A stretch of DNA of 64,000 nucleotides from Promethearchaeota archaeon (GTDB lineage: Archaea; Asgardarchaeota; Lokiarchaeia; Sigyniarchaeales; SOKP01). The stretch covers positions 39,524 to 103,523 of the forward strand of contig JAHLWS010000030.1 of NCBI GenBank assembly GCA_019057795.1, given 5' to 3'. Position 1 is the first letter of the stretch. Every line of letters starts with the position of its first letter. The notes below the pieces were generated by a model that had not been told where the DNA came from, made no database searches, and saw only the letters and a list, made by a program, of their open reading frames with translations. The translations under genes and the position numbers were made by a program. Positions 1 to 64,000 of this stretch are shown here, piece after piece.

Positions 1-1809
1 TTTAATAAAAAATACTAATTTAATTAGGATTATTGACAATAAAGCTATTATAAAAATAATAGCCGCAATTAAAAAAACATCAGGATAGTCTGTATCATCA
101 GTAAATTTTTCATAAATAGCGCCAATTCCATTACCCTCTAAGATATTTCCTGTGATTACATTAAAAGTGCTTTCTTCGAGATATATACCATATTTTTGGT
201 TATAACTAGCGGAATTTTCTATTAATTTATTATAGTGAGAAGATAAAAGTCTAAATCCATGCTGGGTGTTATTATTAGCGGTGTTATTTGTAAAAGTGTT
301 AAGATTGGAATAGCGGAGAGTGAATCCGTTGAGATTTCCAGTGGCTAGATTTTCTGTTAGAGTATTGTTATATGAAGAACTTAGGTAAAAACCGAGATAA
401 GTATTATTAATCACCTCATTGCCTGAAATGGTATTGTTATCAGATGATTCAAGAGAAAATCCATGTCTGTTATCTATTATGATATTTGCCGTCAAAATAT
501 TAATGTAAGAACAATTTAACGTCAAACCATTGGTATTTCCAGTCGCGTTATTAGCGATTAATGTATTATTAAAGGAATTCTTGAGGTAAAATCCGTATTG
601 GTTATTGTAAGCGGTATTATCTTTTAATCTTCCGTGAGTTACATTCTCTAAATAAAATCCATAGTAGTTATTTAATTTACCGTCGTTAACGGTTACGTCT
701 CTGATAATAAAATGAAGATTGGTATTCTTAATATGAACTCCATGCCCTATTGTAGCATAAATTTTATAATTTTCAATAACATAGGGATCATTTAAACTAC
801 CGTCCCCTATAAATTTATTTTCTATAGCAGTTTGATGAAAATCTAAGTTTCCATCAATATGAAGGAGGAACTTAACTATCACCTTAATAGTGTTTGAATC
901 TATTTCTCCGTTTATATTAAATGCCTTCATATAAAATTCATAAGTTCCAGGAGATAAATCTGTAATGTTATATTCCGTTACGGTTAATCCTTCAGCTAAA
1001 ATCTCAGCATTTTGATATAGTGTATAATTGTCGGCATTTTGCGAAATCGTCCAGGTTAAGGTGAAGGTTCCGTCTGTGTCGAATTCACCAGCGTCAGATT
1101 CTAAAAAAAAAGTTTCTGGACTGTATTTAATGTCTAATATTATATTTCCCACGCAATCCACTTCAAAAATACTTCCTAATTCATTAAAAAATAACGTGTT
1201 TCGCGTAATATTGTTGTAGTTGCTGTTATCTAAATAAATTCCATATTCTAAATTACTATTAGCAGTACTGTTGGCGAGTGTATTATTATTGGAGTACCAG
1301 AATCGAAAGCCATGTAAATTGTTAATTGCCACGTTATTACTGAAGGTGTTATTATCCGAATTTACGAGGAGAAACCCCGCGAGGTTATTATCTGCTGTAT
1401 TATTTTTTAATATTCCGTTAGTCACGTTGTAGAGATAAAATCCGTGATAATAATTTGAACGACCATTTGTTATGGATACATTTCTAACGATGAAATGGAG
1501 AGTAGTATTTCGAATTTCTATTCCGTGCTCGGATATAGCACGAATAGTATAATTTTCAATGATATAAGGATCGTTAAGACTTCCATCTCCACTAGATGCC
1601 TTAGCAGCAAGCATACCATTGCCATCAATAAATATTGATTCATCAAATGCCGATATCTTTGGTATCTTTGAATTGTGATAAAAAATATCTTCATTAGAAG
1701 CCATGTTAACTCCTAAGAACCTAGGTGAAATGAGAAAAAGAAGGTATCCTCCAATTAGCATGCTATAGATGAGAGTAAATAAAATAACACATGTGTTTTT
1801 ATTATGCAT
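1..1809 (-). CDS. Membrane-anchored surface protein with two NosD/CASH right-handed beta-helix modules separated by an FN3-like domain (runs off left edge; absent from ORF track)
   Basis: Manual translation from ATG at 1809: MHNKNTCVILFTLIYSMLIGGYLLFLISP (signal/TM), GDGSLNDPYIIENY and later GDGSLNDPYVIENY, repeated GFYL/GIYL..S..NNT..N beta-helix turns, FTLTWT..ADNYTLY..LSPGTYEFYMKAFN (FN3-like), C-terminal hydrophobic VFLIAAIIFIIALLSIILIKLVFF; frame open to base 1. Confidence 0.88.
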   Translation of the reverse strand, partial: MHNKNTCVILFTLIYSMLIGGYLLFLISPRFLGVNMASNEDIFYHNSKIPKISAFDESIFIDGNGMLAAKASSGDGSLNDPYIIENYTIRAISEHGIEIRNTTLHFIVRNVSITNGRSNYYHGFYLYNVTNGILKNNTADNNLAGFLLVNSDNNTFSNNVAINNLHGFRFWYSNNNTLANSTANSNLEYGIYLDNSNYNNITRNTLFFNELGSIFEVDCVGNIILDIKYSPETFFLESDAGEFDTDGTFTLTWTISQNADNYTLYQNAEILAEGLTVTEYNITDLSPGTYEFYMKAFNINGEIDSNTIKVIVKFLLHIDGNLDFHQTAIENKFIGDGSLNDPYVIENYKIYATIGHGVHIKNTNLHFIIRDVTVNDGKLNNYYGFYLENVTHGRLKDNTAYNNQYGFYLKNSFNNTLIANNATGNTNGLTLNCSYINILTANIIIDNRHGFSLESSDNNTISGNEVINNTYLGFYLSSSYNNTLTENLATGNLNGFTLRYSNLNTFTNNTANNNTQHGFRLLSSHYNKLIENSASYNQKYGIYLEESTFNVITGNILEGNGIGAIYEKFTDDTDYPDVFLIAAIIFIIALLSIILIKLVFFIK

Positions 1810-2118
1810 TTTAATTCTTGTTATTTTTTAATTGATATTTGAAGTCTAATTATCGTAATTATGATTCTTTTATTACCTCTTATGATGTCTGTAACTTTAT
1901 TATTTGAATAATCATTATTTCTATAAATAACTACTTGTCTTATATTTAAATTTTATAATGAACATCCTAACAAATATATATTACTTTTTTATAAGTCTAT
2001 TTTTAGAAATATGTTAGTTCTAGACCAATCATTTTAAAAAAATTAAATTATAAGGAAATAATTAGTCAATTTCTCTGAGATCATAAATTTAATTAGTTAT
2101 AGTAATATATAAATTATT

Positions 2119-3420
2119 ATGCCCGATTTAGTTGTTGGAGCCGGTCTTGCGGGGCTATATAAAGCTTATAATTTATTGAAAGACGGTCATGATGTTGTTA
2201 TATTGGAAAAGAAGAATTATATGGGAGGTCAATTACATACAATCAAATATGAAATTGAAAATGAAGTTTATTTTTTTGATATAGGCCCACATGTACCTCC
2301 GAAAAATCATAAGGTTTGGAATGATTTATGCGAAAGATCGAATTCTATAAATATGCCGCTACCATTAAAAGTATCTATTAGCCTGAAACCAAAACTAAAT
2401 TTAGTTTTTCCACCAGATTTGAATACTTTAAGAAAAATAAGAGTGATTGATATTCTTAACCTAATTAAGTTTATTCCTTTTTATTTATATTCTTCAATAT
2501 TTAAGATTAAAGAAAAAAATCTTCAAGATTCATTAATAAATTCATGGGGATTAAAATTTTATCAAAATTATATATACTACTTTATCTCGAATTTTTGGAA
2601 ATCAGAACCTTCGAATATTTCTAAAGAATATAAGGCAAGATTTTCACCACCCAGTTATAAATATATAATTCAAAAAATATTGGAATCTAAGGATTCAACA
2701 CAAAAAAATGATAAAAATATAAATATATTTCCTTATCCAAAATATGGATGCGAAGGAGTTATTAATACTTTAAAGAACGACATTATTGCGGATAATGGAA
2801 TTATTAGAACCAATACTTCAATAACAGATCTAAGGATAATTGATGGTCAAATTGAAGTGAAATATATCCAGGAAAAAAATTCCTTTACAGAAAAATATGA
2901 TAATATATATTGGGCTGCATCAATTTCAGACCTCATTCAAATTTTAAATTTCGAACATTATAAAAAATTAGAATACCGGGCATTACTCACTGTAAATGTT
3001 AGTATTAATAGAAAAGATTTGCTTGGGGATAAAATACATACTTCATATATCATGATACCGAATATTGTTTTTCATAGAGTATATGAGCCTAATAAAATCA
3101 GTCCTTATATGGCTCCAAAAAATAAAACTTCTGCTTGTTTAGAGATAACATTAGATAAAAGAATTAATAATCCAAAGGATTTAGTAAATAAATCTTTAAA
3201 ACAATTTTGTTCTTTGTACAACTTAAAAAATTCAGAAATAAACCATTTAGGAAATGTATATTGCGAGGAAGCGTATCCTTTACTATTTATAGACTACAAA
3301 AAGGATTTTAATCGTTTGAAAGAAGAGTTAAAAATGAAAACTTCAAAAATCTCTTTAATTGGAAGAACAGGTCAATATTTTCCTTATAATATTGATAAAA
3401 CTCTAGATTCTATTTTATAA
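2119..3420 (+). CDS. FAD-dependent oxidoreductase, HemY-like/UDP-galactopyranose-mutase-like family found in glycan clusters
   Basis: N-terminal VVGAGLAGL..E...GG dinucleotide fold, FDIGPH, YPKYG, C-terminal GRTGQYFPYNID resembling the UGM GRxxxYxYxxMD motif. Confidence 0.75.
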   Translation: MPDLVVGAGLAGLYKAYNLLKDGHDVVILEKKNYMGGQLHTIKYEIENEVYFFDIGPHVPPKNHKVWNDLCERSNSINMPLPLKVSISLKPKLNLVFPPDLNTLRKIRVIDILNLIKFIPFYLYSSIFKIKEKNLQDSLINSWGLKFYQNYIYYFISNFWKSEPSNISKEYKARFSPPSYKYIIQKILESKDSTQKNDKNINIFPYPKYGCEGVINTLKNDIIADNGIIRTNTSITDLRIIDGQIEVKYIQEKNSFTEKYDNIYWAASISDLIQILNFEHYKKLEYRALLTVNVSINRKDLLGDKIHTSYIMIPNIVFHRVYEPNKISPYMAPKNKTSACLEITLDKRINNPKDLVNKSLKQFCSLYNLKNSEINHLGNVYCEEAYPLLFIDYKKDFNRLKEELKMKTSKISLIGRTGQYFPYNIDKTLDSIL

Positions 3421-3448
3421 CATATTGGGAAATTAACATTATTTTATT

Positions 3449-4387
3449 TTAATCATAAGGATGTTCTTTCATATAATTTAATCCATCATTTAAATCAAAA
3501 ATCTTAAAATCTGGACCAATAGTATTTTTTAATTTGCTAATATCTAATCCAGCATTTTTTGGACGGACAGCTATTTGTTTAAAGTAATTTATTGGTTCAA
3601 TTAAATCTGATTTATATTTAAAAATTTCCGCACATTTAACGGCCATTTCATATCTATTCAGAATGCAATCTCCTACTGTATGATATATACCTCTGGCATC
3701 TTTTTCAATTAGCTTTAATAAGATCTGAGCTAAATTTCTTACAAAAGTTGGAGAATTAATTTGATTGGTAACCATAGAGATTTTCTCATTTTGTTTTAAT
3801 TTATTTAAGATCCATGTAATAAAATTCAGTTTAGATTTATTCCACCCGTATAAGACGGCAGATCTACAGATAAGATAATCAATTCCAGAATTAATTATAG
3901 CTAATTCTGCTTCATATTTTGTTTTACCATAGTGGCTTAAAGGATTAGGAACATCATCTTCAGTATAACCCCCATTCTCTTTTATTCCATCAAATATGAA
4001 ATCGGTTGAAAGAAAGACTAATTTTGAATTACTTTTTTCACAGGCTTTTATTACATTTTTAGGCCCTTCCACATTTATTTTTGTGGCAAATTTTTTATCT
4101 ATTTCACACTGATCAACATCTGTCATTGCTGCTGTCAACAAAATGATGTCAGGAGATATATTAATAATTTTTTTTATTATTTCCTTATTCTTCGTTATAT
4201 CTATATTATAAAAAGGAATATTTTCCTGAATATTATCGTTATTCAAGTCTGAAGCTATTAAAAATAAATGATTATTAAGAACTTCTTTTTCATTCCTAAA
4301 CTGAAGAATATTTGAACCTAAAAACCCATTTGCACCGATAATTAAAACTTTTTTTAAATGATTATCTATTTTTATATTGTTTTTCAT
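3449..4387 (-). CDS. rfbD: dTDP-4-dehydrorhamnose reductase
   Basis: GANGFLG, AAMTDVDQCE, STDFIFDG, YGKTK; last gene of rml operon. Confidence 0.92.
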   Translation of the reverse strand: MKNNIKIDNHLKKVLIIGANGFLGSNILQFRNEKEVLNNHLFLIASDLNNDNIQENIPFYNIDITKNKEIIKKIINISPDIILLTAAMTDVDQCEIDKKFATKINVEGPKNVIKACEKSNSKLVFLSTDFIFDGIKENGGYTEDDVPNPLSHYGKTKYEAELAIINSGIDYLICRSAVLYGWNKSKLNFITWILNKLKQNEKISMVTNQINSPTFVRNLAQILLKLIEKDARGIYHTVGDCILNRYEMAVKCAEIFKYKSDLIEPINYFKQIAVRPKNAGLDISKLKNTIGPDFKIFDLNDGLNYMKEHPYD

Positions 4388-5393
4388 AATATGTCAGATA
4401 TTCTTTAGTTGTCACATTTTTTAACCACTCTTCATTATAAAGGTACCATTGAACGGTTAGTTCTAATGCTTTTTCGAACTTTATTTCAGGCTTCCAACCT
4501 AATTCTTTAGTAATTTTATTGTGATCAATCGCATATCTTAAGTCATGACCAGGACGATCTGTTACAAAAGTTATTAGAGATTCTGGCTTATCTAATATTT
4601 TTAATATTTTTTTAACTAAATCGATATTGGAAATCTCAGAATCTCCGCCAATATTATAAATTTGTCCGATTTTTCCATCTAATAATACTTTTAAAATAGC
4701 CTTACAATGATCATCAACATATATCCAATCTCTGATATTAATTCCTTTACCGTAGATAGGCAATTCTTTATCGTTCGTAGCATTATAAATCATTAGAGGA
4801 ATAAGTTTTTCAGGAAATTGATAAGGACCATAATTATTTGAACATCGCGTAATATTTACTGGAAGATTAAAAGTTTTATAATAAGAATTCACTAAAAGAT
4901 CTGCTGATGCTTTACTTGCAGAATATGGACTATTAGGAGATAAATGAGTCGATTCAGTAAAAGGAGAATCATTAAAATCTAATGAGCCATATACTTCATC
5001 AGTAGATATTTGAACAAATTTTTCTATTTTATGCTTTCTAGCAGCATTTAATAATGATTGAGTCCCAAAGAAATTTGTTTCACAGCATATACTTGGATTG
5101 TCAATTGAACGGTCTACATGAGATTCAGCCGCAAAATTAACTATATAATCAACTTCTTCTTTATTAATTATCTTGTCAATAGTTGCAAAATCACATATAT
5201 CATTTTTATAAAATCTGTATTCATTAGGGAATTTTCTATCAATTTCTTTTAAGTTCTCTGGATTACCAGCGTAAGTTAATTTATCAACATTAATAATTTT
5301 AAAATCCTCGTTTAAACTAAGAATATATCTAATAAAATTACTCCCAATAAAGCCCATCCCGCCTGTGACTAAAATTTTTTTCATTTCAACCAA
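4362..5393 (-). CDS. rfbB: dTDP-glucose 4,6-dehydratase (start probably ATG 5384)
   Basis: GGMGFIG, AAESHVDRSI, STDEVYG, YSASK, NNYGPYQFPEKLIP, DRPGHDLRY. Confidence 0.96.
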   Translation of the reverse strand: MVEMKKILVTGGMGFIGSNFIRYILSLNEDFKIINVDKLTYAGNPENLKEIDRKFPNEYRFYKNDICDFATIDKIINKEEVDYIVNFAAESHVDRSIDNPSICCETNFFGTQSLLNAARKHKIEKFVQISTDEVYGSLDFNDSPFTESTHLSPNSPYSASKASADLLVNSYYKTFNLPVNITRCSNNYGPYQFPEKLIPLMIYNATNDKELPIYGKGINIRDWIYVDDHCKAILKVLLDGKIGQIYNIGGDSEISNIDLVKKILKILDKPESLITFVTDRPGHDLRYAIDHNKITKELGWKPEIKFEKALELTVQWYLYNEEWLKNVTTKEYLTYYEKQYKNR

Positions 5394-5412
5394 ATTTCAA
5401 CATAATTTAATT

Positions 5413-5874
5413 TTATCCCATTTTAATATCCCAGTTATAATCGATTTCTTCAGAATTATATGGCAACCGATATTCATCGGGTTGAGTATAATTATAATAC
5501 TCAGTAGGAACATTAAGTACCATCATTCTTTTATTACCAACAGCTTTAAACCCGTGCCATATATTAGGTGGTATTGTTACTAAAAGTGGATTTTTTTCTC
5601 CAAAAAATATTTCGTTAATTTTTTTATACGTAGATGATTCTTTTCGATCATCATAAAGTACTAATTTGGCGTTACCAATTATACAGACCATATTATCCGT
5701 TTGAATTTTATGAGAATGCCAAGCTTTCACCACATTTGGAAAAGCTACAGTAATATAAGCTTGACCAAATTTCTTAAACATCGGCCAATCTGATCTAAAG
5801 CATTCCTGTAAATATCCTCTCTCATCTAAAATAGGACTTAATTTTTTAACCAAAACACCATCAATTAAATTCAT
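5413..5874 (-). CDS. rfbC: dTDP-4-dehydrorhamnose 3,5-epimerase family (short cupin, SpsL-like)
   Basis: DERGYLQE, KAWHSH, IPPNIWHGF; located between rmlA and rmlB. Confidence 0.88.
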   Translation of the reverse strand: MNLIDGVLVKKLSPILDERGYLQECFRSDWPMFKKFGQAYITVAFPNVVKAWHSHKIQTDNMVCIIGNAKLVLYDDRKESSTYKKINEIFFGEKNPLLVTIPPNIWHGFKAVGNKRMMVLNVPTEYYNYTQPDEYRLPYNSEEIDYNWDIKMG

Positions 5875-5918
5875 TATTAATTCACTAAATACTATTTTTT
5901 TGAAAATTTAGAAAAAAT

Positions 5919-6671
5919 TTAACTTTTATTATTTAAAAATGATTTAACAAAATTACTCGATTTAATTAGAGTATCAAATGTTCCCGCATCAGACCAGAAT
6001 CCTTTAACAAAAATAGCCTTTGCTTTATTAATTTTGACGTAATAATTATTGACATCTGTAATTTCTAACTCACCCCTATCTGAATAACCAATTTCATTTA
6101 TAATTTTTTTAATTAAATCAAAAATATTTTCATTATAAAGGTATAAGCCTGTTACCGCATAATTACTCTTAGGAATTTTAGGTTTTTCTTCAATTGATTT
6201 AATAGTATTATCATTATTTAATTCAGCAACTCCAAATCTTTGAGGATCCTCGACTTTTTTTAAAAATAAACAACATTGATGTTCATTTGACTTTTCAAAT
6301 TCTTCAATTTCTGATTTAAAAGCATCTTCAAATATATTATCTCCTAGAATAACAGCAATTTTATGTCCTTTTACAATATTTTTTGTTAAGTATAAAGCTT
6401 CTGCAATACCACCAGGTCTTTGTTGATATACATAATTAAAATTCGCATTAAATTCACTACCATCTCCTAACAATCTTACAAAATCTCCTACACTTTCTCC
6501 GCCTAAAACAATTGTTATATCTTTTATTCCTGAACTAGTTAGCGTTTTAATAACTTTATAAATCATTGGTTCATCATAGACGGGTAAGAGATGTTTGTTT
6601 GTAACTTTGGTTAATGGTGATAACCTTGAACCCGTACCACCAGCTAAAATAACTCCTTTAATTGTAATCAA
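5919..6671 (-). CDS. rfbA: Glucose-1-phosphate thymidylyltransferase (short, SpsI-like)
   Basis: KGVILAGGTGSRLSPLT, NKHLLPVYD, LGDN, EEKP, RGELEITD, WSDAGT. Confidence 0.93.
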   Translation of the reverse strand: MITIKGVILAGGTGSRLSPLTKVTNKHLLPVYDEPMIYKVIKTLTSSGIKDITIVLGGESVGDFVRLLGDGSEFNANFNYVYQQRPGGIAEALYLTKNIVKGHKIAVILGDNIFEDAFKSEIEEFEKSNEHQCCLFLKKVEDPQRFGVAELNNDNTIKSIEEKPKIPKSNYAVTGLYLYNENIFDLIKKIINEIGYSDRGELEITDVNNYYVKINKAKAIFVKGFWSDAGTFDTLIKSSNFVKSFLNNKS

Positions 6672-6978
6672 CTATATTTTAATTTTATTCGTTTTATTCT
6701 TTATATTTCTAATTCTTTAATATTAAATTTATTTCATAAATTTTAAGATTTTTTTGAAGTGTATTTAAACAATAATTTCTGAATCATTTTGATTATTTTT
6801 CTTAAGTCTTTTAAAATAACAATTAATGGTTAAGAAATTATATTTCTTATAATATAACAAATTAAGTAATTATTAGTGGTTCAATTCTCGTTAGCATTTT
6901 GATTTCTTTATATTGAATTTCAATTTGCTTTAAATTTTAAAATTATATTCGAAATTGAGTAAACAAAATTAACTTTGA

Positions 6979-7719
6979 TTAATTTATTCTTTTAAGATAT
7001 CCATTAGGATTAGTTGTCATATAAAACTTTTCTTTTGTCTTATCAATAATGAAATTTTTATTCTCAAGTAAAAAATCTTCGATGGCTTCCATTGGACCTG
7101 GACCAAAATTTTCAAAAACGGGATGTCCATTAATATTTGAATCCTCTACGATTAAATAACAGTCTTTTGTCACCATTTTGCTGTAGATTCTTAACTCATT
7201 AAGTACATGTTCTTTTGAATGGTCAGAATCTAAGATTACTATAACTTTATCGTCCTTGTTAATTTTTTCACTTACTTGGTTTTCAATTTCTTTTGAAGTA
7301 GTTGATCCCTTTAGAAAAGTAATTCTTTGATGTTTTGGTCTGCCTTCAAACTCTTCAATATCTATTGTAATAATTCGTCCATAGTTAATCAATTCACATA
7401 TATTTGCTAAAAATAGAGCACTTCCCCCTTTATATGTACCACATTCAATGATTATATCTGGTTTCAGAGATACGATAATTTCCTGATATATCCATAAATC
7501 AAAAGGACATTTATACAATTGATTAGTTAACCAATTTGTATTTCTCCAGGTTTGATAGGGATTATTATAATAGAGTTTATGAAAATGTTCTACAATGAAT
7601 TTTTCATTCAATTTATTTTGGAAGATAACATCTAGAATTTTACTTGTAGGAATAATTCTGGTAATTTTAGGTAAACTAAATTTAAGAATCTTATCTATAA
7701 GCTTTTTTTGAAAGTTCAT
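6979..7719 (-). CDS. CmcI (cephalosporin hydroxylase) family SAM methyltransferase, probable sugar (rhamnosyl) O-methyltransferase
   Basis: KCPFDLWIYQE, KPDIIIECGTYKGGSA, ILDSDH, YLIVED, TTNPNGYLKR. Confidence 0.85.
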   Translation of the reverse strand: MNFQKKLIDKILKFSLPKITRIIPTSKILDVIFQNKLNEKFIVEHFHKLYYNNPYQTWRNTNWLTNQLYKCPFDLWIYQEIIVSLKPDIIIECGTYKGGSALFLANICELINYGRIITIDIEEFEGRPKHQRITFLKGSTTSKEIENQVSEKINKDDKVIVILDSDHSKEHVLNELRIYSKMVTKDCYLIVEDSNINGHPVFENFGPGPMEAIEDFLLENKNFIIDKTKEKFYMTTNPNGYLKRIN

Positions 7720-8411
7720 AATTTAGGTAAGTTTTTTTTTAACGAATAAATAAAATCACTAAAAAATTCAGGATTTTTTAAATTAAGCAATTTTACTCTA
7801 TTAGCTTCTAAATCTTTATAAGTAAGATTTTTGATTTCCTCTGTTGAATAGTTTAAAGTGCTTTCAGGCTTTCCTTTAACGATTATTCCAAGACCATAAT
7901 CACAGTCTAATACAAATATTTTAAGATTGTCGTAATTGGATCGAAGTTGTACTATTGTTTTCCAAACATCTCCATTCCATTCTCCAGTCCAGCCAGAGAC
8001 GGACTCTTTTTCTGCTTCCTCAATAGAAAATGCCGGTGTAGCTGCAGGTTCGTGTGGAGGGTTACAGTCATGTATTACGATTATTCCATTATTAGTTAAA
8101 TAATTAAGAGTATTAAGAACATCCTTTAAAGATTGTTCATAAGTATGCAATCCATCAATTAAAACAACATCAATGCCTTTTTTAATTATAATTTTTGGAA
8201 TATTATTAAAAAACGCGTCACTCGTCATTTCAAAAATCTGGCGCTTTTTTTGTTTTTTTTTTTGTATTCGTATTATAGGATCAACAGCAAATTTCTTTGA
8301 TGCTCTAATTTGATTAAAACATTTCCCTTCATGAATTCCTATTTCTAAATAAGTTTTAGCTCTTTTTATATTTATGATTTCTTGTAAAACCGAAATTCTA
8401 TTCATATTCAT
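7716..8411 (-). CDS. Class I SAM methyltransferase (Methyltransf_24-like)
   Basis: YLEIGI, MTSDAFF, IDGLHTYEQ, IVIHDCNP, WNGDVWK. Confidence 0.85.
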   Translation of the reverse strand: MNMNRISVLQEIINIKRAKTYLEIGIHEGKCFNQIRASKKFAVDPIIRIQKKKQKKRQIFEMTSDAFFNNIPKIIIKKGIDVVLIDGLHTYEQSLKDVLNTLNYLTNNGIIVIHDCNPPHEPAATPAFSIEEAEKESVSGWTGEWNGDVWKTIVQLRSNYDNLKIFVLDCDYGLGIIVKGKPESTLNYSTEEIKNLTYKDLEANRVKLLNLKNPEFFSDFIYSLKKNLPKL

Positions 8412-8791
8412 TTATGTTTATTTATAGCTCCTATTAATATTTTTTGATTTATGATAAAATTCATAGAAAATAATAATTGAAATATAATTATCTTTTCTCA
8501 TTTCCAGAATTTTTTTACCTAATTTATTTATCTATTTTTTCGTTTGAAAGTCTCTTTAAATTTAGTTTGTGTTGATAATATTTTAACCATTAGACTTCAT
8601 TAAAGTTTAGATTATCATAAGTTATTAGGATCATATGTAGTATTTAATTTTCTATAGTCTTTAATTACATATTCCAATTTTACTTTCACATCCAAAAGAG
8701 TTAATTCCTAAGGTATATCTCTTATTGCTTGATTTTTATATTTTTTAAAATTTCCCCATGAATATCTCTCCAATTTAATATTTTTAATTTA

Positions 8792-9448
8792 AAATATGAA
8801 AAGTTTTATAAAAATTACACTATGAAACAATGGAATACTGATCCTGAAAATTTAGATGCTTCAATTACTGCAAGAATTCCTGTTCGATATAATACTGATG
8901 ATAGATATTTTGATTCAAAAATTCAAGCCATGCCTTTAAATGGTTATTTTAACCTATTTAATACTCTCCTTAAAGGAATCGAAATTAGGTATAATAATGA
9001 ATTTTCAGAAGTTAAAAATGAAATCTCCTATGATAGATTAATTTATACAAGACCAATTGATGAATTTTTTAGTTATAAATACGGAAAACTCCCTTATAGA
9101 TCATTGAAATTCATTTTTGAAAATCATAGGAAAGAATATTATCAAGATAACATTCATGTAAATTATCCAAATGATTTTGATTATACAAGAATAGTGGAAA
9201 TCAAACATGCTACTGGCCAAAAATGTAATTCTACACCAATAGTTAAAGAATTTCCATCTCAAATAGGAAAACCTTTTTATCCGATTCCCAATCCTCAAAA
9301 TCACAATTTATATTTAAAATATAATCAAACCGCTATTAAATTAAAAAATGTTTACTTTATTGGAAGATTAGCAACATATCAATATTTGAACATGGATCAA
9401 GTTGTAAAGCAAGCATTACAACTTTTTAATCAAATTAGAAATTCATAA
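8792..9448 (+). pseudogene. glf: 5'-truncated UDP-galactopyranose mutase (C-terminal ~220 aa only)
   Basis: YEKFYKNYTMKQW..ARIPVR..DDRYF..LPYRSL..YTRIVEIKH..GRLATYQYLNMDQ; in-frame TGA at 8759 and no N-terminal GAG FAD-binding region upstream. Confidence 0.85.
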
Positions 9449-9474
9449 AGATAAGAATGATCTTGTTATTATTT

Positions 9475-10428
9475 TTACCACTTTAAGTATTCACGAATTT
9501 TCAATTGAAAGTAAATTACATTCTTAAAACGGATATTAAAATATTTCATTAGCTTTCTTTTTATTAAAGAAATTAAAATTTCTGTAATAAAAAATAATTT
9601 AATGAACCAAAAACTCTTCTTGTAATGTTTCCTATAATATAGAACTTGACATTTCCTCGATTCATTATATCTAGAAGGTGTTGTTATCCTTTTGTAAGAA
9701 CTCGAATGATCATGGAAAATTTCTGCAGTTGGGACTAGATAAATATTATACCCTCTATCTTTTATTCTTTTACATAAATCCACATCATTATAGGATAGAG
9801 AAAAATCCGGATCGATTATATAACCCTCTTCATGAATTAGTTCCATCCTCATAATTGTACAGGCAAAAGGAACTTGATCAATTTGAGAAACTTTGTTTAA
9901 ATTTAAATTTAATGAGGAATAGGCATAATATTTCTTCATTTTTTTAGAGAAAAAATATTGATCTATCGATTTTCCTAAGCTTGTCATAAGAAAAAAATAT
10001 TTATTAATGGTCCAACTCGTTGCATAATAATATAAAGGAGTATTATCAGGATTAAGTTGTTTTGCTGAGGCCATCCCAGCATCTGGATTAGTTTCCATGA
10101 ACCTAATCAGTTCTAGTATTGGTGCTCCCTTTTGGTATGTATCAGGATCTAGAAAAACCCAATAACGACCTTTAGCTTTATTAATTACTTTATTTAAAAC
10201 TGCTAAACCTTCATTCTTATTATTCTTAATGAAAATTAATCTCTTATTTTCAGAGTATCTATTCATTATATCACTAAAACCAAGTTGTTGTGAGTTGTTA
10301 TCAATTATGAACCATATGTAATTAAGATCTTTATAGGTTTTTAAAAAAGAATCAATACTTTTTTTTAGTTTATCAGATACGTTCCAATTAATTGTAGAAA
10401 TGGTAATTTCAATTTTATTTTTATTCAT
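9475..10428 (-). CDS. GT2 glycosyltransferase (rhamnosyltransferase-like)
   Basis: STINWN, IIDNNS, FLDPDT, YNDVDLCKR, IFHDHSSS. Confidence 0.85.
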   Translation of the reverse strand: MNKNKIEITISTINWNVSDKLKKSIDSFLKTYKDLNYIWFIIDNNSQQLGFSDIMNRYSENKRLIFIKNNKNEGLAVLNKVINKAKGRYWVFLDPDTYQKGAPILELIRFMETNPDAGMASAKQLNPDNTPLYYYATSWTINKYFFLMTSLGKSIDQYFFSKKMKKYYAYSSLNLNLNKVSQIDQVPFACTIMRMELIHEEGYIIDPDFSLSYNDVDLCKRIKDRGYNIYLVPTAEIFHDHSSSYKRITTPSRYNESRKCQVLYYRKHYKKSFWFIKLFFITEILISLIKRKLMKYFNIRFKNVIYFQLKIREYLKW

Positions 10429-10958
10429 ATTATACTCTACATTATTTCATTAAAAAAAATAGCTTTAAGTATGGCTCTAAACATATTTTAAAAAGATCAA
10501 CTATTATTATTAAATTTTTTAAATGATTCTTCTATTAAAAAATCATTTTAACTAATTTTCTCTTTAATTCTAAATTATAGGTTATTTTTATAGAATTGTT
10601 AATTTCAAATAACAACTCCCTAATTTGTTATAGATTTAGTATAATTAATAAAATTATTTTATTTAATCAACAAGTCAAAAGCATTAATTACTATTATTTA
10701 AATGTATAAAAGAATGCAATTTTTTTTTTATCTCTTTTATAATATTTAATTATTAAGTAAAAACAAAATTCGTAATTATTATGGATAGCTTGGTTTATTT
10801 GAATAATCAGAAATATCCAATTGGTAAATTCGAATTATCCTTAATAAGAAGATTTAATATAAGAAAATATATATTGATTAATGAATTTTATTATTAAAAG
10901 AATTTTTGTCTGTATAACACAAATTTGACTTATAAATATAATTATCAGTAATAAAAAA

Positions 10959-11780
10959 ATGAGTATTAGTAATAAAATTTTAGATAATTTATCTCAAATT
11001 TTTGCAATCGCTGAAAAAGAAATTAAATTACAATTACGAGTAAAAACTAATTTAATTCTTAGTTATATAATGCCTTTATTAGGTTTAATTGTACCTTTCA
11101 TTGTAATGGGTCAGATTTTTACTCTTACAGAAGAATTTGGTCCTTGGAATTCTCAAAATTATATGGTATTCATGTTAACAATGTATCAGATTGCTCTTGT
11201 AAATAGGATGACTAACATATTTGCAGGCAATTTCCAAAGAGAAAAGGCATGGAAAACACTTTCAGGTCTTATAATTGCCCCTTTCCATCGATTTAATTTA
11301 TTATTTGGTGTTTTTTTATCACACTTAATATCTATATCAATCCCTTTTATTTTTTTTTTTATTGTATGTTACATATTATACCCAATATCGATTATAACTA
11401 TTCTTTCTGAATTAATACTTTTTTTGTTTCTAGCTTTAGTATTTAGCGGTGTTGGTCTTATAATTGGTGTATTTGCCATAAGTAAAGAAAGTGTTGTGAG
11501 AATCATTAATGTTTTTTTTAGTCTCGCTATTTGGTTTAGTTGCCTTGGGATGCCTTTTGAATTTTTTCCAGGTTATTTTAAAAATATAGTCGTTTATAAT
11601 CCTTTATTCTACTTATTTTCTATTATCAGATATGTTTGGATTGAAAATAACATTGTATTTTCTCTGATTACCCATGGCTTTAATTTTTTTTTATTAATAT
11701 CTTCTGGAATAGTTCTTCCAATTTTAGGTATTTTTTTCTTTGATTATATTTTTAAAAAGTATGGAATTGCAGGATATTAA
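10959..11780 (+). CDS. ABC-2 type transporter permease
   Basis: About six hydrophobic segments, REK..KTL..LIIAP, YNPL motif; directly upstream of the ATPase gene. Confidence 0.85.
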   Translation: MSISNKILDNLSQIFAIAEKEIKLQLRVKTNLILSYIMPLLGLIVPFIVMGQIFTLTEEFGPWNSQNYMVFMLTMYQIALVNRMTNIFAGNFQREKAWKTLSGLIIAPFHRFNLLFGVFLSHLISISIPFIFFFIVCYILYPISIITILSELILFLFLALVFSGVGLIIGVFAISKESVVRIINVFFSLAIWFSCLGMPFEFFPGYFKNIVVYNPLFYLFSIIRYVWIENNIVFSLITHGFNFFLLISSGIVLPILGIFFFDYIFKKYGIAGY

Positions 11781-11785
11781 ATAAT

Positions 11786-12703
11786 ATGACAAATAATATT
11801 ATAGAAACTTTTGATCTATCAAAGGAGTATAAATTAAGAAAAAAACAGACCTCAATACTAGCTTTAGATGGGGTAAATATAACCATTAAAGAGGGTGAAA
11901 TCTTTGGATTATTAGGGCCAAACGGTGCTGGAAAAACTACATTAGTTCAAATTCTAACAACTCTAATACAGCCTTCTAGTGGTTATGCCACAGTGAATGG
12001 ATTTAATATTTTAAAACGACCTCAAGAAGCGAAAGCGAATATTGCACTTATGTTAGGAAATCAAATGATATATTATAGAATGACTGGATACGATAATCTA
12101 AAATTTTTCTGTAAAATATACAAAGTGCCAAATTATAAAGAAAAGATTTACGAGATTGCTAAAGAATATGGTTTAGAAAATTGGCTTAAGCAATACGTGG
12201 AAAAATATTCGAGTGGAATGAAAATGAAATTAGCTCTTTGTAGAACATTTTTATTAAACCGTCCTATTCTAATTTTAGATGAACCCACTTTGGGATTAGA
12301 TGTAAAGTTGAAAAAGTATGTTGTAGATACGTTAAAAAAAGTAGATAGCACTATACTATTAACGAGTCACGATATGGGAGTAGTAGAAAAGCTATGCAAT
12401 CGTATAGCTTTTGTAAATAATGGAAAGATTATAAAAATTGGAACTAAGGACCAAATTAGTAATTTTATTAAATCAGAAATTAAAATAGATATTAAATTAA
12501 TAAATAATAGGAAAGAGTTAGGAAAAGTTTTGGAGGATCAAAACTATATTTCTAATGTTAAAGACATTAAAAAAGGTTTTCAAATCACCTTAAATGAAAG
12601 AAAAAGTTATAACAAGCTTCTTTCAATATTAAGTAAATATGAAATTCAAATGATAAATGAGCGCAAACTTTCTTTAGAAGATTTATTTCTTAACATTATT
12701 TAG
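11786..12703 (+). CDS. ABC transporter ATP-binding protein (DrrA/NodI-like)
   Basis: Walker A GPNGAGKTT, signature YSSGMK, Walker B ILDEPTLGLD, SHDM, C-terminal SLEDLF. Confidence 0.95.
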   Translation: MTNNIIETFDLSKEYKLRKKQTSILALDGVNITIKEGEIFGLLGPNGAGKTTLVQILTTLIQPSSGYATVNGFNILKRPQEAKANIALMLGNQMIYYRMTGYDNLKFFCKIYKVPNYKEKIYEIAKEYGLENWLKQYVEKYSSGMKMKLALCRTFLLNRPILILDEPTLGLDVKLKKYVVDTLKKVDSTILLTSHDMGVVEKLCNRIAFVNNGKIIKIGTKDQISNFIKSEIKIDIKLINNRKELGKVLEDQNYISNVKDIKKGFQITLNERKSYNKLLSILSKYEIQMINERKLSLEDLFLNII

Positions 12704-12759
12704 TTAATATATAAAATCTAAATTAACAATCTAAACAAATATAATAGATAAATTAAATA

Positions 12760-13722
12760 ATGACAAAAATCTTATTAAGCTTCTGTATTCCTACATATAA
12801 TCGTCCTAAAAGGATTGATTTATTTCTTCAGCAATTTACTTCCCTTGAAAGTGATGAAATTGAAATAGTTATTGGAGATGACAATCCAAATAGCAATAAA
12901 ACAGAGCAAATAATAGAGAAATATGATGATTCAAGAATAATTTATTTTAAAAACAACCTTAATTACGGATTGGATGCCAATATGTTAAAAATCATCCACA
13001 GAGCAAAAGGCGAATATGTTTTCTTAAATATGGACGATGATGATATAGCCTTCTCACAGGTTACATGGGTTTTAGGTATAATAAAGAAGTATGATAATAT
13101 TACACAGATTCGTGGATCTATTGGAAATAGAAGAATAAATGATGATGATGTTTATTATAAGTTTGATGATGTTATTTTGAAAAAAGGGACTGAGTCATTA
13201 TTAAAATTAGCTTTTTTATTTGCCCATGGATCAGGTATCATTCTGAAGAAAAATTCAATTGATTTAAATAAAGCAAAAAAAAGGGTTGGATCTTTATTCC
13301 TTCAAGAACATCTAATGACTCAAGCAATGCTGAAGGGAGAAACTTTATTGACATCAAAAAATTTAGCTTATGTAGGAGAAGTTATATACGATTCTGAACA
13401 TCCCGCTTTATTTAAAAAAAGAAAACACGCTCATCCAGTAGGCGGAGTTGCCATAACTAGATTTCGAATCCATACTATTTTAGATTTATTAGAAGGAGAG
13501 ATAAGAGAAAAATTGTTTAAAAAGGAAATTGAAAATCTTTACTTTTGGTTATTTAGAACTTTATTCAATCCGTTTAAGTACTTTGAATCAATAAAAGCAT
13601 TTCTTGAAGGAATAGTTATAGTATTAACAATTAAAAAAGTGCGAAGTTCACTAAGATTTTGGTTAATATTAATTCGAGAATTATTTTTTAAAATTGTTAA
13701 ATCACCGAGATTTAGAAGATGA
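12760..13722 (+). CDS. GT2 glycosyltransferase
   Basis: SFCIPTYNR, IGDDN, FLNMDDD. Confidence 0.88.
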   Translation: MTKILLSFCIPTYNRPKRIDLFLQQFTSLESDEIEIVIGDDNPNSNKTEQIIEKYDDSRIIYFKNNLNYGLDANMLKIIHRAKGEYVFLNMDDDDIAFSQVTWVLGIIKKYDNITQIRGSIGNRRINDDDVYYKFDDVILKKGTESLLKLAFLFAHGSGIILKKNSIDLNKAKKRVGSLFLQEHLMTQAMLKGETLLTSKNLAYVGEVIYDSEHPALFKKRKHAHPVGGVAITRFRIHTILDLLEGEIREKLFKKEIENLYFWLFRTLFNPFKYFESIKAFLEGIVIVLTIKKVRSSLRFWLILIRELFFKIVKSPRFRR

Positions 13723-13797
13723 TAATTTTAAATATTTCTATGAGTAAAATAATTAAAGCATACAATATTAAAACTTTTTAAAGCAATACAATCGTGT

Positions 13798-14838
13798 TTG
13801 ATTATGGATATACTCAATGATAAGATTATATTAATCACAGGGGGTTCTGGCACAATTGGAGAAAGATTGGTCATGCATATTCTTAAAAACAATTCTCCTA
13901 AGATGATTAGAATTTTCAGTCGAGATGAAACAAAACAATTATACTTAGAGAAGAAGTTAGAAGAATTTTCTGAAAAACTCAGATTTTTCATTGGAGATAT
14001 TAGAGATAAGGAAAGATTAAATAGAGCGATGGAAGATGTAAATATTGTTTTTCATTTAGCCGCATTAAAACATGTAGTTGCATGCGAATATAATCCATTT
14101 GAAGCAATAAAAACAAATGTTATTGGACTCCAAAATATGATTGAAATAAGTATTGAGAAGAATATTGAGAAATTTGTATTCACTAGCACAGATAAGGCAG
14201 CAACTCCTTCTAATACGATGGGAGTGACAAAACTCTTAGGAGAAAAATTAGTTTCAGCTGCAAACTATTATAAGGGTAATGCTCAAACAATATTTTATTC
14301 AGTTAGATTTGGAAATGTAATTGGGTCTAGAGGTTCTCTAATTCCATTAATTGAAAATCAGATAAAAAATGATTTGCCAATTACTATAACACACAAAGAT
14401 ATGACGAGATATATCATGATCACTGAAACAGCTCTTAAATTAATTCTCAAGACTTTAGATTTCGCACAAGGCGGTGAAATTTTTATCTTTAAGATGTATG
14501 CTGTTAGAATTATTGATTTAATTAAAGTTTTAGTCAAGAAGTTTTCTAAAAAATATAATAAAGTATGGGAGAAAGTTAAAATTAATGAAATTGGAATTTT
14601 TGCTGGAGAAAAATTATATGAGGAATTATTTTCAATTGAAGAATCAGAAAGAACTTATGAATTGAATAATTTATATATTATTTTTCCTCAAATAACAGAA
14701 ATTTATCAAGAAATTAACCTTGAATTATACCCAAATATTAAAAAATTTGATCCTATAAAACCTTTTAATTCGAAAGATGGCCCATTTTTGTCAGAGAAAG
14801 AAATTGAAGATTTTCTAATTAAAAATAAAATTATTTAA
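13798..14838 (+). CDS. UDP-GlcNAc 4,6-dehydratase family (Polysacc_synt_2; CapD/FnlA/PseB-like, Met-type triad)
   Basis: GGSGTIG, FSRDETKQ, AALKHV..CEYNPFEA, STDKA, NTMGVTK, VRFGNVIGSRGS, GEKLYEEL. Confidence 0.9.
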   Translation: MIMDILNDKIILITGGSGTIGERLVMHILKNNSPKMIRIFSRDETKQLYLEKKLEEFSEKLRFFIGDIRDKERLNRAMEDVNIVFHLAALKHVVACEYNPFEAIKTNVIGLQNMIEISIEKNIEKFVFTSTDKAATPSNTMGVTKLLGEKLVSAANYYKGNAQTIFYSVRFGNVIGSRGSLIPLIENQIKNDLPITITHKDMTRYIMITETALKLILKTLDFAQGGEIFIFKMYAVRIIDLIKVLVKKFSKKYNKVWEKVKINEIGIFAGEKLYEELFSIEESERTYELNNLYIIFPQITEIYQEINLELYPNIKKFDPIKPFNSKDGPFLSEKEIEDFLIKNKII

Positions 14839-14862
14839 GATTGTTTAATTTTTTTGATTAAA

Positions 14863-15861
14863 TTATTCAGATTTTTTATATCTTTTTTTTCCTCGATGAT
14901 GGATTATAGTATATCCCCCAAAATGTCTTTTAAATAGACTAATATCGATTTCTTTTTGGGATGGATGATTATAAGGTTGGTCAGAGAAATATTGATAACC
15001 TAATTCATAATATTTATATCTATTTTGCTTTAACCATTTGATCATATTCCATTGAATAGAATGAGAAATTGGGAGGTGTTCATAATCAGGATGGTTCGCA
15101 CTTACACCATAATAAGCTCCATCTTTATATAAAATTGCAAATATGCCACCAACAGGTTTTTTATCTAGGTATGCTAATATTATGGTAGCATTTCCTTTTA
15201 TTTTCCATTGATATTGTAAGGCCCAAGTTCTTTCCGATCTCGTCATTCTTCCAGCTGCTAATAAGTGAAGTTTTTTAAATTCCTTAAACAATTTATCATC
15301 TGTATTATAAGGAGAATCAACTACAAATTGAAACTGTTCCTCCCCTCGTTTTATTTCATTTCGATGGCTTTTTTTTATATTTCCCCAAAGAGTTTTATCA
15401 TCTATATCAAGAACAATAACTTGAGTATTTAATGAAATGTTTTCATATCCAAATTTCATTAAATAATTATATGTAAAAGGAGAAAGATGATTTTTGGCTA
15501 ATGTACTCAAATTCATTATGCATTCATCTATTCCGTATTCGGTTGCTATTGAATCAATTTTTGTAAAAATCTGTCCAATAACACTTTTAGAGAGCTTTTG
15601 TGATAAATGATTCCTTAAAGCTGGATTTGGACCAAAAGAGCCACTAAAAGAAAGTTTATTCTTTTCTCGAATTAAAGGACAAATTGCGACGATATCTTTA
15701 TTTCCATCTTCAATGTAAAAGGATAATAATTCAGAATCTTCTCCTGTATATTCTAATGTATAATCCATCCAATCTGAGGTATGCCAAAACCAGCATTCAT
15801 CTGATTCATAGCAAAATTTATTCCATCTGGGATCATCGAGAGTTAATTTTTTTATTTTCAT
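14863..15861 (-). CDS. FemAB-like / Acetyltransf_6 GNAT acyltransferase
   Basis: WFWHTSDW, LWGNIKKSHRNEIK, AYYGVSA, IQWNMIKWLK..YYELG, FKRHFGG. Confidence 0.78.
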   Translation of the reverse strand: MKIKKLTLDDPRWNKFCYESDECWFWHTSDWMDYTLEYTGEDSELLSFYIEDGNKDIVAICPLIREKNKLSFSGSFGPNPALRNHLSQKLSKSVIGQIFTKIDSIATEYGIDECIMNLSTLAKNHLSPFTYNYLMKFGYENISLNTQVIVLDIDDKTLWGNIKKSHRNEIKRGEEQFQFVVDSPYNTDDKLFKEFKKLHLLAAGRMTRSERTWALQYQWKIKGNATIILAYLDKKPVGGIFAILYKDGAYYGVSANHPDYEHLPISHSIQWNMIKWLKQNRYKYYELGYQYFSDQPYNHPSQKEIDISLFKRHFGGYTIIHHRGKKRYKKSE

Positions 15862-15967
15862 GAGTTTAAGGAATAAATTTTCATTAAGTATTAATAAAGG
15901 AATATTTAATTAAGAATAATATCATTTAATACTATTTTGTTTAACATTTACTTTACTTTATTTCTCG

Positions 15968-17428
15968 TTATTTAAGGTTATACTGCAGTAATGCTTTCCT
16001 TAATTCGTTTGCTGTTTCATCTGTTTTTTCTGCTATTTTAATTATAGGCCACATTTCTTCAGGTAATCTAACATAAAGTTCAAATGTTTTTTGAAGGCTC
16101 TCAACTTCTGATGGGGGCATTTTTGATAAAGAAAAAATTGAAACTTGTGAAACTGGAATTATCTTTCCGTTCTTATCATAAATATTTAAATTATACTTCA
16201 TACTTAATTCGGTAAGAGGATAAGGATATACAATATAATTGTTAGTAGAATCTACATTTAATTTTTTATTTAATCTAATAGTTTCAAAAACATTTTCTCT
16301 CGTTTCACTAGGAAGTCCTAACATATTAAAAGTAGATACTCTTATATCATGTTTTTTTAGCAATTCTATAGCTCTTATTATCATATCATTAGTCATATAC
16401 CGCTTCAGTTCTTCTTTACGAATATGTTCATTTCCTGATTCAATTCCAACAGATGCAGAAACTATACCCATCTCTTTTAATAATAAAATTTTTTCTTCAG
16501 TTACAGTTTCTGGACGTATCGAGCATCCAAAATTAATATTTAAGAGTTTTAAACCTTTAGCTAATTTTTTGAGATAATCAAGTTTGAATAATAATATTGA
16601 ATCATCAGCAAATTTAAACCAAGTAGCATTGAAATTCTCTTTCAATTCTTTTAATTGTTTAACCGTGGTTTCCGGAGATTGATATCGAAAATAGCGACCA
16701 CATTTTTTTAACTTCTCTCTTAAGGAATAATTAACACAATAAGTACAATTTTCAGGACAACCACGAGACATGATATAGAAGCTTCCATTATAAATCTTAC
16801 CCCTGTATGGTCGAAATAAATGGCGTTTATCAAATAAACCCCAATCAGGAGTGGGTAAATCATCCATATTAACAAATGGTCGAAGGTCATTAATCTTTAT
16901 TACACCATTCTCTTTATACCCCAGATTTTTTATACTTTTAAAATCCTTACCATTCTCTAATGCATCTAAAAGCTCAACTATTAACTCTTCCCCTTCTCCT
17001 ACACAAATAAAGTCAACAACTTCATGTTTTAAGGTTTCATAAGGAGAAATGGTAGGATGTACTCCACCAAAAATAGTTTTGCATGAGGGTTGATTTTTTT
17101 CAAGAAGTTCAATTATTCTGTCAAAATGTCCAGTCATTACAGATACTGCAAGGATGTCAGGTTTAAAAAGCATAATTTTTTGTTTAAATGCTTCTTCAAG
17201 AGTTATAAATGGGTCATCAGCTACTAAATCTTCTAAGGTATATTCTGTTGGAAGAAACTTACTTGATTCTTTTATTTCATCTTTATTCTGTTCCTTAGTC
17301 TTTATAAATGTAAAATCTAATACATCAACAATATGTCCATTTTGTTTTAGGATTGCTGAAAGTAGAGATATTCCAGTTGGGATCCCGATACTAAGATAAT
17401 CGTTTGGATGTATAAAAAGAACTCTCAT
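15968..17428 (-). CDS. Cobalamin-binding radical SAM protein
   Basis: N-terminal B12-binding region (GGVHPT, VGEGE), SRGCPENCTYC, GIESG, NMLGLPSET. Confidence 0.92.
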   Translation of the reverse strand: MRVLFIHPNDYLSIGIPTGISLLSAILKQNGHIVDVLDFTFIKTKEQNKDEIKESSKFLPTEYTLEDLVADDPFITLEEAFKQKIMLFKPDILAVSVMTGHFDRIIELLEKNQPSCKTIFGGVHPTISPYETLKHEVVDFICVGEGEELIVELLDALENGKDFKSIKNLGYKENGVIKINDLRPFVNMDDLPTPDWGLFDKRHLFRPYRGKIYNGSFYIMSRGCPENCTYCVNYSLREKLKKCGRYFRYQSPETTVKQLKELKENFNATWFKFADDSILLFKLDYLKKLAKGLKLLNINFGCSIRPETVTEEKILLLKEMGIVSASVGIESGNEHIRKEELKRYMTNDMIIRAIELLKKHDIRVSTFNMLGLPSETRENVFETIRLNKKLNVDSTNNYIVYPYPLTELSMKYNLNIYDKNGKIIPVSQVSIFSLSKMPPSEVESLQKTFELYVRLPEEMWPIIKIAEKTDETANELRKALLQYNLK

Positions 17429-17755
17429 AATTTTTATATATATTTATTCAATTAATAATCTTATTTTGACCATATTTTTTTAATGAATCTATGAAGAAAG
17501 AAATAATGTCAATATATTAACTATTAATTTTTCAATATTGTCTATTCTTTACTTTAAATAAATAAATATTAATTTTTGATAATATTATTTTTTATAATTT
17601 ACAATCGAATTCAAGGAAAATTAAAATTCTTAAATACTTTTTATAGTCCTATCCAAAGAAAATGAGTTAAAAGTTTATTTCAATAGAATATTATACGATA
17701 TATAAATATAAATCTTATAAGTTAAATCATCATAAATTTATACTTTAATTTAATC

Positions 17756-18700
17756 ATGGTATTTTTAGTTACAGGTGGAGCAGGGTTCATAGGAAGGTGG
17801 GTAGTTAAAAATCTATTATTAAAAGAAAAAGAAGTTGTCGTTTTAGATAATTTAAGCAATGCGAGAAAAGAGAACTTAGCAGAATTTAGTGATAATTCTA
17901 ATTTATTAGAATTAATAATTGATAATATTATCAATAAAAAAATAGTTGAAAGCTTATTTGAAAAATATAAATTTTCTGTATGCTTACATCTTGCTGCTCA
18001 AATTAATGTTCAGGAGAGTTTAGATTTTCCTGAAAAAGCTTTTGAAAATAATGTTATTGGTACTTATAATATTCTTGAATCTGCTAGAAAATATAACACA
18101 AAAGTTGTTCTTATAGGAACATGTATGGCCTATGATTTAGCAGATTCAAACATAGCTATCTCTGAAACACATCCAGTCAAACCAGCGTCTCCATATGCGG
18201 GGTCCAAAGTTGCTGCAGAAGAAATAGCTATGTCATATTATTATGGCCTAAATTTACCTGTTGTAATTCTTAGACCTTTTAATACCTACGGTCCCTTTCA
18301 AAAGATAAATATGGAAGGGGGTGTGGTTTCAATTTTTATTAGTCGTAAGCTAAAAAATGAAAAATTACTTATTTATGGGGATGGAACTCAAACGAGAGAT
18401 TTATTATATGTTGAGGACTGTGCGGATTTCATTGTAAAAGCTGCTGAAAATGAAAATTGTATAGGAGAAATCATCAATGGTGGAATTGGAAAAGACATTT
18501 CAATTAACGACTTAGCTTTAATGATAGTAGGTGATAGGAGTCGAATTGAGCATGTTAAGCATCATCATCCGCAAAGTGAAATAATGAAATTAGTGTGCGA
18601 TAACCGAAAAGCAAAGAAATTATTAAAATGGGAACCATCAACTTTTCTTCAAGAAGGGATCTCAAAATTAGAAAAGTGGATTAGAGAGAACGAGTGGTAA
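17756..18700 (+). CDS. NAD-dependent nucleotide-sugar epimerase/dehydratase (LegB/RmlB-like)
   Basis: GGAGFIG, HLAAQINVQES, SPYAGSK, RPFNTYGP, GDGTQTRD. Confidence 0.88.
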   Translation: MVFLVTGGAGFIGRWVVKNLLLKEKEVVVLDNLSNARKENLAEFSDNSNLLELIIDNIINKKIVESLFEKYKFSVCLHLAAQINVQESLDFPEKAFENNVIGTYNILESARKYNTKVVLIGTCMAYDLADSNIAISETHPVKPASPYAGSKVAAEEIAMSYYYGLNLPVVILRPFNTYGPFQKINMEGGVVSIFISRKLKNEKLLIYGDGTQTRDLLYVEDCADFIVKAAENENCIGEIINGGIGKDISINDLALMIVGDRSRIEHVKHHHPQSEIMKLVCDNRKAKKLLKWEPSTFLQEGISKLEKWIRENEW

Positions 18701-18705
18701 AATAA

Positions 18706-19899
18706 GTGGAAAAACCTGCAATTGAAGGAGGAAAAAGACTAAGGGAAGAATTTCTTCCGTATGGAACTCAGTGGCTTGATGAGAATGAAATTAATGAAGT
18801 AGTTGATTCTTTGAAATCAAGCTGGATTACAACTGGACCAAAAATGACCCAATTTGAAGAGGACTTTAAAAAATTTAAAGAAGCTAAATATGCAATCGCT
18901 GTGAATTCTGGAACTGCCGCTTTACATATTTCAACTTCAAGCATCGATATAAATCCGGGAGATGAAGTAATTACTACTCCACTAACATTTGTAGCATCAG
19001 CAAATTGTGTCGTTTATAGAGGGGGCACACCTGTCTTTGCTGACATTAAAAAAGATACTTATAATATAGACCCTAATGAAATTAAGAAAAAAATCACATC
19101 TAAAACAAAAGCAATTATTCCAGTTCATTTTACTGGTCAGCCATGTGATATGGATGAGATTTTGGAAATTGCTGAAGAACATGAGTTATATGTCATTGAA
19201 GATGCCGCTCACGCTATAGACGCAGAATACAAGGGAAGAAAAATTGGCACTCTTGGTGATTTAACGATATTCAGTTTTCATCCAGTAAAAAATATTACTA
19301 CTGCTGAGGGGGGAATGGTTACTACAAATGATGACGATTTTTACGAGAAATTGTTAATGTTTAGAACTCATGGAATATCAAAAGATGCCCAAAAGAGATT
19401 CGGAAAATCTGGAGGCTATTATTATGATATGCAATATTTAGGTTATAGATATAATTTAAGCGAACTTCATGCTGCGCTTGGGATTTGTCAATTAAAAAAA
19501 TTAAAATCGTTTCAAAAACGAAGAAGGGAAATCGTAGAGATATATAATAAAGAACTTCAAGATTTTGATGAAATTATTATCCCATATAAGAAAGATAATG
19601 TAAAACATTCATGGCATTTATATATTATCCAATTAGAAATTGAAAAATTAAGAGTAGACAGAGATTATATCTTTAAAGCTTTAAGAGAAGAGAATATAGG
19701 TGTAAATGTCCATTATATTCCTGTGCATTATCATTCCTACTATCAAAATAAATTTGGTTTAAAAAAAGGTATATTACCAAATGTGGAATGGTTGTTTCCA
19801 AGAATATTAACAATTCCTTTATTTCCAAAAATGACCAATGATGATGTGTATGATGTTATTAATGCATTGGATAAGGTTATTACATATTATAGAAAATAA
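18706..19899 (+). CDS. DegT/DnrJ/EryC1 sugar aminotransferase (PseC/SpsC-like)
   Basis: ITTGPK, NSGTAALH, EDAAHA, SFHPVKNITTAEGG, GVNVHYIP. Confidence 0.92.
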   Translation: MEKPAIEGGKRLREEFLPYGTQWLDENEINEVVDSLKSSWITTGPKMTQFEEDFKKFKEAKYAIAVNSGTAALHISTSSIDINPGDEVITTPLTFVASANCVVYRGGTPVFADIKKDTYNIDPNEIKKKITSKTKAIIPVHFTGQPCDMDEILEIAEEHELYVIEDAAHAIDAEYKGRKIGTLGDLTIFSFHPVKNITTAEGGMVTTNDDDFYEKLLMFRTHGISKDAQKRFGKSGGYYYDMQYLGYRYNLSELHAALGICQLKKLKSFQKRRREIVEIYNKELQDFDEIIIPYKKDNVKHSWHLYIIQLEIEKLRVDRDYIFKALREENIGVNVHYIPVHYHSYYQNKFGLKKGILPNVEWLFPRILTIPLFPKMTNDDVYDVINALDKVITYYRK

Positions 19900-19962
19900 A
19901 ATTTATTAAAAGAAATTAGATTACTATTTATAAAATTCAATTTAAAAAAAAATAATTTTAAG

Positions 19963-21411
19963 ATGAAGGTTTGCCTAATTAATCCACCCTTAAATATGGG
20001 TAGTAGAGCGTGGTATCCTATTGGAATCGGATATATCGCAGCTTATTTACTTAAAGATGGATTTGAAGTTGAAATCATCGATTGTATAGGAGATAATTTA
20101 TCCCGAGTAGAATTTAAAAAACGACTCGTTAATTGCAAAGCTGATGCGTATGGAATAGGGGGATTGATTATGGCGTTTAATAATGTTTTAGAAATTGCTA
20201 ATATGGTTAAAGAAACTTATCCAGATGCAATTATCTTTGCTGGAAACACAGTGGCATCTACAATCCCTGAGATATTGCTTTCTAATTCACCCATTCAAGT
20301 GGCGGTTATGTGGGAGGGGGAATATACAACAGTAAATCTAATGAATGCCTTAAAAGATGAAATATCTCTTAAAACTGTAAAGGGAATTATATTTAAAGAT
20401 AAAGACGGTAATATTATAAAAACACTAGAGCAAACAATTATTAAAGATTTGGATGAATTACCCTTTCCTGCATGGGATTTAATTCCAATGAAAAATTATA
20501 TGGAGAATATTAATTATAATTATCCCATTTCTTCAGTTCGAGGATGTCCCTATAATTGTACTTTTTGTTGTAAAACATTTCTTTTAAATAAAGTAAGAGC
20601 AAGATCTCCGCAACATATAATTAATGAAATAATTGAGGCAAAAAAGAGATTTAATATCAAAAAATTCTGTTTTTTTGATGATTTGTTTATCTATAATAGA
20701 AACAGAGTTATGGAATTTTGTGACTTAAAAATTAATACGCCTGAGATTAAAGAGATTCCATGGGAATGCTCTGCACGGGTTAATTTGATAACAGAAAAAA
20801 TGGTTAAAAAAATGGTTGAGGCAAAATGTGTTTGGATTGGATGTGGGTTTGAATCAGCTGATCAAGATGTTTTAAATTGCTACAATAAAGCAATTAAAGT
20901 AGATCAAATGCAAAATGCTATAAATATAATGAAAAAATACAATATTGAGGTATCTAAGGGGGGAACATTCATGATAGGTGCTCCAAATGAGACATTAAAG
21001 TCGATTAAAAAATCAGTGAAGTTTGCAAAGAAAAATAAGATTAAGTATTTACCTCATTTTACGACGCCTTATCCTGGAACAGCACTCTATAATTCGGCTA
21101 GGGAAAAAGGTTTAATCAAAGATGAATTAAAATTTGTAAAAAAAATTGCTAAGATTGGCAATACTAATTTTTTAACAATTAATTTAACAGAAGCTTTTAC
21201 AGACGAAGAATTAATTAGAATTAAAGAGAAAATGACATATTTGCCAACGGTTAAATTATATGTTTCTTTCTCTAGATTACTAAAAAGGATCCCATTCCTA
21301 ATCAAAAAAGCGATTTTAAAAGGTCCGCATCAAGCGTTGCTTTCCCTTAAAGGAATGTATCGATATAAACCAAATCTGAATCTTGAAAAATATTCTAATG
21401 AATGGTTTTAA
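19963..21411 (+). CDS. Cobalamin-binding radical SAM protein
   Basis: LINPP..YPIGIGYIAA, WEGE, VRGCPYNCTFC, GFESA, FMIGAPNET, PYPGT. Confidence 0.92.
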   Translation: MKVCLINPPLNMGSRAWYPIGIGYIAAYLLKDGFEVEIIDCIGDNLSRVEFKKRLVNCKADAYGIGGLIMAFNNVLEIANMVKETYPDAIIFAGNTVASTIPEILLSNSPIQVAVMWEGEYTTVNLMNALKDEISLKTVKGIIFKDKDGNIIKTLEQTIIKDLDELPFPAWDLIPMKNYMENINYNYPISSVRGCPYNCTFCCKTFLLNKVRARSPQHIINEIIEAKKRFNIKKFCFFDDLFIYNRNRVMEFCDLKINTPEIKEIPWECSARVNLITEKMVKKMVEAKCVWIGCGFESADQDVLNCYNKAIKVDQMQNAINIMKKYNIEVSKGGTFMIGAPNETLKSIKKSVKFAKKNKIKYLPHFTTPYPGTALYNSAREKGLIKDELKFVKKIAKIGNTNFLTINLTEAFTDEELIRIKEKMTYLPTVKLYVSFSRLLKRIPFLIKKAILKGPHQALLSLKGMYRYKPNLNLEKYSNEWF

Positions 21412-21425
21412 ATTTATATTGTCTT

Positions 21426-21890
21426 CTAATACTTTAATTCTTTAACATATTTGATATGTCTTTTTTCAAATTTGTTTTTCTCAAAAAATTTCTGGCTTTT
21501 TATATTTTTTATATCTGTTAAAGCTATTATTCTATATATCCCTTTTTGTCTCATTTCTTTTTCAAATAATTTGTATGCAACTGATCCAATTCCTTTGGTT
21601 TGTAATTTTTTAGATAATGCGATACTAATTTCATTTTGCTCCTTTGATTCTGTTCTGAATTTAGTTAATCTAATAAAACCACATATTTCTGTCTTATATA
21701 ATACGATAAATATATATTCTTTGTCAAATACTTTTTCCCACCATTTATTGTGTTGCTCAAATGTAATTTCTTCTGTAGTTAGAAAATTATAGCCAATATT
21801 TTCGTTAAAAATACGCCAAACTTCTTTTTTATGGCGATTATTATCTTTTTCAGCAGGAAAAATCTTAATCTTTTTATAATCTAAACTTAA
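21426..21890 (-). CDS. PseH-like GNAT N-acetyltransferase (missed by ORF track; no canonical in-frame start)
   Basis: Manual translation: LSLDYKKIKIFPAEK..ITFEQHNKWW..GFIRL..EISIALSKKLQTKGIGS..NIKSQKFFEKNKF..KY*; 154 open codons; co-oriented downstream of neuB and the TIM-barrel gene. Confidence 0.8.
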   Translation of the reverse strand, partial: LSLDYKKIKIFPAEKDNNRHKKEVWRIFNENIGYNFLTTEEITFEQHNKWWEKVFDKEYIFIVLYKTEICGFIRLTKFRTESKEQNEISIALSKKLQTKGIGSVAYKLFEKEMRQKGIYRIIALTDIKNIKSQKFFEKNKFEKRHIKYVKELKY

Positions 21891-21917
21891 ATTTTTTCAC
21901 CTCACTATTTAAAAATT

Positions 21918-22691
21918 TTAAGAATTTATAAAAAACCTTATATTTTTCAAGTCATCTTCAATATATTTTTTATAATTTCGAGGAGTTTCGAAAGTTAAAT
22001 TTACAACAGATCCAAATTTGAATAAAATTTTCTTTATTTTTGACAAGGGATATTTCGATTTATCTAGTGAAAGATGCTCATCAGTCTCAATGTTTAAATT
22101 TCCTCCAGAAATATGAAAAATAATTGGTTTCTTAAATGTAAGAAAATTTTTTATAAAATTTAGATACTCAACATTAAGAGAAATTGCAGCTTTAATAGCA
22201 TGATTTATGTCAAAACAAAATTCTAATTCATTAATACATTTAAAGTAATTTCTTAAATTCCTAACATCATATCCCAATAAATCTCCACCTAAAAGAGATT
22301 TCAACGGCATATTTTCAATTGCTAAAGGTTTTAGATTTAATTGTTTAATATTTGAAATTGATAAGTTAACATCTCCAGATTCGGGGTGAATAATATAACA
22401 TATTGGCTTTAACTTAATTATTACATTCTCAAATTGATTTATTTTTTGTATAAATCTTAAATTATTGTTTTGCCAATTGATATTCCCAAAATCTATCCTA
22501 TTATTGGAATTAGGAAGATGTATCACATATGGTATTTTTAAGTTTTTAATGGAGTTTAAGTCTTCTTCGTTAAAATCGGGTAAAAGTATAATTTCTATAA
22601 AATCTATAAGATCACGATTAGCGTATATTTCATCTAGAAAATTAAAATTTCTAATGGAAATTTTAATCCCTAAATTAATATTTTTATACAT
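21918..22691 (-). CDS. Xylose-isomerase-like/AP endonuclease family 2 TIM-barrel protein
   Basis: VIHLP, IIHP, IENMP, CFDINHA, FHISG, DEHL, TFETP metal-ligand pattern. Confidence 0.75.
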   Translation of the reverse strand: MYKNINLGIKISIRNFNFLDEIYANRDLIDFIEIILLPDFNEEDLNSIKNLKIPYVIHLPNSNNRIDFGNINWQNNNLRFIQKINQFENVIIKLKPICYIIHPESGDVNLSISNIKQLNLKPLAIENMPLKSLLGGDLLGYDVRNLRNYFKCINELEFCFDINHAIKAAISLNVEYLNFIKNFLTFKKPIIFHISGGNLNIETDEHLSLDKSKYPLSKIKKILFKFGSVVNLTFETPRNYKKYIEDDLKNIRFFINS

Positions 22692-22694
22692 ATC

Positions 22695-23753
22695 CTAAAT
22701 CAAATCCCATGTAATTATTTCATCTTCATCAATTTCTTTTTTAGCAGTTCTTCCGATAATTATTTTTAAAAATTTTGGAGCAATCCCATATCCTGGTCTT
22801 TTTATTATAATATCAGATATTTCAATTATTTTCCCTTTTGGGATTCTTTTTCTTGCGATTATGCTTCTCCTCGCTAGTTTATACAAATTTTCCTCTGATT
22901 TTGGCATATATTTTACGAGACTTCCTAAACTTGCTTCAGTTTCCCGAATATTTTTTATCATATGTTTTAATTCTTCTGGTTCTAAAGCAAATTTGTGATC
23001 TGGTCCTTTTAAATTTCTATTAATAGTAAAATGTTTTTCAATGATTGATGCTCCTAGTGCGACACATACAGCTGGAATAGTAATACTCATCGTATGATCA
23101 GAATAACCAACAGGTACTTGGAAGGCAGTTTTTAAAGTTTTTATTGCTCTTAAATTTAGATCTTCAAAGGGAGGTGGATAATTAATAGCACAGTGTAATA
23201 AAGCGATTGGAACATCCCCAATTTCTCTAATTGCGTTAATTGCATCTTCAATATCGCCTAAACTTGCCATACCTGTAGATAATATTATTGGTTTTCTTGT
23301 TTTAGCAATTTCTCTTAAAAAAGGTAAATCTACAATTTCAAATGAGGCAATTTTATATGCTGGTATATTTAATTCTTCTAATTCTTCTACTGCTTTATAA
23401 TCATAAGGTGTAGATAAGAATATTAGATTATGAGATTTTGAATAATCCGCAAGCTCAGCTTGCCATTCTCTAGGAATTTCAATATCTTTAATCAATTGCC
23501 ATATAGATTTTTGTTTCAATTTTCCTTCGAGATAATCAGGATTAGGAGTCTTTTTTGAATATAAGGTTTCTGCGGAATAAGTCTGAAATTTTATTGCATC
23601 AGCCTCGGCTTCTGCTGCAATTTCAATAAGTTTCTTAGCTTGATTTAAATCTCGATTATGATTCGAACCAGCTTCAGCAATTACAAAAACGGGGGCATTT
23701 TCCCCTACTTTTCGATTTCCTATTAAAAAAAACTTCATTTGATTTTCCCTCAC
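22695..23753 (-). CDS. neuB: NeuB/PseI/SpsE-family nonulosonic acid synthase 1 with SAF domain
   Basis: IAEAGSNHN, KFQTY, KIASFE, LSTGMA, LHC..YP, GYSDHT, EKHFT, GPDH, RRSI, KRPG. Confidence 0.95.
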   Translation of the reverse strand: MRENQMKFFLIGNRKVGENAPVFVIAEAGSNHNRDLNQAKKLIEIAAEAEADAIKFQTYSAETLYSKKTPNPDYLEGKLKQKSIWQLIKDIEIPREWQAELADYSKSHNLIFLSTPYDYKAVEELEELNIPAYKIASFEIVDLPFLREIAKTRKPIILSTGMASLGDIEDAINAIREIGDVPIALLHCAINYPPPFEDLNLRAIKTLKTAFQVPVGYSDHTMSITIPAVCVALGASIIEKHFTINRNLKGPDHKFALEPEELKHMIKNIRETEASLGSLVKYMPKSEENLYKLARRSIIARKRIPKGKIIEISDIIIKRPGYGIAPKFLKIIIGRTAKKEIDEDEIITWDLI

Positions 23754-23798
23754 AATTAAAAATAATTTTTGAAATTAAAATTTAAGTTCATCGTTTTG

Positions 23799-24572
23799 CT
23801 AATTTTTTAATAAAAATTTTTTATCTTCTTTTAATGATTTTAAATAACCTTCATTTCGTTCATATTGAGCATTAATTTTTAATAAATCTGGATTTTCTTT
23901 TAAAAAAATCAATATATCTTCCATGTTAAAATCATTCCACCTGTTGTGAAATTGTTCAATCAATTTTGAAATCAAAATAAAATCTTCTGGTGTATCAACT
24001 GTTAAACGAAATTTTGAAAGATCTTCTTTGTTTTCATAATTTTTTAACATAAATCTATTAGAATTTTTCCATATATATGGAGTGACATGTTCTCTTTCAG
24101 ATAAAAATTTAGCTTCTTTCCATGCAGTTTCTAGAACCTTAAAGGAAAAAATTTCTACATCAAATCCATCGGGGTAAGTTGGAGGATGAACATTTGTTAC
24201 ATAATCATAATTTCCATTTAAAAATATATCTAATCCTCGATCAATAATTGCTGGATCTATTAGTGGACAATCACTGGTGATTCTAACGATGATTTCTCCT
24301 TTAAAATATTTGCTGGTTTGATAAAACCGGTCAAGAACATCATCTTCGCTTCCAGCAAAATAATCTAAATTCAGGTTTTTGGCAAAATGTATTATTGGTT
24401 GATTAGATTTAGAAGTAGCGGTTGCAATTATCAATTTATTCGGCGTCTTGACTAGTTGTAATCTTTTTATAACATACCACAGTAATGGCTTTTCAAAGAT
24501 TTTAAGCATTACTTTTCCAGGTAACCGTGTGGATGCATAGCGTGCTTGACTAATAATTAAAATATTTTCCAT
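23799..24572 (-). CDS. spsF: SpsF-type acylneuraminate cytidylyltransferase family (ORF track start 24626; homology starts at Met 24572)
   Basis: QARYASTRLPGKV, GSEDDVLDRF, RITSDCP, EREHVT, RLTVDTPED. Confidence 0.88.
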   Translation of the reverse strand: MENILIISQARYASTRLPGKVMLKIFEKPLLWYVIKRLQLVKTPNKLIIATATSKSNQPIIHFAKNLNLDYFAGSEDDVLDRFYQTSKYFKGEIIVRITSDCPLIDPAIIDRGLDIFLNGNYDYVTNVHPPTYPDGFDVEIFSFKVLETAWKEAKFLSEREHVTPYIWKNSNRFMLKNYENKEDLSKFRLTVDTPEDFILISKLIEQFHNRWNDFNMEDILIFLKENPDLLKINAQYERNEGYLKSLKEDKKFLLKN

Positions 24573-24640
24573 ATAGCTCCAAACCAGTTTAAACAGATTG
24601 TCATATTTTAATAATAAATATTCCATTAAAACTTTTGAAT

Positions 24641-25558
24641 TTATTTATTCCATAATGATGGATTTATAATTTTATCAGATTGATCAGAGAATTCTTCAAT
24701 AATAATTTTAGATAATTCTGAAGATAAGGGTTTTTCATCTAAATATTTTAAGTTATTTGCTAATTGGTTAATATTTTCTGCACCAATCACCAGACTAGTA
24801 ATTTCTGGTAAGTCTCTAACATATAAAAAAGCTAATTTAGCAATATCAATACTATATTCTTTTGCTAAATCTCTTAATTTTATTAATGGTTGCTTTGTAA
24901 TTTTTAGATAATCTGGTAATTTTTCTGGTGATAAGAAAAAAAGACCTTGCAGATATATACTTCTTGCAAATATTGAGTAGCCGTACTTATTAAGCTTCTT
25001 TAATAAACCAGATTTAATTAATCGTTGGTCAAAAATATTAAGAGGTAATTGAATAACATCAATCTCCCTAAATTTCAAGGTTTCTTTAACTTCTTTTAAA
25101 TTATATGTTGAAATACCTATTTGTTTAATTAAACCTTCTTTTTTTATTTGATTTAAACATTTAATAACAAGCCCATCTTTTATATATATATCGGGAGCGT
25201 GATGTAATAAATAAATTGGTATACAATTTAATTTTAATTTATTCAATGATTTTTTTATCTTCTTTACAATGTAATTATAAAGATTATTATAAGTAAAATC
25301 TAGTTTTTTATCTACACTTGGCAATTTTGAGATGATTGTTAAGTTTTTCTTTCTTTTAATTCTAGATGATATGAAGGACCCGATGATTTCTTCACTATTT
25401 CCATATAAAGGAGATGTATCAAAAGAATTAATACCATTTTTCCACGAATAATCTAAAATATTAATCGCAATACTAAAATCCGGTTTTCCATCTACATTAG
25501 CAATTCCATATTCCATACCTAGCTGTGCTGTCCCAAGACTAATTTTTGAAATTGGCAT
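24641..25558 (-). CDS. Aldo/keto reductase of the type found in nonulosonate clusters
   Basis: LGTAQLGMEYG, FDTSPLYGNSE, LLHH, ARSIYLQGL. Confidence 0.88.
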   Translation of the reverse strand: MPISKISLGTAQLGMEYGIANVDGKPDFSIAINILDYSWKNGINSFDTSPLYGNSEEIIGSFISSRIKRKKNLTIISKLPSVDKKLDFTYNNLYNYIVKKIKKSLNKLKLNCIPIYLLHHAPDIYIKDGLVIKCLNQIKKEGLIKQIGISTYNLKEVKETLKFREIDVIQLPLNIFDQRLIKSGLLKKLNKYGYSIFARSIYLQGLFFLSPEKLPDYLKITKQPLIKLRDLAKEYSIDIAKLAFLYVRDLPEITSLVIGAENINQLANNLKYLDEKPLSSELSKIIIEEFSDQSDKIINPSLWNK

Positions 25559-25576
25559 ATTTTTCTTTTAGAGTTT

Positions 25577-26329
25577 TTATATTAGGTGTTTATTGATATT
25601 CATAAGTGCAGGGTTTTCTTCAATAATTTCTATTACATCTTGTAGTGTAAAATTAATTGGTTTACCTTTTTCTTTTAAAATTTTGTAAATTTCTCTTATC
25701 ATGATTAGATCCTCTTCATAATCAATTGTTAATCTTAAATCCTTAAATACTTTGAGGTGGTTATCATTGTAAAAGAAAATTGAAAAATAATTTGGATAAT
25801 GTTGAATCAGGATTGTTACGTGTTCTTTTTCATAATTAGTTTTTGAAAGATGAAAAACACGCTTTAAAGTATTAAAGGAAAAGATCTCAATATCGAAACC
25901 AGCCGGAAAATTCGAAACTGTGTCTAAATTCATAATATAATCATATTTATTTTTTTTATAAAATTCAATCATATCATCTAATATCTCTGGGTCTACAAAT
26001 GGACAATCTGAAGTTATCCTTACAATTATATCCAAGTTGAATGTTTTTGCTGCTTCATAATACCTTTCTAAAACATTCTCTTCACTACCTATAAAACATA
26101 AAATATTATGAGTTTTTGCTACGTCTACAATTACTGAGTTTTTCTCATCAGGAGTTGTAGCTATAATTATTTTATTTACTAATTTGCTTAATTTTAATCT
26201 CTCTATTAAAAGGTCAAGGACTCTATATTTTTCATCGATTTTCATTAGAATCTTCCCAGGTAATCTTGTTGAGCCCATTCTAGCTTGAATAATTATACCT
26301 AACTTTTTTTTCGCAAACATAATTCTCAT
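25577..26329 (-). CDS. spsF: SpsF-type cytidylyltransferase family, second copy
   Basis: QARMGSTRLPGK, GSEENVLERY, RITSDCP, EHVT, RLTIDYEED. Confidence 0.88.
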   Translation of the reverse strand: MRIMFAKKKLGIIIQARMGSTRLPGKILMKIDEKYRVLDLLIERLKLSKLVNKIIIATTPDEKNSVIVDVAKTHNILCFIGSEENVLERYYEAAKTFNLDIIVRITSDCPFVDPEILDDMIEFYKKNKYDYIMNLDTVSNFPAGFDIEIFSFNTLKRVFHLSKTNYEKEHVTILIQHYPNYFSIFFYNDNHLKVFKDLRLTIDYEEDLIMIREIYKILKEKGKPINFTLQDVIEIIEENPALMNINKHLI

Positions 26330-26517
26330 TTAGCCTTTATTTGTTTATTATTAGAATAAAAACTTATGATATCCTCCTCCATTAATAATTAATTTTATTA
26401 GAGAATAAAGTAGGGAGTAATTTCTTAGAATTATCTAAAAACTTTAATGAAATATCAAATTTTAACTCTTAAAAAGTATAAGTTTTAAAAAATTTTACGG
26501 GATTAAGGTGATTATTA

Positions 26518-28251
26518 ATTAAAGTACTAATTACGACCTGTGGCGGAGAAAAATTAGCTGATTTTTCGAATAATATTGGTGAATATCTGAAAAAAAGAGG
26601 AGATTTTAAAATCGATTTTCTCTCTGGAGATTATGCAGATTGGAAGTACTATAGAGATAAGGGTCATGAAAATATAAAGGATGTAAAAGATAATTTATTC
26701 AAGCTTCCTTTAAGAAAATTTTCGTTGAATCTTTATAAAAAATGGAGGTTGGATAAAGATGACATATTAATGACAAATTTTATGCGATTTAAGAAATACG
26801 GCTCAAAAACAATAGGGCATTGGGCAGATGATGAAAAATTTAACTTTGCATCTAAAATATTAAATATTTTTTATTCAAATAAAACAGATTTGCAAAATGT
26901 TAAACCAATTAATAAGATTTTATATCTTCTTTCAAAATTAATTTTATTACCTATTACAAAAATTCCAGATATTAAAACTTACAGAATACCTCGATATGTT
27001 CATAGATTTGTATATTATATCTCGAAATTGTATTTATGTGTGTTAGAAATATTACCAAAAACGGAAAAACTTACAATTTGGAAAAAAAGATTTCAAGATA
27101 TTAATCTAATTGCTCTTATTAATATGAAAAAAGGATTTGGTATAATTTCAAAAGTAGCTTTACAACTTTTCTTGTCTTATTACATAATTCTAAAAGAACT
27201 TAATCCAGATTTAACTTTAATTTATAATGGTAGTTGGGTTTATAATACACCATTAAAATCAGCATGCAAAAAGTTAGATATTCCACATTATTTTATTGAA
27301 ACATCATATTTCGTAGGTAATTCACACTTTGACTCATTATCAGTCTGGCATGATGGAGAGCTCAATACAAAAGAGTTACCTGAGTGGAATGATGAAAAGG
27401 AAGTAAAATTAAATGATTGGATAACTAACTATTTAAATAAATATAAAAGAGGTATCGCATCCATAACTGAAGATGATAGCAGCATAGAAAGGAAAATTCC
27501 CGAAAAAAAATATATTTTTTTACCTTTACAGATTATGGATGATACAAATAACATAAAATATTCTCCATTAATCACAAACAATGTTCAGTTAGTAAATCTC
27601 GTTATAAATAATGCCCCAGAAGGATATGATATTATAATCAAAAGGCATCCTGCAGACTTTATAGTAGGTGATCCTTTATATAATCAAAACTTAAAAAAAA
27701 TTGAGAAGATTGTTAAAAAATATGACCATGTTTACCTATATCATTATGTAGATTCTCAGCTCTTATTAAAAAATTGCTCTACTTTAATTGTAATAAATTC
27801 AACGATCTCAATTGAAAATTTACTACATGCAAGAGTACCAATGTTAATCTTAGGAGATCATATTCTTAGGGGATGGGGTTTTACTTACGATGTTAATAAT
27901 CTTGAAGAATTTGAAGATAAATTGAAGGAAGCGTTAGATAAAGGAGTTTCTCCTGAAATGAAAAAAATGATGAAACAATTCTTATATTTATACATTTTTG
28001 ATTACATCGTAAAAGGGCATTATGCTTTAAAATATCATATATATGATAAAAATATGAATATAATTAAAACAATTAATATACCCCAGATATATGAACCTCT
28101 TGCTGAATGTATATATAATGAATTAATTCAAATTAAAGAAAGAAAAGAAAAAGGTTTCAAGAAGATGATACCTCCTCCAAAAAAGTTTAGAACAATGATT
28201 GATCGTTCTCAGATTCCAAAATATGAAGGAGTGCAATTAGATTTAAAATAA
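26518..28251 (+). CDS. KpsS/KpsC-like capsule-synthesis GT-B protein, candidate CMP-ulosonate transferase (frame open 69 codons upstream of the track's TTG 26725)
   Basis: LPLQIMDDTN (QxxxD), IIKRHP, INSTISIE; upstream in-frame IKVLITTCGG following AGGTGA. Confidence 0.72.
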   Translation: MKVLITTCGGEKLADFSNNIGEYLKKRGDFKIDFLSGDYADWKYYRDKGHENIKDVKDNLFKLPLRKFSLNLYKKWRLDKDDILMTNFMRFKKYGSKTIGHWADDEKFNFASKILNIFYSNKTDLQNVKPINKILYLLSKLILLPITKIPDIKTYRIPRYVHRFVYYISKLYLCVLEILPKTEKLTIWKKRFQDINLIALINMKKGFGIISKVALQLFLSYYIILKELNPDLTLIYNGSWVYNTPLKSACKKLDIPHYFIETSYFVGNSHFDSLSVWHDGELNTKELPEWNDEKEVKLNDWITNYLNKYKRGIASITEDDSSIERKIPEKKYIFLPLQIMDDTNNIKYSPLITNNVQLVNLVINNAPEGYDIIIKRHPADFIVGDPLYNQNLKKIEKIVKKYDHVYLYHYVDSQLLLKNCSTLIVINSTISIENLLHARVPMLILGDHILRGWGFTYDVNNLEEFEDKLKEALDKGVSPEMKKMMKQFLYLYIFDYIVKGHYALKYHIYDKNMNIIKTINIPQIYEPLAECIYNELIQIKERKEKGFKKMIPPPKKFRTMIDRSQIPKYEGVQLDLK

Positions 28252-28261
28252 ATGTTTCTCA

Positions 28262-29881
28262 TCAATCAAGTTCTAATAATTTTAGAAAGTTTTTATCTAA
28301 AATAATCTCATCCTTTTTTAATTGCATTAAATTGGTTTTAATATATTCAGTTTTAGATAAAGTCGGCAAGTTCACTGCATTTTCATAAATATACCAATAA
28401 GTATATTTAACTAAATTATTATAACGTTCTTGATAATTACTTTTAAATTTATTAATTACTCCTTCAATATTATCTAAATAATTAAAATATTCCTCCTTGC
28501 TTTCTGGAGTAATTTGTCCATTTTCAGCATAGAACATTCCATCTTTAACACACATTATTGTAGTTATTTTTAAAAGGGGTATTTCTAATGCTAAAAAGCC
28601 ATCATATACAATCCCCAGATCGATGCCGCTTTTTAAGAACTCATATGTATTAATTCTTTTCTCTGGAGTAATTAATTCAATATTTTCAGCATCATTTAGA
28701 GATATCTGCTTTCTTATGATATCAATAAATCTTGGAGATTTTTTCAATACTGATATTTCAGATGGATGGGATTTAATATATAATTTTATATCTTTTCTTC
28801 CTTTTACATGTTCAATAGTTGAAATTATCCAGTCCAAATAGTTATTAAAAATTTTATGCCGATCTGTTATATTTCCATCCCATATTACGTTAGGAAATAA
28901 TGCCATATGATATTTATATCCATCATCTTTATTTACTTTATATGAATTTAACTTACCTTTATATAGAATTTTCGTATCTGATGCATTTAGATTCCGTCGA
29001 TATTTAAAGTAATTTCGAACGCTGCTTTTCATCTCATCGGTCACATCTCTTTTTTTGAATTCTTGCCAATATTTTGATTGGGAAAGGAAATAAGTTCTTG
29101 TATTAGAAAAATATATCTCTTTAGAATTTAATGAGTGCCCATGTATCGATGAATAAACTAATGTATTTATTCCTCTATCAAATAAATATTTAAAAGCAGG
29201 ACCCCAAGTTGAATAAATACCATGTGATGTTATAAATAAATCAGGTTTTAATTTACTATAAACATATTCAGCAATATTTCTACTCAATATTGCATTCAAA
29301 AGCGATAATTTGTAATAATAATTTACATATCTATCATTATAATCAACAACACTTGTCTTGAAAAATCGAATGGTTGAAGATTTTGCATATTTCCTTAACG
29401 CTTGCCAGTCTTTATAATTAATCTCTTTTAGAATTTTACTATAAAAAATTACTTCTAAATTTTTATCAGCATAAGTCTTTAATGCTTCTTTTATAGAACT
29501 CCTAGTTAAAATATTTGTGAATATTTTAGATAAATTTTTGTAGAGATACGGATGAGGATTAAAAACGGTTTTCTCAAATTTTCTAATATCTTGAATGTCA
29601 TTAATTTGAAATGTTTCAGTATGTCCCATAATACCGTCATCTAATAACATTATAACTCTGGCCCCATTTAAGGCTAAAAGTTTGCCTAAATAAAATTCTC
29701 TATCAAAAATGCTTTTAGCTGGTCTGACTGTATTAAAGACAATTTTTTTGTTGATAGTATTTGTCCTCGGGATATCTTTAAATAAATTTTTAGCATAAAT
29801 ATATTCTCTTCTTTCTTCTTTCCATGTTTTGAGTGCGTTTAGGTTCTCATTGATGTATCTATTAATAAATTTAGACTGCAT
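28262..29881 (-). CDS. Capsule-polysaccharide-synthesis-like GT-B protein, candidate ulosonate transferase
   Basis: SHGIYSTWG, LFPNVIWDG, YIKSHPSE, INTYEF, ALEIPL. Confidence 0.65.
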   Translation of the reverse strand: MQSKFINRYINENLNALKTWKEERREYIYAKNLFKDIPRTNTINKKIVFNTVRPAKSIFDREFYLGKLLALNGARVIMLLDDGIMGHTETFQINDIQDIRKFEKTVFNPHPYLYKNLSKIFTNILTRSSIKEALKTYADKNLEVIFYSKILKEINYKDWQALRKYAKSSTIRFFKTSVVDYNDRYVNYYYKLSLLNAILSRNIAEYVYSKLKPDLFITSHGIYSTWGPAFKYLFDRGINTLVYSSIHGHSLNSKEIYFSNTRTYFLSQSKYWQEFKKRDVTDEMKSSVRNYFKYRRNLNASDTKILYKGKLNSYKVNKDDGYKYHMALFPNVIWDGNITDRHKIFNNYLDWIISTIEHVKGRKDIKLYIKSHPSEISVLKKSPRFIDIIRKQISLNDAENIELITPEKRINTYEFLKSGIDLGIVYDGFLALEIPLLKITTIMCVKDGMFYAENGQITPESKEEYFNYLDNIEGVINKFKSNYQERYNNLVKYTYWYIYENAVNLPTLSKTEYIKTNLMQLKKDEIILDKNFLKLLELD

Positions 29882-30020
29882 ATCTTAATGTTATAAAATG
29901 CTTCTTAAATTTTAAACCGTACAGAAGAAGAATTTTTTTAAAAATCAACTACCATACTCTGTTATTCTAATAATTCTTAGATGGCTCTAATAATTTGCTA
30001 TTTTTTAAATTACTATTGTA

Positions 30021-30857
30021 TTAATTAATAATTCCAATAATAATACCGTTAGCTGAATAACGAATTGGGTACCCATATACTGATTTTGAAATCTTTTTCC
30101 AATTGGTTTGTTTCCATTTGTTGTTTCTTGATATTCGTTTAAGGAAATATTGTTCTGAGAATTTTAATTTATTTTCACTCAATAAATTATCTAAAACAGG
30201 GCTATGACCCTTTGGTAAAGTTATGATAATTTTCCCATTCTCAGTCATTAAAGACTTTAAATTTTCGATTGCCCGAAATATTTTTAGAGGTTCACGCGGA
30301 GCCTCATCCCATCCAACATGTTCTAATGTGGAAATAGCTACAATTAAATCGTACTTCTTTAAGGGTTTAAAATCTACAACATCTTGATTTATCACGCCAT
30401 CAGCAATCTCATATTTATCAACAATATCGTGCTGAAAATCAAAAAAATGTGAAAGAACATTTCCGACCTCCAAAATATTAGTATTTTCATACTTTTTTAC
30501 AATTTTCCAAATTATTGGTACTTCAATTGTTCTTTCATTGTTCCAAGTAATACTATATTTATGATAAAAATAATTATATTTTTTACCGTTAAATCTAAAT
30601 GATCTCGATGATTTAAATTTTAAATAGTACCATGTCCAAAAGTCATCGAAGTTGTTTAAAAATTTTTGAAGAACATTATAATTTAGAATAATTTTCATCA
30701 AAGCTTGAATAACATCACACAATCCTATTGTTAAGATGCTTCTTCTAATCCTACCTATAAAAACTGTAAAAAAGTTTTTAAAAATTGAATAAAAACCGTT
30801 CTCACTTTTAATGAAATCTTGTGATATTTTTATTAAAGTTTGGGATTTTATCTTCAT
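30021..30857 (-). CDS. Class I SAM-methyltransferase-like protein (DUF268-like)
   Basis: NERTIEVP, ILEVGN, YDLIVAISTLEHVG, GKIIITLP. Confidence 0.65.
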   Translation of the reverse strand: MKIKSQTLIKISQDFIKSENGFYSIFKNFFTVFIGRIRRSILTIGLCDVIQALMKIILNYNVLQKFLNNFDDFWTWYYLKFKSSRSFRFNGKKYNYFYHKYSITWNNERTIEVPIIWKIVKKYENTNILEVGNVLSHFFDFQHDIVDKYEIADGVINQDVVDFKPLKKYDLIVAISTLEHVGWDEAPREPLKIFRAIENLKSLMTENGKIIITLPKGHSPVLDNLLSENKLKFSEQYFLKRISRNNKWKQTNWKKISKSVYGYPIRYSANGIIIGIIN

Positions 30858-30901
30858 TTTTACTCTAATCCTTAAATTTTAAAATAGACCTTCTATTAAT
30901 C

Positions 30902-31177
30902 TCAATAACCAGTAACCGCCACAATAACGTATTTAGGATATACTTTAATTTCTGATAACCACTTATCAATTCCTCCCGTTATTACATTAATTTTTGTTTC
31001 TTCTTGAAATAATTTTGCAGATTGTTCTCCTCTCCCAACAACTATAAATTTAAGATTCATACCTTTTAATACCTGAGCATGACTAATAGCCATTGGACCG
31101 GCACCTATTAATAAAACCTCATCATTTTTGAAACTATCAAAAAATTCATCTCTTATTTTAAATTTTGCTTTAATTAA
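30902..31177 (-). pseudogene. N-terminal remnant of a Gfo/Idh/MocA oxidoreductase
   Basis: EVLLIGAGPMAISHAQVLK..VVGRG..VIVAV then stop after about 90 codons; the Rossmann motif lies upstream of the first ATG. Confidence 0.75.
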
Positions 31178-32488
31178 TTAAGTTAATCTTTGAAAGCCAC
31201 TATGGGCAACAGGACCTTCTAACAATTCGAGAATATTGTTTTCTTTTATTCCTTGAGCAATAAATTTAAATGTTTCATCGACAGCATTAAGGTAATTTTC
31301 CACGATCTCTTTTGTATGACTATAGCTGACATAGACACTAGAACTGGCTAAATATCCTTTTTTTAACATTTCTTGAGTAAAGAGAGTTTTAATTTCTTGT
31401 GAATTTTTATAATTAAACGTAAAAGTGGTTAACGCATTAGGGGGTAATATTTCAATATCAAGTGAATGGTCTTTTGCTAATTTTTCCCATCCCCTACTAA
31501 TCATCTTACCAATAAGGTCTAAATGGGCTGGAACAGCTTTGGTTTGCATTTTTCTAATAGTAGCAAGTGCTGCTGCGGGACCAATACGTTCAGTCCAATA
31601 AGTACTGCTAATAAAACTAGTCTGAGCAGCATCCATGATATTTCCCTTCCCTACTACAGCAGCCATAGGGTAGCCATTACTCATTGCTTTACCTACAACC
31701 ATAATATCTGGGTTAACATTGAAGGTTAGGTGAGCTCCGCCAACTATAAGTCTCCAACCAGAGGTAATTTCATCGAATATTAAGACAGCACCGATCTCAT
31801 CAGAGATATCTCTAATTTTTTTGAGGAAATCATTTTTAGGTTCCTGGTGTCTTAGTGGTTCTACAACAATAACCCCAATATCATTTTCTTTTACTATTGC
31901 TTCTAATTTATTGATGTTATTATATTCAAAAGGTAAGGCAGTGTTAATTAAACTTCTTGGGACCCCATTTGGATTGAGTCCAGGTAAAAGATGGCCATCC
32001 AAACTTGCATTATCTGCTAGATTACTTGATAAATACCAATCATGCCAACCATGATAACCACAAAAAGCAATTTTATCTTTTTTCGTATAAGCCCGTGCGA
32101 TTCTTATAGCAATGACCATTGCTTCTCCACCTGTCCTTGCATACCGTACTGATTGAGCCCATGGATGGAGTTCAATCAGAAGCTCAGCTAATTCTACCTC
32201 TTCGGGGCAATTTAAAGTCGCCATAGAACCCTCACTGATTACTTTTTGAACCGCATTATTCACATCTGTATCAGCGTAACCAAGAGTACATGACCCAACA
32301 CCCATTATTGTCATGTCAATGAATTTATTTTCATCTAAGTCCCATATTTCAACACCCTTAGCTTTTTTATAATAAGAAGGCCAATAATCTGGTAAAAACA
32401 TTTCTGATCTTTTGCTTAATAATTGAGATCCTCCTGGGATCAATTTTTTTGCCTTATTCCATAAATCTATTCCTTTTTGACAGTTCAT
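31178..32488 (-). CDS. Class III PLP aminotransferase (GSA-aminomutase-like type associated with SpsF/NeuB clusters)
   Basis: IPGGSQLLSKRSEMF, ARTGGEA, GYHGWHDW, IFDEITSGWR, GKAMSNG, SSTYW. Confidence 0.9.
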   Translation of the reverse strand: MNCQKGIDLWNKAKKLIPGGSQLLSKRSEMFLPDYWPSYYKKAKGVEIWDLDENKFIDMTIMGVGSCTLGYADTDVNNAVQKVISEGSMATLNCPEEVELAELLIELHPWAQSVRYARTGGEAMVIAIRIARAYTKKDKIAFCGYHGWHDWYLSSNLADNASLDGHLLPGLNPNGVPRSLINTALPFEYNNINKLEAIVKENDIGVIVVEPLRHQEPKNDFLKKIRDISDEIGAVLIFDEITSGWRLIVGGAHLTFNVNPDIMVVGKAMSNGYPMAAVVGKGNIMDAAQTSFISSTYWTERIGPAAALATIRKMQTKAVPAHLDLIGKMISRGWEKLAKDHSLDIEILPPNALTTFTFNYKNSQEIKTLFTQEMLKKGYLASSSVYVSYSHTKEIVENYLNAVDETFKFIAQGIKENNILELLEGPVAHSGFQRLT

Positions 32489-32510
32489 AATTTCACAACT
32501 CTAATAATTT

Positions 32511-33152
32511 TTATAAATCTATTTTTGTTTGTTTTTGATGGCTCTCTTCTATTTTATACAGGATATCTAATACCTTTTCGTCATCTTCTAATGTGTAATG
32601 ATATTTTTCCTTGCCTTTAACCGCATTGAGGAAATGCTTCATCTCATCTATGTACATTTCTTCAATAATATTAGGATTATATCCCTCTTGCGCGGTTCCT
32701 ATATCTTCTTTAAAATATTTCCATTCTTGATTCTTAGGGTTAAAAACACCTACTTGTTTTGTATTCCAATCCCATTCTATTACGCCATCCGCACCAAACA
32801 TTCCAAGAAGTAGATTTCTTCGATTAAAAGGAGCAATTATTGTTGCGTGAAGTGTTTTCCAAACTTTTTCTATATAAAATCTACTTGGAAATATATTCCT
32901 AACTTTTGTCATTATACTTATTTGATATGACGTCATGATATATAATGCAAAATTTTGAGAATCCCATAGTCCAAAATTATCAGAAAATGTAAAAATCTGT
33001 CCCAAAATAATTAGGGGTAATAGAAGATTTAAAATAGGAGTAATAAAACTCATTATTATAGGAAGTTTAAATCTTGTAGATAATTTGAGATCCTTTTCTG
33101 TAACAGCAAAAATTTGATATAAATCGTCTTTAATTTTTTTAATAATCTGCAT
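32511..33152 (-). pseudogene. In-frame chimera: N-terminal half of an ABC-2 permease fused to the C-terminus of a Gfo/Idh/MocA oxidoreductase
   Basis: First ~119 aa align with permease 10959 up to IIAPFNRRNLLLGMF; then GADGVIEWDW..EEMYIDEMKHFLNAV, typical of a Gfo/Idh/MocA C-terminus. Confidence 0.82.
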
Positions 33153-33486
33153 TTAAAGTGAAGACCTTTTACTTTTCTATATATTTGTCATTTATTACAA
33201 TTGATAATCAGAAGTTCTTAGCATCAACAACTATTTTTAAAATCTATTATTTCTTAAAAAAATTTTTATTTTGACACTACTCAAACTTTAAATGAGTATA
33301 ACACCCATATTTGATATATCTTCTCCATTGAGACTTTTTTCCATCTATTATACTTAGACACACCGTTTCAGGAAGAAACTCTTAGTAAGTTGAATTTTTT
33401 TCTCCTTATTTATAGTATCTACTATGATATTATCATAATTAGCCCTTTAGTCTCAGATCTTATCAATGATTCGATTCTGATTTATT

Positions 33487-34533
33487 CTAAATTATACTTT
33501 CAATATATTCCATCAACCTATTTTTAAGTGCTATGCTTGAATACTTTTTCTTTATTTCTTCATTATTCAACTTTACTCCGCCTTCCAAGACGAGTTTCAT
33601 TTTTTCAACTAAATCATTAACATTGTTTAATTCAAAATACAGAGCATAATCACCCAGAACTTCTCTGTGAACATATGTATTTGAAGCAATAACGGGTTTA
33701 TTAAGAAAAGCTGCTTCGACTGGAGTCATTCCAAATCCTTCAAACTCAGAAGCATCTACATAAGATGCTGCTTCATTCAAAGTATTCATAGTTTTATTAT
33801 GATCTTTATAATAAAAATGAGGACAATCTAGTTTGATACTTGGATGGCTATGACGACCTAATATAATTATATTTAGATCTAATCTCTTTGCTGCCTTTAC
33901 AAATACTTCTTGATGTTTAAAAGGCGCTATCCTGCTAATATTAATAGCATCATATTTAAGTTTAGCTTTTGGCAAATTCAACAAATAATCTGAATTAACA
34001 CATGGATAGCAGACTTTAGTATCAAGTTTTAAAATTCTCTTAACTGTTTTCTGTGTATATTTAGAAAGAGATAAGTTTAAATCGGAATGTTTTAGAAAAT
34101 TTCGATAATTTTTTAAAAAATATATTCGATTTTTTATAGTAGTATTAAAATAATATTGAACAGTAGGATTAATTTTATTAATAAATTTATTTTTTTCATC
34201 TTTTACTTTAAAGAGATTTACACAATTAAAGAAAAATTGGTTTTTATTAATAATATTAAAAAAGGTCTGTCTTGTGTAATTCTTTATTGTATTTAGATTG
34301 CTATTATAGTATAATTTCCAAGGTGGAATGTCTAATATACTATTTATTATTTTTATTTTATTTTTTTTTATTTTTTTTAAATTTCTGAATACTTCATACA
34401 TGAAAAAGCGACTTTCAACTAGACATACATCGATATCTGGAGAAAAATCATTAAATAAAACAGAATGTCCGTCATCTTTTAAAATTTTTATAATATAAGG
34501 AAAATAATATAAACCATAAATACTAAAGTTCAT
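33487..34533 (-). CDS. GT4 glycosyltransferase
   Basis: ISRIAPFKHQ, ASEFEGFGMTPVEAA..PVIASN. Confidence 0.88.
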   Translation of the reverse strand: MNFSIYGLYYFPYIIKILKDDGHSVLFNDFSPDIDVCLVESRFFMYEVFRNLKKIKKNKIKIINSILDIPPWKLYYNSNLNTIKNYTRQTFFNIINKNQFFFNCVNLFKVKDEKNKFINKINPTVQYYFNTTIKNRIYFLKNYRNFLKHSDLNLSLSKYTQKTVKRILKLDTKVCYPCVNSDYLLNLPKAKLKYDAINISRIAPFKHQEVFVKAAKRLDLNIIILGRHSHPSIKLDCPHFYYKDHNKTMNTLNEAASYVDASEFEGFGMTPVEAAFLNKPVIASNTYVHREVLGDYALYFELNNVNDLVEKMKLVLEGGVKLNNEEIKKKYSSIALKNRLMEYIESII

Positions 34534-34662
34534 AGTTTTAATTCAAAATTAAATATTTATTGTTATTTAATTTCAAATGTACTGTAATTTTTTAATTCTT
34601 ATTAATTATCTGAAAAATATCTTTTAAATTTAATGGAAATAAGATTTTATTTCTTTTAAGAT

Positions 34663-34850
34663 TCATTTTTTCAAATATAATTATGCTGCTTTAATTTGTT
34701 TTCTATTTTGATTAATTTTAATTATTTCGGGTTTACTTTTTAGAAGTGTCATAATTTCTTTAAAGGAAAAAATTTTTCCTTCTTTACATAACTCATTAAA
34801 TATTTTTTTAAACAATTCAAAATCCTCGTGGTAATCAAGAGTTAATCTCC
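34663..34850 (-). pseudogene. 3' remnant of an spsF paralogue; inverted repeat of 37598-37785
   Basis: [47 protein letters not shown] versus [47 protein letters not shown]; about 21 mismatches in ~143 nt by hand count. Confidence 0.9.
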
Positions 34851-34969
34851 TTAAATCCATTTAAATAAGTATTTATTATATATAATATATTATTTAAAAA
34901 AATAAAACATACTCTCGAATATAATTAATTCATCAAATTTTTATAAAATACTTCGGTGTTAATTATTTC

Positions 34970-35671
34970 ATGGTTTTAGCAAGATTCATAATAAATAAAA
35001 TAAAAACATTGGAAGATATAATTTTAAATGTATTTAATAAGATGTTTAAGAAAGAATTTACACCTTTAAAAGAACAATTTAATGTTTTAAATAGAATGCT
35101 TTTAAGAGTTGTTAATCAAATTATTGTTAATTATATGTTAAGAAAAAGACATAGATTTTGGTTGAAAACTGAAAAACAGCGATTTAAACAGATAATAAAG
35201 AATATTCCAGAAATAAAAGATTCTCAAACAATTCTATACATTGGTGCCAAAAATGATCGGTTTCAATTTAAAGAGTATTTGCAGAAATTAGGATTAAAAA
35301 TAACAATTCTTGAAATTTTTCATCCGAATGTAGCATTCTTAAGAAATAAAGGTTTTGAAGTTATAGAAGCCGATATTGCTAAATATAAAACTGAAAAACA
35401 ATGGGATATTATTTTGTGGTGCCACGGGCCTGAGCATATTGAAAAATCAGAGATCTTTAAAGTTTTGAAAAATTTAGAAAAAATTGCCTCTAAGGCTGTC
35501 ATCCTTGGCTGCCCATGGGGGTTATACCCACAAAATGCGATTTATAATAATATTCATGAGATTCATAAATGCACACTTTACGAAGAAGATTTTAAAATCT
35601 TAGATTATAGTACTAGAACCTTGGGTAAAATGGATGGAGCTTATAGTAATTTATTAGCATGGAAAGTATAA
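34970..35671 (+). CDS. Class I SAM-methyltransferase-like protein
   Basis: ILYIGA, ILEIF, IEADI, WDIILWCHGPEHI. Confidence 0.65.
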   Translation: MVLARFIINKIKTLEDIILNVFNKMFKKEFTPLKEQFNVLNRMLLRVVNQIIVNYMLRKRHRFWLKTEKQRFKQIIKNIPEIKDSQTILYIGAKNDRFQFKEYLQKLGLKITILEIFHPNVAFLRNKGFEVIEADIAKYKTEKQWDIILWCHGPEHIEKSEIFKVLKNLEKIASKAVILGCPWGLYPQNAIYNNIHEIHKCTLYEEDFKILDYSTRTLGKMDGAYSNLLAWKV

Positions 35672-35719
35672 TACGATATTTTATTTGTATGATTTTTTTT
35701 CCTTGATATGGAAAAACCA

Positions 35720-35917
35720 ATGAAAAATTATTTCACATTCTTTAACTAAATCTTTAAGGTTGTTATAATTAGTTACCGAATTCTTAACAAATTTTGCTTT
35801 TTTAAGTAAATATTTTGGAGAATAGTTTGATTTTCCATGTACTTATTCTTCTAAATTATCGAGAATAAAGACTTTATGTTTTTTCTCTTCAATTAGTTTA
35901 TCAATTACATAATTACT
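35720..35917 (-). pseudogene. Remnant of an NAD-dependent sugar epimerase N-terminus (LDNLxxQVHG type)
   Basis: SNYVIDKLIEEKKHKVFILDNLEE*VHGKSNYSPKYL..FVKNSVTNYNNLKDLVKECEIIFH; TAA at 35843-35845 where Gln is expected; GxxGxxG and C-terminus missing. Confidence 0.75.
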
Positions 35918-35922
35918 AGTAA

Positions 35923-36873
35923 TTAAATATATTTCTTAATCATAGATATTATTTTGTCACATAATTTAATCCAATGAGAATCTCCAAAATTAATATATTT
36001 TAACCAAATTTTATTAGTATTTTTGACCCAAATTCTAAATTCTTTAACATTTAAAGCGTTATGTTTTTTTAACATTTTTATTGAAATATTTACATTTTTA
36101 ATTAAATATTTTTTTGGTTTCAAATACTTAATAATTCCTTTTGCTTGCATTATAAGCATTCTTATTTCCCATTGTTTATCAAAAACCTTCTTAAGATAAA
36201 TATTTTCAAATTTAGGTTCCATATCTCCCTTTTTATTCGTTATTTGATGATAATGAAATGTATCAAAAATTTGACCGTAATTAAAACCTTCTGCTAATAT
36301 CAATTCTTTGAAAATTATATCTTCATTTCTTTGTAAATAATCATCTTTAATTTTTCCAATTATATTTTCAAATGCCTTAGTTCGGCCCATTTGACTACCT
36401 GAATATGCACGTTCCAATTTTCTGAACTCGGGTCGATCGAATTCTATCAAAGCAGTCATGTGCCTATCACATTCAAACCAATCATATTCATTTTGATACT
36501 TTTTCATAATATCATACCATTTATCAGGAAGATAAACATCAGCATGTAAATATATAAACCATTTTGTTTTTACTTTTGAAATTAATTCGGCAATGCAATA
36601 ACCAAGAGAAGCATATTTTGATTGATCGATTACATCTACGCGAGGAAATTTTTTGACAATTTCAATTGAATCATCTGTACATCCGCCATTTCCAATTAAT
36701 AATCTATTTATTGGTATTTCTCTGTAAAATGAATACAAATTCTTCTTAAAAATAGGATTTGTATTAATTAAAGGTATAATTACATCAATCCCCTCTTCAT
36801 TTGTTAATTCTTTTCTGTCTAGAAATTCCTCATTTATATAGTATTTCTCAAAGATGGATACCTTTTTTTTCAT
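35923..36873 (-). CDS. GT2 glycosyltransferase
   Basis: IDVIIP, GNGGCTDDS, IYLHADV, NED. Confidence 0.8.
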   Translation of the reverse strand: MKKKVSIFEKYYINEEFLDRKELTNEEGIDVIIPLINTNPIFKKNLYSFYREIPINRLLIGNGGCTDDSIEIVKKFPRVDVIDQSKYASLGYCIAELISKVKTKWFIYLHADVYLPDKWYDIMKKYQNEYDWFECDRHMTALIEFDRPEFRKLERAYSGSQMGRTKAFENIIGKIKDDYLQRNEDIIFKELILAEGFNYGQIFDTFHYHQITNKKGDMEPKFENIYLKKVFDKQWEIRMLIMQAKGIIKYLKPKKYLIKNVNISIKMLKKHNALNVKEFRIWVKNTNKIWLKYINFGDSHWIKLCDKIISMIKKYI

Positions 36874-37044
36874 TGCCTTATCCTATTTCATAATGATAAA
36901 TTATAATAACTTAAATCTAAATTAAATTTTATTACTGGCCTTTTTATGTGTTCTTTTATTTATGAAATTAAAAAATTGACATTCTACAGAAATAGGATTT
37001 TTCTTTTGATAAAATCTTTAATTAATTAGATATATATTCCAAAT

Positions 37045-37785
37045 ATGAAATTTGTAATTACAATTACAGTTCGAATGAAATCAACTCGTTTACCAAAAAA
37101 AGTTCTTTTACCTTTAAAAGGCAAAAGATATTTAGATCATATGATTGAGCGTTTGAAACTAGCAAAAAGAACATCAGAGATAGTTTTATGTACATCTCCA
37201 TTAGAAGAAGATGATGTTTTAATTGATGTTGCCAAAGAAAATGGAATCAAATATTATAGAGGTCATATTGATGATGTAATGTTGCGGATATACAATGCTG
37301 CAAAGAAATTTGGTGCTGATGTAATAGTGAGTACAACTGGAGATAATGCATTTACAGATCCAATTATCATGGATGAAATGATCGAATTTTTCGAAAAAAA
37401 TAATGCAGATTACAGTTTTTGTAAAGATTTACCAATAGGGATTCAATCTTATATTGTTAAATTATCAACTATGAAAGATGCCATAGAAAGAAAAGATACA
37501 AATAATACAGAAATTTGGGGCGAATATTTAAATCGTCCAGCATTATACAGAGTTTTTCAATATGAAGTAAAAGATCACCTTTATAACCATCCTGAATGGA
37601 GATTAACTCTAGATTACCCAGAAGATTTTGAACTGTTTAAAAAAATATTTGATGAATTATATAAAGAAGGAGAAATTTTTTCGTTCAAAGAGATTATGCT
37701 ACTACTTAAAAATAAGCCTGAAATTATAAAAATTAATCAAGAAAAAGAACAAAGCAAACCTCCTCCTTTAATATTAAAGAAATAA
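37045..37785 (+). CDS. spsF: SpsF-type cytidylyltransferase family, third copy
   Basis: [31 protein letters not shown]. Confidence 0.87.
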
Positions 37786-37978
37786 TTTATTATCTATAAT
37801 ATCGGGAATTAACGATGAATATTAAATATTTTAAATGTTAATTTCAAAAAAATCTATAAGATTTCATTTCAAAAATTTAATTTGTATTCATCAATTAATT
37901 AGTTTAACAAAACAATTTCTTTATGAAATAGTGACTTAATAGTCATTAAAAAATTTAGATTAATTTTTTTATATAATT

Positions 37979-39148
37979 ATGATTGACGAAAAACCAGCAA
38001 TTCTAGGAGGTAAACCAATATTTTCTTCTTTAGTACCAATAATGCAACCTACTTTACCCTCTATAGAAGATATTCAAGATGATATTAAGGAAATTTTACT
38101 CACAAAGATGATAACTAATCATAAATACGTCCAAAATCTTGAAGAAAAATTAAAAGAATACTTAGATGTAAATAATGTTATAGCAATATCAAATTGTACA
38201 ACCGGTTTAATGCTTTTGGGAAAAACACTTGATTTAACGGGCGAAGTACTTACTCCAAGTTTTAGTTTTTCTGCAACCTCATTAGCATTAATTTGGTTAG
38301 GTTTAAAACCAATTTTTATTGATTGCGACCCTAATAAGTTCACTATAGATGTTGAAAAAGTCCCAGAAAAAATATCCTCAAATACATCCGCTATTTTAGC
38401 AACTCATATATTTGGAAATCCATGCAATATAAAAAAATTGGGGGAAATTGCTGAAGAATACAAATTAAAATTGATCTTTGATTCTGCCCATGGAGTAGGT
38501 TCTATTTATCATAACAAAAAAATAGGTAACTTTGGAAATGGAGAATCTTTCAGCATGAGTCCTACAAAAGTATTAACTGCTGGAGAGGGTGGATTTATAA
38601 CTACAGATGATAATAAACTTGCTGAAAAAATTAAAATAGGGAGAAATTATGCTAATCCAGGCGACTACAACACTGCTTTTATTGGTTTAAGTGGTAGAAT
38701 GGCTGAATTTAATGCGATATTGGGATTAAAAAGTTTAAAAATGTTAGAAGAAAATGTGAAAAAAAGACAAAAACTTGTCTCATATTATAAAGATAAGTTA
38801 AAAAAATTTCCAGGCATAAAATTTCAAGAAATTGAAAACAATTCAAGAAGTTCATATAAAGATTTTGCAATTGTTGTTGATTCTGAAAAGTTTGGAATGA
38901 CACGAGACAAATTATTTGAAGCCTTGACTTTGGAAAACATAATGACGAAAAAATATTTTTCTCCTGCTATACATCAACAATATGCATTTAAACCTTTTGT
39001 ACAAAATCAAGATTTAGATTTAGAAGCTACAAATGAATTAGCTAAAAATATATTATGTCTGCCAATATATTCTCATATGGATTTTTCTCTAATAGAGAAA
39101 ATATGCGAAGCTATAGAGAGAATTTTTATAAATCGTTCTAAAATCTAA
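37979..39148 (+). CDS. DegT/DnrJ/EryC1 sugar aminotransferase
   Basis: SNCTTGL, FDSAHG, FSMSPTKVLTAGEGG, LCLPIYS. Confidence 0.9.
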   Translation: MIDEKPAILGGKPIFSSLVPIMQPTLPSIEDIQDDIKEILLTKMITNHKYVQNLEEKLKEYLDVNNVIAISNCTTGLMLLGKTLDLTGEVLTPSFSFSATSLALIWLGLKPIFIDCDPNKFTIDVEKVPEKISSNTSAILATHIFGNPCNIKKLGEIAEEYKLKLIFDSAHGVGSIYHNKKIGNFGNGESFSMSPTKVLTAGEGGFITTDDNKLAEKIKIGRNYANPGDYNTAFIGLSGRMAEFNAILGLKSLKMLEENVKKRQKLVSYYKDKLKKFPGIKFQEIENNSRSSYKDFAIVVDSEKFGMTRDKLFEALTLENIMTKKYFSPAIHQQYAFKPFVQNQDLDLEATNELAKNILCLPIYSHMDFSLIEKICEAIERIFINRSKI

Positions 39149-39180
39149 TAAATTTATTAAATATTATGTAGTGATAGGAA

Positions 39181-40581
39181 TTGAGAACTAAAGTCGAAAA
39201 GCTCTTCGCTTATCAAGAAGATAGAATAATAGATACTATTGATATTATAAATCAAAATTTATTAAAAACAGTATTTATAATTAATGAGAATAAAATTCTG
39301 ATAGGAATCGTTTCAGATGGCGATATAAGGAGAGCTATTTTAAAAAATATTCCTTTAACCGAACCGATAAAAAAAATAATGAACAAAAATCCCTTGGTAG
39401 CAAAAATAGGAATTCCAGAAGATGAAGTTTTGAATATTCTATTAAAAAAAAATATTCAAATTATTCCAATATTAGATAATAAAAGAAGAGTTGTAGAATA
39501 TTACCACATCACTGATTTTATTAAAGAAAAATATCTTAAAAAAAGTGTAAGAGAAGTTGTAGATTTAAAGGAAACAAAAAAAATTTTGGTTACTGGAGGT
39601 GCAGGATATATTGGATCTCAATTAATTCGAATTTTACTTGAAAGTGGCTATTCAGTGAGAGTTTTGGATAAACTTACTTTTGGAAAAGAATCTGTTGAAG
39701 AGCTTTTACAAAATCCTAATTTTGAATTAATTGAGGGAGATTATACTAAAATCGAAGATTTAATACCTTGCTTAAGAAATGTTTATTCTATCATTCATTT
39801 AGCAGCTATAGTCGGAGATCCTGCTAGTAAAGTAGATCCAGAATTAACAGAAGAAATTAACTTTTATGGAGTAAAGATTTTAGCAGAATTCTGTAAATAT
39901 TATGAAATTGATCGATTAATATTCATTTCAACTTGTAGTGTTTATGGTGCTTCAAATAATGAGCTTTTAACAGAACATTCTCCACTTAATCCCATTTCAT
40001 TGTATGCTAAAACAAAATTAAAAGCAGAAAAAGCTTTAATTGAGCTTAGCTGTGAAGAACTTGATGTTTGTATTTTAAGATTAGGAACCGTATTTGGTTG
40101 GTCGTATAGAATGAGGTTTGATTTAGTAGTAAATCTCCTTACAGCCCTTTCAATCAAAAATAAAAAAATCTCAATATTTTCAAGTAAACAATGGAGACCA
40201 TTTATCCATGTAAAAGACGTAGGATATGCAATTTTAAATGTTTTAAATCAACCACCAGAAAATATATCAGGACAAATTTTTAATATCGGGAAAGATGAAA
40301 ATAACTTTCAGATTGAGGAGATTGGAAAAATAATGAAGAACATATTTTCAGATATTAAAGTAATTCAAGTTGAAGATAAAGAAGATAATAGATCTTATAG
40401 AGTATCTTTTAAAAAAGTTAATAAAAAATTAGGATTTGTCCCAAAATATAGTTTAGAGGATGGTATTAGAGAAATTGCTGATATTTTAAAAAAAGAGAAT
40501 ATTAATTTTAAAGACATGAAATATAGTAATTATAAACAATTTCAACATGGAATTTTTGAATCAATTGCTTTTTTTGAGTAG
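39181..40581 (+). CDS. CBS-pair domain fused to an NAD-dependent epimerase/dehydratase
   Basis: N-terminal GIVSDGDIRRAIL..IMNKNP (CBS); then KILVTGGAGYIG, STCSVYG, YAKTK, RMRFDLVVN. Confidence 0.85.
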   Translation: MRTKVEKLFAYQEDRIIDTIDIINQNLLKTVFIINENKILIGIVSDGDIRRAILKNIPLTEPIKKIMNKNPLVAKIGIPEDEVLNILLKKNIQIIPILDNKRRVVEYYHITDFIKEKYLKKSVREVVDLKETKKILVTGGAGYIGSQLIRILLESGYSVRVLDKLTFGKESVEELLQNPNFELIEGDYTKIEDLIPCLRNVYSIIHLAAIVGDPASKVDPELTEEINFYGVKILAEFCKYYEIDRLIFISTCSVYGASNNELLTEHSPLNPISLYAKTKLKAEKALIELSCEELDVCILRLGTVFGWSYRMRFDLVVNLLTALSIKNKKISIFSSKQWRPFIHVKDVGYAILNVLNQPPENISGQIFNIGKDENNFQIEEIGKIMKNIFSDIKVIQVEDKEDNRSYRVSFKKVNKKLGFVPKYSLEDGIREIADILKKENINFKDMKYSNYKQFQHGIFESIAFFE

Positions 40582-40600
40582 ATTTAATAAGGTTTTTTAG

Positions 40601-41119
40601 GTGTTTTTTATGTTTAATTTTAAAAGAGCGGGCAAAAATTTAAAAATCTTTGAATATGTAAAAATTGTAAAACCAGAAGTTATTGAAATAGGAGACTATT
40701 CCGAAATTGATGATTTTTCTTTCATTTATGGAGGTAAAGGTATAATAATTGGAAGATATGTCCATATTGCTCGTTTTGTTAGCATCATCGGAGGAGGGGA
40801 GCTTTATCTTGGAGATTATACAGTTTTAGCCGATGGGGTAAGAATTTTAACTGGGACAGATTCTTATCATGGAGGTGCTAGAATGTCAACATGTTTACCA
40901 ATTGAGCAGCGAAATGCTAAAATTTCATTTGTAAGAATCGAAAAGGACGCTTTTATAGGCACAAATTCTATTGTACATCCAGGAGTAATCATAGGAGAGG
41001 GTGCAATTATTGGAAGTAACAGTTTAGTTTTAAAAGATGTAAAACCTTGGACAATAAATGTCGGTAGTCCTTGTAAGGTTATAAAAAAACGTCCTAAAAT
41101 TAAATTTGAGGATATTTAA
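40601..41119 (+). CDS. Left-handed beta-helix (hexapeptide) acyltransferase
   Basis: IEIGDYSEID, IIIGRYVHI, AFIGTNSIVHPGVIIGEGAIIG, VGSPCK. Confidence 0.88.
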   Translation: MFFMFNFKRAGKNLKIFEYVKIVKPEVIEIGDYSEIDDFSFIYGGKGIIIGRYVHIARFVSIIGGGELYLGDYTVLADGVRILTGTDSYHGGARMSTCLPIEQRNAKISFVRIEKDAFIGTNSIVHPGVIIGEGAIIGSNSLVLKDVKPWTINVGSPCKVIKKRPKIKFEDI

Positions 41120-42279
41120 ACGTTATATGTTAATTTTTTTATTAATAGTTTTTTATTTTTTTCCAAATCTTCTAAAATTTTAACAATGCGCATAGATGCT
41201 TTTCCATCTCCATAAGGATTTTTCACATTTTGGCATATTTTCTTAAATTCTACTGAAATAGCTCTATTTATAGCATTTTTAACATCTGTATAATTTGGTG
41301 GTACATTAATTACATTTTCAGCGCTTTCTCTACCTTTATTTCTATCTCCAATATTTACTACAGGTAAATTAAAGACAGAGGATTCAATTAGTCCACTTGA
41401 TGTATTACCAACTAAAACATCTATAAATTTTAATAAGCTTAAGTATACAATTCTTTCTAAATTCCTATATATCCTAAAATTTTTAAAAGACTTATTAACT
41501 TCGATTTCTTTAATAATTAATTCATTTCCACGATCATTATTAGGATATATAATTATTGCCTGAAAGTTTAAATCTTTTAAGACTTGTAGAATTGTTCTCA
41601 TTTGATCTCCTGCCTTATCATATTCATTAATATAAGGATGTTGTACACAAAGTACAATTTTTTTTTCAATATCAAAATTAAATTTTTTACAAATTTCACG
41701 TTTGCTTAATAATTTTTCTTCATAGATCATATCTATACCTGGAGATCCAACCATATGTATCCGCCATTCCTCTTCACCCATTAATTTAATTCTTTGAGCA
41801 CTTTTGGGAGTTGTTGGAAAATGTATATGAGCAAATTTAGTAATTGAATGTCTAATTTGTTCATCTATTTGACCTTGAGATACGTTATCTCCCCCATGTA
41901 TATGAGCAATTACTTTTGATAATGTAGAAGCGGCAATTACTGCAGCTAAGGCTTCAAATCGATCCCCCAGAACTAGTATAATATCAGGATTTAATTCATA
42001 AAAACATTTTGTAAAATTAATTATAGCTTTACCTACTGCTTTTCCTAAACTCAATTCACTTTTTTCTGTTGGATCATACATATGCACGATTTTGGCGATC
42101 GTAAAATTATCCTTTTTTATGAATTCAATAGTATTCCCATATTCTTCTAATAAATGTATTCCTGTAACTATTAATGATATTTTTAATTTTGTTGATTTAC
42201 TTATCTTTTCTATTACAGGCTTAAGATAACCATAATCAGAACGGGCACCAGTGATAATACAAATATGGTTTTTTTTCAT
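41116..42279 (-). CDS. neuC: Hydrolysing NDP-GlcNAc/diNAcBac 2-epimerase (NeuC/LegG)
   Basis: TGARSDYG, LGDRFE, HIHGGD, IDEQIRHSITK, GNTSSG, NPYGDG; co-oriented with neuB. Confidence 0.92.
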   Translation of the reverse strand: MKKNHICIITGARSDYGYLKPVIEKISKSTKLKISLIVTGIHLLEEYGNTIEFIKKDNFTIAKIVHMYDPTEKSELSLGKAVGKAIINFTKCFYELNPDIILVLGDRFEALAAVIAASTLSKVIAHIHGGDNVSQGQIDEQIRHSITKFAHIHFPTTPKSAQRIKLMGEEEWRIHMVGSPGIDMIYEEKLLSKREICKKFNFDIEKKIVLCVQHPYINEYDKAGDQMRTILQVLKDLNFQAIIIYPNNDRGNELIIKEIEVNKSFKNFRIYRNLERIVYLSLLKFIDVLVGNTSSGLIESSVFNLPVVNIGDRNKGRESAENVINVPPNYTDVKNAINRAISVEFKKICQNVKNPYGDGKASMRIVKILEDLEKNKKLLIKKLTYNV

Positions 42280-43332
42280 TTATTCAATATCCTCCCATTT
42301 AATAATAGAATCGATAGGAATATTTTTTTTAACTTTTTTTCCAATTAATTCTTCAAAATATTTAGGAGAAATCCCCGAACCAGGTCTTTTTATGGAAATA
42401 TTTTTAGAAGTTAGGATATCTCCCTTTTTTAAATCTTTTATTGATACTATACTTTTTCTCGCTTTTTTAGCAATTTCTAGTTCAATTTTAGAGGGAAATT
42501 TTCTAAAATTTCCCAAAGCTTTTTCTAAATTTCGAATTCCATTTACCCATTCCTTAAGTTCGTCAGGATCCAAGGAAGCACTATGATCTGGACCTTCCAT
42601 ATTTTTGTCTAGTGTAAAATGCTTTTCGATGACTTTTACTCCTTTAGCAGCAGCTCCTATTGAAGCTTCAATGCCTAGAGAATGATCTGAAAAACCAATT
42701 AAAAATTTTGGAAACTCTTTTTTAAAAGTTTCAATTACATTTAAGTTAATTTCTTCATATTGAGCAGGATAATTAGTTGTACACTGAAAAATTAAAATTT
42801 CTTCAACTCGATTATTAATAATAAAATTCACCGATTCCTTCACCTCCTCTAAAGATGCCATCCCTGTTGATATTAAGATTGGTTTCTGTTTTGAACAAAT
42901 CAATTTTAATAATGGGAAATTATTCATATCACCAGATCCTATTTTATAAGCAGGAACATGTAAGAATTCTAATAATTCTACAGATTTATCGTCAAACGGA
43001 GTTGATAAAAAAATTAATCCCTTTTGTGCGCAATATGCTTTAATTTCCATAAAATTTTCTTTTGATAATTCATATCTCTTAAGCATATCATAAAAGTTTT
43101 CATTATTTTCAGTTTTAACTTTTTGATAATCTACTTTAGAAGTGGTTTTTAATATTAAACTATCAGTATTATAAGTTTGAAATTTTATGGCATCAACCTT
43201 AGCATTAGCAGCGATATCTATTAGTTTTTTAGCTAAATTAATATCTCCGTTATGATTCACACCTGCTTCTGCTATTAAAAATATAGGTGATTTAGAACTA
43301 ATTTCTTTATCATCAATTAATATCTTTTTCAT
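42280..43332 (-). CDS. neuB: NeuB/LegI-family nonulosonic acid synthase 2
   Basis: IAEAGVNHNGD, KFQTY, KIGSGD, QCTTNYP, GFSDHS, EKHFTLD, GPDH. Confidence 0.95.
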   Translation of the reverse strand: MKKILIDDKEISSKSPIFLIAEAGVNHNGDINLAKKLIDIAANAKVDAIKFQTYNTDSLILKTTSKVDYQKVKTENNENFYDMLKRYELSKENFMEIKAYCAQKGLIFLSTPFDDKSVELLEFLHVPAYKIGSGDMNNFPLLKLICSKQKPILISTGMASLEEVKESVNFIINNRVEEILIFQCTTNYPAQYEEINLNVIETFKKEFPKFLIGFSDHSLGIEASIGAAAKGVKVIEKHFTLDKNMEGPDHSASLDPDELKEWVNGIRNLEKALGNFRKFPSKIELEIAKKARKSIVSIKDLKKGDILTSKNISIKRPGSGISPKYFEELIGKKVKKNIPIDSIIKWEDIE

Positions 43333-43452
43333 AATTAATCTTTTTTCGATTCCTTAAGAATACAAAATTGATTTTTTATTTAATAAATTGGTAATATAAA
43401 TAAATATTGGTCTTCATTTATTATTATTGAGTAGTAAGACGAGTTGTAAGAA

Positions 43453-44487
43453 ATGATAAAAACTATTAAAATTAAAGAGAAGATCATTGGAGAGGGATAT
43501 CCTACATTTTTAATTGCCGAAATGGCATGTGCACACCAAGGAGATGTTAAACAAGCTTGTGAATTAGTTGATGTTGCGATTAGAGCAAAAGCAGATGCTG
43601 TTCAAATTCAAGTGTATAAAAAAGAAATATATATGAGTCCTGTTTATGAAAGTTATGATTTAATTACTCGTTTAGAATTATCTCAAAGTGAGTGGTTACT
43701 AGTTATTAATAAAATTAAAAAGAATAATATCTTATTCTTTGCTGCGGGTTATGATGTTGATAGCGTCAAATTTTTGATTGAAAATGGTGTTGACGCATTT
43801 AAAATCCATTCTGCTGATATATCTAATCCTGAAGTTTTAAAAGAAGTTGTTAAGTCAAGGAAACCTATATTTTTAAGTTGTGGTGCCTCAAAAGTAGAAG
43901 AAATTAAGAAAGCAATTGATTCTTTGAGAAAAAATGGAGCAGAAGATGTTATATTAATGCATGGATATCAAGGATTTCCAACAAAAGTAGAAGATAATCA
44001 TTTAAATTATATAAAAACCTTAAGACGGTTGTTTGGTTTAAATGTAGGCTACTATGATCATGTAGATGGAGGGTCTATTTTAGCTAAAATAATTCCCATC
44101 ATGGCTATAGGATATGGAGCTCAGGTTATTGAGAAACATTTTATTTTATCTCGGGAAGAAAAAGGAATTGATTACGAGTCATCATTAAATACAGATGATT
44201 TTATTGAATTTGTTGACTGTGTTAGAAATGCTGAAAAGGCAATTGGACAAAAAAATATAAGAGATTTTACAGATAGTGAAATTAATTATCGGGCATATTG
44301 TAAAAAAAGTATTGTATTGAAAAATAATATTCCTAAAGGTACGAAAATCAGTAGAGAAGATGTCATGTTTGTAAGAAGCGATCCAGGAATTCCACCAGAT
44401 AAATTCAAGGATATATTAGGAAATATTGCTAAAAAGGACTTAAAAAAAAATAATAATTTAAAATACGATGATTTTTTAAATTATTAA
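43453..44487 (+). CDS. Divergent NeuB-family synthase 3
   Basis: IAEMACAHQGD, FKIHSAD, MHGYQGFPT, GYYDH, IEKHF, C-terminal SAF-like domain. Confidence 0.85.
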   Translation: MIKTIKIKEKIIGEGYPTFLIAEMACAHQGDVKQACELVDVAIRAKADAVQIQVYKKEIYMSPVYESYDLITRLELSQSEWLLVINKIKKNNILFFAAGYDVDSVKFLIENGVDAFKIHSADISNPEVLKEVVKSRKPIFLSCGASKVEEIKKAIDSLRKNGAEDVILMHGYQGFPTKVEDNHLNYIKTLRRLFGLNVGYYDHVDGGSILAKIIPIMAIGYGAQVIEKHFILSREEKGIDYESSLNTDDFIEFVDCVRNAEKAIGQKNIRDFTDSEINYRAYCKKSIVLKNNIPKGTKISREDVMFVRSDPGIPPDKFKDILGNIAKKDLKKNNNLKYDDFLNY

Positions 44488-44525
44488 ATTAGTTTACTAA
44501 AAACAAAAGCACACTTTGAGTTCCT

Positions 44526-45719
44526 ATGAAATTGAAAAATAAGACTACCTTTTTAACAAAAATCTTTGATTTTATTAAAAAATCCTACTCTCGTGTATCT
44601 AAATCTTATCTTTTATTTTTACATAGAAAGATGATTTTTAAAAAAAAATACATTTCTAGCATTAAGAATTATTTCGTAAAATCACTCGATGAAATAAATT
44701 ATTCTATTTTAACATCTAGTTATAAAATTCATTTTAATGAATCAGAAAGGCAGTTTTTAAGAGAATCAATTAGTTGTTCAAAAATTATAAAGCAAAATAT
44801 ATATAATGGGTTTAATCAGAGAGAGATATTTATATGTAAACTTAATGATGTTAAACTTTTTGGGATTTCCGGAGGAGTTTCATACCATAATAAAGTAATC
44901 GTAGAATCCTTTTCTAATTTGGGAAGGTTAAAAAGATCTATTTGTGTTGATAGTATTATATTTAAGCATAAACATTTGAAAGGGACTTTTTCTTCAATTA
45001 TTCATCTTAATTGGGCAAAAAATAATATATTTCATTGGTTAATTGAATGTCTTCCAAGATTATATGCTTTAACGAAATTAAATGAATCTAAAATTGTCTT
45101 AATAGTACATAAAGATATAACACAACTACAAATGGATACTTTAAGAATTATTTTAGATAAAAGGTTTAAATTCTTAAAAATTGGAACTAATGAAATCTGG
45201 AAATTAGAGAATTTTTACCTACCATCTTTTTGTAATGAGGATTGTTCTGGTTACATGCCGAAAATTTATTTAGATTATATTAAAAATAAGATAATTAAAG
45301 GCTATAATATTGAACCTCAAAATAAGAATTTAAGACTATATATCAGCCGTTATAAAGCGGGATATCGGTGTCTAAAGAATGAAGAGCAGTTCTTCGACTT
45401 GCTTAAGGAATTTAATTTTAAAAGAATTTATGCTGAGGATTTACCTTTCAAAAAGCAAGTTGAGTTGTTTAATTCTGCAAGTATTATTATCTCTATTCAT
45501 GGTGCGGGGCTCTCAAACATGATCTTCTCAGAGTTCCTTAAAGTTATTGAGATTTTTCCTCCGAATGATATAAAGACACATTACTTTATGTTATGTAAAG
45601 CTTTAGGTTTTGAACATTATTATATAATCGGATCAGATCTTAGTCCTAAAAATTCAAAATTCTTTATTGATTTGTCAATAATAGAAAATTTAATTAAAAA
45701 AGTTGTTGAATGTCCTTGA
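44526..45719 (+). CDS. GT61 / DUF563 family glycosyltransferase
   Basis: NIFHWLIECLPRL, LYISR..R.LKNE, QVELF, HGAGLSN, VIEIFP. Confidence 0.88.
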   Translation: MKLKNKTTFLTKIFDFIKKSYSRVSKSYLLFLHRKMIFKKKYISSIKNYFVKSLDEINYSILTSSYKIHFNESERQFLRESISCSKIIKQNIYNGFNQREIFICKLNDVKLFGISGGVSYHNKVIVESFSNLGRLKRSICVDSIIFKHKHLKGTFSSIIHLNWAKNNIFHWLIECLPRLYALTKLNESKIVLIVHKDITQLQMDTLRIILDKRFKFLKIGTNEIWKLENFYLPSFCNEDCSGYMPKIYLDYIKNKIIKGYNIEPQNKNLRLYISRYKAGYRCLKNEEQFFDLLKEFNFKRIYAEDLPFKKQVELFNSASIIISIHGAGLSNMIFSEFLKVIEIFPPNDIKTHYFMLCKALGFEHYYIIGSDLSPKNSKFFIDLSIIENLIKKVVECP

Positions 45720-45883
45720 TTTTAGCCTAACAACTAAAATATATTTGAATTAATAATCAATACATAATTATGAACATAAATATTAAAAAACAAGATATTG
45801 AAATTACCTTAAAATATTTATTATAAAAATTTAAAATTGAATATATAACTTGTAAACTTAAAAATTAAAAGAAATATCTTAAA

Positions 45884-47770
45884 ATGATTGAAAAAAAATT
45901 GAGGATATTAATCATCGATAATGTCTTTAATCATAGTTTTGAAATAGGGTTTAAAATTTCTTGGCGTTTATATAATTATCTTCAATTTTATAAAAGAATA
46001 AAATTAAAACGATTAATAGCAGGACTTTTAAAAAAATATAAGAATAATGTTAAAATTAAAGTTATTACTGCCAATGTTAAGAAATTTTATGTACATAAGG
46101 ATGTACAAATTGAGCTACTTTCAAATTATAGATTGAATCTTGATCGTGATATATATTTACAAATTCATGAAAAAATTAAACAGAATACTAAAGAAAATCT
46201 TGCTATTCTTTTAAGTAATTTAGAAAAGCTAAAAATCTTTCAAATAGAAAATATATCTATTGGAGAATCATTAGAGTTTCATTTAATTTGGTTTTTAAAT
46301 GAGATTTTTGGTGAATATGAATTAATTAAAAGGATTTTACAAGAAAAATATGATAAATTTATATTTATTAATCATAATTCTACTTTTGAAGATTTCTTTA
46401 AATTTTTAAATCAGAAATATCAAAACATAGAAATCTGTCGAGATTCATTTTTAAAAAAAATTAATAATCTTCCTAAATTAATAAAAATCAAATATTTTTT
46501 TGGAATCTTATTAAATTCTTTTATAAGAATTAATCTCCGAAATAGAAAAATATCTAATAGTAAAAAAAATAACCTTATTTTTGTCTGTAACTCAGATAAT
46601 CAATTTAGTAGCGTAAAAAATATTTATGATTACTATAAACAAAAACCAGAATTTAACAAATTTATATACCAAAATGTTGAAACAATACCTTTAACTAAAT
46701 TAAACAAATTAATGAAATTTCTTTTTTTGGTAAATAATTATTGGACGAAAGGATTAAATGTTATATCAAGGAATATGAAGTACGATTTATTAAAGCTTGA
46801 TAATGTCTTAAAAGAATTTTATAACTCAAAGTTATACTTTTTAAAATTCAATATATTTAATGTTTTACACAATTTTAACAACTTTATCAAAAATTATTCT
46901 CCTTTAATCGTTTTTTTAGCTGATGAAATGAAAGTTGATAGCCGTATATACGCTAAACATTGTAAGAATAAAAATATCCCTACTATTTACGTTCCCCATG
47001 CTGCTTTTCCAATATATGATGAAGTTATAACTAAAAGAGATTTTACATATTTAATGGTTCCTGGAGAAATTGATAAAAAGTATTTGGTGGAAACTGGAGA
47101 AAATATTAATAAAATTATTGTAACAGGACGACCTCGTTATGAAAAATTTAATAAAAAAGCGATTCCAAGGTTAGAATATGTAAAAGATATGATTGATGGA
47201 AGGTTGTTTAAGTTTGAGCCCGATAAATTCACTATATTATTTACTACTAGTCCAATTGATTATAAATCTAGAAAAATGTTATTAGAAGGTGTTATTAATT
47301 CAATAAAAGAATTAAACCTAATCAATAATTTGATAATAAAATTACACCCTCGTGAAGATGGCGTATGGTATAAGCAAGAATTAGAAGCATTAAATGTAAA
47401 TCCTATAATTGTAAAAGATTATGACATTTTAGAACTCATATCATCAAGTGACTTATTAATTTCACGTGTATCGACAACAATTCTAGAAGCATTAATGATA
47501 GGTACTCCTATAATTCTATTAGATTTTATAAATTCAAAATTTTATTTATCAGGTACCTATATTTTTACTAAAGATAAGAATTTAATAACTGTTAAATTCC
47601 AGAATGAGTTAAAGGATAAAATTAATGAATTATTTAGAAATAAGGATTTTTATAATAATTATAAAGAAATCATAAAAAAGTTAGCTAATGGTTATATATA
47701 TAATGATAAAGATAGAAGTTCACTAGATATAATCGTAAATTTAATAAGTCAGATTTTACCATATATTTAG
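45884..47770 (+). CDS. Large GT-B protein (CDP-glycerol glycerophosphotransferase/ulosonate-transferase-like)
   Basis: YVPHA, IIVTGRPRYE, IIKLHPRE, STTILEALMIGTP. Confidence 0.65.
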   Translation: MIEKKLRILIIDNVFNHSFEIGFKISWRLYNYLQFYKRIKLKRLIAGLLKKYKNNVKIKVITANVKKFYVHKDVQIELLSNYRLNLDRDIYLQIHEKIKQNTKENLAILLSNLEKLKIFQIENISIGESLEFHLIWFLNEIFGEYELIKRILQEKYDKFIFINHNSTFEDFFKFLNQKYQNIEICRDSFLKKINNLPKLIKIKYFFGILLNSFIRINLRNRKISNSKKNNLIFVCNSDNQFSSVKNIYDYYKQKPEFNKFIYQNVETIPLTKLNKLMKFLFLVNNYWTKGLNVISRNMKYDLLKLDNVLKEFYNSKLYFLKFNIFNVLHNFNNFIKNYSPLIVFLADEMKVDSRIYAKHCKNKNIPTIYVPHAAFPIYDEVITKRDFTYLMVPGEIDKKYLVETGENINKIIVTGRPRYEKFNKKAIPRLEYVKDMIDGRLFKFEPDKFTILFTTSPIDYKSRKMLLEGVINSIKELNLINNLIIKLHPREDGVWYKQELEALNVNPIIVKDYDILELISSSDLLISRVSTTILEALMIGTPIILLDFINSKFYLSGTYIFTKDKNLITVKFQNELKDKINELFRNKDFYNNYKEIIKKLANGYIYNDKDRSSLDIIVNLISQILPYI

Positions 47771-48152
47771 AATTCTTGATTTCTAATATAAAAACTCAAT
47801 TATGAACTTTATAGGCTGCTTATTTTGGTAAAACATTGAAAAATAAACTATCAGGTTATAGTAGTATTGAAAAGATTCTAGGTCTCTACCGTTATCCATA
47901 CATTCCTAATTCATAATTATCATTAGATTTTTAATAATCTAAGAATATATTATTAACACCGCCAATATTGAACTTTCATATGAGAGATAGTAGAACAAAT
48001 ATATAATCGTTAAATGTGGCTATAAATCTGATTATTTTAATATAATTTTTTATTTCTGAAGATATTTCATAATAAGAAAAGCTTCAGCATATTCTGTATT
48101 AACTTGGACACCTCTATATTTCGCTAAAGTGATGATTGAATCAATAAATTGA

Positions 48153-48470
48153 GAAGATTTCTCTATTTTAGACAAATTTATCAGAATGGATATTGAAGGG
48201 GCAGAAATGAATGCATTAATGGGTATGGATAAATTAATAAAGAAGAATAAAGTCAAATACTTTTTAACTGAGTTTAATTTAAGAATTTTGAAATCATTGG
48301 GAAAAGCCCCTCAAGAGCTTATCACTTTATTGGATGACTATTTTAATAAGTACTTTCTAATGTTGGATGATAAAAATCTTCATTTGAAGTATTTTAATGA
48401 TAAAGAAGCTCTTATTAATTATTTAAATTCGCTTACTCAAAATAATTTAAACCTTCTATGCGTTAAATGA
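48153..48470 (+). pseudogene. C-terminal remnant of an FkbM-family methyltransferase
   Basis: FIRMDIEGAEMNALMG..TEF..NLLC; in-frame TGA at 48150, SAM-binding motif I absent. Confidence 0.75.
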
Positions 48471-49400
48471 TCAATTGCTCTTTATTTTTAGCCAATTATA
48501 TGTTTTTTTTATACCATCTTCAAAACTCATCAAATTAATACCAAAACATGTTCTCAATTTATCTATATTTAGAACTAAATAAGGAACATCAACTTTCCGT
48601 GCTTCCACATATTCTAAGGGAAAATTTCCTATCTCTTTTTTTATAATAGTTAAAACCTCATTAATTGAGTATCCTCGACCAGATCCTATATTTATGATTT
48701 CATTTTTAATATCCTTTTCAATTAAATCCACGAGAATTCTCACAAAATCTTTAATATAGATATAATCCCGCACAACCGAACCATCTCCCCAGATTTCTAT
48801 AGGTTCTCCATTTAAAATCTTTTCAAGTACAACATTTATCAATCCTTGTTGAGTACTTGTATGATATTCCCCAAATGGATTTGAGGGCCTTAAAATAAGA
48901 AAATTTATTCCGTATAAATAGTTGTAGAGATAAAGATATTTTTCTACTGTTAATTTCATAATCCCATACGAACAAATTGGTGTTGTAGGGTCTGATTCCT
49001 TACGTTTATTTTTCGAAATGCCATAAACTGTTCCACCTGAAGATAAAAATACGATTTTTTTTATTTTATATCTGTTTACAATATTCAATAATTTAATTGT
49101 ATTAATCAGATTAGAATGAATATCATAAATGATATTTTCATTTGATATCGACGGGACTGTTGTACCTATAAGATGGATAACAAGATCTATTTTATTTTCT
49201 TTGAAGATAATTTCATAATCTTTTTCATTATGGAAATCTCCATAATAAACTTTGACGCTATTTAAAATATCTGGATTTTGAATAATTACTTTCTTAGCTT
49301 CAAATATAATTATCTTATAATTGCCGCGATTCAATAATTCCTCCGTTAAACTAGTCCCTATAAACCCAAAACCACCAAGAATTAAAACTTTTTTTAGCAA
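48471..49400 (-). CDS. NAD-dependent epimerase/dehydratase (GalE/WcaG-like)
   Basis: GGFGFIG, SSGGTVYG, YGIMK, WGDGSVVRDYIY. Confidence 0.9.
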   Translation of the reverse strand: MLKKVLILGGFGFIGTSLTEELLNRGNYKIIIFEAKKVIIQNPDILNSVKVYYGDFHNEKDYEIIFKENKIDLVIHLIGTTVPSISNENIIYDIHSNLINTIKLLNIVNRYKIKKIVFLSSGGTVYGISKNKRKESDPTTPICSYGIMKLTVEKYLYLYNYLYGINFLILRPSNPFGEYHTSTQQGLINVVLEKILNGEPIEIWGDGSVVRDYIYIKDFVRILVDLIEKDIKNEIINIGSGRGYSINEVLTIIKKEIGNFPLEYVEARKVDVPYLVLNIDKLRTCFGINLMSFEDGIKKTYNWLKIKSN

Positions 49401-49434
49401 GAATTCTTTTCCTCGAATAATTTATTAAAAATAT

Positions 49435-51003
49435 TCATAATCCATCTAAATTAATTTTACTAATTATTTTTTTTACTGCTTGTTTTTCTTTTTTGGTAAT
49501 TATATATTTAAGATTTTCTGGATCTTCCATACTTTGTAAAATTTCCTTAATTTTTGATTTCATAACCATGCATTCTTCATTATCTTCATTGAAAATATTA
49601 ATCTTTTCATCTGGGTCATGTTCTAAGTCGAAAAATTCATCTCTATTGAGAGTATCGTATAGTATTAATTTTTTTTTATTAGATCTAAGAAAATAAATAT
49701 GGTTATAAATGATAGGGATGACTTCAGGATTAAGAGCTCTTCTATGTTCATTAATTAATATTTTCACAGCTTTCTTGGGTTTAAGATATTCTCCAAAAAT
49801 ATATTTGGGCGTAGATTTGTTTTTAATTTGGAACATTATTGATTTTTCTATTTCTAAATAAGGTATTTTCGAATAATCTTGTCCAGTTAGATGTAAAATT
49901 GTATGAAATAAATCTTTTAATTGAACCTGCTCTTTGATGATTTTTTGTTCAAAATTTTTATTATAGATTATGAGTGGAACCCTCAATAATGATTCATAAA
50001 CACTTCGATAAGTACTATGTTCCCAGAGGTTATGATCTATCTCATCTCCAAGGTGTTCACCATGATCTGAAGTGATAATTATGTATGAATTTTCTAATAA
50101 CTCTATTTCCTTTAAATTAGAAAAAAGTTCTTTTAAAACAATATCGGAGGAATAAACACATGAGGCATACAATTTTTTTATTGTTTTTTGTTGTTCTTTT
50201 GTTAAACTGTTAGATTTAAGATTTAGATTGAGTCTAGTTTTTAAAGGGAAAATGAGCATTTCTCTTATTTTCTTAAAATCGTTAATATTTATTCTAAATT
50301 TATGTAAAATTTCTCTTAAGCCTACATATGGGTCATGTGGTGTGATGAAGTTAAAAAATAAGTAATTAGGGTTCTGAAGTGAGAGATTTGTTAAGGAGTT
50401 TTTAAATTCTCTTATATCTTTAATCGTATCGTTTTTCAATTTAAAAAGAATCTCTCTAAGAAACTGTTTTTCAATGAGATGTTTGACCATAATTGAGACT
50501 CTACCTTTAAAATGAATCCAAAAAAAATCAAGTATTTTTACTATTTTATTATTACGCTTTAAATTTTTATCAATTTTGTTTATTTGAAAAAGAATTTTTG
50601 AAAATTTATAATCTTGTCTAATCCATATATTCCAATCCCAGGCTTTAAATATTCTTTCAAATCCTCTTACTAACCCAGAGGCCTTACTTATAAAAGCATT
50701 TTCAGAAAAACAAATTGTAAAATATCCTAGATCTTTTAAAATTTCCGCCAAAATTGGTATTCTATTGCTAACAACATCAATTTGTTTACTAATTTGAGCG
50801 CTTTGAGTTGGGGATAATCCTGTAAACATTGAAATATGAGAGGGCAATGTCCAAGGTGAATTTGAAATACATTTCTCAAAAAAAATTGAATTTTTTAAAA
50901 TACTCTTGATAAATGGGGTTAAACAAACATCATTGTAATTAGCTAATAATCTATCAGCTCTAAAAGTATCCAAAACAATGAAAATTATATTAGGGCGTTT
51001 CAT
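49435..51003 (-). CDS. Sulfatase-like alkaline-phosphatase-superfamily hydrolase/transferase (Thr at nucleophile position)
   Basis: PNIIFIVLDTFRAD, SPWTLPSHISMFTG, PHDPY, TSDHGE, HS..YE.LLRVPL. Confidence 0.85.
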   Translation of the reverse strand: MKRPNIIFIVLDTFRADRLLANYNDVCLTPFIKSILKNSIFFEKCISNSPWTLPSHISMFTGLSPTQSAQISKQIDVVSNRIPILAEILKDLGYFTICFSENAFISKASGLVRGFERIFKAWDWNIWIRQDYKFSKILFQINKIDKNLKRNNKIVKILDFFWIHFKGRVSIMVKHLIEKQFLREILFKLKNDTIKDIREFKNSLTNLSLQNPNYLFFNFITPHDPYVGLREILHKFRININDFKKIREMLIFPLKTRLNLNLKSNSLTKEQQKTIKKLYASCVYSSDIVLKELFSNLKEIELLENSYIIITSDHGEHLGDEIDHNLWEHSTYRSVYESLLRVPLIIYNKNFEQKIIKEQVQLKDLFHTILHLTGQDYSKIPYLEIEKSIMFQIKNKSTPKYIFGEYLKPKKAVKILINEHRRALNPEVIPIIYNHIYFLRSNKKKLILYDTLNRDEFFDLEHDPDEKINIFNEDNEECMVMKSKIKEILQSMEDPENLKYIITKKEKQAVKKIISKINLDGL

Positions 51004-51152
51004 TTTGAAAATAAATTAGAGTAATTTAAAGAGTTAAAGAATACAACATAATTTAATTTTTCTTTAATTAATAATTTCTTAATGAAATTAAGAGTTAATT
51101 TCTTGTATTAATCTAAGAAAAATTTATATGATTTTAAGAATTTTTAATTAAA

Positions 51153-52616
51153 GTGATTGAGAAAACAAATCAAAGAGTCGTTATTCTTCTTACTATAGAT
51201 TGTTTAAGATATGACCATTTGAAATCATCTAACTATCATAGAAATACTGCGCCGAATATAGAAAATTTTATTAAAAAAGGCACATCTTTGTCACAAGCTA
51301 TTGTAAATGGTCCCGAAACCGCTTCTTCTTTTTCTTCAATATTTACTTCAATATTATCTTATTTAAATGGAGGATTTTCACCTTTACCAAATCAAAAATT
51401 AATTTTTCCCCAAATTTTAAATGAAAATAATGTTTTCAGTTATGGAATCCATAGTAATCCTAATTTAGGTAAATATTTTAATTATCATAGAGGTTTTAAC
51501 ATTTTTATTGATAATTTTACAAATGATTTAAATCCAGAAAAAATCGATAATGGAAATAGAAAAAGACCATCATTAAAAACAAATTTCTTGAAAAAAATAC
51601 AGGAGATCATTTGGAAAAAAGTTGTTGAAGATCTATTGACTAAAATTAGCAATAAAATTAATTTTGTTGACGACATAAGAAGTTGGTTATCGAATTTTAA
51701 TATAGTTCAAGAAAGAATTATGGAAATCAATCAGAAAGGATTTACAGCCTCACATATCACAAAAAAAATTATTGAGTTCCTTAAATATTATAAATCATCA
51801 AAATCATTATTTATTTGGGGGCATTTTATGGATGTTCATTGGCCTTACAATCCACTACCAAGAAATCTAATTAGAGTTGCCAATTATAATATTAGTAATA
51901 AAGAAAGGTCATTTTTGTTAAATAAAATCTTCTGGAGTTATAATGTTCCAGGGCACTATCGTGAAAATAAGCCCGCACCAAAACTTTCAATAAATTACTT
52001 AAAAAAAATTGTGGATTTATATGATGGTGCTATAAATTATGTTGATGAAAATTTAACTCGTCTTTTTCAATTCTTAATTAAAAAATATAAAAAAGATTGT
52101 TTGGTAATTATAACATCTGATCATGGAGAAGCTTTCTATGAACATGAATATTTGAACCATGGGGGTCAAGCATTTGAAGAGTTACTAAGAGTCCCCATCT
52201 ATATTGTAGAATTGGGAAATGAACCTAAAATTAATAAGATAGAAGACCAAGTTCAATTATTAGATATCGCCCCAACTATTTTGGACTATTTCCAAATTGG
52301 AGTTCCAGATTATTTTAAAGGAATTACATTATTGCCCTTGATTCATGGAAAAAAAATTCCGCGAGAAGATTTTGTGATAACCGAATCGTATAAGAAAGTG
52401 GGAAGGTTTAGAAGAAGTAGCAAATTGGGAGACAAGATACTTTCAATAAGAACAAATAATTTAAAATATATTTTTGATGAGGAATTGAAAAAAGAATATT
52501 TATTTGATTTAAAAGAAGATACACAGGAAAATAATGATTTAATTAATTCAAACACAGCTGATTTGGAACAATTGAAAAATATTAGAGATAAACATCTTAG
52601 TGAGATAAAACAATAA
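51153..52616 (+). CDS. Sulfatase-like alkaline-phosphatase-superfamily hydrolase/transferase (Thr at nucleophile position)
   Basis: LTIDCLRYD, GPETASSF, HFMDVHWPY, TSDHGE, LLDIAPT. Confidence 0.85.
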   Translation: MIEKTNQRVVILLTIDCLRYDHLKSSNYHRNTAPNIENFIKKGTSLSQAIVNGPETASSFSSIFTSILSYLNGGFSPLPNQKLIFPQILNENNVFSYGIHSNPNLGKYFNYHRGFNIFIDNFTNDLNPEKIDNGNRKRPSLKTNFLKKIQEIIWKKVVEDLLTKISNKINFVDDIRSWLSNFNIVQERIMEINQKGFTASHITKKIIEFLKYYKSSKSLFIWGHFMDVHWPYNPLPRNLIRVANYNISNKERSFLLNKIFWSYNVPGHYRENKPAPKLSINYLKKIVDLYDGAINYVDENLTRLFQFLIKKYKKDCLVIITSDHGEAFYEHEYLNHGGQAFEELLRVPIYIVELGNEPKINKIEDQVQLLDIAPTILDYFQIGVPDYFKGITLLPLIHGKKIPREDFVITESYKKVGRFRRSSKLGDKILSIRTNNLKYIFDEELKKEYLFDLKEDTQENNDLINSNTADLEQLKNIRDKHLSEIKQ

Positions 52617-52693
52617 AATGAATTAAATAAGATAACAAATGCAATTAGCTCTGTTAATTTTAAAGACCTAAAACTCTAATTCTAAGAATTAAT

Positions 52694-53824
52694 TTAAAAT
52701 TCATTTATTAACCTTTCATAAAATCTTACGATATTAATATTAAATCTATCTTCAGAGAACAATTCCGCCTTTTTCAGGGCTTCTTTACTGAATGATTTAA
52801 ATCTACTATCATCAGAAAATAATGTTTCTAAAAGAAAACCTAATGTTTTAGCGTCGTTTTTGGTTAATAACCATCCATTTTTTTTATCATCAATAGAATC
52901 TTCCATTCCAGAAACTCTTGAGGCGACAACTGGCACAGCACAAGACATCGCTAATAAGGGGACCGTAGCATGGCATTCTGATCTGGAAGGTGCTACAACT
53001 AATTTAGCACGTCGAATATAATTAGGCAGCTCGTCAAATGGAAGCCAACCAGTGAACTTAATATCCTGATTAACATCATTAGCCTGTTTCATTAAATCAT
53101 TTCTTAAGAACCCATCTCCAATTAATACAATTTTTTTTTTACATGAGAGATACTTAGTTGCATTAATTAAAATATCAGCACCTTTCTCAATAGAAAAACG
53201 CCCAATAAATAAAATATCAATGTCTTTTTGTACACTATTATCTGGGGAAAAGGTGTTTGTATCCACAGGATTATGAGTAATAAATACAGTTTCTAGTCTA
53301 GCACCATCCTTTAGAATTAATTCTTTAGAATGTTTTGATGTAGGGAATAGAAATGGCATTTTTAGAATAGCATAACGATTAGCATGTTTATAAAGCAATG
53401 TTTCCCTCCAATTATATGGATTTCCTGTTGCGATTCGATCTTTAATTAAATCATGAATCACCCATGCAGCGGGAATCTTATGCTTATTTGCAAAATGGGC
53501 AGCGGCATAGCAATAGGTTGCTCCATGAGTGATAATTAAATCGATTTTCTCTTTTTTTGAAATTGTTTTTAGAGCATAATAAGCTTGGAAAGCAAATGAT
53601 AATTCACTAGAGATCTTTCTAAATCTATAAATATAAAGAAGTCTAATTGGTTTAATAAACAGCTTTCCCTGATAATTCTTAAATGTGTGGAGATATTTTA
53701 AATGCTTCAAATCCGTTAAAACAATAACTTTATGGCCCGCGTTTAACAAGGCTTGCACTTCTTGTCTTGCCCGCATCATTACGGCACCAAGGCCAAAAAA
53801 ACTCAAACAAATTTCAATAATCAT
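52694..53824 (-). CDS. GT4 glycosyltransferase
   Basis: NPVDT, FIGRFSIEKG, PSRSECHATVPLLAM..PVVASRV. Confidence 0.88.
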   Translation of the reverse strand: MIIEICLSFFGLGAVMMRARQEVQALLNAGHKVIVLTDLKHLKYLHTFKNYQGKLFIKPIRLLYIYRFRKISSELSFAFQAYYALKTISKKEKIDLIITHGATYCYAAAHFANKHKIPAAWVIHDLIKDRIATGNPYNWRETLLYKHANRYAILKMPFLFPTSKHSKELILKDGARLETVFITHNPVDTNTFSPDNSVQKDIDILFIGRFSIEKGADILINATKYLSCKKKIVLIGDGFLRNDLMKQANDVNQDIKFTGWLPFDELPNYIRRAKLVVAPSRSECHATVPLLAMSCAVPVVASRVSGMEDSIDDKKNGWLLTKNDAKTLGFLLETLFSDDSRFKSFSKEALKKAELFSEDRFNINIVRFYERLINEF

Positions 53825-53973
53825 GATTATACAAAAATTTGATTCTCTCCAATAACTTACTCTAATAAAATGATCTTTTTTCTTAATATTTTAGTGAATT
53901 CCTTATCATTCATTTTAAAATAAAAAAATATAATGAATAATCTAATATACTAACTTTATTGAATATCTTCAAA

Positions 53974-54915
53974 TTAATGATATCTAATTCCTTTAAAATG
54001 CCCTAAGAACTTCGGTTCTCTTCTAAATTTTCTTATAATTGCGTTTATTCTTAAAATGCTTAGAATATACTCAGAAACAAAGAGTATGAAGAAAAATCTA
54101 ATTTTTTTCTTTATTCCTGTTTTAATTTTATTAATTTTGTTGAAATTTATTAAAAATAATATAAAAGGAAATGTGATTGATAAGATACTTGAAATAATTG
54201 TTAGAAAAATGATTTTTCTTCCATTTTGATGTATTTGAAAAAAAGCTGTAAACCACCGAGAATAATCCCTTATAAAATCGATTAAACAAGCAGGTCTCGG
54301 AGTAAAAACCCTGGCATCTTTAATAAATCCAATATTTATTTGATTCTTTTTTAATACCATTCCCATATAATAATCAACACCAGCAGTACTCTTATTAGTA
54401 AACAAATTATCTATACCAATATTTTCTAAAACTCTTCTTTTTAGAGTAATTGTTGATGCTCCAAATAACGAAGGTAGGTTTGCAGGATTTTTAGACCATA
54501 TTAATTTATTTATAATATAATAATCATACCAAAACCCTTTATTTATTAAGGGAAAGTAATTACAATTTACAACATCAAATTTTTTTAAAGATTTAGCAAT
54601 TTTTATCATCAAATTTGAAGATACAAGAGTATCTGCATCAATCAGAGTAATATATTCTCCTTTTGATGCGTTAATCCCTTTAATTAAAGCACCTGATTTG
54701 AAATCGCTTTTATTTTGCTTTAAAACAATTATGTTAGAGAAGTTAGGAAATTTTTGTATCTTACAGAGTTTAAAGGTTTTATCTTCTCCTCCTGCTACAA
54801 AAATAATTTCACTTAGCTTAAAAGGTAAGATTAATTTGCGGAGAGAATTACTAATTTTAGGAATTAGTTTTTCTTCATTCCATGCTGGTATTATAATTGA
54901 TATTGATGTTTTCAT
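53974..54915 (-). CDS. GT2 glycosyltransferase with C-terminal TM segments
   Basis: IIIPAWNE, LIDAD, RW motif, hydrophobic C-terminus. Confidence 0.85.
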   Translation of the reverse strand: MKTSISIIIPAWNEEKLIPKISNSLRKLILPFKLSEIIFVAGGEDKTFKLCKIQKFPNFSNIIVLKQNKSDFKSGALIKGINASKGEYITLIDADTLVSSNLMIKIAKSLKKFDVVNCNYFPLINKGFWYDYYIINKLIWSKNPANLPSLFGASTITLKRRVLENIGIDNLFTNKSTAGVDYYMGMVLKKNQINIGFIKDARVFTPRPACLIDFIRDYSRWFTAFFQIHQNGRKIIFLTIISSILSITFPFILFLINFNKINKIKTGIKKKIRFFFILFVSEYILSILRINAIIRKFRREPKFLGHFKGIRYH

Positions 54916-54933
54916 AGTTTCTTTTCATTTTCT

Positions 54934-55965
54934 CTAATGATACCATTTACGAAATCTTGGTCTTATATAACTTCTTATATTAATTATTCCAAAAACAAAA
55001 AACATCAAAGGAACAATTTTGAATGCCTTCCAATAACTAAAATTTGTCCCTAATTCAGCATTTACATTTTTAGCTTTCTTTTTCAATTCAAAATAGAATC
55101 CAATAATATAAAATATAAAAAACCCCATCCAAGGAGAAAATAAAATAAAAAGGATTATTAGAGATGAGTTCAAAAATAGAAACCAAAAAATAAATGCAAT
55201 AATAGGATAAAATAATTTAAAAAATCCTATTCCTAATAAAAATAAAAGCTTAGGAATATCCTTAAACTTAAGTTCAATAAATAAATCTCTTGCCCATCTA
55301 ACTCTATGATCAATGTATTTTTTCAAATTATCGGAATAATGTTCAGTATGAACATAAATATTACGAAAGAAGTAGAGATCTTCGCCTTTTTTATTAAATT
55401 CTATTCCCAGTATCTTGTCATCACCAGTTATAGAGACTGTTTCAAATTTTCCAATTTTGTTAAAAAAAATTTCACTTCTGAATGCCGAATTGCCACCCCA
55501 TAATTTATTTCCAATAATTACTTGACCGTCTTTAAAATTAATTAAATTATGACCAACTCTAATACGATTAAATTCAACAAGCGAATTTGTAATATGTTGG
55601 TAAGGCAGATTTAATCCTGTGATAATATTTATTCTTTTATCTTGAAAAATTTCATTTATATTTCTTAACCAGTGTTTTGGGTAGATACAATCAACATCAG
55701 TTATTATAATAATATCACCTTCAACCAGTTCTAATCCAATATTTAAACCTTCATTTTTTTTACCTTCTTTTCTCGTTAAAGCAGTTAATTTATTGGGATT
55801 TTTTGCTTGAATTTCCAATGATATTTCATAAGCTCTATCAGTTCCTCCAGCAATGCTTATAATTTGATAATTTTCATAATCATTTTGTAATATAGAATAA
55901 ATACAATTTCTTATATACTTTTCACCATTCCAAGAAGGAATCAATACTGATAACTTATAGTTCAT
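54934..55965 (-). CDS. GT2 glycosyltransferase with C-terminal TM segments
   Basis: VLIPSWNG, ITDVD, GDD, HRVRW (QxxRW-like), TM helices. Confidence 0.85.
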   Translation of the reverse strand: MNYKLSVLIPSWNGEKYIRNCIYSILQNDYENYQIISIAGGTDRAYEISLEIQAKNPNKLTALTRKEGKKNEGLNIGLELVEGDIIIITDVDCIYPKHWLRNINEIFQDKRINIITGLNLPYQHITNSLVEFNRIRVGHNLINFKDGQVIIGNKLWGGNSAFRSEIFFNKIGKFETVSITGDDKILGIEFNKKGEDLYFFRNIYVHTEHYSDNLKKYIDHRVRWARDLFIELKFKDIPKLLFLLGIGFFKLFYPIIAFIFWFLFLNSSLIILFILFSPWMGFFIFYIIGFYFELKKKAKNVNAELGTNFSYWKAFKIVPLMFFVFGIINIRSYIRPRFRKWYH

Positions 55966-55998
55966 ACCTTTAAACTTTAATTTTGAATGATTATAATA

Positions 55999-56374
55999 TT
56001 AAATTTTTTTTAATAAATTATGTAATTTAGTTGCTAAGTTCTGCGAATTAAATTCTAATAAATTAAGAAACCCTCCGTTATAATTAAATACTTCTAAAAT
56101 CTTCTCTATAAAATCTTCTGCTGTTGGATTTGCCAAGAAAAGATTTGGGAAATTTAATCTTTGAAGTTCTTCTAGATTTCGTACTTTTATTAATTTCTGG
56201 TGCAGGTAATTTCAGGCTCTCAAAAAAGATTTTTGACATAATATCGTAGTAATGTTAACATGTATGAATAAAATGAAGAGAGAATTCCAGATATTCATCA
56301 ACAATATTGATTAAAAGAGCTAATTTTATGAATTCTGGACGAGTTCCAGCAACTATCGCAACCTTGGTTAGCAT
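55999..56374 (-). pseudogene. Collapsed duplicate of the wecB-GT4 pair: wecB 5' end joined to GT4 3' end
   Basis: MLTKVAIVAGTRPEFIKLALLI..FIHTC*HYYDIMSKIFFESLKLPAPEIN, then frame-shifted NLEELQRLNFPNLFLANPTAEDF..NYNG..LATKLHNLLKKI*; the halves match the 59924 N-terminus and the 57393 C-terminus. Confidence 0.9.
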
Positions 56375-56599
56375 TATAATTTACATAAAAAAAAATCAGG
56401 TAAAATCATTAATGGACTCGTTGAATACCTAAAAATTTTATTCCAATTCACTTTTAAATTTTTATAGTATTCATAATGTTTTTATAAATTGATATAAATA
56501 AATATTTTTTAATTAATTTATTGAAATAATTAAAAGATCAAGAAACTAAATAATAATTAATAAAATATAATTACTTTTAATCTGAAAAAAAAATCGAAT

Positions 56600-57373
56600 A
56601 TGAAAGTTATAATTTTAGCTGGTGGGTGGGGAACAAGACTAGGTCGTTATACAGAATTAATTCCAAAACCAATGATAAAAATTGGAACTAAACCGATTCT
56701 ATGGCATATTATGAAAATTTATTCTTATTATGGATATAATGAATTTATTATATGCTTAGGTGTAAAAGGAGATCAAATAAAGGATTTTTTTTATAATTAT
56801 AAATTAAGAAATAGTGACTATACTATTAATTTTGCTAATGGAAAAAAAGAATACCATAAGAAGCACAGTGAGACAGATTGGAAAATAACTTTAATCGATA
56901 CTGGTCTAAACACATTAAAAGGAGGAAGAATAAAAAGAGTTGAAAAATATTTAGATCCCGAAATGAATATGCTGACATACGGAGATGGAGTTTCGGATAT
57001 AAATATCAATAAGTTAGTTGATTTTCACAAATCGCATAACAAAATCATTACAATAACAGGTGTACAAGCACCTTCTCGTTTTGGAGAGCTTATCGAAAAA
57101 GATGGAAATGTAATATCTTTTAAAGAGAAACCTCGAACATCTACTGGTTTAATTAATGGGGGTTTCATGGTTTTTAACAATAAGCTTTTAGATTACTTAA
57201 CTCCTGATAAGAACTGTGATTATGAAAAAGGGCCATTGGAAGAATTATCAAAAATGGGAGAAGTAATGGTATATAAACATGAAGGAAACTGGGAATGCAT
57301 GGATCATGAGAGAGATTTAAAATATTTAAATGATTTATGGAATAATAATCAAGCTTTTTGGAAAGTTTGGTAA
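56600..57373 (+). CDS. rfbF: Glucose-1-phosphate cytidylyltransferase
   Basis: ILAGGWGTRL, PKPM, DTGLNTLKGGRIKR, LTYGDG, INGGF, WECMD, FWKVW. Confidence 0.92.
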   Translation: MKVIILAGGWGTRLGRYTELIPKPMIKIGTKPILWHIMKIYSYYGYNEFIICLGVKGDQIKDFFYNYKLRNSDYTINFANGKKEYHKKHSETDWKITLIDTGLNTLKGGRIKRVEKYLDPEMNMLTYGDGVSDININKLVDFHKSHNKIITITGVQAPSRFGELIEKDGNVISFKEKPRTSTGLINGGFMVFNNKLLDYLTPDKNCDYEKGPLEELSKMGEVMVYKHEGNWECMDHERDLKYLNDLWNNNQAFWKVW

Positions 57374-57392
57374 AAAAAAAACTTATTTATTT

Positions 57393-58511
57393 TTAAATAT
57401 TTTTTAAGATTGCTTCAAGTTTGTTTGATAGGTATTTCCAATCATACTCCTTTAAATCTGGGAATGACCCATTATAATTTAGAGCATCTATAACTTTGTT
57501 CTGAAAATCTTGAGATGTCGGCTCAGCTAAAAAAATATTAGGAAAATTTAAACGCCGTAATTCTTCTAAATTAGTTGATACAACTGGTTTTGAAGCAGCA
57601 GTATATTCCATAACTTTTAATGGACAGGCGGAGTCATAATATCGGTTTTTTAAAGTAGGATTTAAACCTACATCGGTCATATAAAAATATTTCCTAATAT
57701 TTTCATAATCAATAAATCCCGTAAGAATAAAATCCTCTGGGTTTTTCCTTTTTAGAATATATTGTTTAATTATAGGATATCGAATTCCACCACCAACTAA
57801 TAACATTTTCGCATTTTGTACTTTTTTTTTAATTTCCGGGAAAATATCAATATAAAAAAGGGATTCAGAGATGTTAAGGCCAATAAGTGTTATGAATTTA
57901 TACTTTTTTCTTTTATTTTCATAATTATATGACTTATAAAAATCTAAATCAACGCCATTAGGTAGATATATTGCCTTTGATCTATAAGATGTTGGAATTG
58001 ATTCTATTAAAGTTTTTGATACACATAATATTTTTGTGGAATGTTTATAATAGTTTGAAAGTATTTTCGTATTTTCTATATTAGGATCAGAAAAATCGTG
58101 AAGAAAATCAACATAATCAAAAACTATTGGTATGTTAATATTAAAAGGAGGATACCCATGCAAATAATGGCTTGGTCCACAGAAAATAACCTCAATAGAG
58201 TAATCCTTTATAATTTTTTTTATTTTACTCCTAAAAATAGTATTATTTATTTTCAAAAAAGGTTTGAATCTTGTAAAGTATATATGTCTTATGTGATGAT
58301 GATAAATTCCATTTTCAAAAATGGTCCAATCCTCTAAAGAGTTGATTAAATTTTTTGGTTTAATAAAGCTCTTAATATTGTTTTGAAAAGGTTGAGTATG
58401 TTGAATAACGTGAATCTCGTGCTTTCCTTTTAGATTTTCTATTAGATGCTTATCGCGAGTTATCCCACCTCTATTTAGCCAAGTTTGATGCGGTATCCAT
58501 AGAAGATTCAT
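57393..58511 (-). CDS. GT4-like glycosyltransferase
   Basis: FDYVD, LPNGVD, CPLKVMEYTAASKPVVST, YDW. Confidence 0.85.
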   Translation of the reverse strand: MNLLWIPHQTWLNRGGITRDKHLIENLKGKHEIHVIQHTQPFQNNIKSFIKPKNLINSLEDWTIFENGIYHHHIRHIYFTRFKPFLKINNTIFRSKIKKIIKDYSIEVIFCGPSHYLHGYPPFNINIPIVFDYVDFLHDFSDPNIENTKILSNYYKHSTKILCVSKTLIESIPTSYRSKAIYLPNGVDLDFYKSYNYENKRKKYKFITLIGLNISESLFYIDIFPEIKKKVQNAKMLLVGGGIRYPIIKQYILKRKNPEDFILTGFIDYENIRKYFYMTDVGLNPTLKNRYYDSACPLKVMEYTAASKPVVSTNLEELRRLNFPNIFLAEPTSQDFQNKVIDALNYNGSFPDLKEYDWKYLSNKLEAILKNI

Positions 58512-58592
58512 GATTAATCAACTAAAAGTTTAACCTTGTTAGAATTAATGAATTAAGCTAATAAAGAATTATTATATTTTACATAAAATAAT

Positions 58593-59924
58593 TTAATTTG
58601 AATTTAAAAGAAGTTTATATTGGTTTCTAATTAATTTATGATCATATGGGAAACAAGGAGCACCTTTTACATTGAAAAGCATTTGTATTTTGACTCGATT
58701 AGCAATTTCATAATTTATAACCGTAATTGGTTCTTTTAAATGTTCAACCTCTATTAGATTTCGATTAGGAATTCTAGACCACAATTTTGATTGATCTAAA
58801 TTTAAAAGGTTTTTATTATACAGCTCCTTTATGATTTGGATAATTCTTTCCGAAGTTTTTCCATCCCCAAATGGGTTTTTTGTTGATTTTCCCTTAAGAT
58901 ATTCAGAATTTGTTTTTATTTTAAATATTTCAGACTTTAATTTATTCATGTCCATTCCAACTAAAACACTTGACCCATATTCTAAAGTTTCGGGTCTTTC
59001 GGTATTATTTCTTAGAGTTATGCATGGAACTCTCAAAATCAAAGCTTCTTCTTGAATTCCCCCCGAATCTGTAAGAACGCATAAAGATTTGGAAAAAATG
59101 CTATAGAAATCCAAATAACCCAAAGGTTCAGTTATTATAACATTTTCTAAATTTTCCAATTTATTATATAGCTTAAAATTTATGAGATTTTTTTTTGTTC
59201 GAGGATGAATTGGAAAAATAAACTGGAAATTGTTAAGGCTTTTAATAGTTTCAATAAATTTTTTTACATTTTCTCGAATATCAACATTAGCTGGACGATG
59301 TAATGTTATTAATATTATTGGTAAATTATTTTTGATATTTAATTTTTTAAATATTTTTGATTTCGTCTCCGATAATTCTCTTGTTTGTAATACTGAATCG
59401 ACAATCGTATTACCAACAATAAAAATTGACTCACGATCTACACCTTCAAAAAGTAAGTTTAAACCAGCTCTTTCCGTAGGAGCAAAGTGATACATTGAAC
59501 ATATACCTGTCACAATTCTATTAACTTCTTCAGGCATTTTTTTATCGAATGATCTGATACCCGCCTCAAGATGTAAAAAACACTTATTTAATTTTCTAGT
59601 TGCTAAAGAACTTGCTAATACTGTATTAGTATCACCTTGTGAAAGAATAATGTCTGGTTCTGTTTCTAATATAATTTTTTCTATTTCTTGCACTAGGAAT
59701 CCTATTTGGTAAGCATGAGTTCCAGAACCTACTTCTATATTAATTGCCGGATTTGGTAAATCTAAATCTTCAAAAAATTTTAAAGAAAGGTTCCTATCAT
59801 AATGTTGCCCACTATGTATTAAAATTAAATTAAATTGTCTATCCTCAACAATTAATTTAATCAAAGGAGCTAGTTTAATGAATTCTGGACGCGTTCCGGC
59901 TATAATCGCTATTCTAATTGACAT
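58593..59924 (-). CDS. wecB: Non-hydrolysing UDP-GlcNAc 2-epimerase with C-terminal extension
   Basis: GTRPEFIK, HSGQHYD, QGDTN, HLEAGIRS, PEEVNR, TDSGGIQEE, TERPE, PFGDG. Confidence 0.95.
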   Translation of the reverse strand: MSIRIAIIAGTRPEFIKLAPLIKLIVEDRQFNLILIHSGQHYDRNLSLKFFEDLDLPNPAINIEVGSGTHAYQIGFLVQEIEKIILETEPDIILSQGDTNTVLASSLATRKLNKCFLHLEAGIRSFDKKMPEEVNRIVTGICSMYHFAPTERAGLNLLFEGVDRESIFIVGNTIVDSVLQTRELSETKSKIFKKLNIKNNLPIILITLHRPANVDIRENVKKFIETIKSLNNFQFIFPIHPRTKKNLINFKLYNKLENLENVIITEPLGYLDFYSIFSKSLCVLTDSGGIQEEALILRVPCITLRNNTERPETLEYGSSVLVGMDMNKLKSEIFKIKTNSEYLKGKSTKNPFGDGKTSERIIQIIKELYNKNLLNLDQSKLWSRIPNRNLIEVEHLKEPITVINYEIANRVKIQMLFNVKGAPCFPYDHKLIRNQYKLLLNSN

Positions 59925-59972
59925 AGTTAATTTTATCTGGAATTTATTTTAAGATTCTCTTTAATTTCAAAT

Positions 59973-61142
59973 CTATTTATTTAATTGATACAAATTTAAT
60001 ATTTTTTTGGCATATTCACTAAACTTTTTAGCAATTTCTAAAAAATCATACTTTTTTGCCTCTATAATCGAATTCTTTTTCAAATTTGTTAATTCCGCTT
60101 CGTTATTTAATAGTTTTAAGATCATTTGAGAAAGATCCTCATCATTATTTATTTTAAAAGTTATTCCAGCATTACCTATTATCTCCGACATTGGTGGTTT
60201 GTTAGCACAAATGACTGGTGTACCACTTGCCATGGATTCTAAAATCACTTGTCCAAAACCTTCTAATTCTGATGGAAATACAAAGATATCACTTGAAGCG
60301 TAGAATTGCATTAACTTATCTTGAGGGATAAAACCTAAAAATGTGGTATACTTTTGTATTTTTAATTTTTTAGATAATTGCTTACAATAGTCCCACATCA
60401 TGCCTTTCCCAATCAATACTAAATGAACATTCGGAAATTTATTAACAACGTTACTCATTGCTTTTAATAATAAAGGAATTCTCTTTCTTTTCAGAAATGG
60501 TCCAACACATAATAAAATCTTACCAGAATATTTTACTCTCAATTCTTTTGATTTGCTAGAGGGATTAAATCTGTTTGTATCAATACCAACGGGAATTATC
60601 TCGATGATTTCATTTTTTATTCCATAATTGTTAATCAATTCTTTTTTTGAGAAGTCTGAAATGGTTATTATTGCCCTGAGGCTCTTGAATTGAGCTCTTT
60701 CTAAAAGATGATAAAAATTTAAAGTTAAATAATCAATCCATGTATTTACATAATCGTAATGTAAAAAAGCAGTAATTATTGGAATTTTCTTTCTTTTTGA
60801 GATATAAGGAATTCCTATAGTTAAAGGCATGAAAATTATATCGGAATCTTTATAAAATTCAAAATTCCTTTTTCTAAATGCGTTTAATCCAAATGAGATA
60901 TAATTAAAATGAAATAATGACCCAATTTTGCCAAATAAGGCTTTTGTATCCTTAATCCTTAAAATTGGAATTCCTTCATAGTTATCATATTTCTTGCTCC
61001 CATTCCAAAAGGTCGTGACAATTTTGATTTTATGACCAAGTTTCTTTAAAGGTAATGCTAAACTTTTAATATAACTTTCTACTCCGGGTAGAATCCCTTG
61101 ATTAGGATATGGAAAAACAGGTGTAATTATTGTTATGTTCAT
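59973..61142 (-). CDS. GT4 glycosyltransferase (ORF track start 61172; likely ATG 61142)
   Basis: PVFPYP..PGVE, PVGIDT, FVFPSELEGFGQVILESMASGTPVI. Confidence 0.9.
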   Translation of the reverse strand: MNITIITPVFPYPNQGILPGVESYIKSLALPLKKLGHKIKIVTTFWNGSKKYDNYEGIPILRIKDTKALFGKIGSLFHFNYISFGLNAFRKRNFEFYKDSDIIFMPLTIGIPYISKRKKIPIITAFLHYDYVNTWIDYLTLNFYHLLERAQFKSLRAIITISDFSKKELINNYGIKNEIIEIIPVGIDTNRFNPSSKSKELRVKYSGKILLCVGPFLKRKRIPLLLKAMSNVVNKFPNVHLVLIGKGMMWDYCKQLSKKLKIQKYTTFLGFIPQDKLMQFYASSDIFVFPSELEGFGQVILESMASGTPVICANKPPMSEIIGNAGITFKINNDEDLSQMILKLLNNEAELTNLKKNSIIEAKKYDFLEIAKKFSEYAKKILNLYQLNK

Positions 61143-61327
61143 ATAATACTTTAAATATTGATTAAGCTTCAAAATATATTTTATTTAGCTGGAATATAGT
61201 GTTATTGGAAAATTATTCAAATAATTAAAACTTTTAGTAGAGGATTTAAACTTATAATAAAGTAAAGAGCCTTTAATTATAATTCTAAATCTGAATTCTT
61301 TGAAAAGGGTAATTGATTATATTTATT

Positions 61328-61390
61328 CATTAATGGTACAATTTTGATAAAATTAGGTCTCGATCCTCTACTATTAAGATATTTTTTTAT
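61328..61390 (-). pseudogene. Tiny remnant of another wecB 5' end
   Basis: ILIV/GSRPNFIKIVPLM (frameshift before G) matches the WecB G(A/T)RPNFxKxAPL start motif. Confidence 0.55.
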
Positions 61391-61564
61391 TGTACATGGA
61401 GTAAATTGATAAAGCTGATATGGAATATGAAGCGTATATGCATAATTCTTAAAGACTCTTATTTCAATTCCTGAAAAATCGGTTGATTTTTTAACTCCTT
61501 TCGCAGTTACTTGCTTTAAAAAGCTATTTTTCCTAAACAATCCATAAACCTATTTAAATATTTC

Positions 61565-63226
61565 ATGCTTTATACTATTATGAAGAAATTGAAAGGGGAT
61601 GAGGTAACAAATAAAGAATACTTAAATTTTACTCATGGTACAGCCTATTCCCTTCTTAATTATTATTCGATTTTTATCTTTCAGATAATCATTTCAGTTT
61701 TATTAGCAAGGTTACTCTCCCAAGAATTATGGGGTTTTTTAATATTGGCAACATCAATAATTGCGATTGTTCTTATTGTATTAAGGATGTTTCCTCCCTC
61801 ATTAGATCTAACTGTAATTTATTATATTCCAAAATATAAGATCCAAGAACAAAATTCGGAGTTAAGATCTTTTATTAAGAATTCAGTCATTTTAAAATTA
61901 CTTTTTACTATTCCTGTTTTTATTATTTGTATTTTTTTATTTTATTTTCTCTCATTTTTTTTTGAAATAAGTTTAAACTCGTATACGGATTTACTCTTAA
62001 TTCTTTCTCCTTTAATAATTATCACTGGTTTGGAATTAGTATTAAATTCAATTTACCGTGGTTTTAATAGGTTTAAAACTATATTTGAATTAACTTTAAT
62101 AAAATACATATTTTATATAAGTTCTCTAATTTTTCTAATTTTATTTAAAGAAAGCTCAACAGTCCAAGAGATTGCTCTTATAAATCTGATCACATCAGGA
62201 TTACCTTTTTTAATTAATTGTATTATTTTTTCCAGGCTTTACAAAGGTTTAGGACCAAAAAAGGAGTTTGAAACACCATTAAAAAGAACTTTATCGGAAA
62301 CTACGAAGCGAGGGACCCCTTTAGGTACTGCTATTGTAATAAATGAATTTTGGAAGGAAGTAGAATTTCAATCAATCGGGCTGTATGAATCTGGTTATGT
62401 AACAGGTTTCAATCTATCAAAATATTTTTCTCAAATTTCTTTAAATATCATGGCTTCTATTTCTGCACCTTTATTTACGTCTTTGGCAAATCTTAATGCC
62501 AAACAAAATTATGAGCAAATAAATAAAATATTTAATTACACATTTAAATATTCTTTATTTTTCTTACTTTTAATTTCGGGGGTTTTATTCTTTACAGCTG
62601 AATTTTTTCTTGATTTCCTTTACGGAGAAACATTTTTAATCTATACAGATGTAGTTAAACTTTATTTAATTTCTATCATTTTTGTAGTTCTAGGAAATAT
62701 ATTAGTACCTCTCTTAAATGTAAAGAATAAAGTTAACATAATACCTTTTTTAACTCTTTCTTATACAATAATAATCGCTCCATGTTTTTTGATTGGTTTA
62801 ATATATTTTGGGATAATAGGAGGGATGTATGGATTAATAATATCGAAATTAATTGTTTTTATCTTGCAAATAATAGTATGTTTTAAAATTGGAGGTGTAA
62901 GAATAAATTTTTCAAAGACTTTTATTCAATATGGGATATTCTTTTGTTCTTTAATAACGAGTATTATATTAGAAACTTTATTTTTTAAGAATTTCAGAAT
63001 CCTTTTTTTGAATAATTTAAATTTGTTAGTTTTTAATAAGTTACAATTTCTCTCATCATGCTGTTTTCTACTAATATATATTATTTTAACACTTTTCTTT
63101 AAAATTTTTTCTTATAAAGAAATTGAATATTTGGAAAATTTATTTTCTGAAGGAACGAAATTTCATTTAATTATCGCAAAGTTTTTAGGGAGCATCAAAA
63201 AAGGATCTAAAAGATTTAGGAATTAG
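61565..63226 (+). CDS. MOP/Wzx-family oligosaccharide flippase
   Basis: 12-14 hydrophobic segments, LLARLLSQELWG motif, glycan-cluster context. Confidence 0.85.
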   Translation: MLYTIMKKLKGDEVTNKEYLNFTHGTAYSLLNYYSIFIFQIIISVLLARLLSQELWGFLILATSIIAIVLIVLRMFPPSLDLTVIYYIPKYKIQEQNSELRSFIKNSVILKLLFTIPVFIICIFLFYFLSFFFEISLNSYTDLLLILSPLIIITGLELVLNSIYRGFNRFKTIFELTLIKYIFYISSLIFLILFKESSTVQEIALINLITSGLPFLINCIIFSRLYKGLGPKKEFETPLKRTLSETTKRGTPLGTAIVINEFWKEVEFQSIGLYESGYVTGFNLSKYFSQISLNIMASISAPLFTSLANLNAKQNYEQINKIFNYTFKYSLFFLLLISGVLFFTAEFFLDFLYGETFLIYTDVVKLYLISIIFVVLGNILVPLLNVKNKVNIIPFLTLSYTIIIAPCFLIGLIYFGIIGGMYGLIISKLIVFILQIIVCFKIGGVRINFSKTFIQYGIFFCSLITSIILETLFFKNFRILFLNNLNLLVFNKLQFLSSCCFLLIYIILTLFFKIFSYKEIEYLENLFSEGTKFHLIIAKFLGSIKKGSKRFRN

Positions 63227-63867
63227 TTATTTTCAAGCAATATTCTTTTACACTTTTCTGAAAAATCTTTAAAATTTCGATTTTTAAATATTATTGTGCC
63301 TTTAGGTCGTTTAGATACATTACTAGCAATTACAGGACAGTTGAAATAAAGTGCTTCTGCAACACTCACGCTATAGCCATCCAACAAAGTTGGTCTCACC
63401 ATTAAATCAGCTCTTTGAAAAAGTGGCCAGATTTCTTTATGACCTGTCATGAAAGTAAAATTCTTCTCTATATTTAGTTCCTTTATTTTCTTTTTCATTT
63501 TTCTAAAATACCAATCATTTTTTTTTTTATCTGCTAAGGCAAAAATGAATCCAATGTTTGGAAAAGACTTTTTAAGTTCATTAGTTAATTCAATACACAT
63601 ATCAATTCCATATAAATCAATATTATTATAAATTCTTATATAACCACCATTTGAAATTATCACAGGACTTCTTTTTTCCACAAAATCAAATAATATTTTG
63701 CTATAAGTATTGAGAATTTGTTTTTCCTCTTCAAGAGGTGGTGGCAAAAAAGCATTTTTAATTTTAATCTTTTCTTCTAAAACTCCGACACTTTTAAGAA
63801 ACTTTTTATATTGAGAATTAACAACCTGAACAAATCTTGCATTTTTAAATGCTTTTTTAAAAAAAAA
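63223..63867 (-). pseudogene. GT4 glycosyltransferase C-terminal part, 5' truncated or frameshifted
   Basis: DLYGID, RPTLLDGYSVSVAEAL..PVIASNV..RP; frame closed upstream by TAG at 63868-63870 next to a T9A6 run. Confidence 0.7.
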
Positions 63868-64000
63868 CTAAATTTTTCACCAACTTTATCGACAAAAGGA
63901 ACTTAAAAATAAGCAACCGCTAAGTTTATATTTGTGAAAAACATAATTATATTTAAGTATGCCAGTATCTGTATCGAAATATTTACCTCGCAATAAAGGA

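What the first reader, a model, noticed from the sequence alone, without database searches (positions are those of the whole stretch)
13798..47770. Three-fold parallel nonulosonic (sialic-like) acid machinery in one probable Asgard archaeal cluster
Seen: three NeuB-family synthases (22695, 42280, 43453), three intact SpsF-type cytidylyltransferases (23799, 25577, 37045) plus a remnant fourth, and three GT-B proteins with K-x-H-P motifs (26518, 28262, 45884). Also present are NeuC, two DegT aminotransferases, dehydratases, acyltransferases, an AKR and a class-III aminotransferase. Established: NeuB plus a CMP-transferase plus an HP-motif GT-B is the core for making and displaying nonulosonates. 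Inference: the organism makes three chemically distinct sialic-like sugars for its surface glycan. In an Asgard archaeon this would bear on the origin of eukaryotic sialylation.
Basis: partly seen in the sequence, partly recalled or inferred. Interest (0 to 1): 0.8.

Follow-up and report, generated by a model that had tools for sequence, protein, structure and literature searches.

The report
Three sialic-like sugar pathways, Asgard archaeon
A Loki-type Asgard archaeon carries a surface-sugar gene island with three anciently separated enzymes for making nine-carbon, sialic-acid-like sugars, but the machinery looks like ordinary, patchily distributed prokaryotic glycan diversity and not like a forerunner of eukaryotic sialylation.

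Summary
The window holds three NeuB-family synthases (31-43% identical), three SpsF-type cytidylyltransferases plus a 3' remnant, and three GT-B proteins with a K-x-H-P motif. It also holds NeuC, two DegT aminotransferases, dehydratases, an AKR and a class-III aminotransferase.

The contig is Asgard. An IleRS on it is 94% identical to those of Promethearchaeota MAGs, and the genome has actin, ESCRT-II and Snf7 genes. A relative in another genus (G177) has the same island inside a 912-kb contig.

- **NeuB_a:** sits in a Bacillus-type (Pen/Pal/PseC) pseudaminic-like module and is sister to PseI references (100/97).
- **NeuB_b:** passes the NeuB/LegI model cut-off and is paired with NeuC.
- **NeuB_c:** belongs to a deep separate clade. 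It keeps the catalytic and metal residues but has clade-wide pocket changes (K53Q, S213Y and others). It lies head-to-head with NeuB_b in three assemblies (window, G177, L062).

At least two different sugars are well supported. Three are plausible but unproven.

The eukaryote angle is not supported. The trio was found in 2 of 301 Asgard genomes sampled. The activators and transferases are bacterial-type, and no GT29 was detected.

This scan has noted nonulosonate loci in other probable Asgard genomes.

The parts
13798..14838 (+). Pen/PseB-like UDP-GlcNAc dehydratase (Polysacc_synt_2), module A
   Evidence: Pfam 324 bits. TIGR03589 PseB 321 bits, below its cut-off. 42% identical to Priestia Pen and 41% to Klebsiella PseB.
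14863..15861 (-). FemAB-like GNAT acyltransferase (tailoring; absent from the G177 module)
   Evidence: Pfam Acetyltransf_6/FemAB. TIGR04421, 88 bits. No orthologue in the G177 island.
15968..17428 (-). B12-binding radical SAM enzyme 1 (tailoring)
   Evidence: Pfam Radical_SAM plus B12-binding. Only sub-threshold NCBIfam hits.
17756..18700 (+). Pal-like SDR (second dehydratase of the Bacillus-type Pse route)
   Evidence: 57% identical to the Priestia gene between Pen and pseC. 72% to G177.
18706..19899 (+). PseC-type aminotransferase
   Evidence: TIGR03588 456 bits, above the 423.5 cut-off. 56% to Priestia PseC.
19963..21411 (+). B12-binding radical SAM enzyme 2 (tailoring)
   Evidence: Pfam; NCBIfam hits sub-threshold.
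21451..21792 (+). Conserved 113-aa ORF of unknown function
   Evidence: No Pfam hit even at E 5. 55% identical orthologue at the same place in G177.
21918..22691 (-). Xylose-isomerase-like TIM-barrel metalloenzyme, always beside NeuB_a. Candidate for a missing Pse step (sugar release or epimerisation).
   Evidence: Model pLDDT 96.6. Best PDB folds are D-tagatose 3-epimerase-like and endonuclease IV. Invariant E/H/D metal ligands in 70 homologues. Adjacent to NeuB_a in G000, G177 and G292.
22695..23753 (-). NeuB_a, PseI-like nonulosonate synthase
   Evidence: Pfam NeuB plus SAF. 390 and 339.7 bits, just under the NeuB and PseI cut-offs. Sister to context-labelled PseI references, 100/97. Catalytic residues intact.
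23799..24626 (-). CT_a, SpsF-type cytidylyltransferase
   Evidence: Pfam CTP_transf_3. 68% to G177. No BLAST hit to PseF/NeuA-type references.
24641..25558 (-). Aldo/keto reductase
   Evidence: Pfam. 40% identical to the AKR inside the Priestia Pse cluster.
25577..26329 (-). CT_b, SpsF-type cytidylyltransferase
   Evidence: Pfam. PDB 6oew 'cytidylyltransferase', E 7e-43.
26518..28251 (+). GT-B_a, KpsC/KpsS-like HP-motif transferase (first canonical start at 26725)
   Evidence: Pfam Capsule_synth. KpsC 6mgd alignment with QxxxD and HP. N-terminal extension conserved in G177.
28262..29881 (-). GT-B_b, HP-motif GT-B-like protein
   Evidence: Moderate model; Foldseek hits are GT-B enzymes, including KpsC 6mgb. 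Lies within about 7 kb of NeuB genes in G292 and G032, and in the same island in G177, about 13 kb from the nearest NeuB.
30021..30857 (-). Methyltransferase-like protein
   Evidence: Weak Pfam Methyltransf_23. Syntenic in G177.
31178..32488 (-). Class-III (HemL-like) aminotransferase. In G177 it lies between NeuB_a and CT_a.
   Evidence: Pfam. 76% to G177, at 511507-512814.
33487..34533 (-). GT4 glycosyltransferase
   Evidence: Pfam. Syntenic in G177.
34663..34850 (-). Start-less remnant of the 3' end of a CT_c-like gene
   Evidence: Its translation matches the CT_c C-terminus.
35923..36873 (-). GT2 glycosyltransferase
   Evidence: Pfam. Syntenic in G177, L062 and L063.
37045..37785 (+). CT_c, SpsF-type cytidylyltransferase
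   Evidence: Pfam. 75% to G177.
37979..39148 (+). DegT-family aminotransferase 2 (no orthologue in G177)
   Evidence: Pfam. DesI/PseC/LegC models all below their cut-offs. Only 28-33% matches in G177.
39181..40581 (+). CBS-domain plus SDR dehydratase/epimerase fusion
   Evidence: Pfam CBS plus Epimerase. Weak LegB/RmlB/GalE scores.
40601..41119 (+). Hexapeptide acetyltransferase, closer to O-acetyltransferases (WcaF/WbbJ) than to NeuD/PglD
   Evidence: 81% to G177 and 71% in L062.
41116..42279 (-). NeuC/LegG-type hydrolysing 2-epimerase
   Evidence: TIGR03568 418 bits, above the 235.9 cut-off.
42280..43332 (-). NeuB_b, NeuB/LegI-type synthase
   Evidence: TIGR03569 435 bits, above the 399.65 cut-off. 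Own clade, 98/99. D at the E134 position.
43453..44487 (+). NeuB_c, divergent synthase subfamily, head-to-head with NeuB_b
   Evidence: Deep clade, 100/100. Keeps E25, K129, S132, H215, E234, H236, D247 and R314. Clade-wide N29A, K53Q, C182G, Q at the N184 position, S213Y and G131H.
44526..45719 (+). GT61-family glycosyltransferase, follows NeuB_c in four assemblies
   Evidence: Pfam. Synteny in G177, L063 and L064.
45884..47770 (+). GT-B_c, HP-motif, TagF/KpsS-like
   Evidence: Weak Pfam hits. BLAST E 1e-14 to the TagF-like protein of the Priestia Pse cluster. 48% orthologue in L063.

Best explanation
This is a chromosomal but accessory surface-glycan island of a Loki-type (Promethearchaeota) Asgard archaeon. 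It encodes three separate lineages of nonulosonate synthase, three SpsF-type CMP-activating enzymes and three HP-motif GT-B candidate transferases. It most likely makes two, and probably three, different CMP-activated nine-carbon sugars for a cell-surface glycan.

**Module A (13798-26329, plus the aminotransferase at 31178).** This is a Bacillus-type pseudaminic-like route:
- Pen-like and Pal-like dehydratases, then PseC, then unknown N-acylation and sugar-release steps, then NeuB_a, then CT_a or CT_b.
- Candidates for the unknown steps are the 113-aa ORF, the FemAB-like GNAT and the TIM-barrel enzyme.
- Extra tailoring comes from the AKR, the class-III aminotransferase and two B12 radical SAM enzymes.

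**Module B (37045-43332).** NeuC releases and 2-epimerises a UDP-sugar, NeuB_b condenses it with PEP, and CT_c activates the product. The product is either Neu5Ac or a legionaminic-type acid.

**Module C (43453-47770).** NeuB_c has an intact catalytic core but a remodelled substrate pocket. It lies on the same strand as, and directly upstream of, a GT61 enzyme and a TagF-like GT-B protein. It is inferred to make a third sugar, probably a diamino type.

**Shown:** gene content, homology, clade placement, residue conservation and synteny.

**Inferred:** the substrates, the products, which CT and which transferase serve which sugar, and that the sugars reach the surface.
For: **Asgard origin.**
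- Archaeal 16S.
- Actin at 442 bits, two Snf7 genes and ESCRT-II.
- The IleRS on the same contig is 94% identical to those of Promethearchaeota MAGs.
- G177 has the orthologous island at 500-580 kb of a 912,750-bp contig that also carries the IleRS.

**Three distinct synthases.**
- 31-43% pairwise identity.
- Three clades with 98-100 bootstrap support.
- Each clade has tens of homologues at 60-99% identity.
- Catalytic and metal residues are invariant in all three.

**Module A is Pse-like.**
- PseC scores above the curated cut-off.
- The order Pen-Pal-PseC-[SpsF-like CT]-AKR matches a Priestia plasmid cluster that continues with pseG, pseH and pseI, at 40-57% identity.
- NeuB_a is sister to the PseI references, 100/97.

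**Module B.** NeuB_b and NeuC both score above their curated cut-offs.

**Module C.**
- The c-type substitutions are fixed across 69 Asgard-clade sequences, and most of them recur in 38 more distant sequences, the few named ones bacterial.
- The arrangement Hexapep/NeuC/NeuB_b <-> NeuB_c recurs in G177 and L062, and NeuB_c-GT61 recurs in G177, L063 and L064.

**Transferases.** All three have K-x-H-P. They show a KpsC alignment, GT-B fold matches or TagF-like similarity.
Against: - No product has been measured.
- Module A has no recognisable PseG, PseH or PseF.
- NeuB_a misses both curated cut-offs by a little.
- NeuB_b does not group with the two LegI-by-context references.
- The hexapeptide transferase looks O-acetyltransferase-like.
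- DegT2 and the CBS-SDR have no orthologues in G177. So whether NeuB_b makes Neu5Ac or a Leg-type acid is open.
- NeuB_c has no cytidylyltransferase of its own beside it. It shares NeuC with NeuB_b, so b and c could serve one pathway.
- The GT-B_b model is only moderate (pLDDT 65.6; TM 0.2-0.3).
- The island contains decay: a CT remnant, and possibly a chimeric ORF at 32511.
Confidence: 0.6

Rival explanations
1. There are only two sugars. NeuB_b and NeuB_c are a functional pair, either a heterodimer of this domain-swapped enzyme family or two isozymes in one NeuC-fed pathway. The island would then make one Pse-like and one Neu/Leg-like acid.
For: - The b and c genes lie head-to-head, 120-137 bp apart, in the window, G177 and L062.
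- Hit lists for b and c share contig lengths in more than 20 cases.
- There is only one NeuC and one adjacent CT (CT_c) for both.
- R314, which in NeuB reaches into the partner's active site, is kept in both.
Against: - Both keep full catalytic sets, so neither looks like a dead partner.
- b-type orthologues occur without c-type in G104, G219 and G301.
- In G177 a second c-type copy sits in its own dehydratase-aminotransferase-NeuB_c-GT61 unit, away from NeuB_b.
- Three CTs are conserved in both genomes.
Confidence: 0.25
2. The island is partly decayed. One or more modules are non-functional, for example module A, which lacks PseG/PseH. Fewer sugars are made than the gene count suggests.
For: - No PseG, PseH or PseF homologue.
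- A CT remnant at 34663-34850.
- No canonical start for GT-B_a.
- An in-frame stop in one c-type copy of G177.
Against: - All the listed genes except the CT remnant are open, and the module A genes that have G177 orthologues are 54-82% identical to them.
- NeuB_a's clade is under clear constraint: of the 23 scored sites all but one (the T183 position) are conserved or nearly so in 73 sequences.
- The TIM-barrel and 113-aa ORFs sit exactly where the missing steps would be, in G177; G292 keeps the TIM barrel there.
Confidence: 0.1
3. The locus descends from the machinery that gave rise to eukaryotic sialylation.
For: - The host is an Asgard archaeon.
- NeuB_b and NeuB_c carry Asp at the E134 position, the state reported for archaeal and eukaryotic synthases (PMC8208679).
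Against: - Distribution is patchy: the trio in 2 of 301 genomes, and c-type in 2 of 135 genomes of the family.
- The composition is an outlier.
- Asp at E134 is also seen in 29% of environmental bacterial NeuB.
- The activators and transferases are not of the CMAS/GT29 kind.
- PMC5811610 derives GT29 from bacteria.
Confidence: 0.04
4. The contig is bacterial contamination in the bin.
For: - Bin contamination is estimated at 7.5%.
- The island is a tetranucleotide outlier.
- Module A resembles a Bacillus-type cluster.
Against: - An Asgard IleRS and an E2-like gene are on the same contig.
- The first 20 kb has genome-typical composition.
- The orthologous island is embedded in a 912-kb Asgard contig.
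- The nearest homologues of all three synthases that carry a name are labelled Asgard MAGs.
Confidence: 0.02

Closest known systems
Campylobacter jejuni: three NeuB paralogues (NeuB1 for Neu5Ac, NeuB2/LegI, NeuB3/PseI) making three nonulosonates in one cell (own knowledge of the literature; not tested here)
   Same: One genome holds three diverged NeuB-family synthases, each with its own activating enzyme. One is fed by a NeuC-type epimerase and one by a PseC-type aminotransferase.
   Different: - Here all three are in one island.
- The activators are SpsF-type, not NeuA/PseF-type.
- There are no Maf-type transferases.
- One synthase belongs to a clade with a changed pocket.
- The host is an archaeon.
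Bacillus thuringiensis / Priestia-type CMP-pseudaminic acid pathway (Pen, Pal, Pam...; Li et al. 2015 and Delvaux et al. 2018 as cited in PMC8987622; Priestia plasmid NZ_CP129010.1)
   Same: - The gene order Polysacc_synt_2 dehydratase, second SDR, PseC is the same.
- An SpsF-like CT and an AKR are in the cluster.
- Identities are 40-57%.
   Different: - The Asgard module lacks pseG and pseH.
- It has instead a TIM-barrel enzyme and a 113-aa ORF.
- It has two CTs, a class-III aminotransferase, two B12 radical SAM enzymes and a FemAB-like GNAT.
Bacillus subtilis sps legionaminic acid pathway (SpsM, C, D, G, E, F; PMC7439481)
   Same: - It uses an SpsE-type synthase; SpsE is the best PDB match of NeuB_a and NeuB_b.
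- It uses an SpsF-type cytidylyltransferase.
- A TagB-like HP-motif protein is the suspected transferase.
   Different: - The product there is Leg.
- There is a single synthase.
- The sugar-release step uses SpsG.
Halorubrum sp. PV6 legionaminic acid pathway, the studied archaeal case (PMC6137143), and the Haladaptatus plasmid cluster NZ_CP111040.1
   Same: An archaeal NeuB plus NeuC plus DegT plus Polysacc_synt_2 dehydratase cluster. NeuC is 39% and the synthase 42% identical to the window's.
   Different: - The haloarchaeal cluster has one synthase and a NeuD-type acetyltransferase.
- It does not group with the Asgard b-type clade.
KpsC/KpsS retaining beta-Kdo transferases (PDB 6mgb/6mgd) and TagB-domain Pse/Leg transferases proposed in Tannerella forsythia (Tomek et al. 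2017, cited in PMC7439481)
   Same: GT-B architecture with an HP motif, and QxxxD in GT-B_a.
   Different: - No Kdo genes are in the window.
- Sequence similarity is marginal.
- Donor and acceptor are unknown.

Membership tests
NeuB family (PEP-dependent nonulosonate synthases, PF03102 + SAF) | NeuB TIM-barrel domain plus a C-terminal SAF/AFP-like domain | tested here: met
   All three proteins hit both Pfam domains.
NeuB family (PEP-dependent nonulosonate synthases, PF03102 + SAF) | Catalytic E25/E234, position 134 acidic, metal ligands H215/H236, R314 from the SAF domain (N. meningitidis numbering) | tested here: met
   All are kept in a, b and c. Position 134 is E in a and D in b and c. H215/H236 as metal ligands is from my own knowledge of Gunawan et al. 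2005.
NeuB family (PEP-dependent nonulosonate synthases, PF03102 + SAF) | Canonical pocket residues K53, N29, C182 and S213 | tested here: not met
   Met for a and b. For NeuB_c and its whole clade they are Q, A, G and Y. NeuB_c is therefore a family member by fold and catalytic core, but not a canonical one.
PseI (pseudaminic acid synthase, TIGR03586) | Score above the curated cut-off of 340.25 bits | tested here: not met
   NeuB_a scores 339.7, NeuB_b 296 and NeuB_c 209. NeuB_a misses by 0.5 bit.
PseI (pseudaminic acid synthase, TIGR03586) | Groups with synthases from complete pseBCFGI / pseGHI clusters | tested here: met
   The NeuB_a clade is sister to the Klebsiella and Priestia PseI, 100/97. 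The references are labelled by gene context, not by assay.
Pseudaminic acid pathway | Inverting 4,6-dehydration (PseB, or Pen plus Pal) and a PseC aminotransferase | tested here: met
   PseC is above its cut-off. Pen-like and Pal-like are 42% and 57% identical to the Priestia genes. Stereochemistry is not testable here.
Pseudaminic acid pathway | PseH N-acetyltransferase, PseG UDP-sugar hydrolase and PseF cytidylyltransferase | tested here: not met
   No BLAST hit at E 1e-6 to PseG, PseH or PseF references. SpsF-type CTs, a TIM barrel and small ORFs are present instead.
NeuB/LegI (TIGR03569) with NeuC/LegG (TIGR03568) | Scores above the curated cut-offs, with the two genes adjacent | tested here: met
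   NeuB_b scores 435.4 against a cut-off of 399.65. NeuC scores 417.7 against 235.9. The two genes abut.
Legionaminic acid pathway (LegB, C, H, G, I, F) | LegB/LegC-type dehydratase and aminotransferase and a NeuD/PglD-type N-acetyltransferase | tested here: inconclusive
   DegT2 and the CBS-SDR score far below the LegC/LegB cut-offs. The hexapeptide enzyme resembles O-acetyltransferases. These two genes are not conserved in G177.
Eukaryotic sialylation (NANS, CMAS, GT29) | GT29 sialyltransferase | tested here: inconclusive
   No PF00777 match in the genome, but no control genome rang either.
Eukaryotic sialylation (NANS, CMAS, GT29) | The synthase groups with eukaryotic NANS | not testable with these tools
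KpsC/KpsS-type (Capsule_synth) GT-B transferases | QxxxD and HP motifs in a GT-B fold | tested here: met
   Met for GT-B_a only: Pfam E 3e-16 and a 6mgd alignment with both motifs. GT-B_b and GT-B_c have HP but no aligned QxxxD.
Asgard archaea (host assignment) | Archaeal rRNA plus eukaryotic signature proteins, and a housekeeping gene on the same contig that matches Asgard genomes | tested here: met

The most novel reading that the evidence does not exclude
The c-type NeuB clade keeps its catalytic core but has K53Q, N29A, C182G and S213Y, and it is followed by a GT61 enzyme in four of the five assemblies that could be read (in L062 a GT2 follows). It may be a new class of ulosonate synthase that makes a sugar not yet described. 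Together with a D134 b-type enzyme that may make true Neu5Ac, this would mean that some Loki-type Asgard archaea display three different sialic-like sugars, one of them new to chemistry.
Probability: 0.2. Interest if true: 0.7.

Novelty: new variant of a known kind. Interest (0 to 1): 0.45.

Why it matters
Little is known about the cell surface of Asgard archaea, and the library search found no paper on nonulosonic acids in them. About a quarter of sampled Asgard species genomes carry a NeuB gene. Two carry a conserved island with three synthase lineages. This gives concrete targets for glycomics of enrichment cultures.

The c-type synthase and the TIM-barrel enzyme that stands where PseG and PseH are missing are testable candidates for new sugar chemistry. 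On the eukaryote question the result is mostly cautionary. The machinery looks like prokaryotic, exchangeable surface-glycan diversity, so it should not be cited as an ancestor of sialylation without a proper tree.

Tried and rejected
Contexts of most metagenomic homologues could therefore not be read. Co-occurrence of b- and c-type on the same contigs rests partly on matching contig lengths.
- **Plasmid search with NeuB_c** gave nothing above 33% identity, so there is no annotated close relative.
- **Relaxed Pfam (E up to 5)** on 21451, 21918, 28262, 32511 and 34970 gave nothing usable.
Nothing was laid. There is thus no read-level check of contiguity and no check of the DNA holders listed.
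- **RNA evidence:** no RNA holder was listed. This says nothing about expression.
- **Reference sequences:** no experimentally characterised NeuB, LegI or PseI, and no eukaryotic NANS, could be brought in as a sequence. PDB matches are printed only. The tree therefore uses references labelled by gene context.
- **GT29 search:** no control genome rang, so the blank is weak.
- **A bacterial contig** was considered and rejected.
- **Recent duplication** was considered and rejected.
- **Identity of closed genome G032:** I suspected it was the cultured strain MK-D1. Its length (4,361,485 bp) does not fit my recollection of that genome, so I dropped the idea.

Full report
**What is there**

ORF listing and Pfam/NCBIfam scans show that the whole 64-kb window is a glycan-biosynthesis island. 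Inside 13798-47770 lie:
- three NeuB-family synthases: NeuB_a at 22695-23753(-), NeuB_b at 42280-43332(-) and NeuB_c at 43453-44487(+);
- three CTP_transf_3 cytidylyltransferases: CT_a at 23799, CT_b at 25577 and CT_c at 37045;
- a start-less remnant of a fourth cytidylyltransferase at 34663-34850;
- three large proteins with I-K-x-H-P motifs at 26518/26725, 28262 and 45884.

These are the only NeuB-family genes in the 4.95-Mb genome. Pairwise identity is 31-43% among the synthases and 30-42% among the cytidylyltransferases. They are not recent duplicates.

**Whose DNA it is**

The genome has an archaeal 16S rRNA. It has an actin scoring 442 bits, two Snf7 genes, and an ESCRT-II gene next to one of them.

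The window is the right-hand 64 kb of contig C30. The left end of C30 encodes:
- an IleRS that is 94% identical to those of Promethearchaeota MAGs and 74-80% identical to many others;
- a protein with an E2-like UQ_con domain.

The first 20 kb of the contig has genome-typical tetranucleotide usage. The island is a low-GC outlier, like a few other stretches of the genome.

Genome G177 belongs to the same family but another genus. It carries an orthologous island at 500-580 kb of a 912,750-bp contig, and that contig also holds its IleRS at about 610 kb. The contig is therefore Asgard, and the island sits at a conserved chromosomal place.

**Module A**

G177 has, in this order:
- a Pen-like dehydratase (74% identical to the window's);
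- a Pal-like SDR (72%);
- PseC (82%);
- a 113-aa ORF (55%);
- a 257-aa ORF (63%);
- NeuB_a (80%);
- a class-III aminotransferase (76%);
- CT_a (68%);
- an AKR (64%);
- CT_b (61%);
- GT-B_a (54%).

In the window the same set is interrupted by a FemAB-like GNAT and two B12 radical SAM genes. The aminotransferase lies apart at 31178.

PseC passes the curated TIGR03588 cut-off. A Priestia plasmid has the order Polysacc_synt_2 dehydratase, second SDR, pseC, an SpsF-like CT across the record origin, AKR, SDR, pseG, pseH, pseI. Identities to the window's proteins are 42%, 57%, 56%, 22-32% (three CTs) and 40%. This is the Pen/Pal type of CMP-pseudaminic acid route described for Bacillus thuringiensis (references in PMC8987622).

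In a maximum-likelihood tree the NeuB_a clade is sister to PseI from complete Klebsiella and Priestia pse clusters, with 100% bootstrap and 97% SH-aLRT.

No PseG, PseH or PseF homologue is present. The 257-aa ORF folds with pLDDT 96.6 into a xylose-isomerase-like TIM barrel with invariant metal ligands. It is nearest to a tagatose-3-epimerase-like protein and to endonuclease IV. It lies beside NeuB_a in G000, G177 and G292. I infer that it fills a missing step, either sugar release or an epimerisation. This is not shown.

**Modules B and C**

NeuB_b (TIGR03569, 435 bits) and NeuC (TIGR03568, 418 bits) both pass their curated cut-offs, and the two genes abut. NeuB_c starts 120 bp from NeuB_b on the other strand. 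It leads GT61 and GT-B_c.

The arrangement hexapeptide transferase / NeuC / NeuB_b <-> NeuB_c recurs in G177 and in metagenome contig L062. The arrangement NeuB_c-GT61 recurs in G177, L063 and L064. In L063 GT-B_c follows on the same strand; in G177 it lies upstream on the other strand.

CT_c, DegT2, the CBS-SDR and the hexapeptide transferase form one tight plus-strand unit in the window. However:
- DegT2 and the CBS-SDR have no orthologues in G177;
- the hexapeptide enzyme resembles O-acetyltransferases more than NeuD/PglD.

So NeuB_b could make Neu5Ac (the NeuC/NeuB/CT logic) or a legionaminic-type acid. The two LegI-by-context references, from Rhizobium WL3 and Haladaptatus, do not group with it.

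In G177 a second c-type copy sits in a unit of dehydratase, aminotransferase, NeuB_c and GT61. This hints that c-type enzymes use a 4-amino-6-deoxy sugar.

**The divergent synthase**

I numbered NeuB_c through its printed alignment to N. meningitidis NeuB.

It keeps E25, Q55, K129, S132, S154, H215, E234, H236, D247 and R314.

It has these changes:
- N29A;
- K53Q;
- G131H;
- E134D;
- C182G;
- Q at the N184 position;
- Y186F;
- S213Y.

Most of these changes are fixed or nearly fixed in all 69 sequences of its Asgard clade, and most of them recur in 38 more distant relatives. The few of those relatives that carry a name are labelled Bacteroidota or Pseudomonadota. The clade is separated from all other NeuB sequences sampled by a long branch with 100/100 support.

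It is therefore a constrained, old subfamily with a remodelled pocket, not a decaying copy. Its substrate is unknown.

**Candidate transferases**

- **GT-B_a** matches Pfam Capsule_synth. It aligns to KpsC with the QxxxD and HP motifs in register.
- **GT-B_b** has no Pfam hit. A four-sequence alignment gave a moderate model (pLDDT 65.6). Its 231 significant Foldseek matches, as far as listed, are nearly all GT-B enzymes and include KpsC, though TM-scores are low. Its orthologues lie within about 7 kb of NeuB genes in G292 and G032, and in the same island in G177, about 13 kb from the nearest NeuB.
- **GT-B_c** is similar to the TagF-like proteins of the Priestia Pse cluster. TagB-domain proteins with HP motifs have been proposed as Pse/Leg transferases (PMC7439481).

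Which sugar each one transfers is inference.

**Distribution**

In a sample of 301 species genomes of the phylum:
- 76 have some NeuB homologue;
- a-type orthologues (77% identity or more) were found in G177 and G292;
- b-type orthologues (64% or more) were found in G177, G104, G219 and G301;
- c-type was found only in G177, and in no other of 135 genomes of the family.

In a 24-genome sample of the genus, eight have a NeuB match over the family cut-off, and none other has three.

The protein database nevertheless holds tens of clusters of each type at 60-99% identity. Low-GC islands may often be left out of bins; that is my inference.

Earlier notes of this scan describe nonulosonate loci in several other probable Asgard genomes. 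I did not check those.

**Comparison and verdict**

The closest functional analogue is Campylobacter jejuni, with three NeuB paralogues for three sugars (own knowledge). The closest genetic analogue of module A is the Bacillus/Priestia Pen-Pal pathway.

Archaeal nonulosonates are known from Halorubrum and Methanobrevibacter, and an earlier survey found complete pathways in few archaea (PMC6137143). I found no paper on Asgard nonulosonates.

On the eukaryote link:
- the distribution is patchy;
- the composition is an outlier;
- the activators are SpsF-type, with no BLAST match to NeuA/PseF-type references;
- the transferases are GT-B proteins, not GT29 (weak);
- published work derives GT29 from bacteria (PMC5811610).

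Asp at position 134 in b and c is shared with eukaryotic NANS, but also with 29% of environmental bacterial NeuB (PMC8208679).

My verdict:
- At least two products are well supported.
- Three products are plausible. I put the odds at about 0.6.
- The eukaryote-origin reading is unsupported.

**Limits**

No characterised or eukaryotic reference sequences could be used.

Noticed in passing
window 26512-26724: The frame of GT-B_a is open for 69 codons upstream of its first ATG/GTG/TTG. These residues are conserved in the G177 orthologue. The gene probably starts at a non-canonical codon (ATT at 26518), or the start is otherwise unusual.
   Followed up: partly
G177:C10:567070-568098 (L061): The second c-type NeuB copy of G177 is 83% identical to NeuB_c. 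It has one in-frame stop exactly at the Tyr of the GIDY motif. This could be a fresh pseudogene, a sequencing error or recoding.
   Followed up: partly
window 32511-33152: A 213-aa ORF with no Pfam family. Not examined here.
   Followed up: no
window 49435-52616: Two divergently oriented sulfatase-family genes lie directly after the nonulosonate region, inside the glycan island. This may point to sulfated glycans or their turnover.
   Followed up: no
window 8822-9448 and 2119-3420: The UDP-galactopyranose mutase (GLF) domain ORF is only 208 aa and lacks the N-terminal FAD-binding part. A separate 433-aa NAD_binding_8 protein lies 5 kb away. The gene may be split or truncated.
   Followed up: no
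L011 (G000:C30) 3482-5257 and 6678-7628: Between the IleRS and the start of the glycan island lie a 591-aa protein with an E2-like UQ_con domain and an AbiEii-type toxin gene.
   Followed up: no
window 41116-45719: The run index lists DNA runs from cold-seep and marine-sediment metagenomes of six studies other than the probable source study. They hold 0.26-0.60 of the sampled words of this stretch.
   Followed up: no
L081-L082 (G032:C1:3600001-3640000): A closed 4.36-Mb genome of the same order has two NeuB-family genes, a NeuC, a PseC-like gene and a GT-B_b orthologue within 30 kb. If this organism is in culture, it would be the place to look for nonulosonates.
   Followed up: partly
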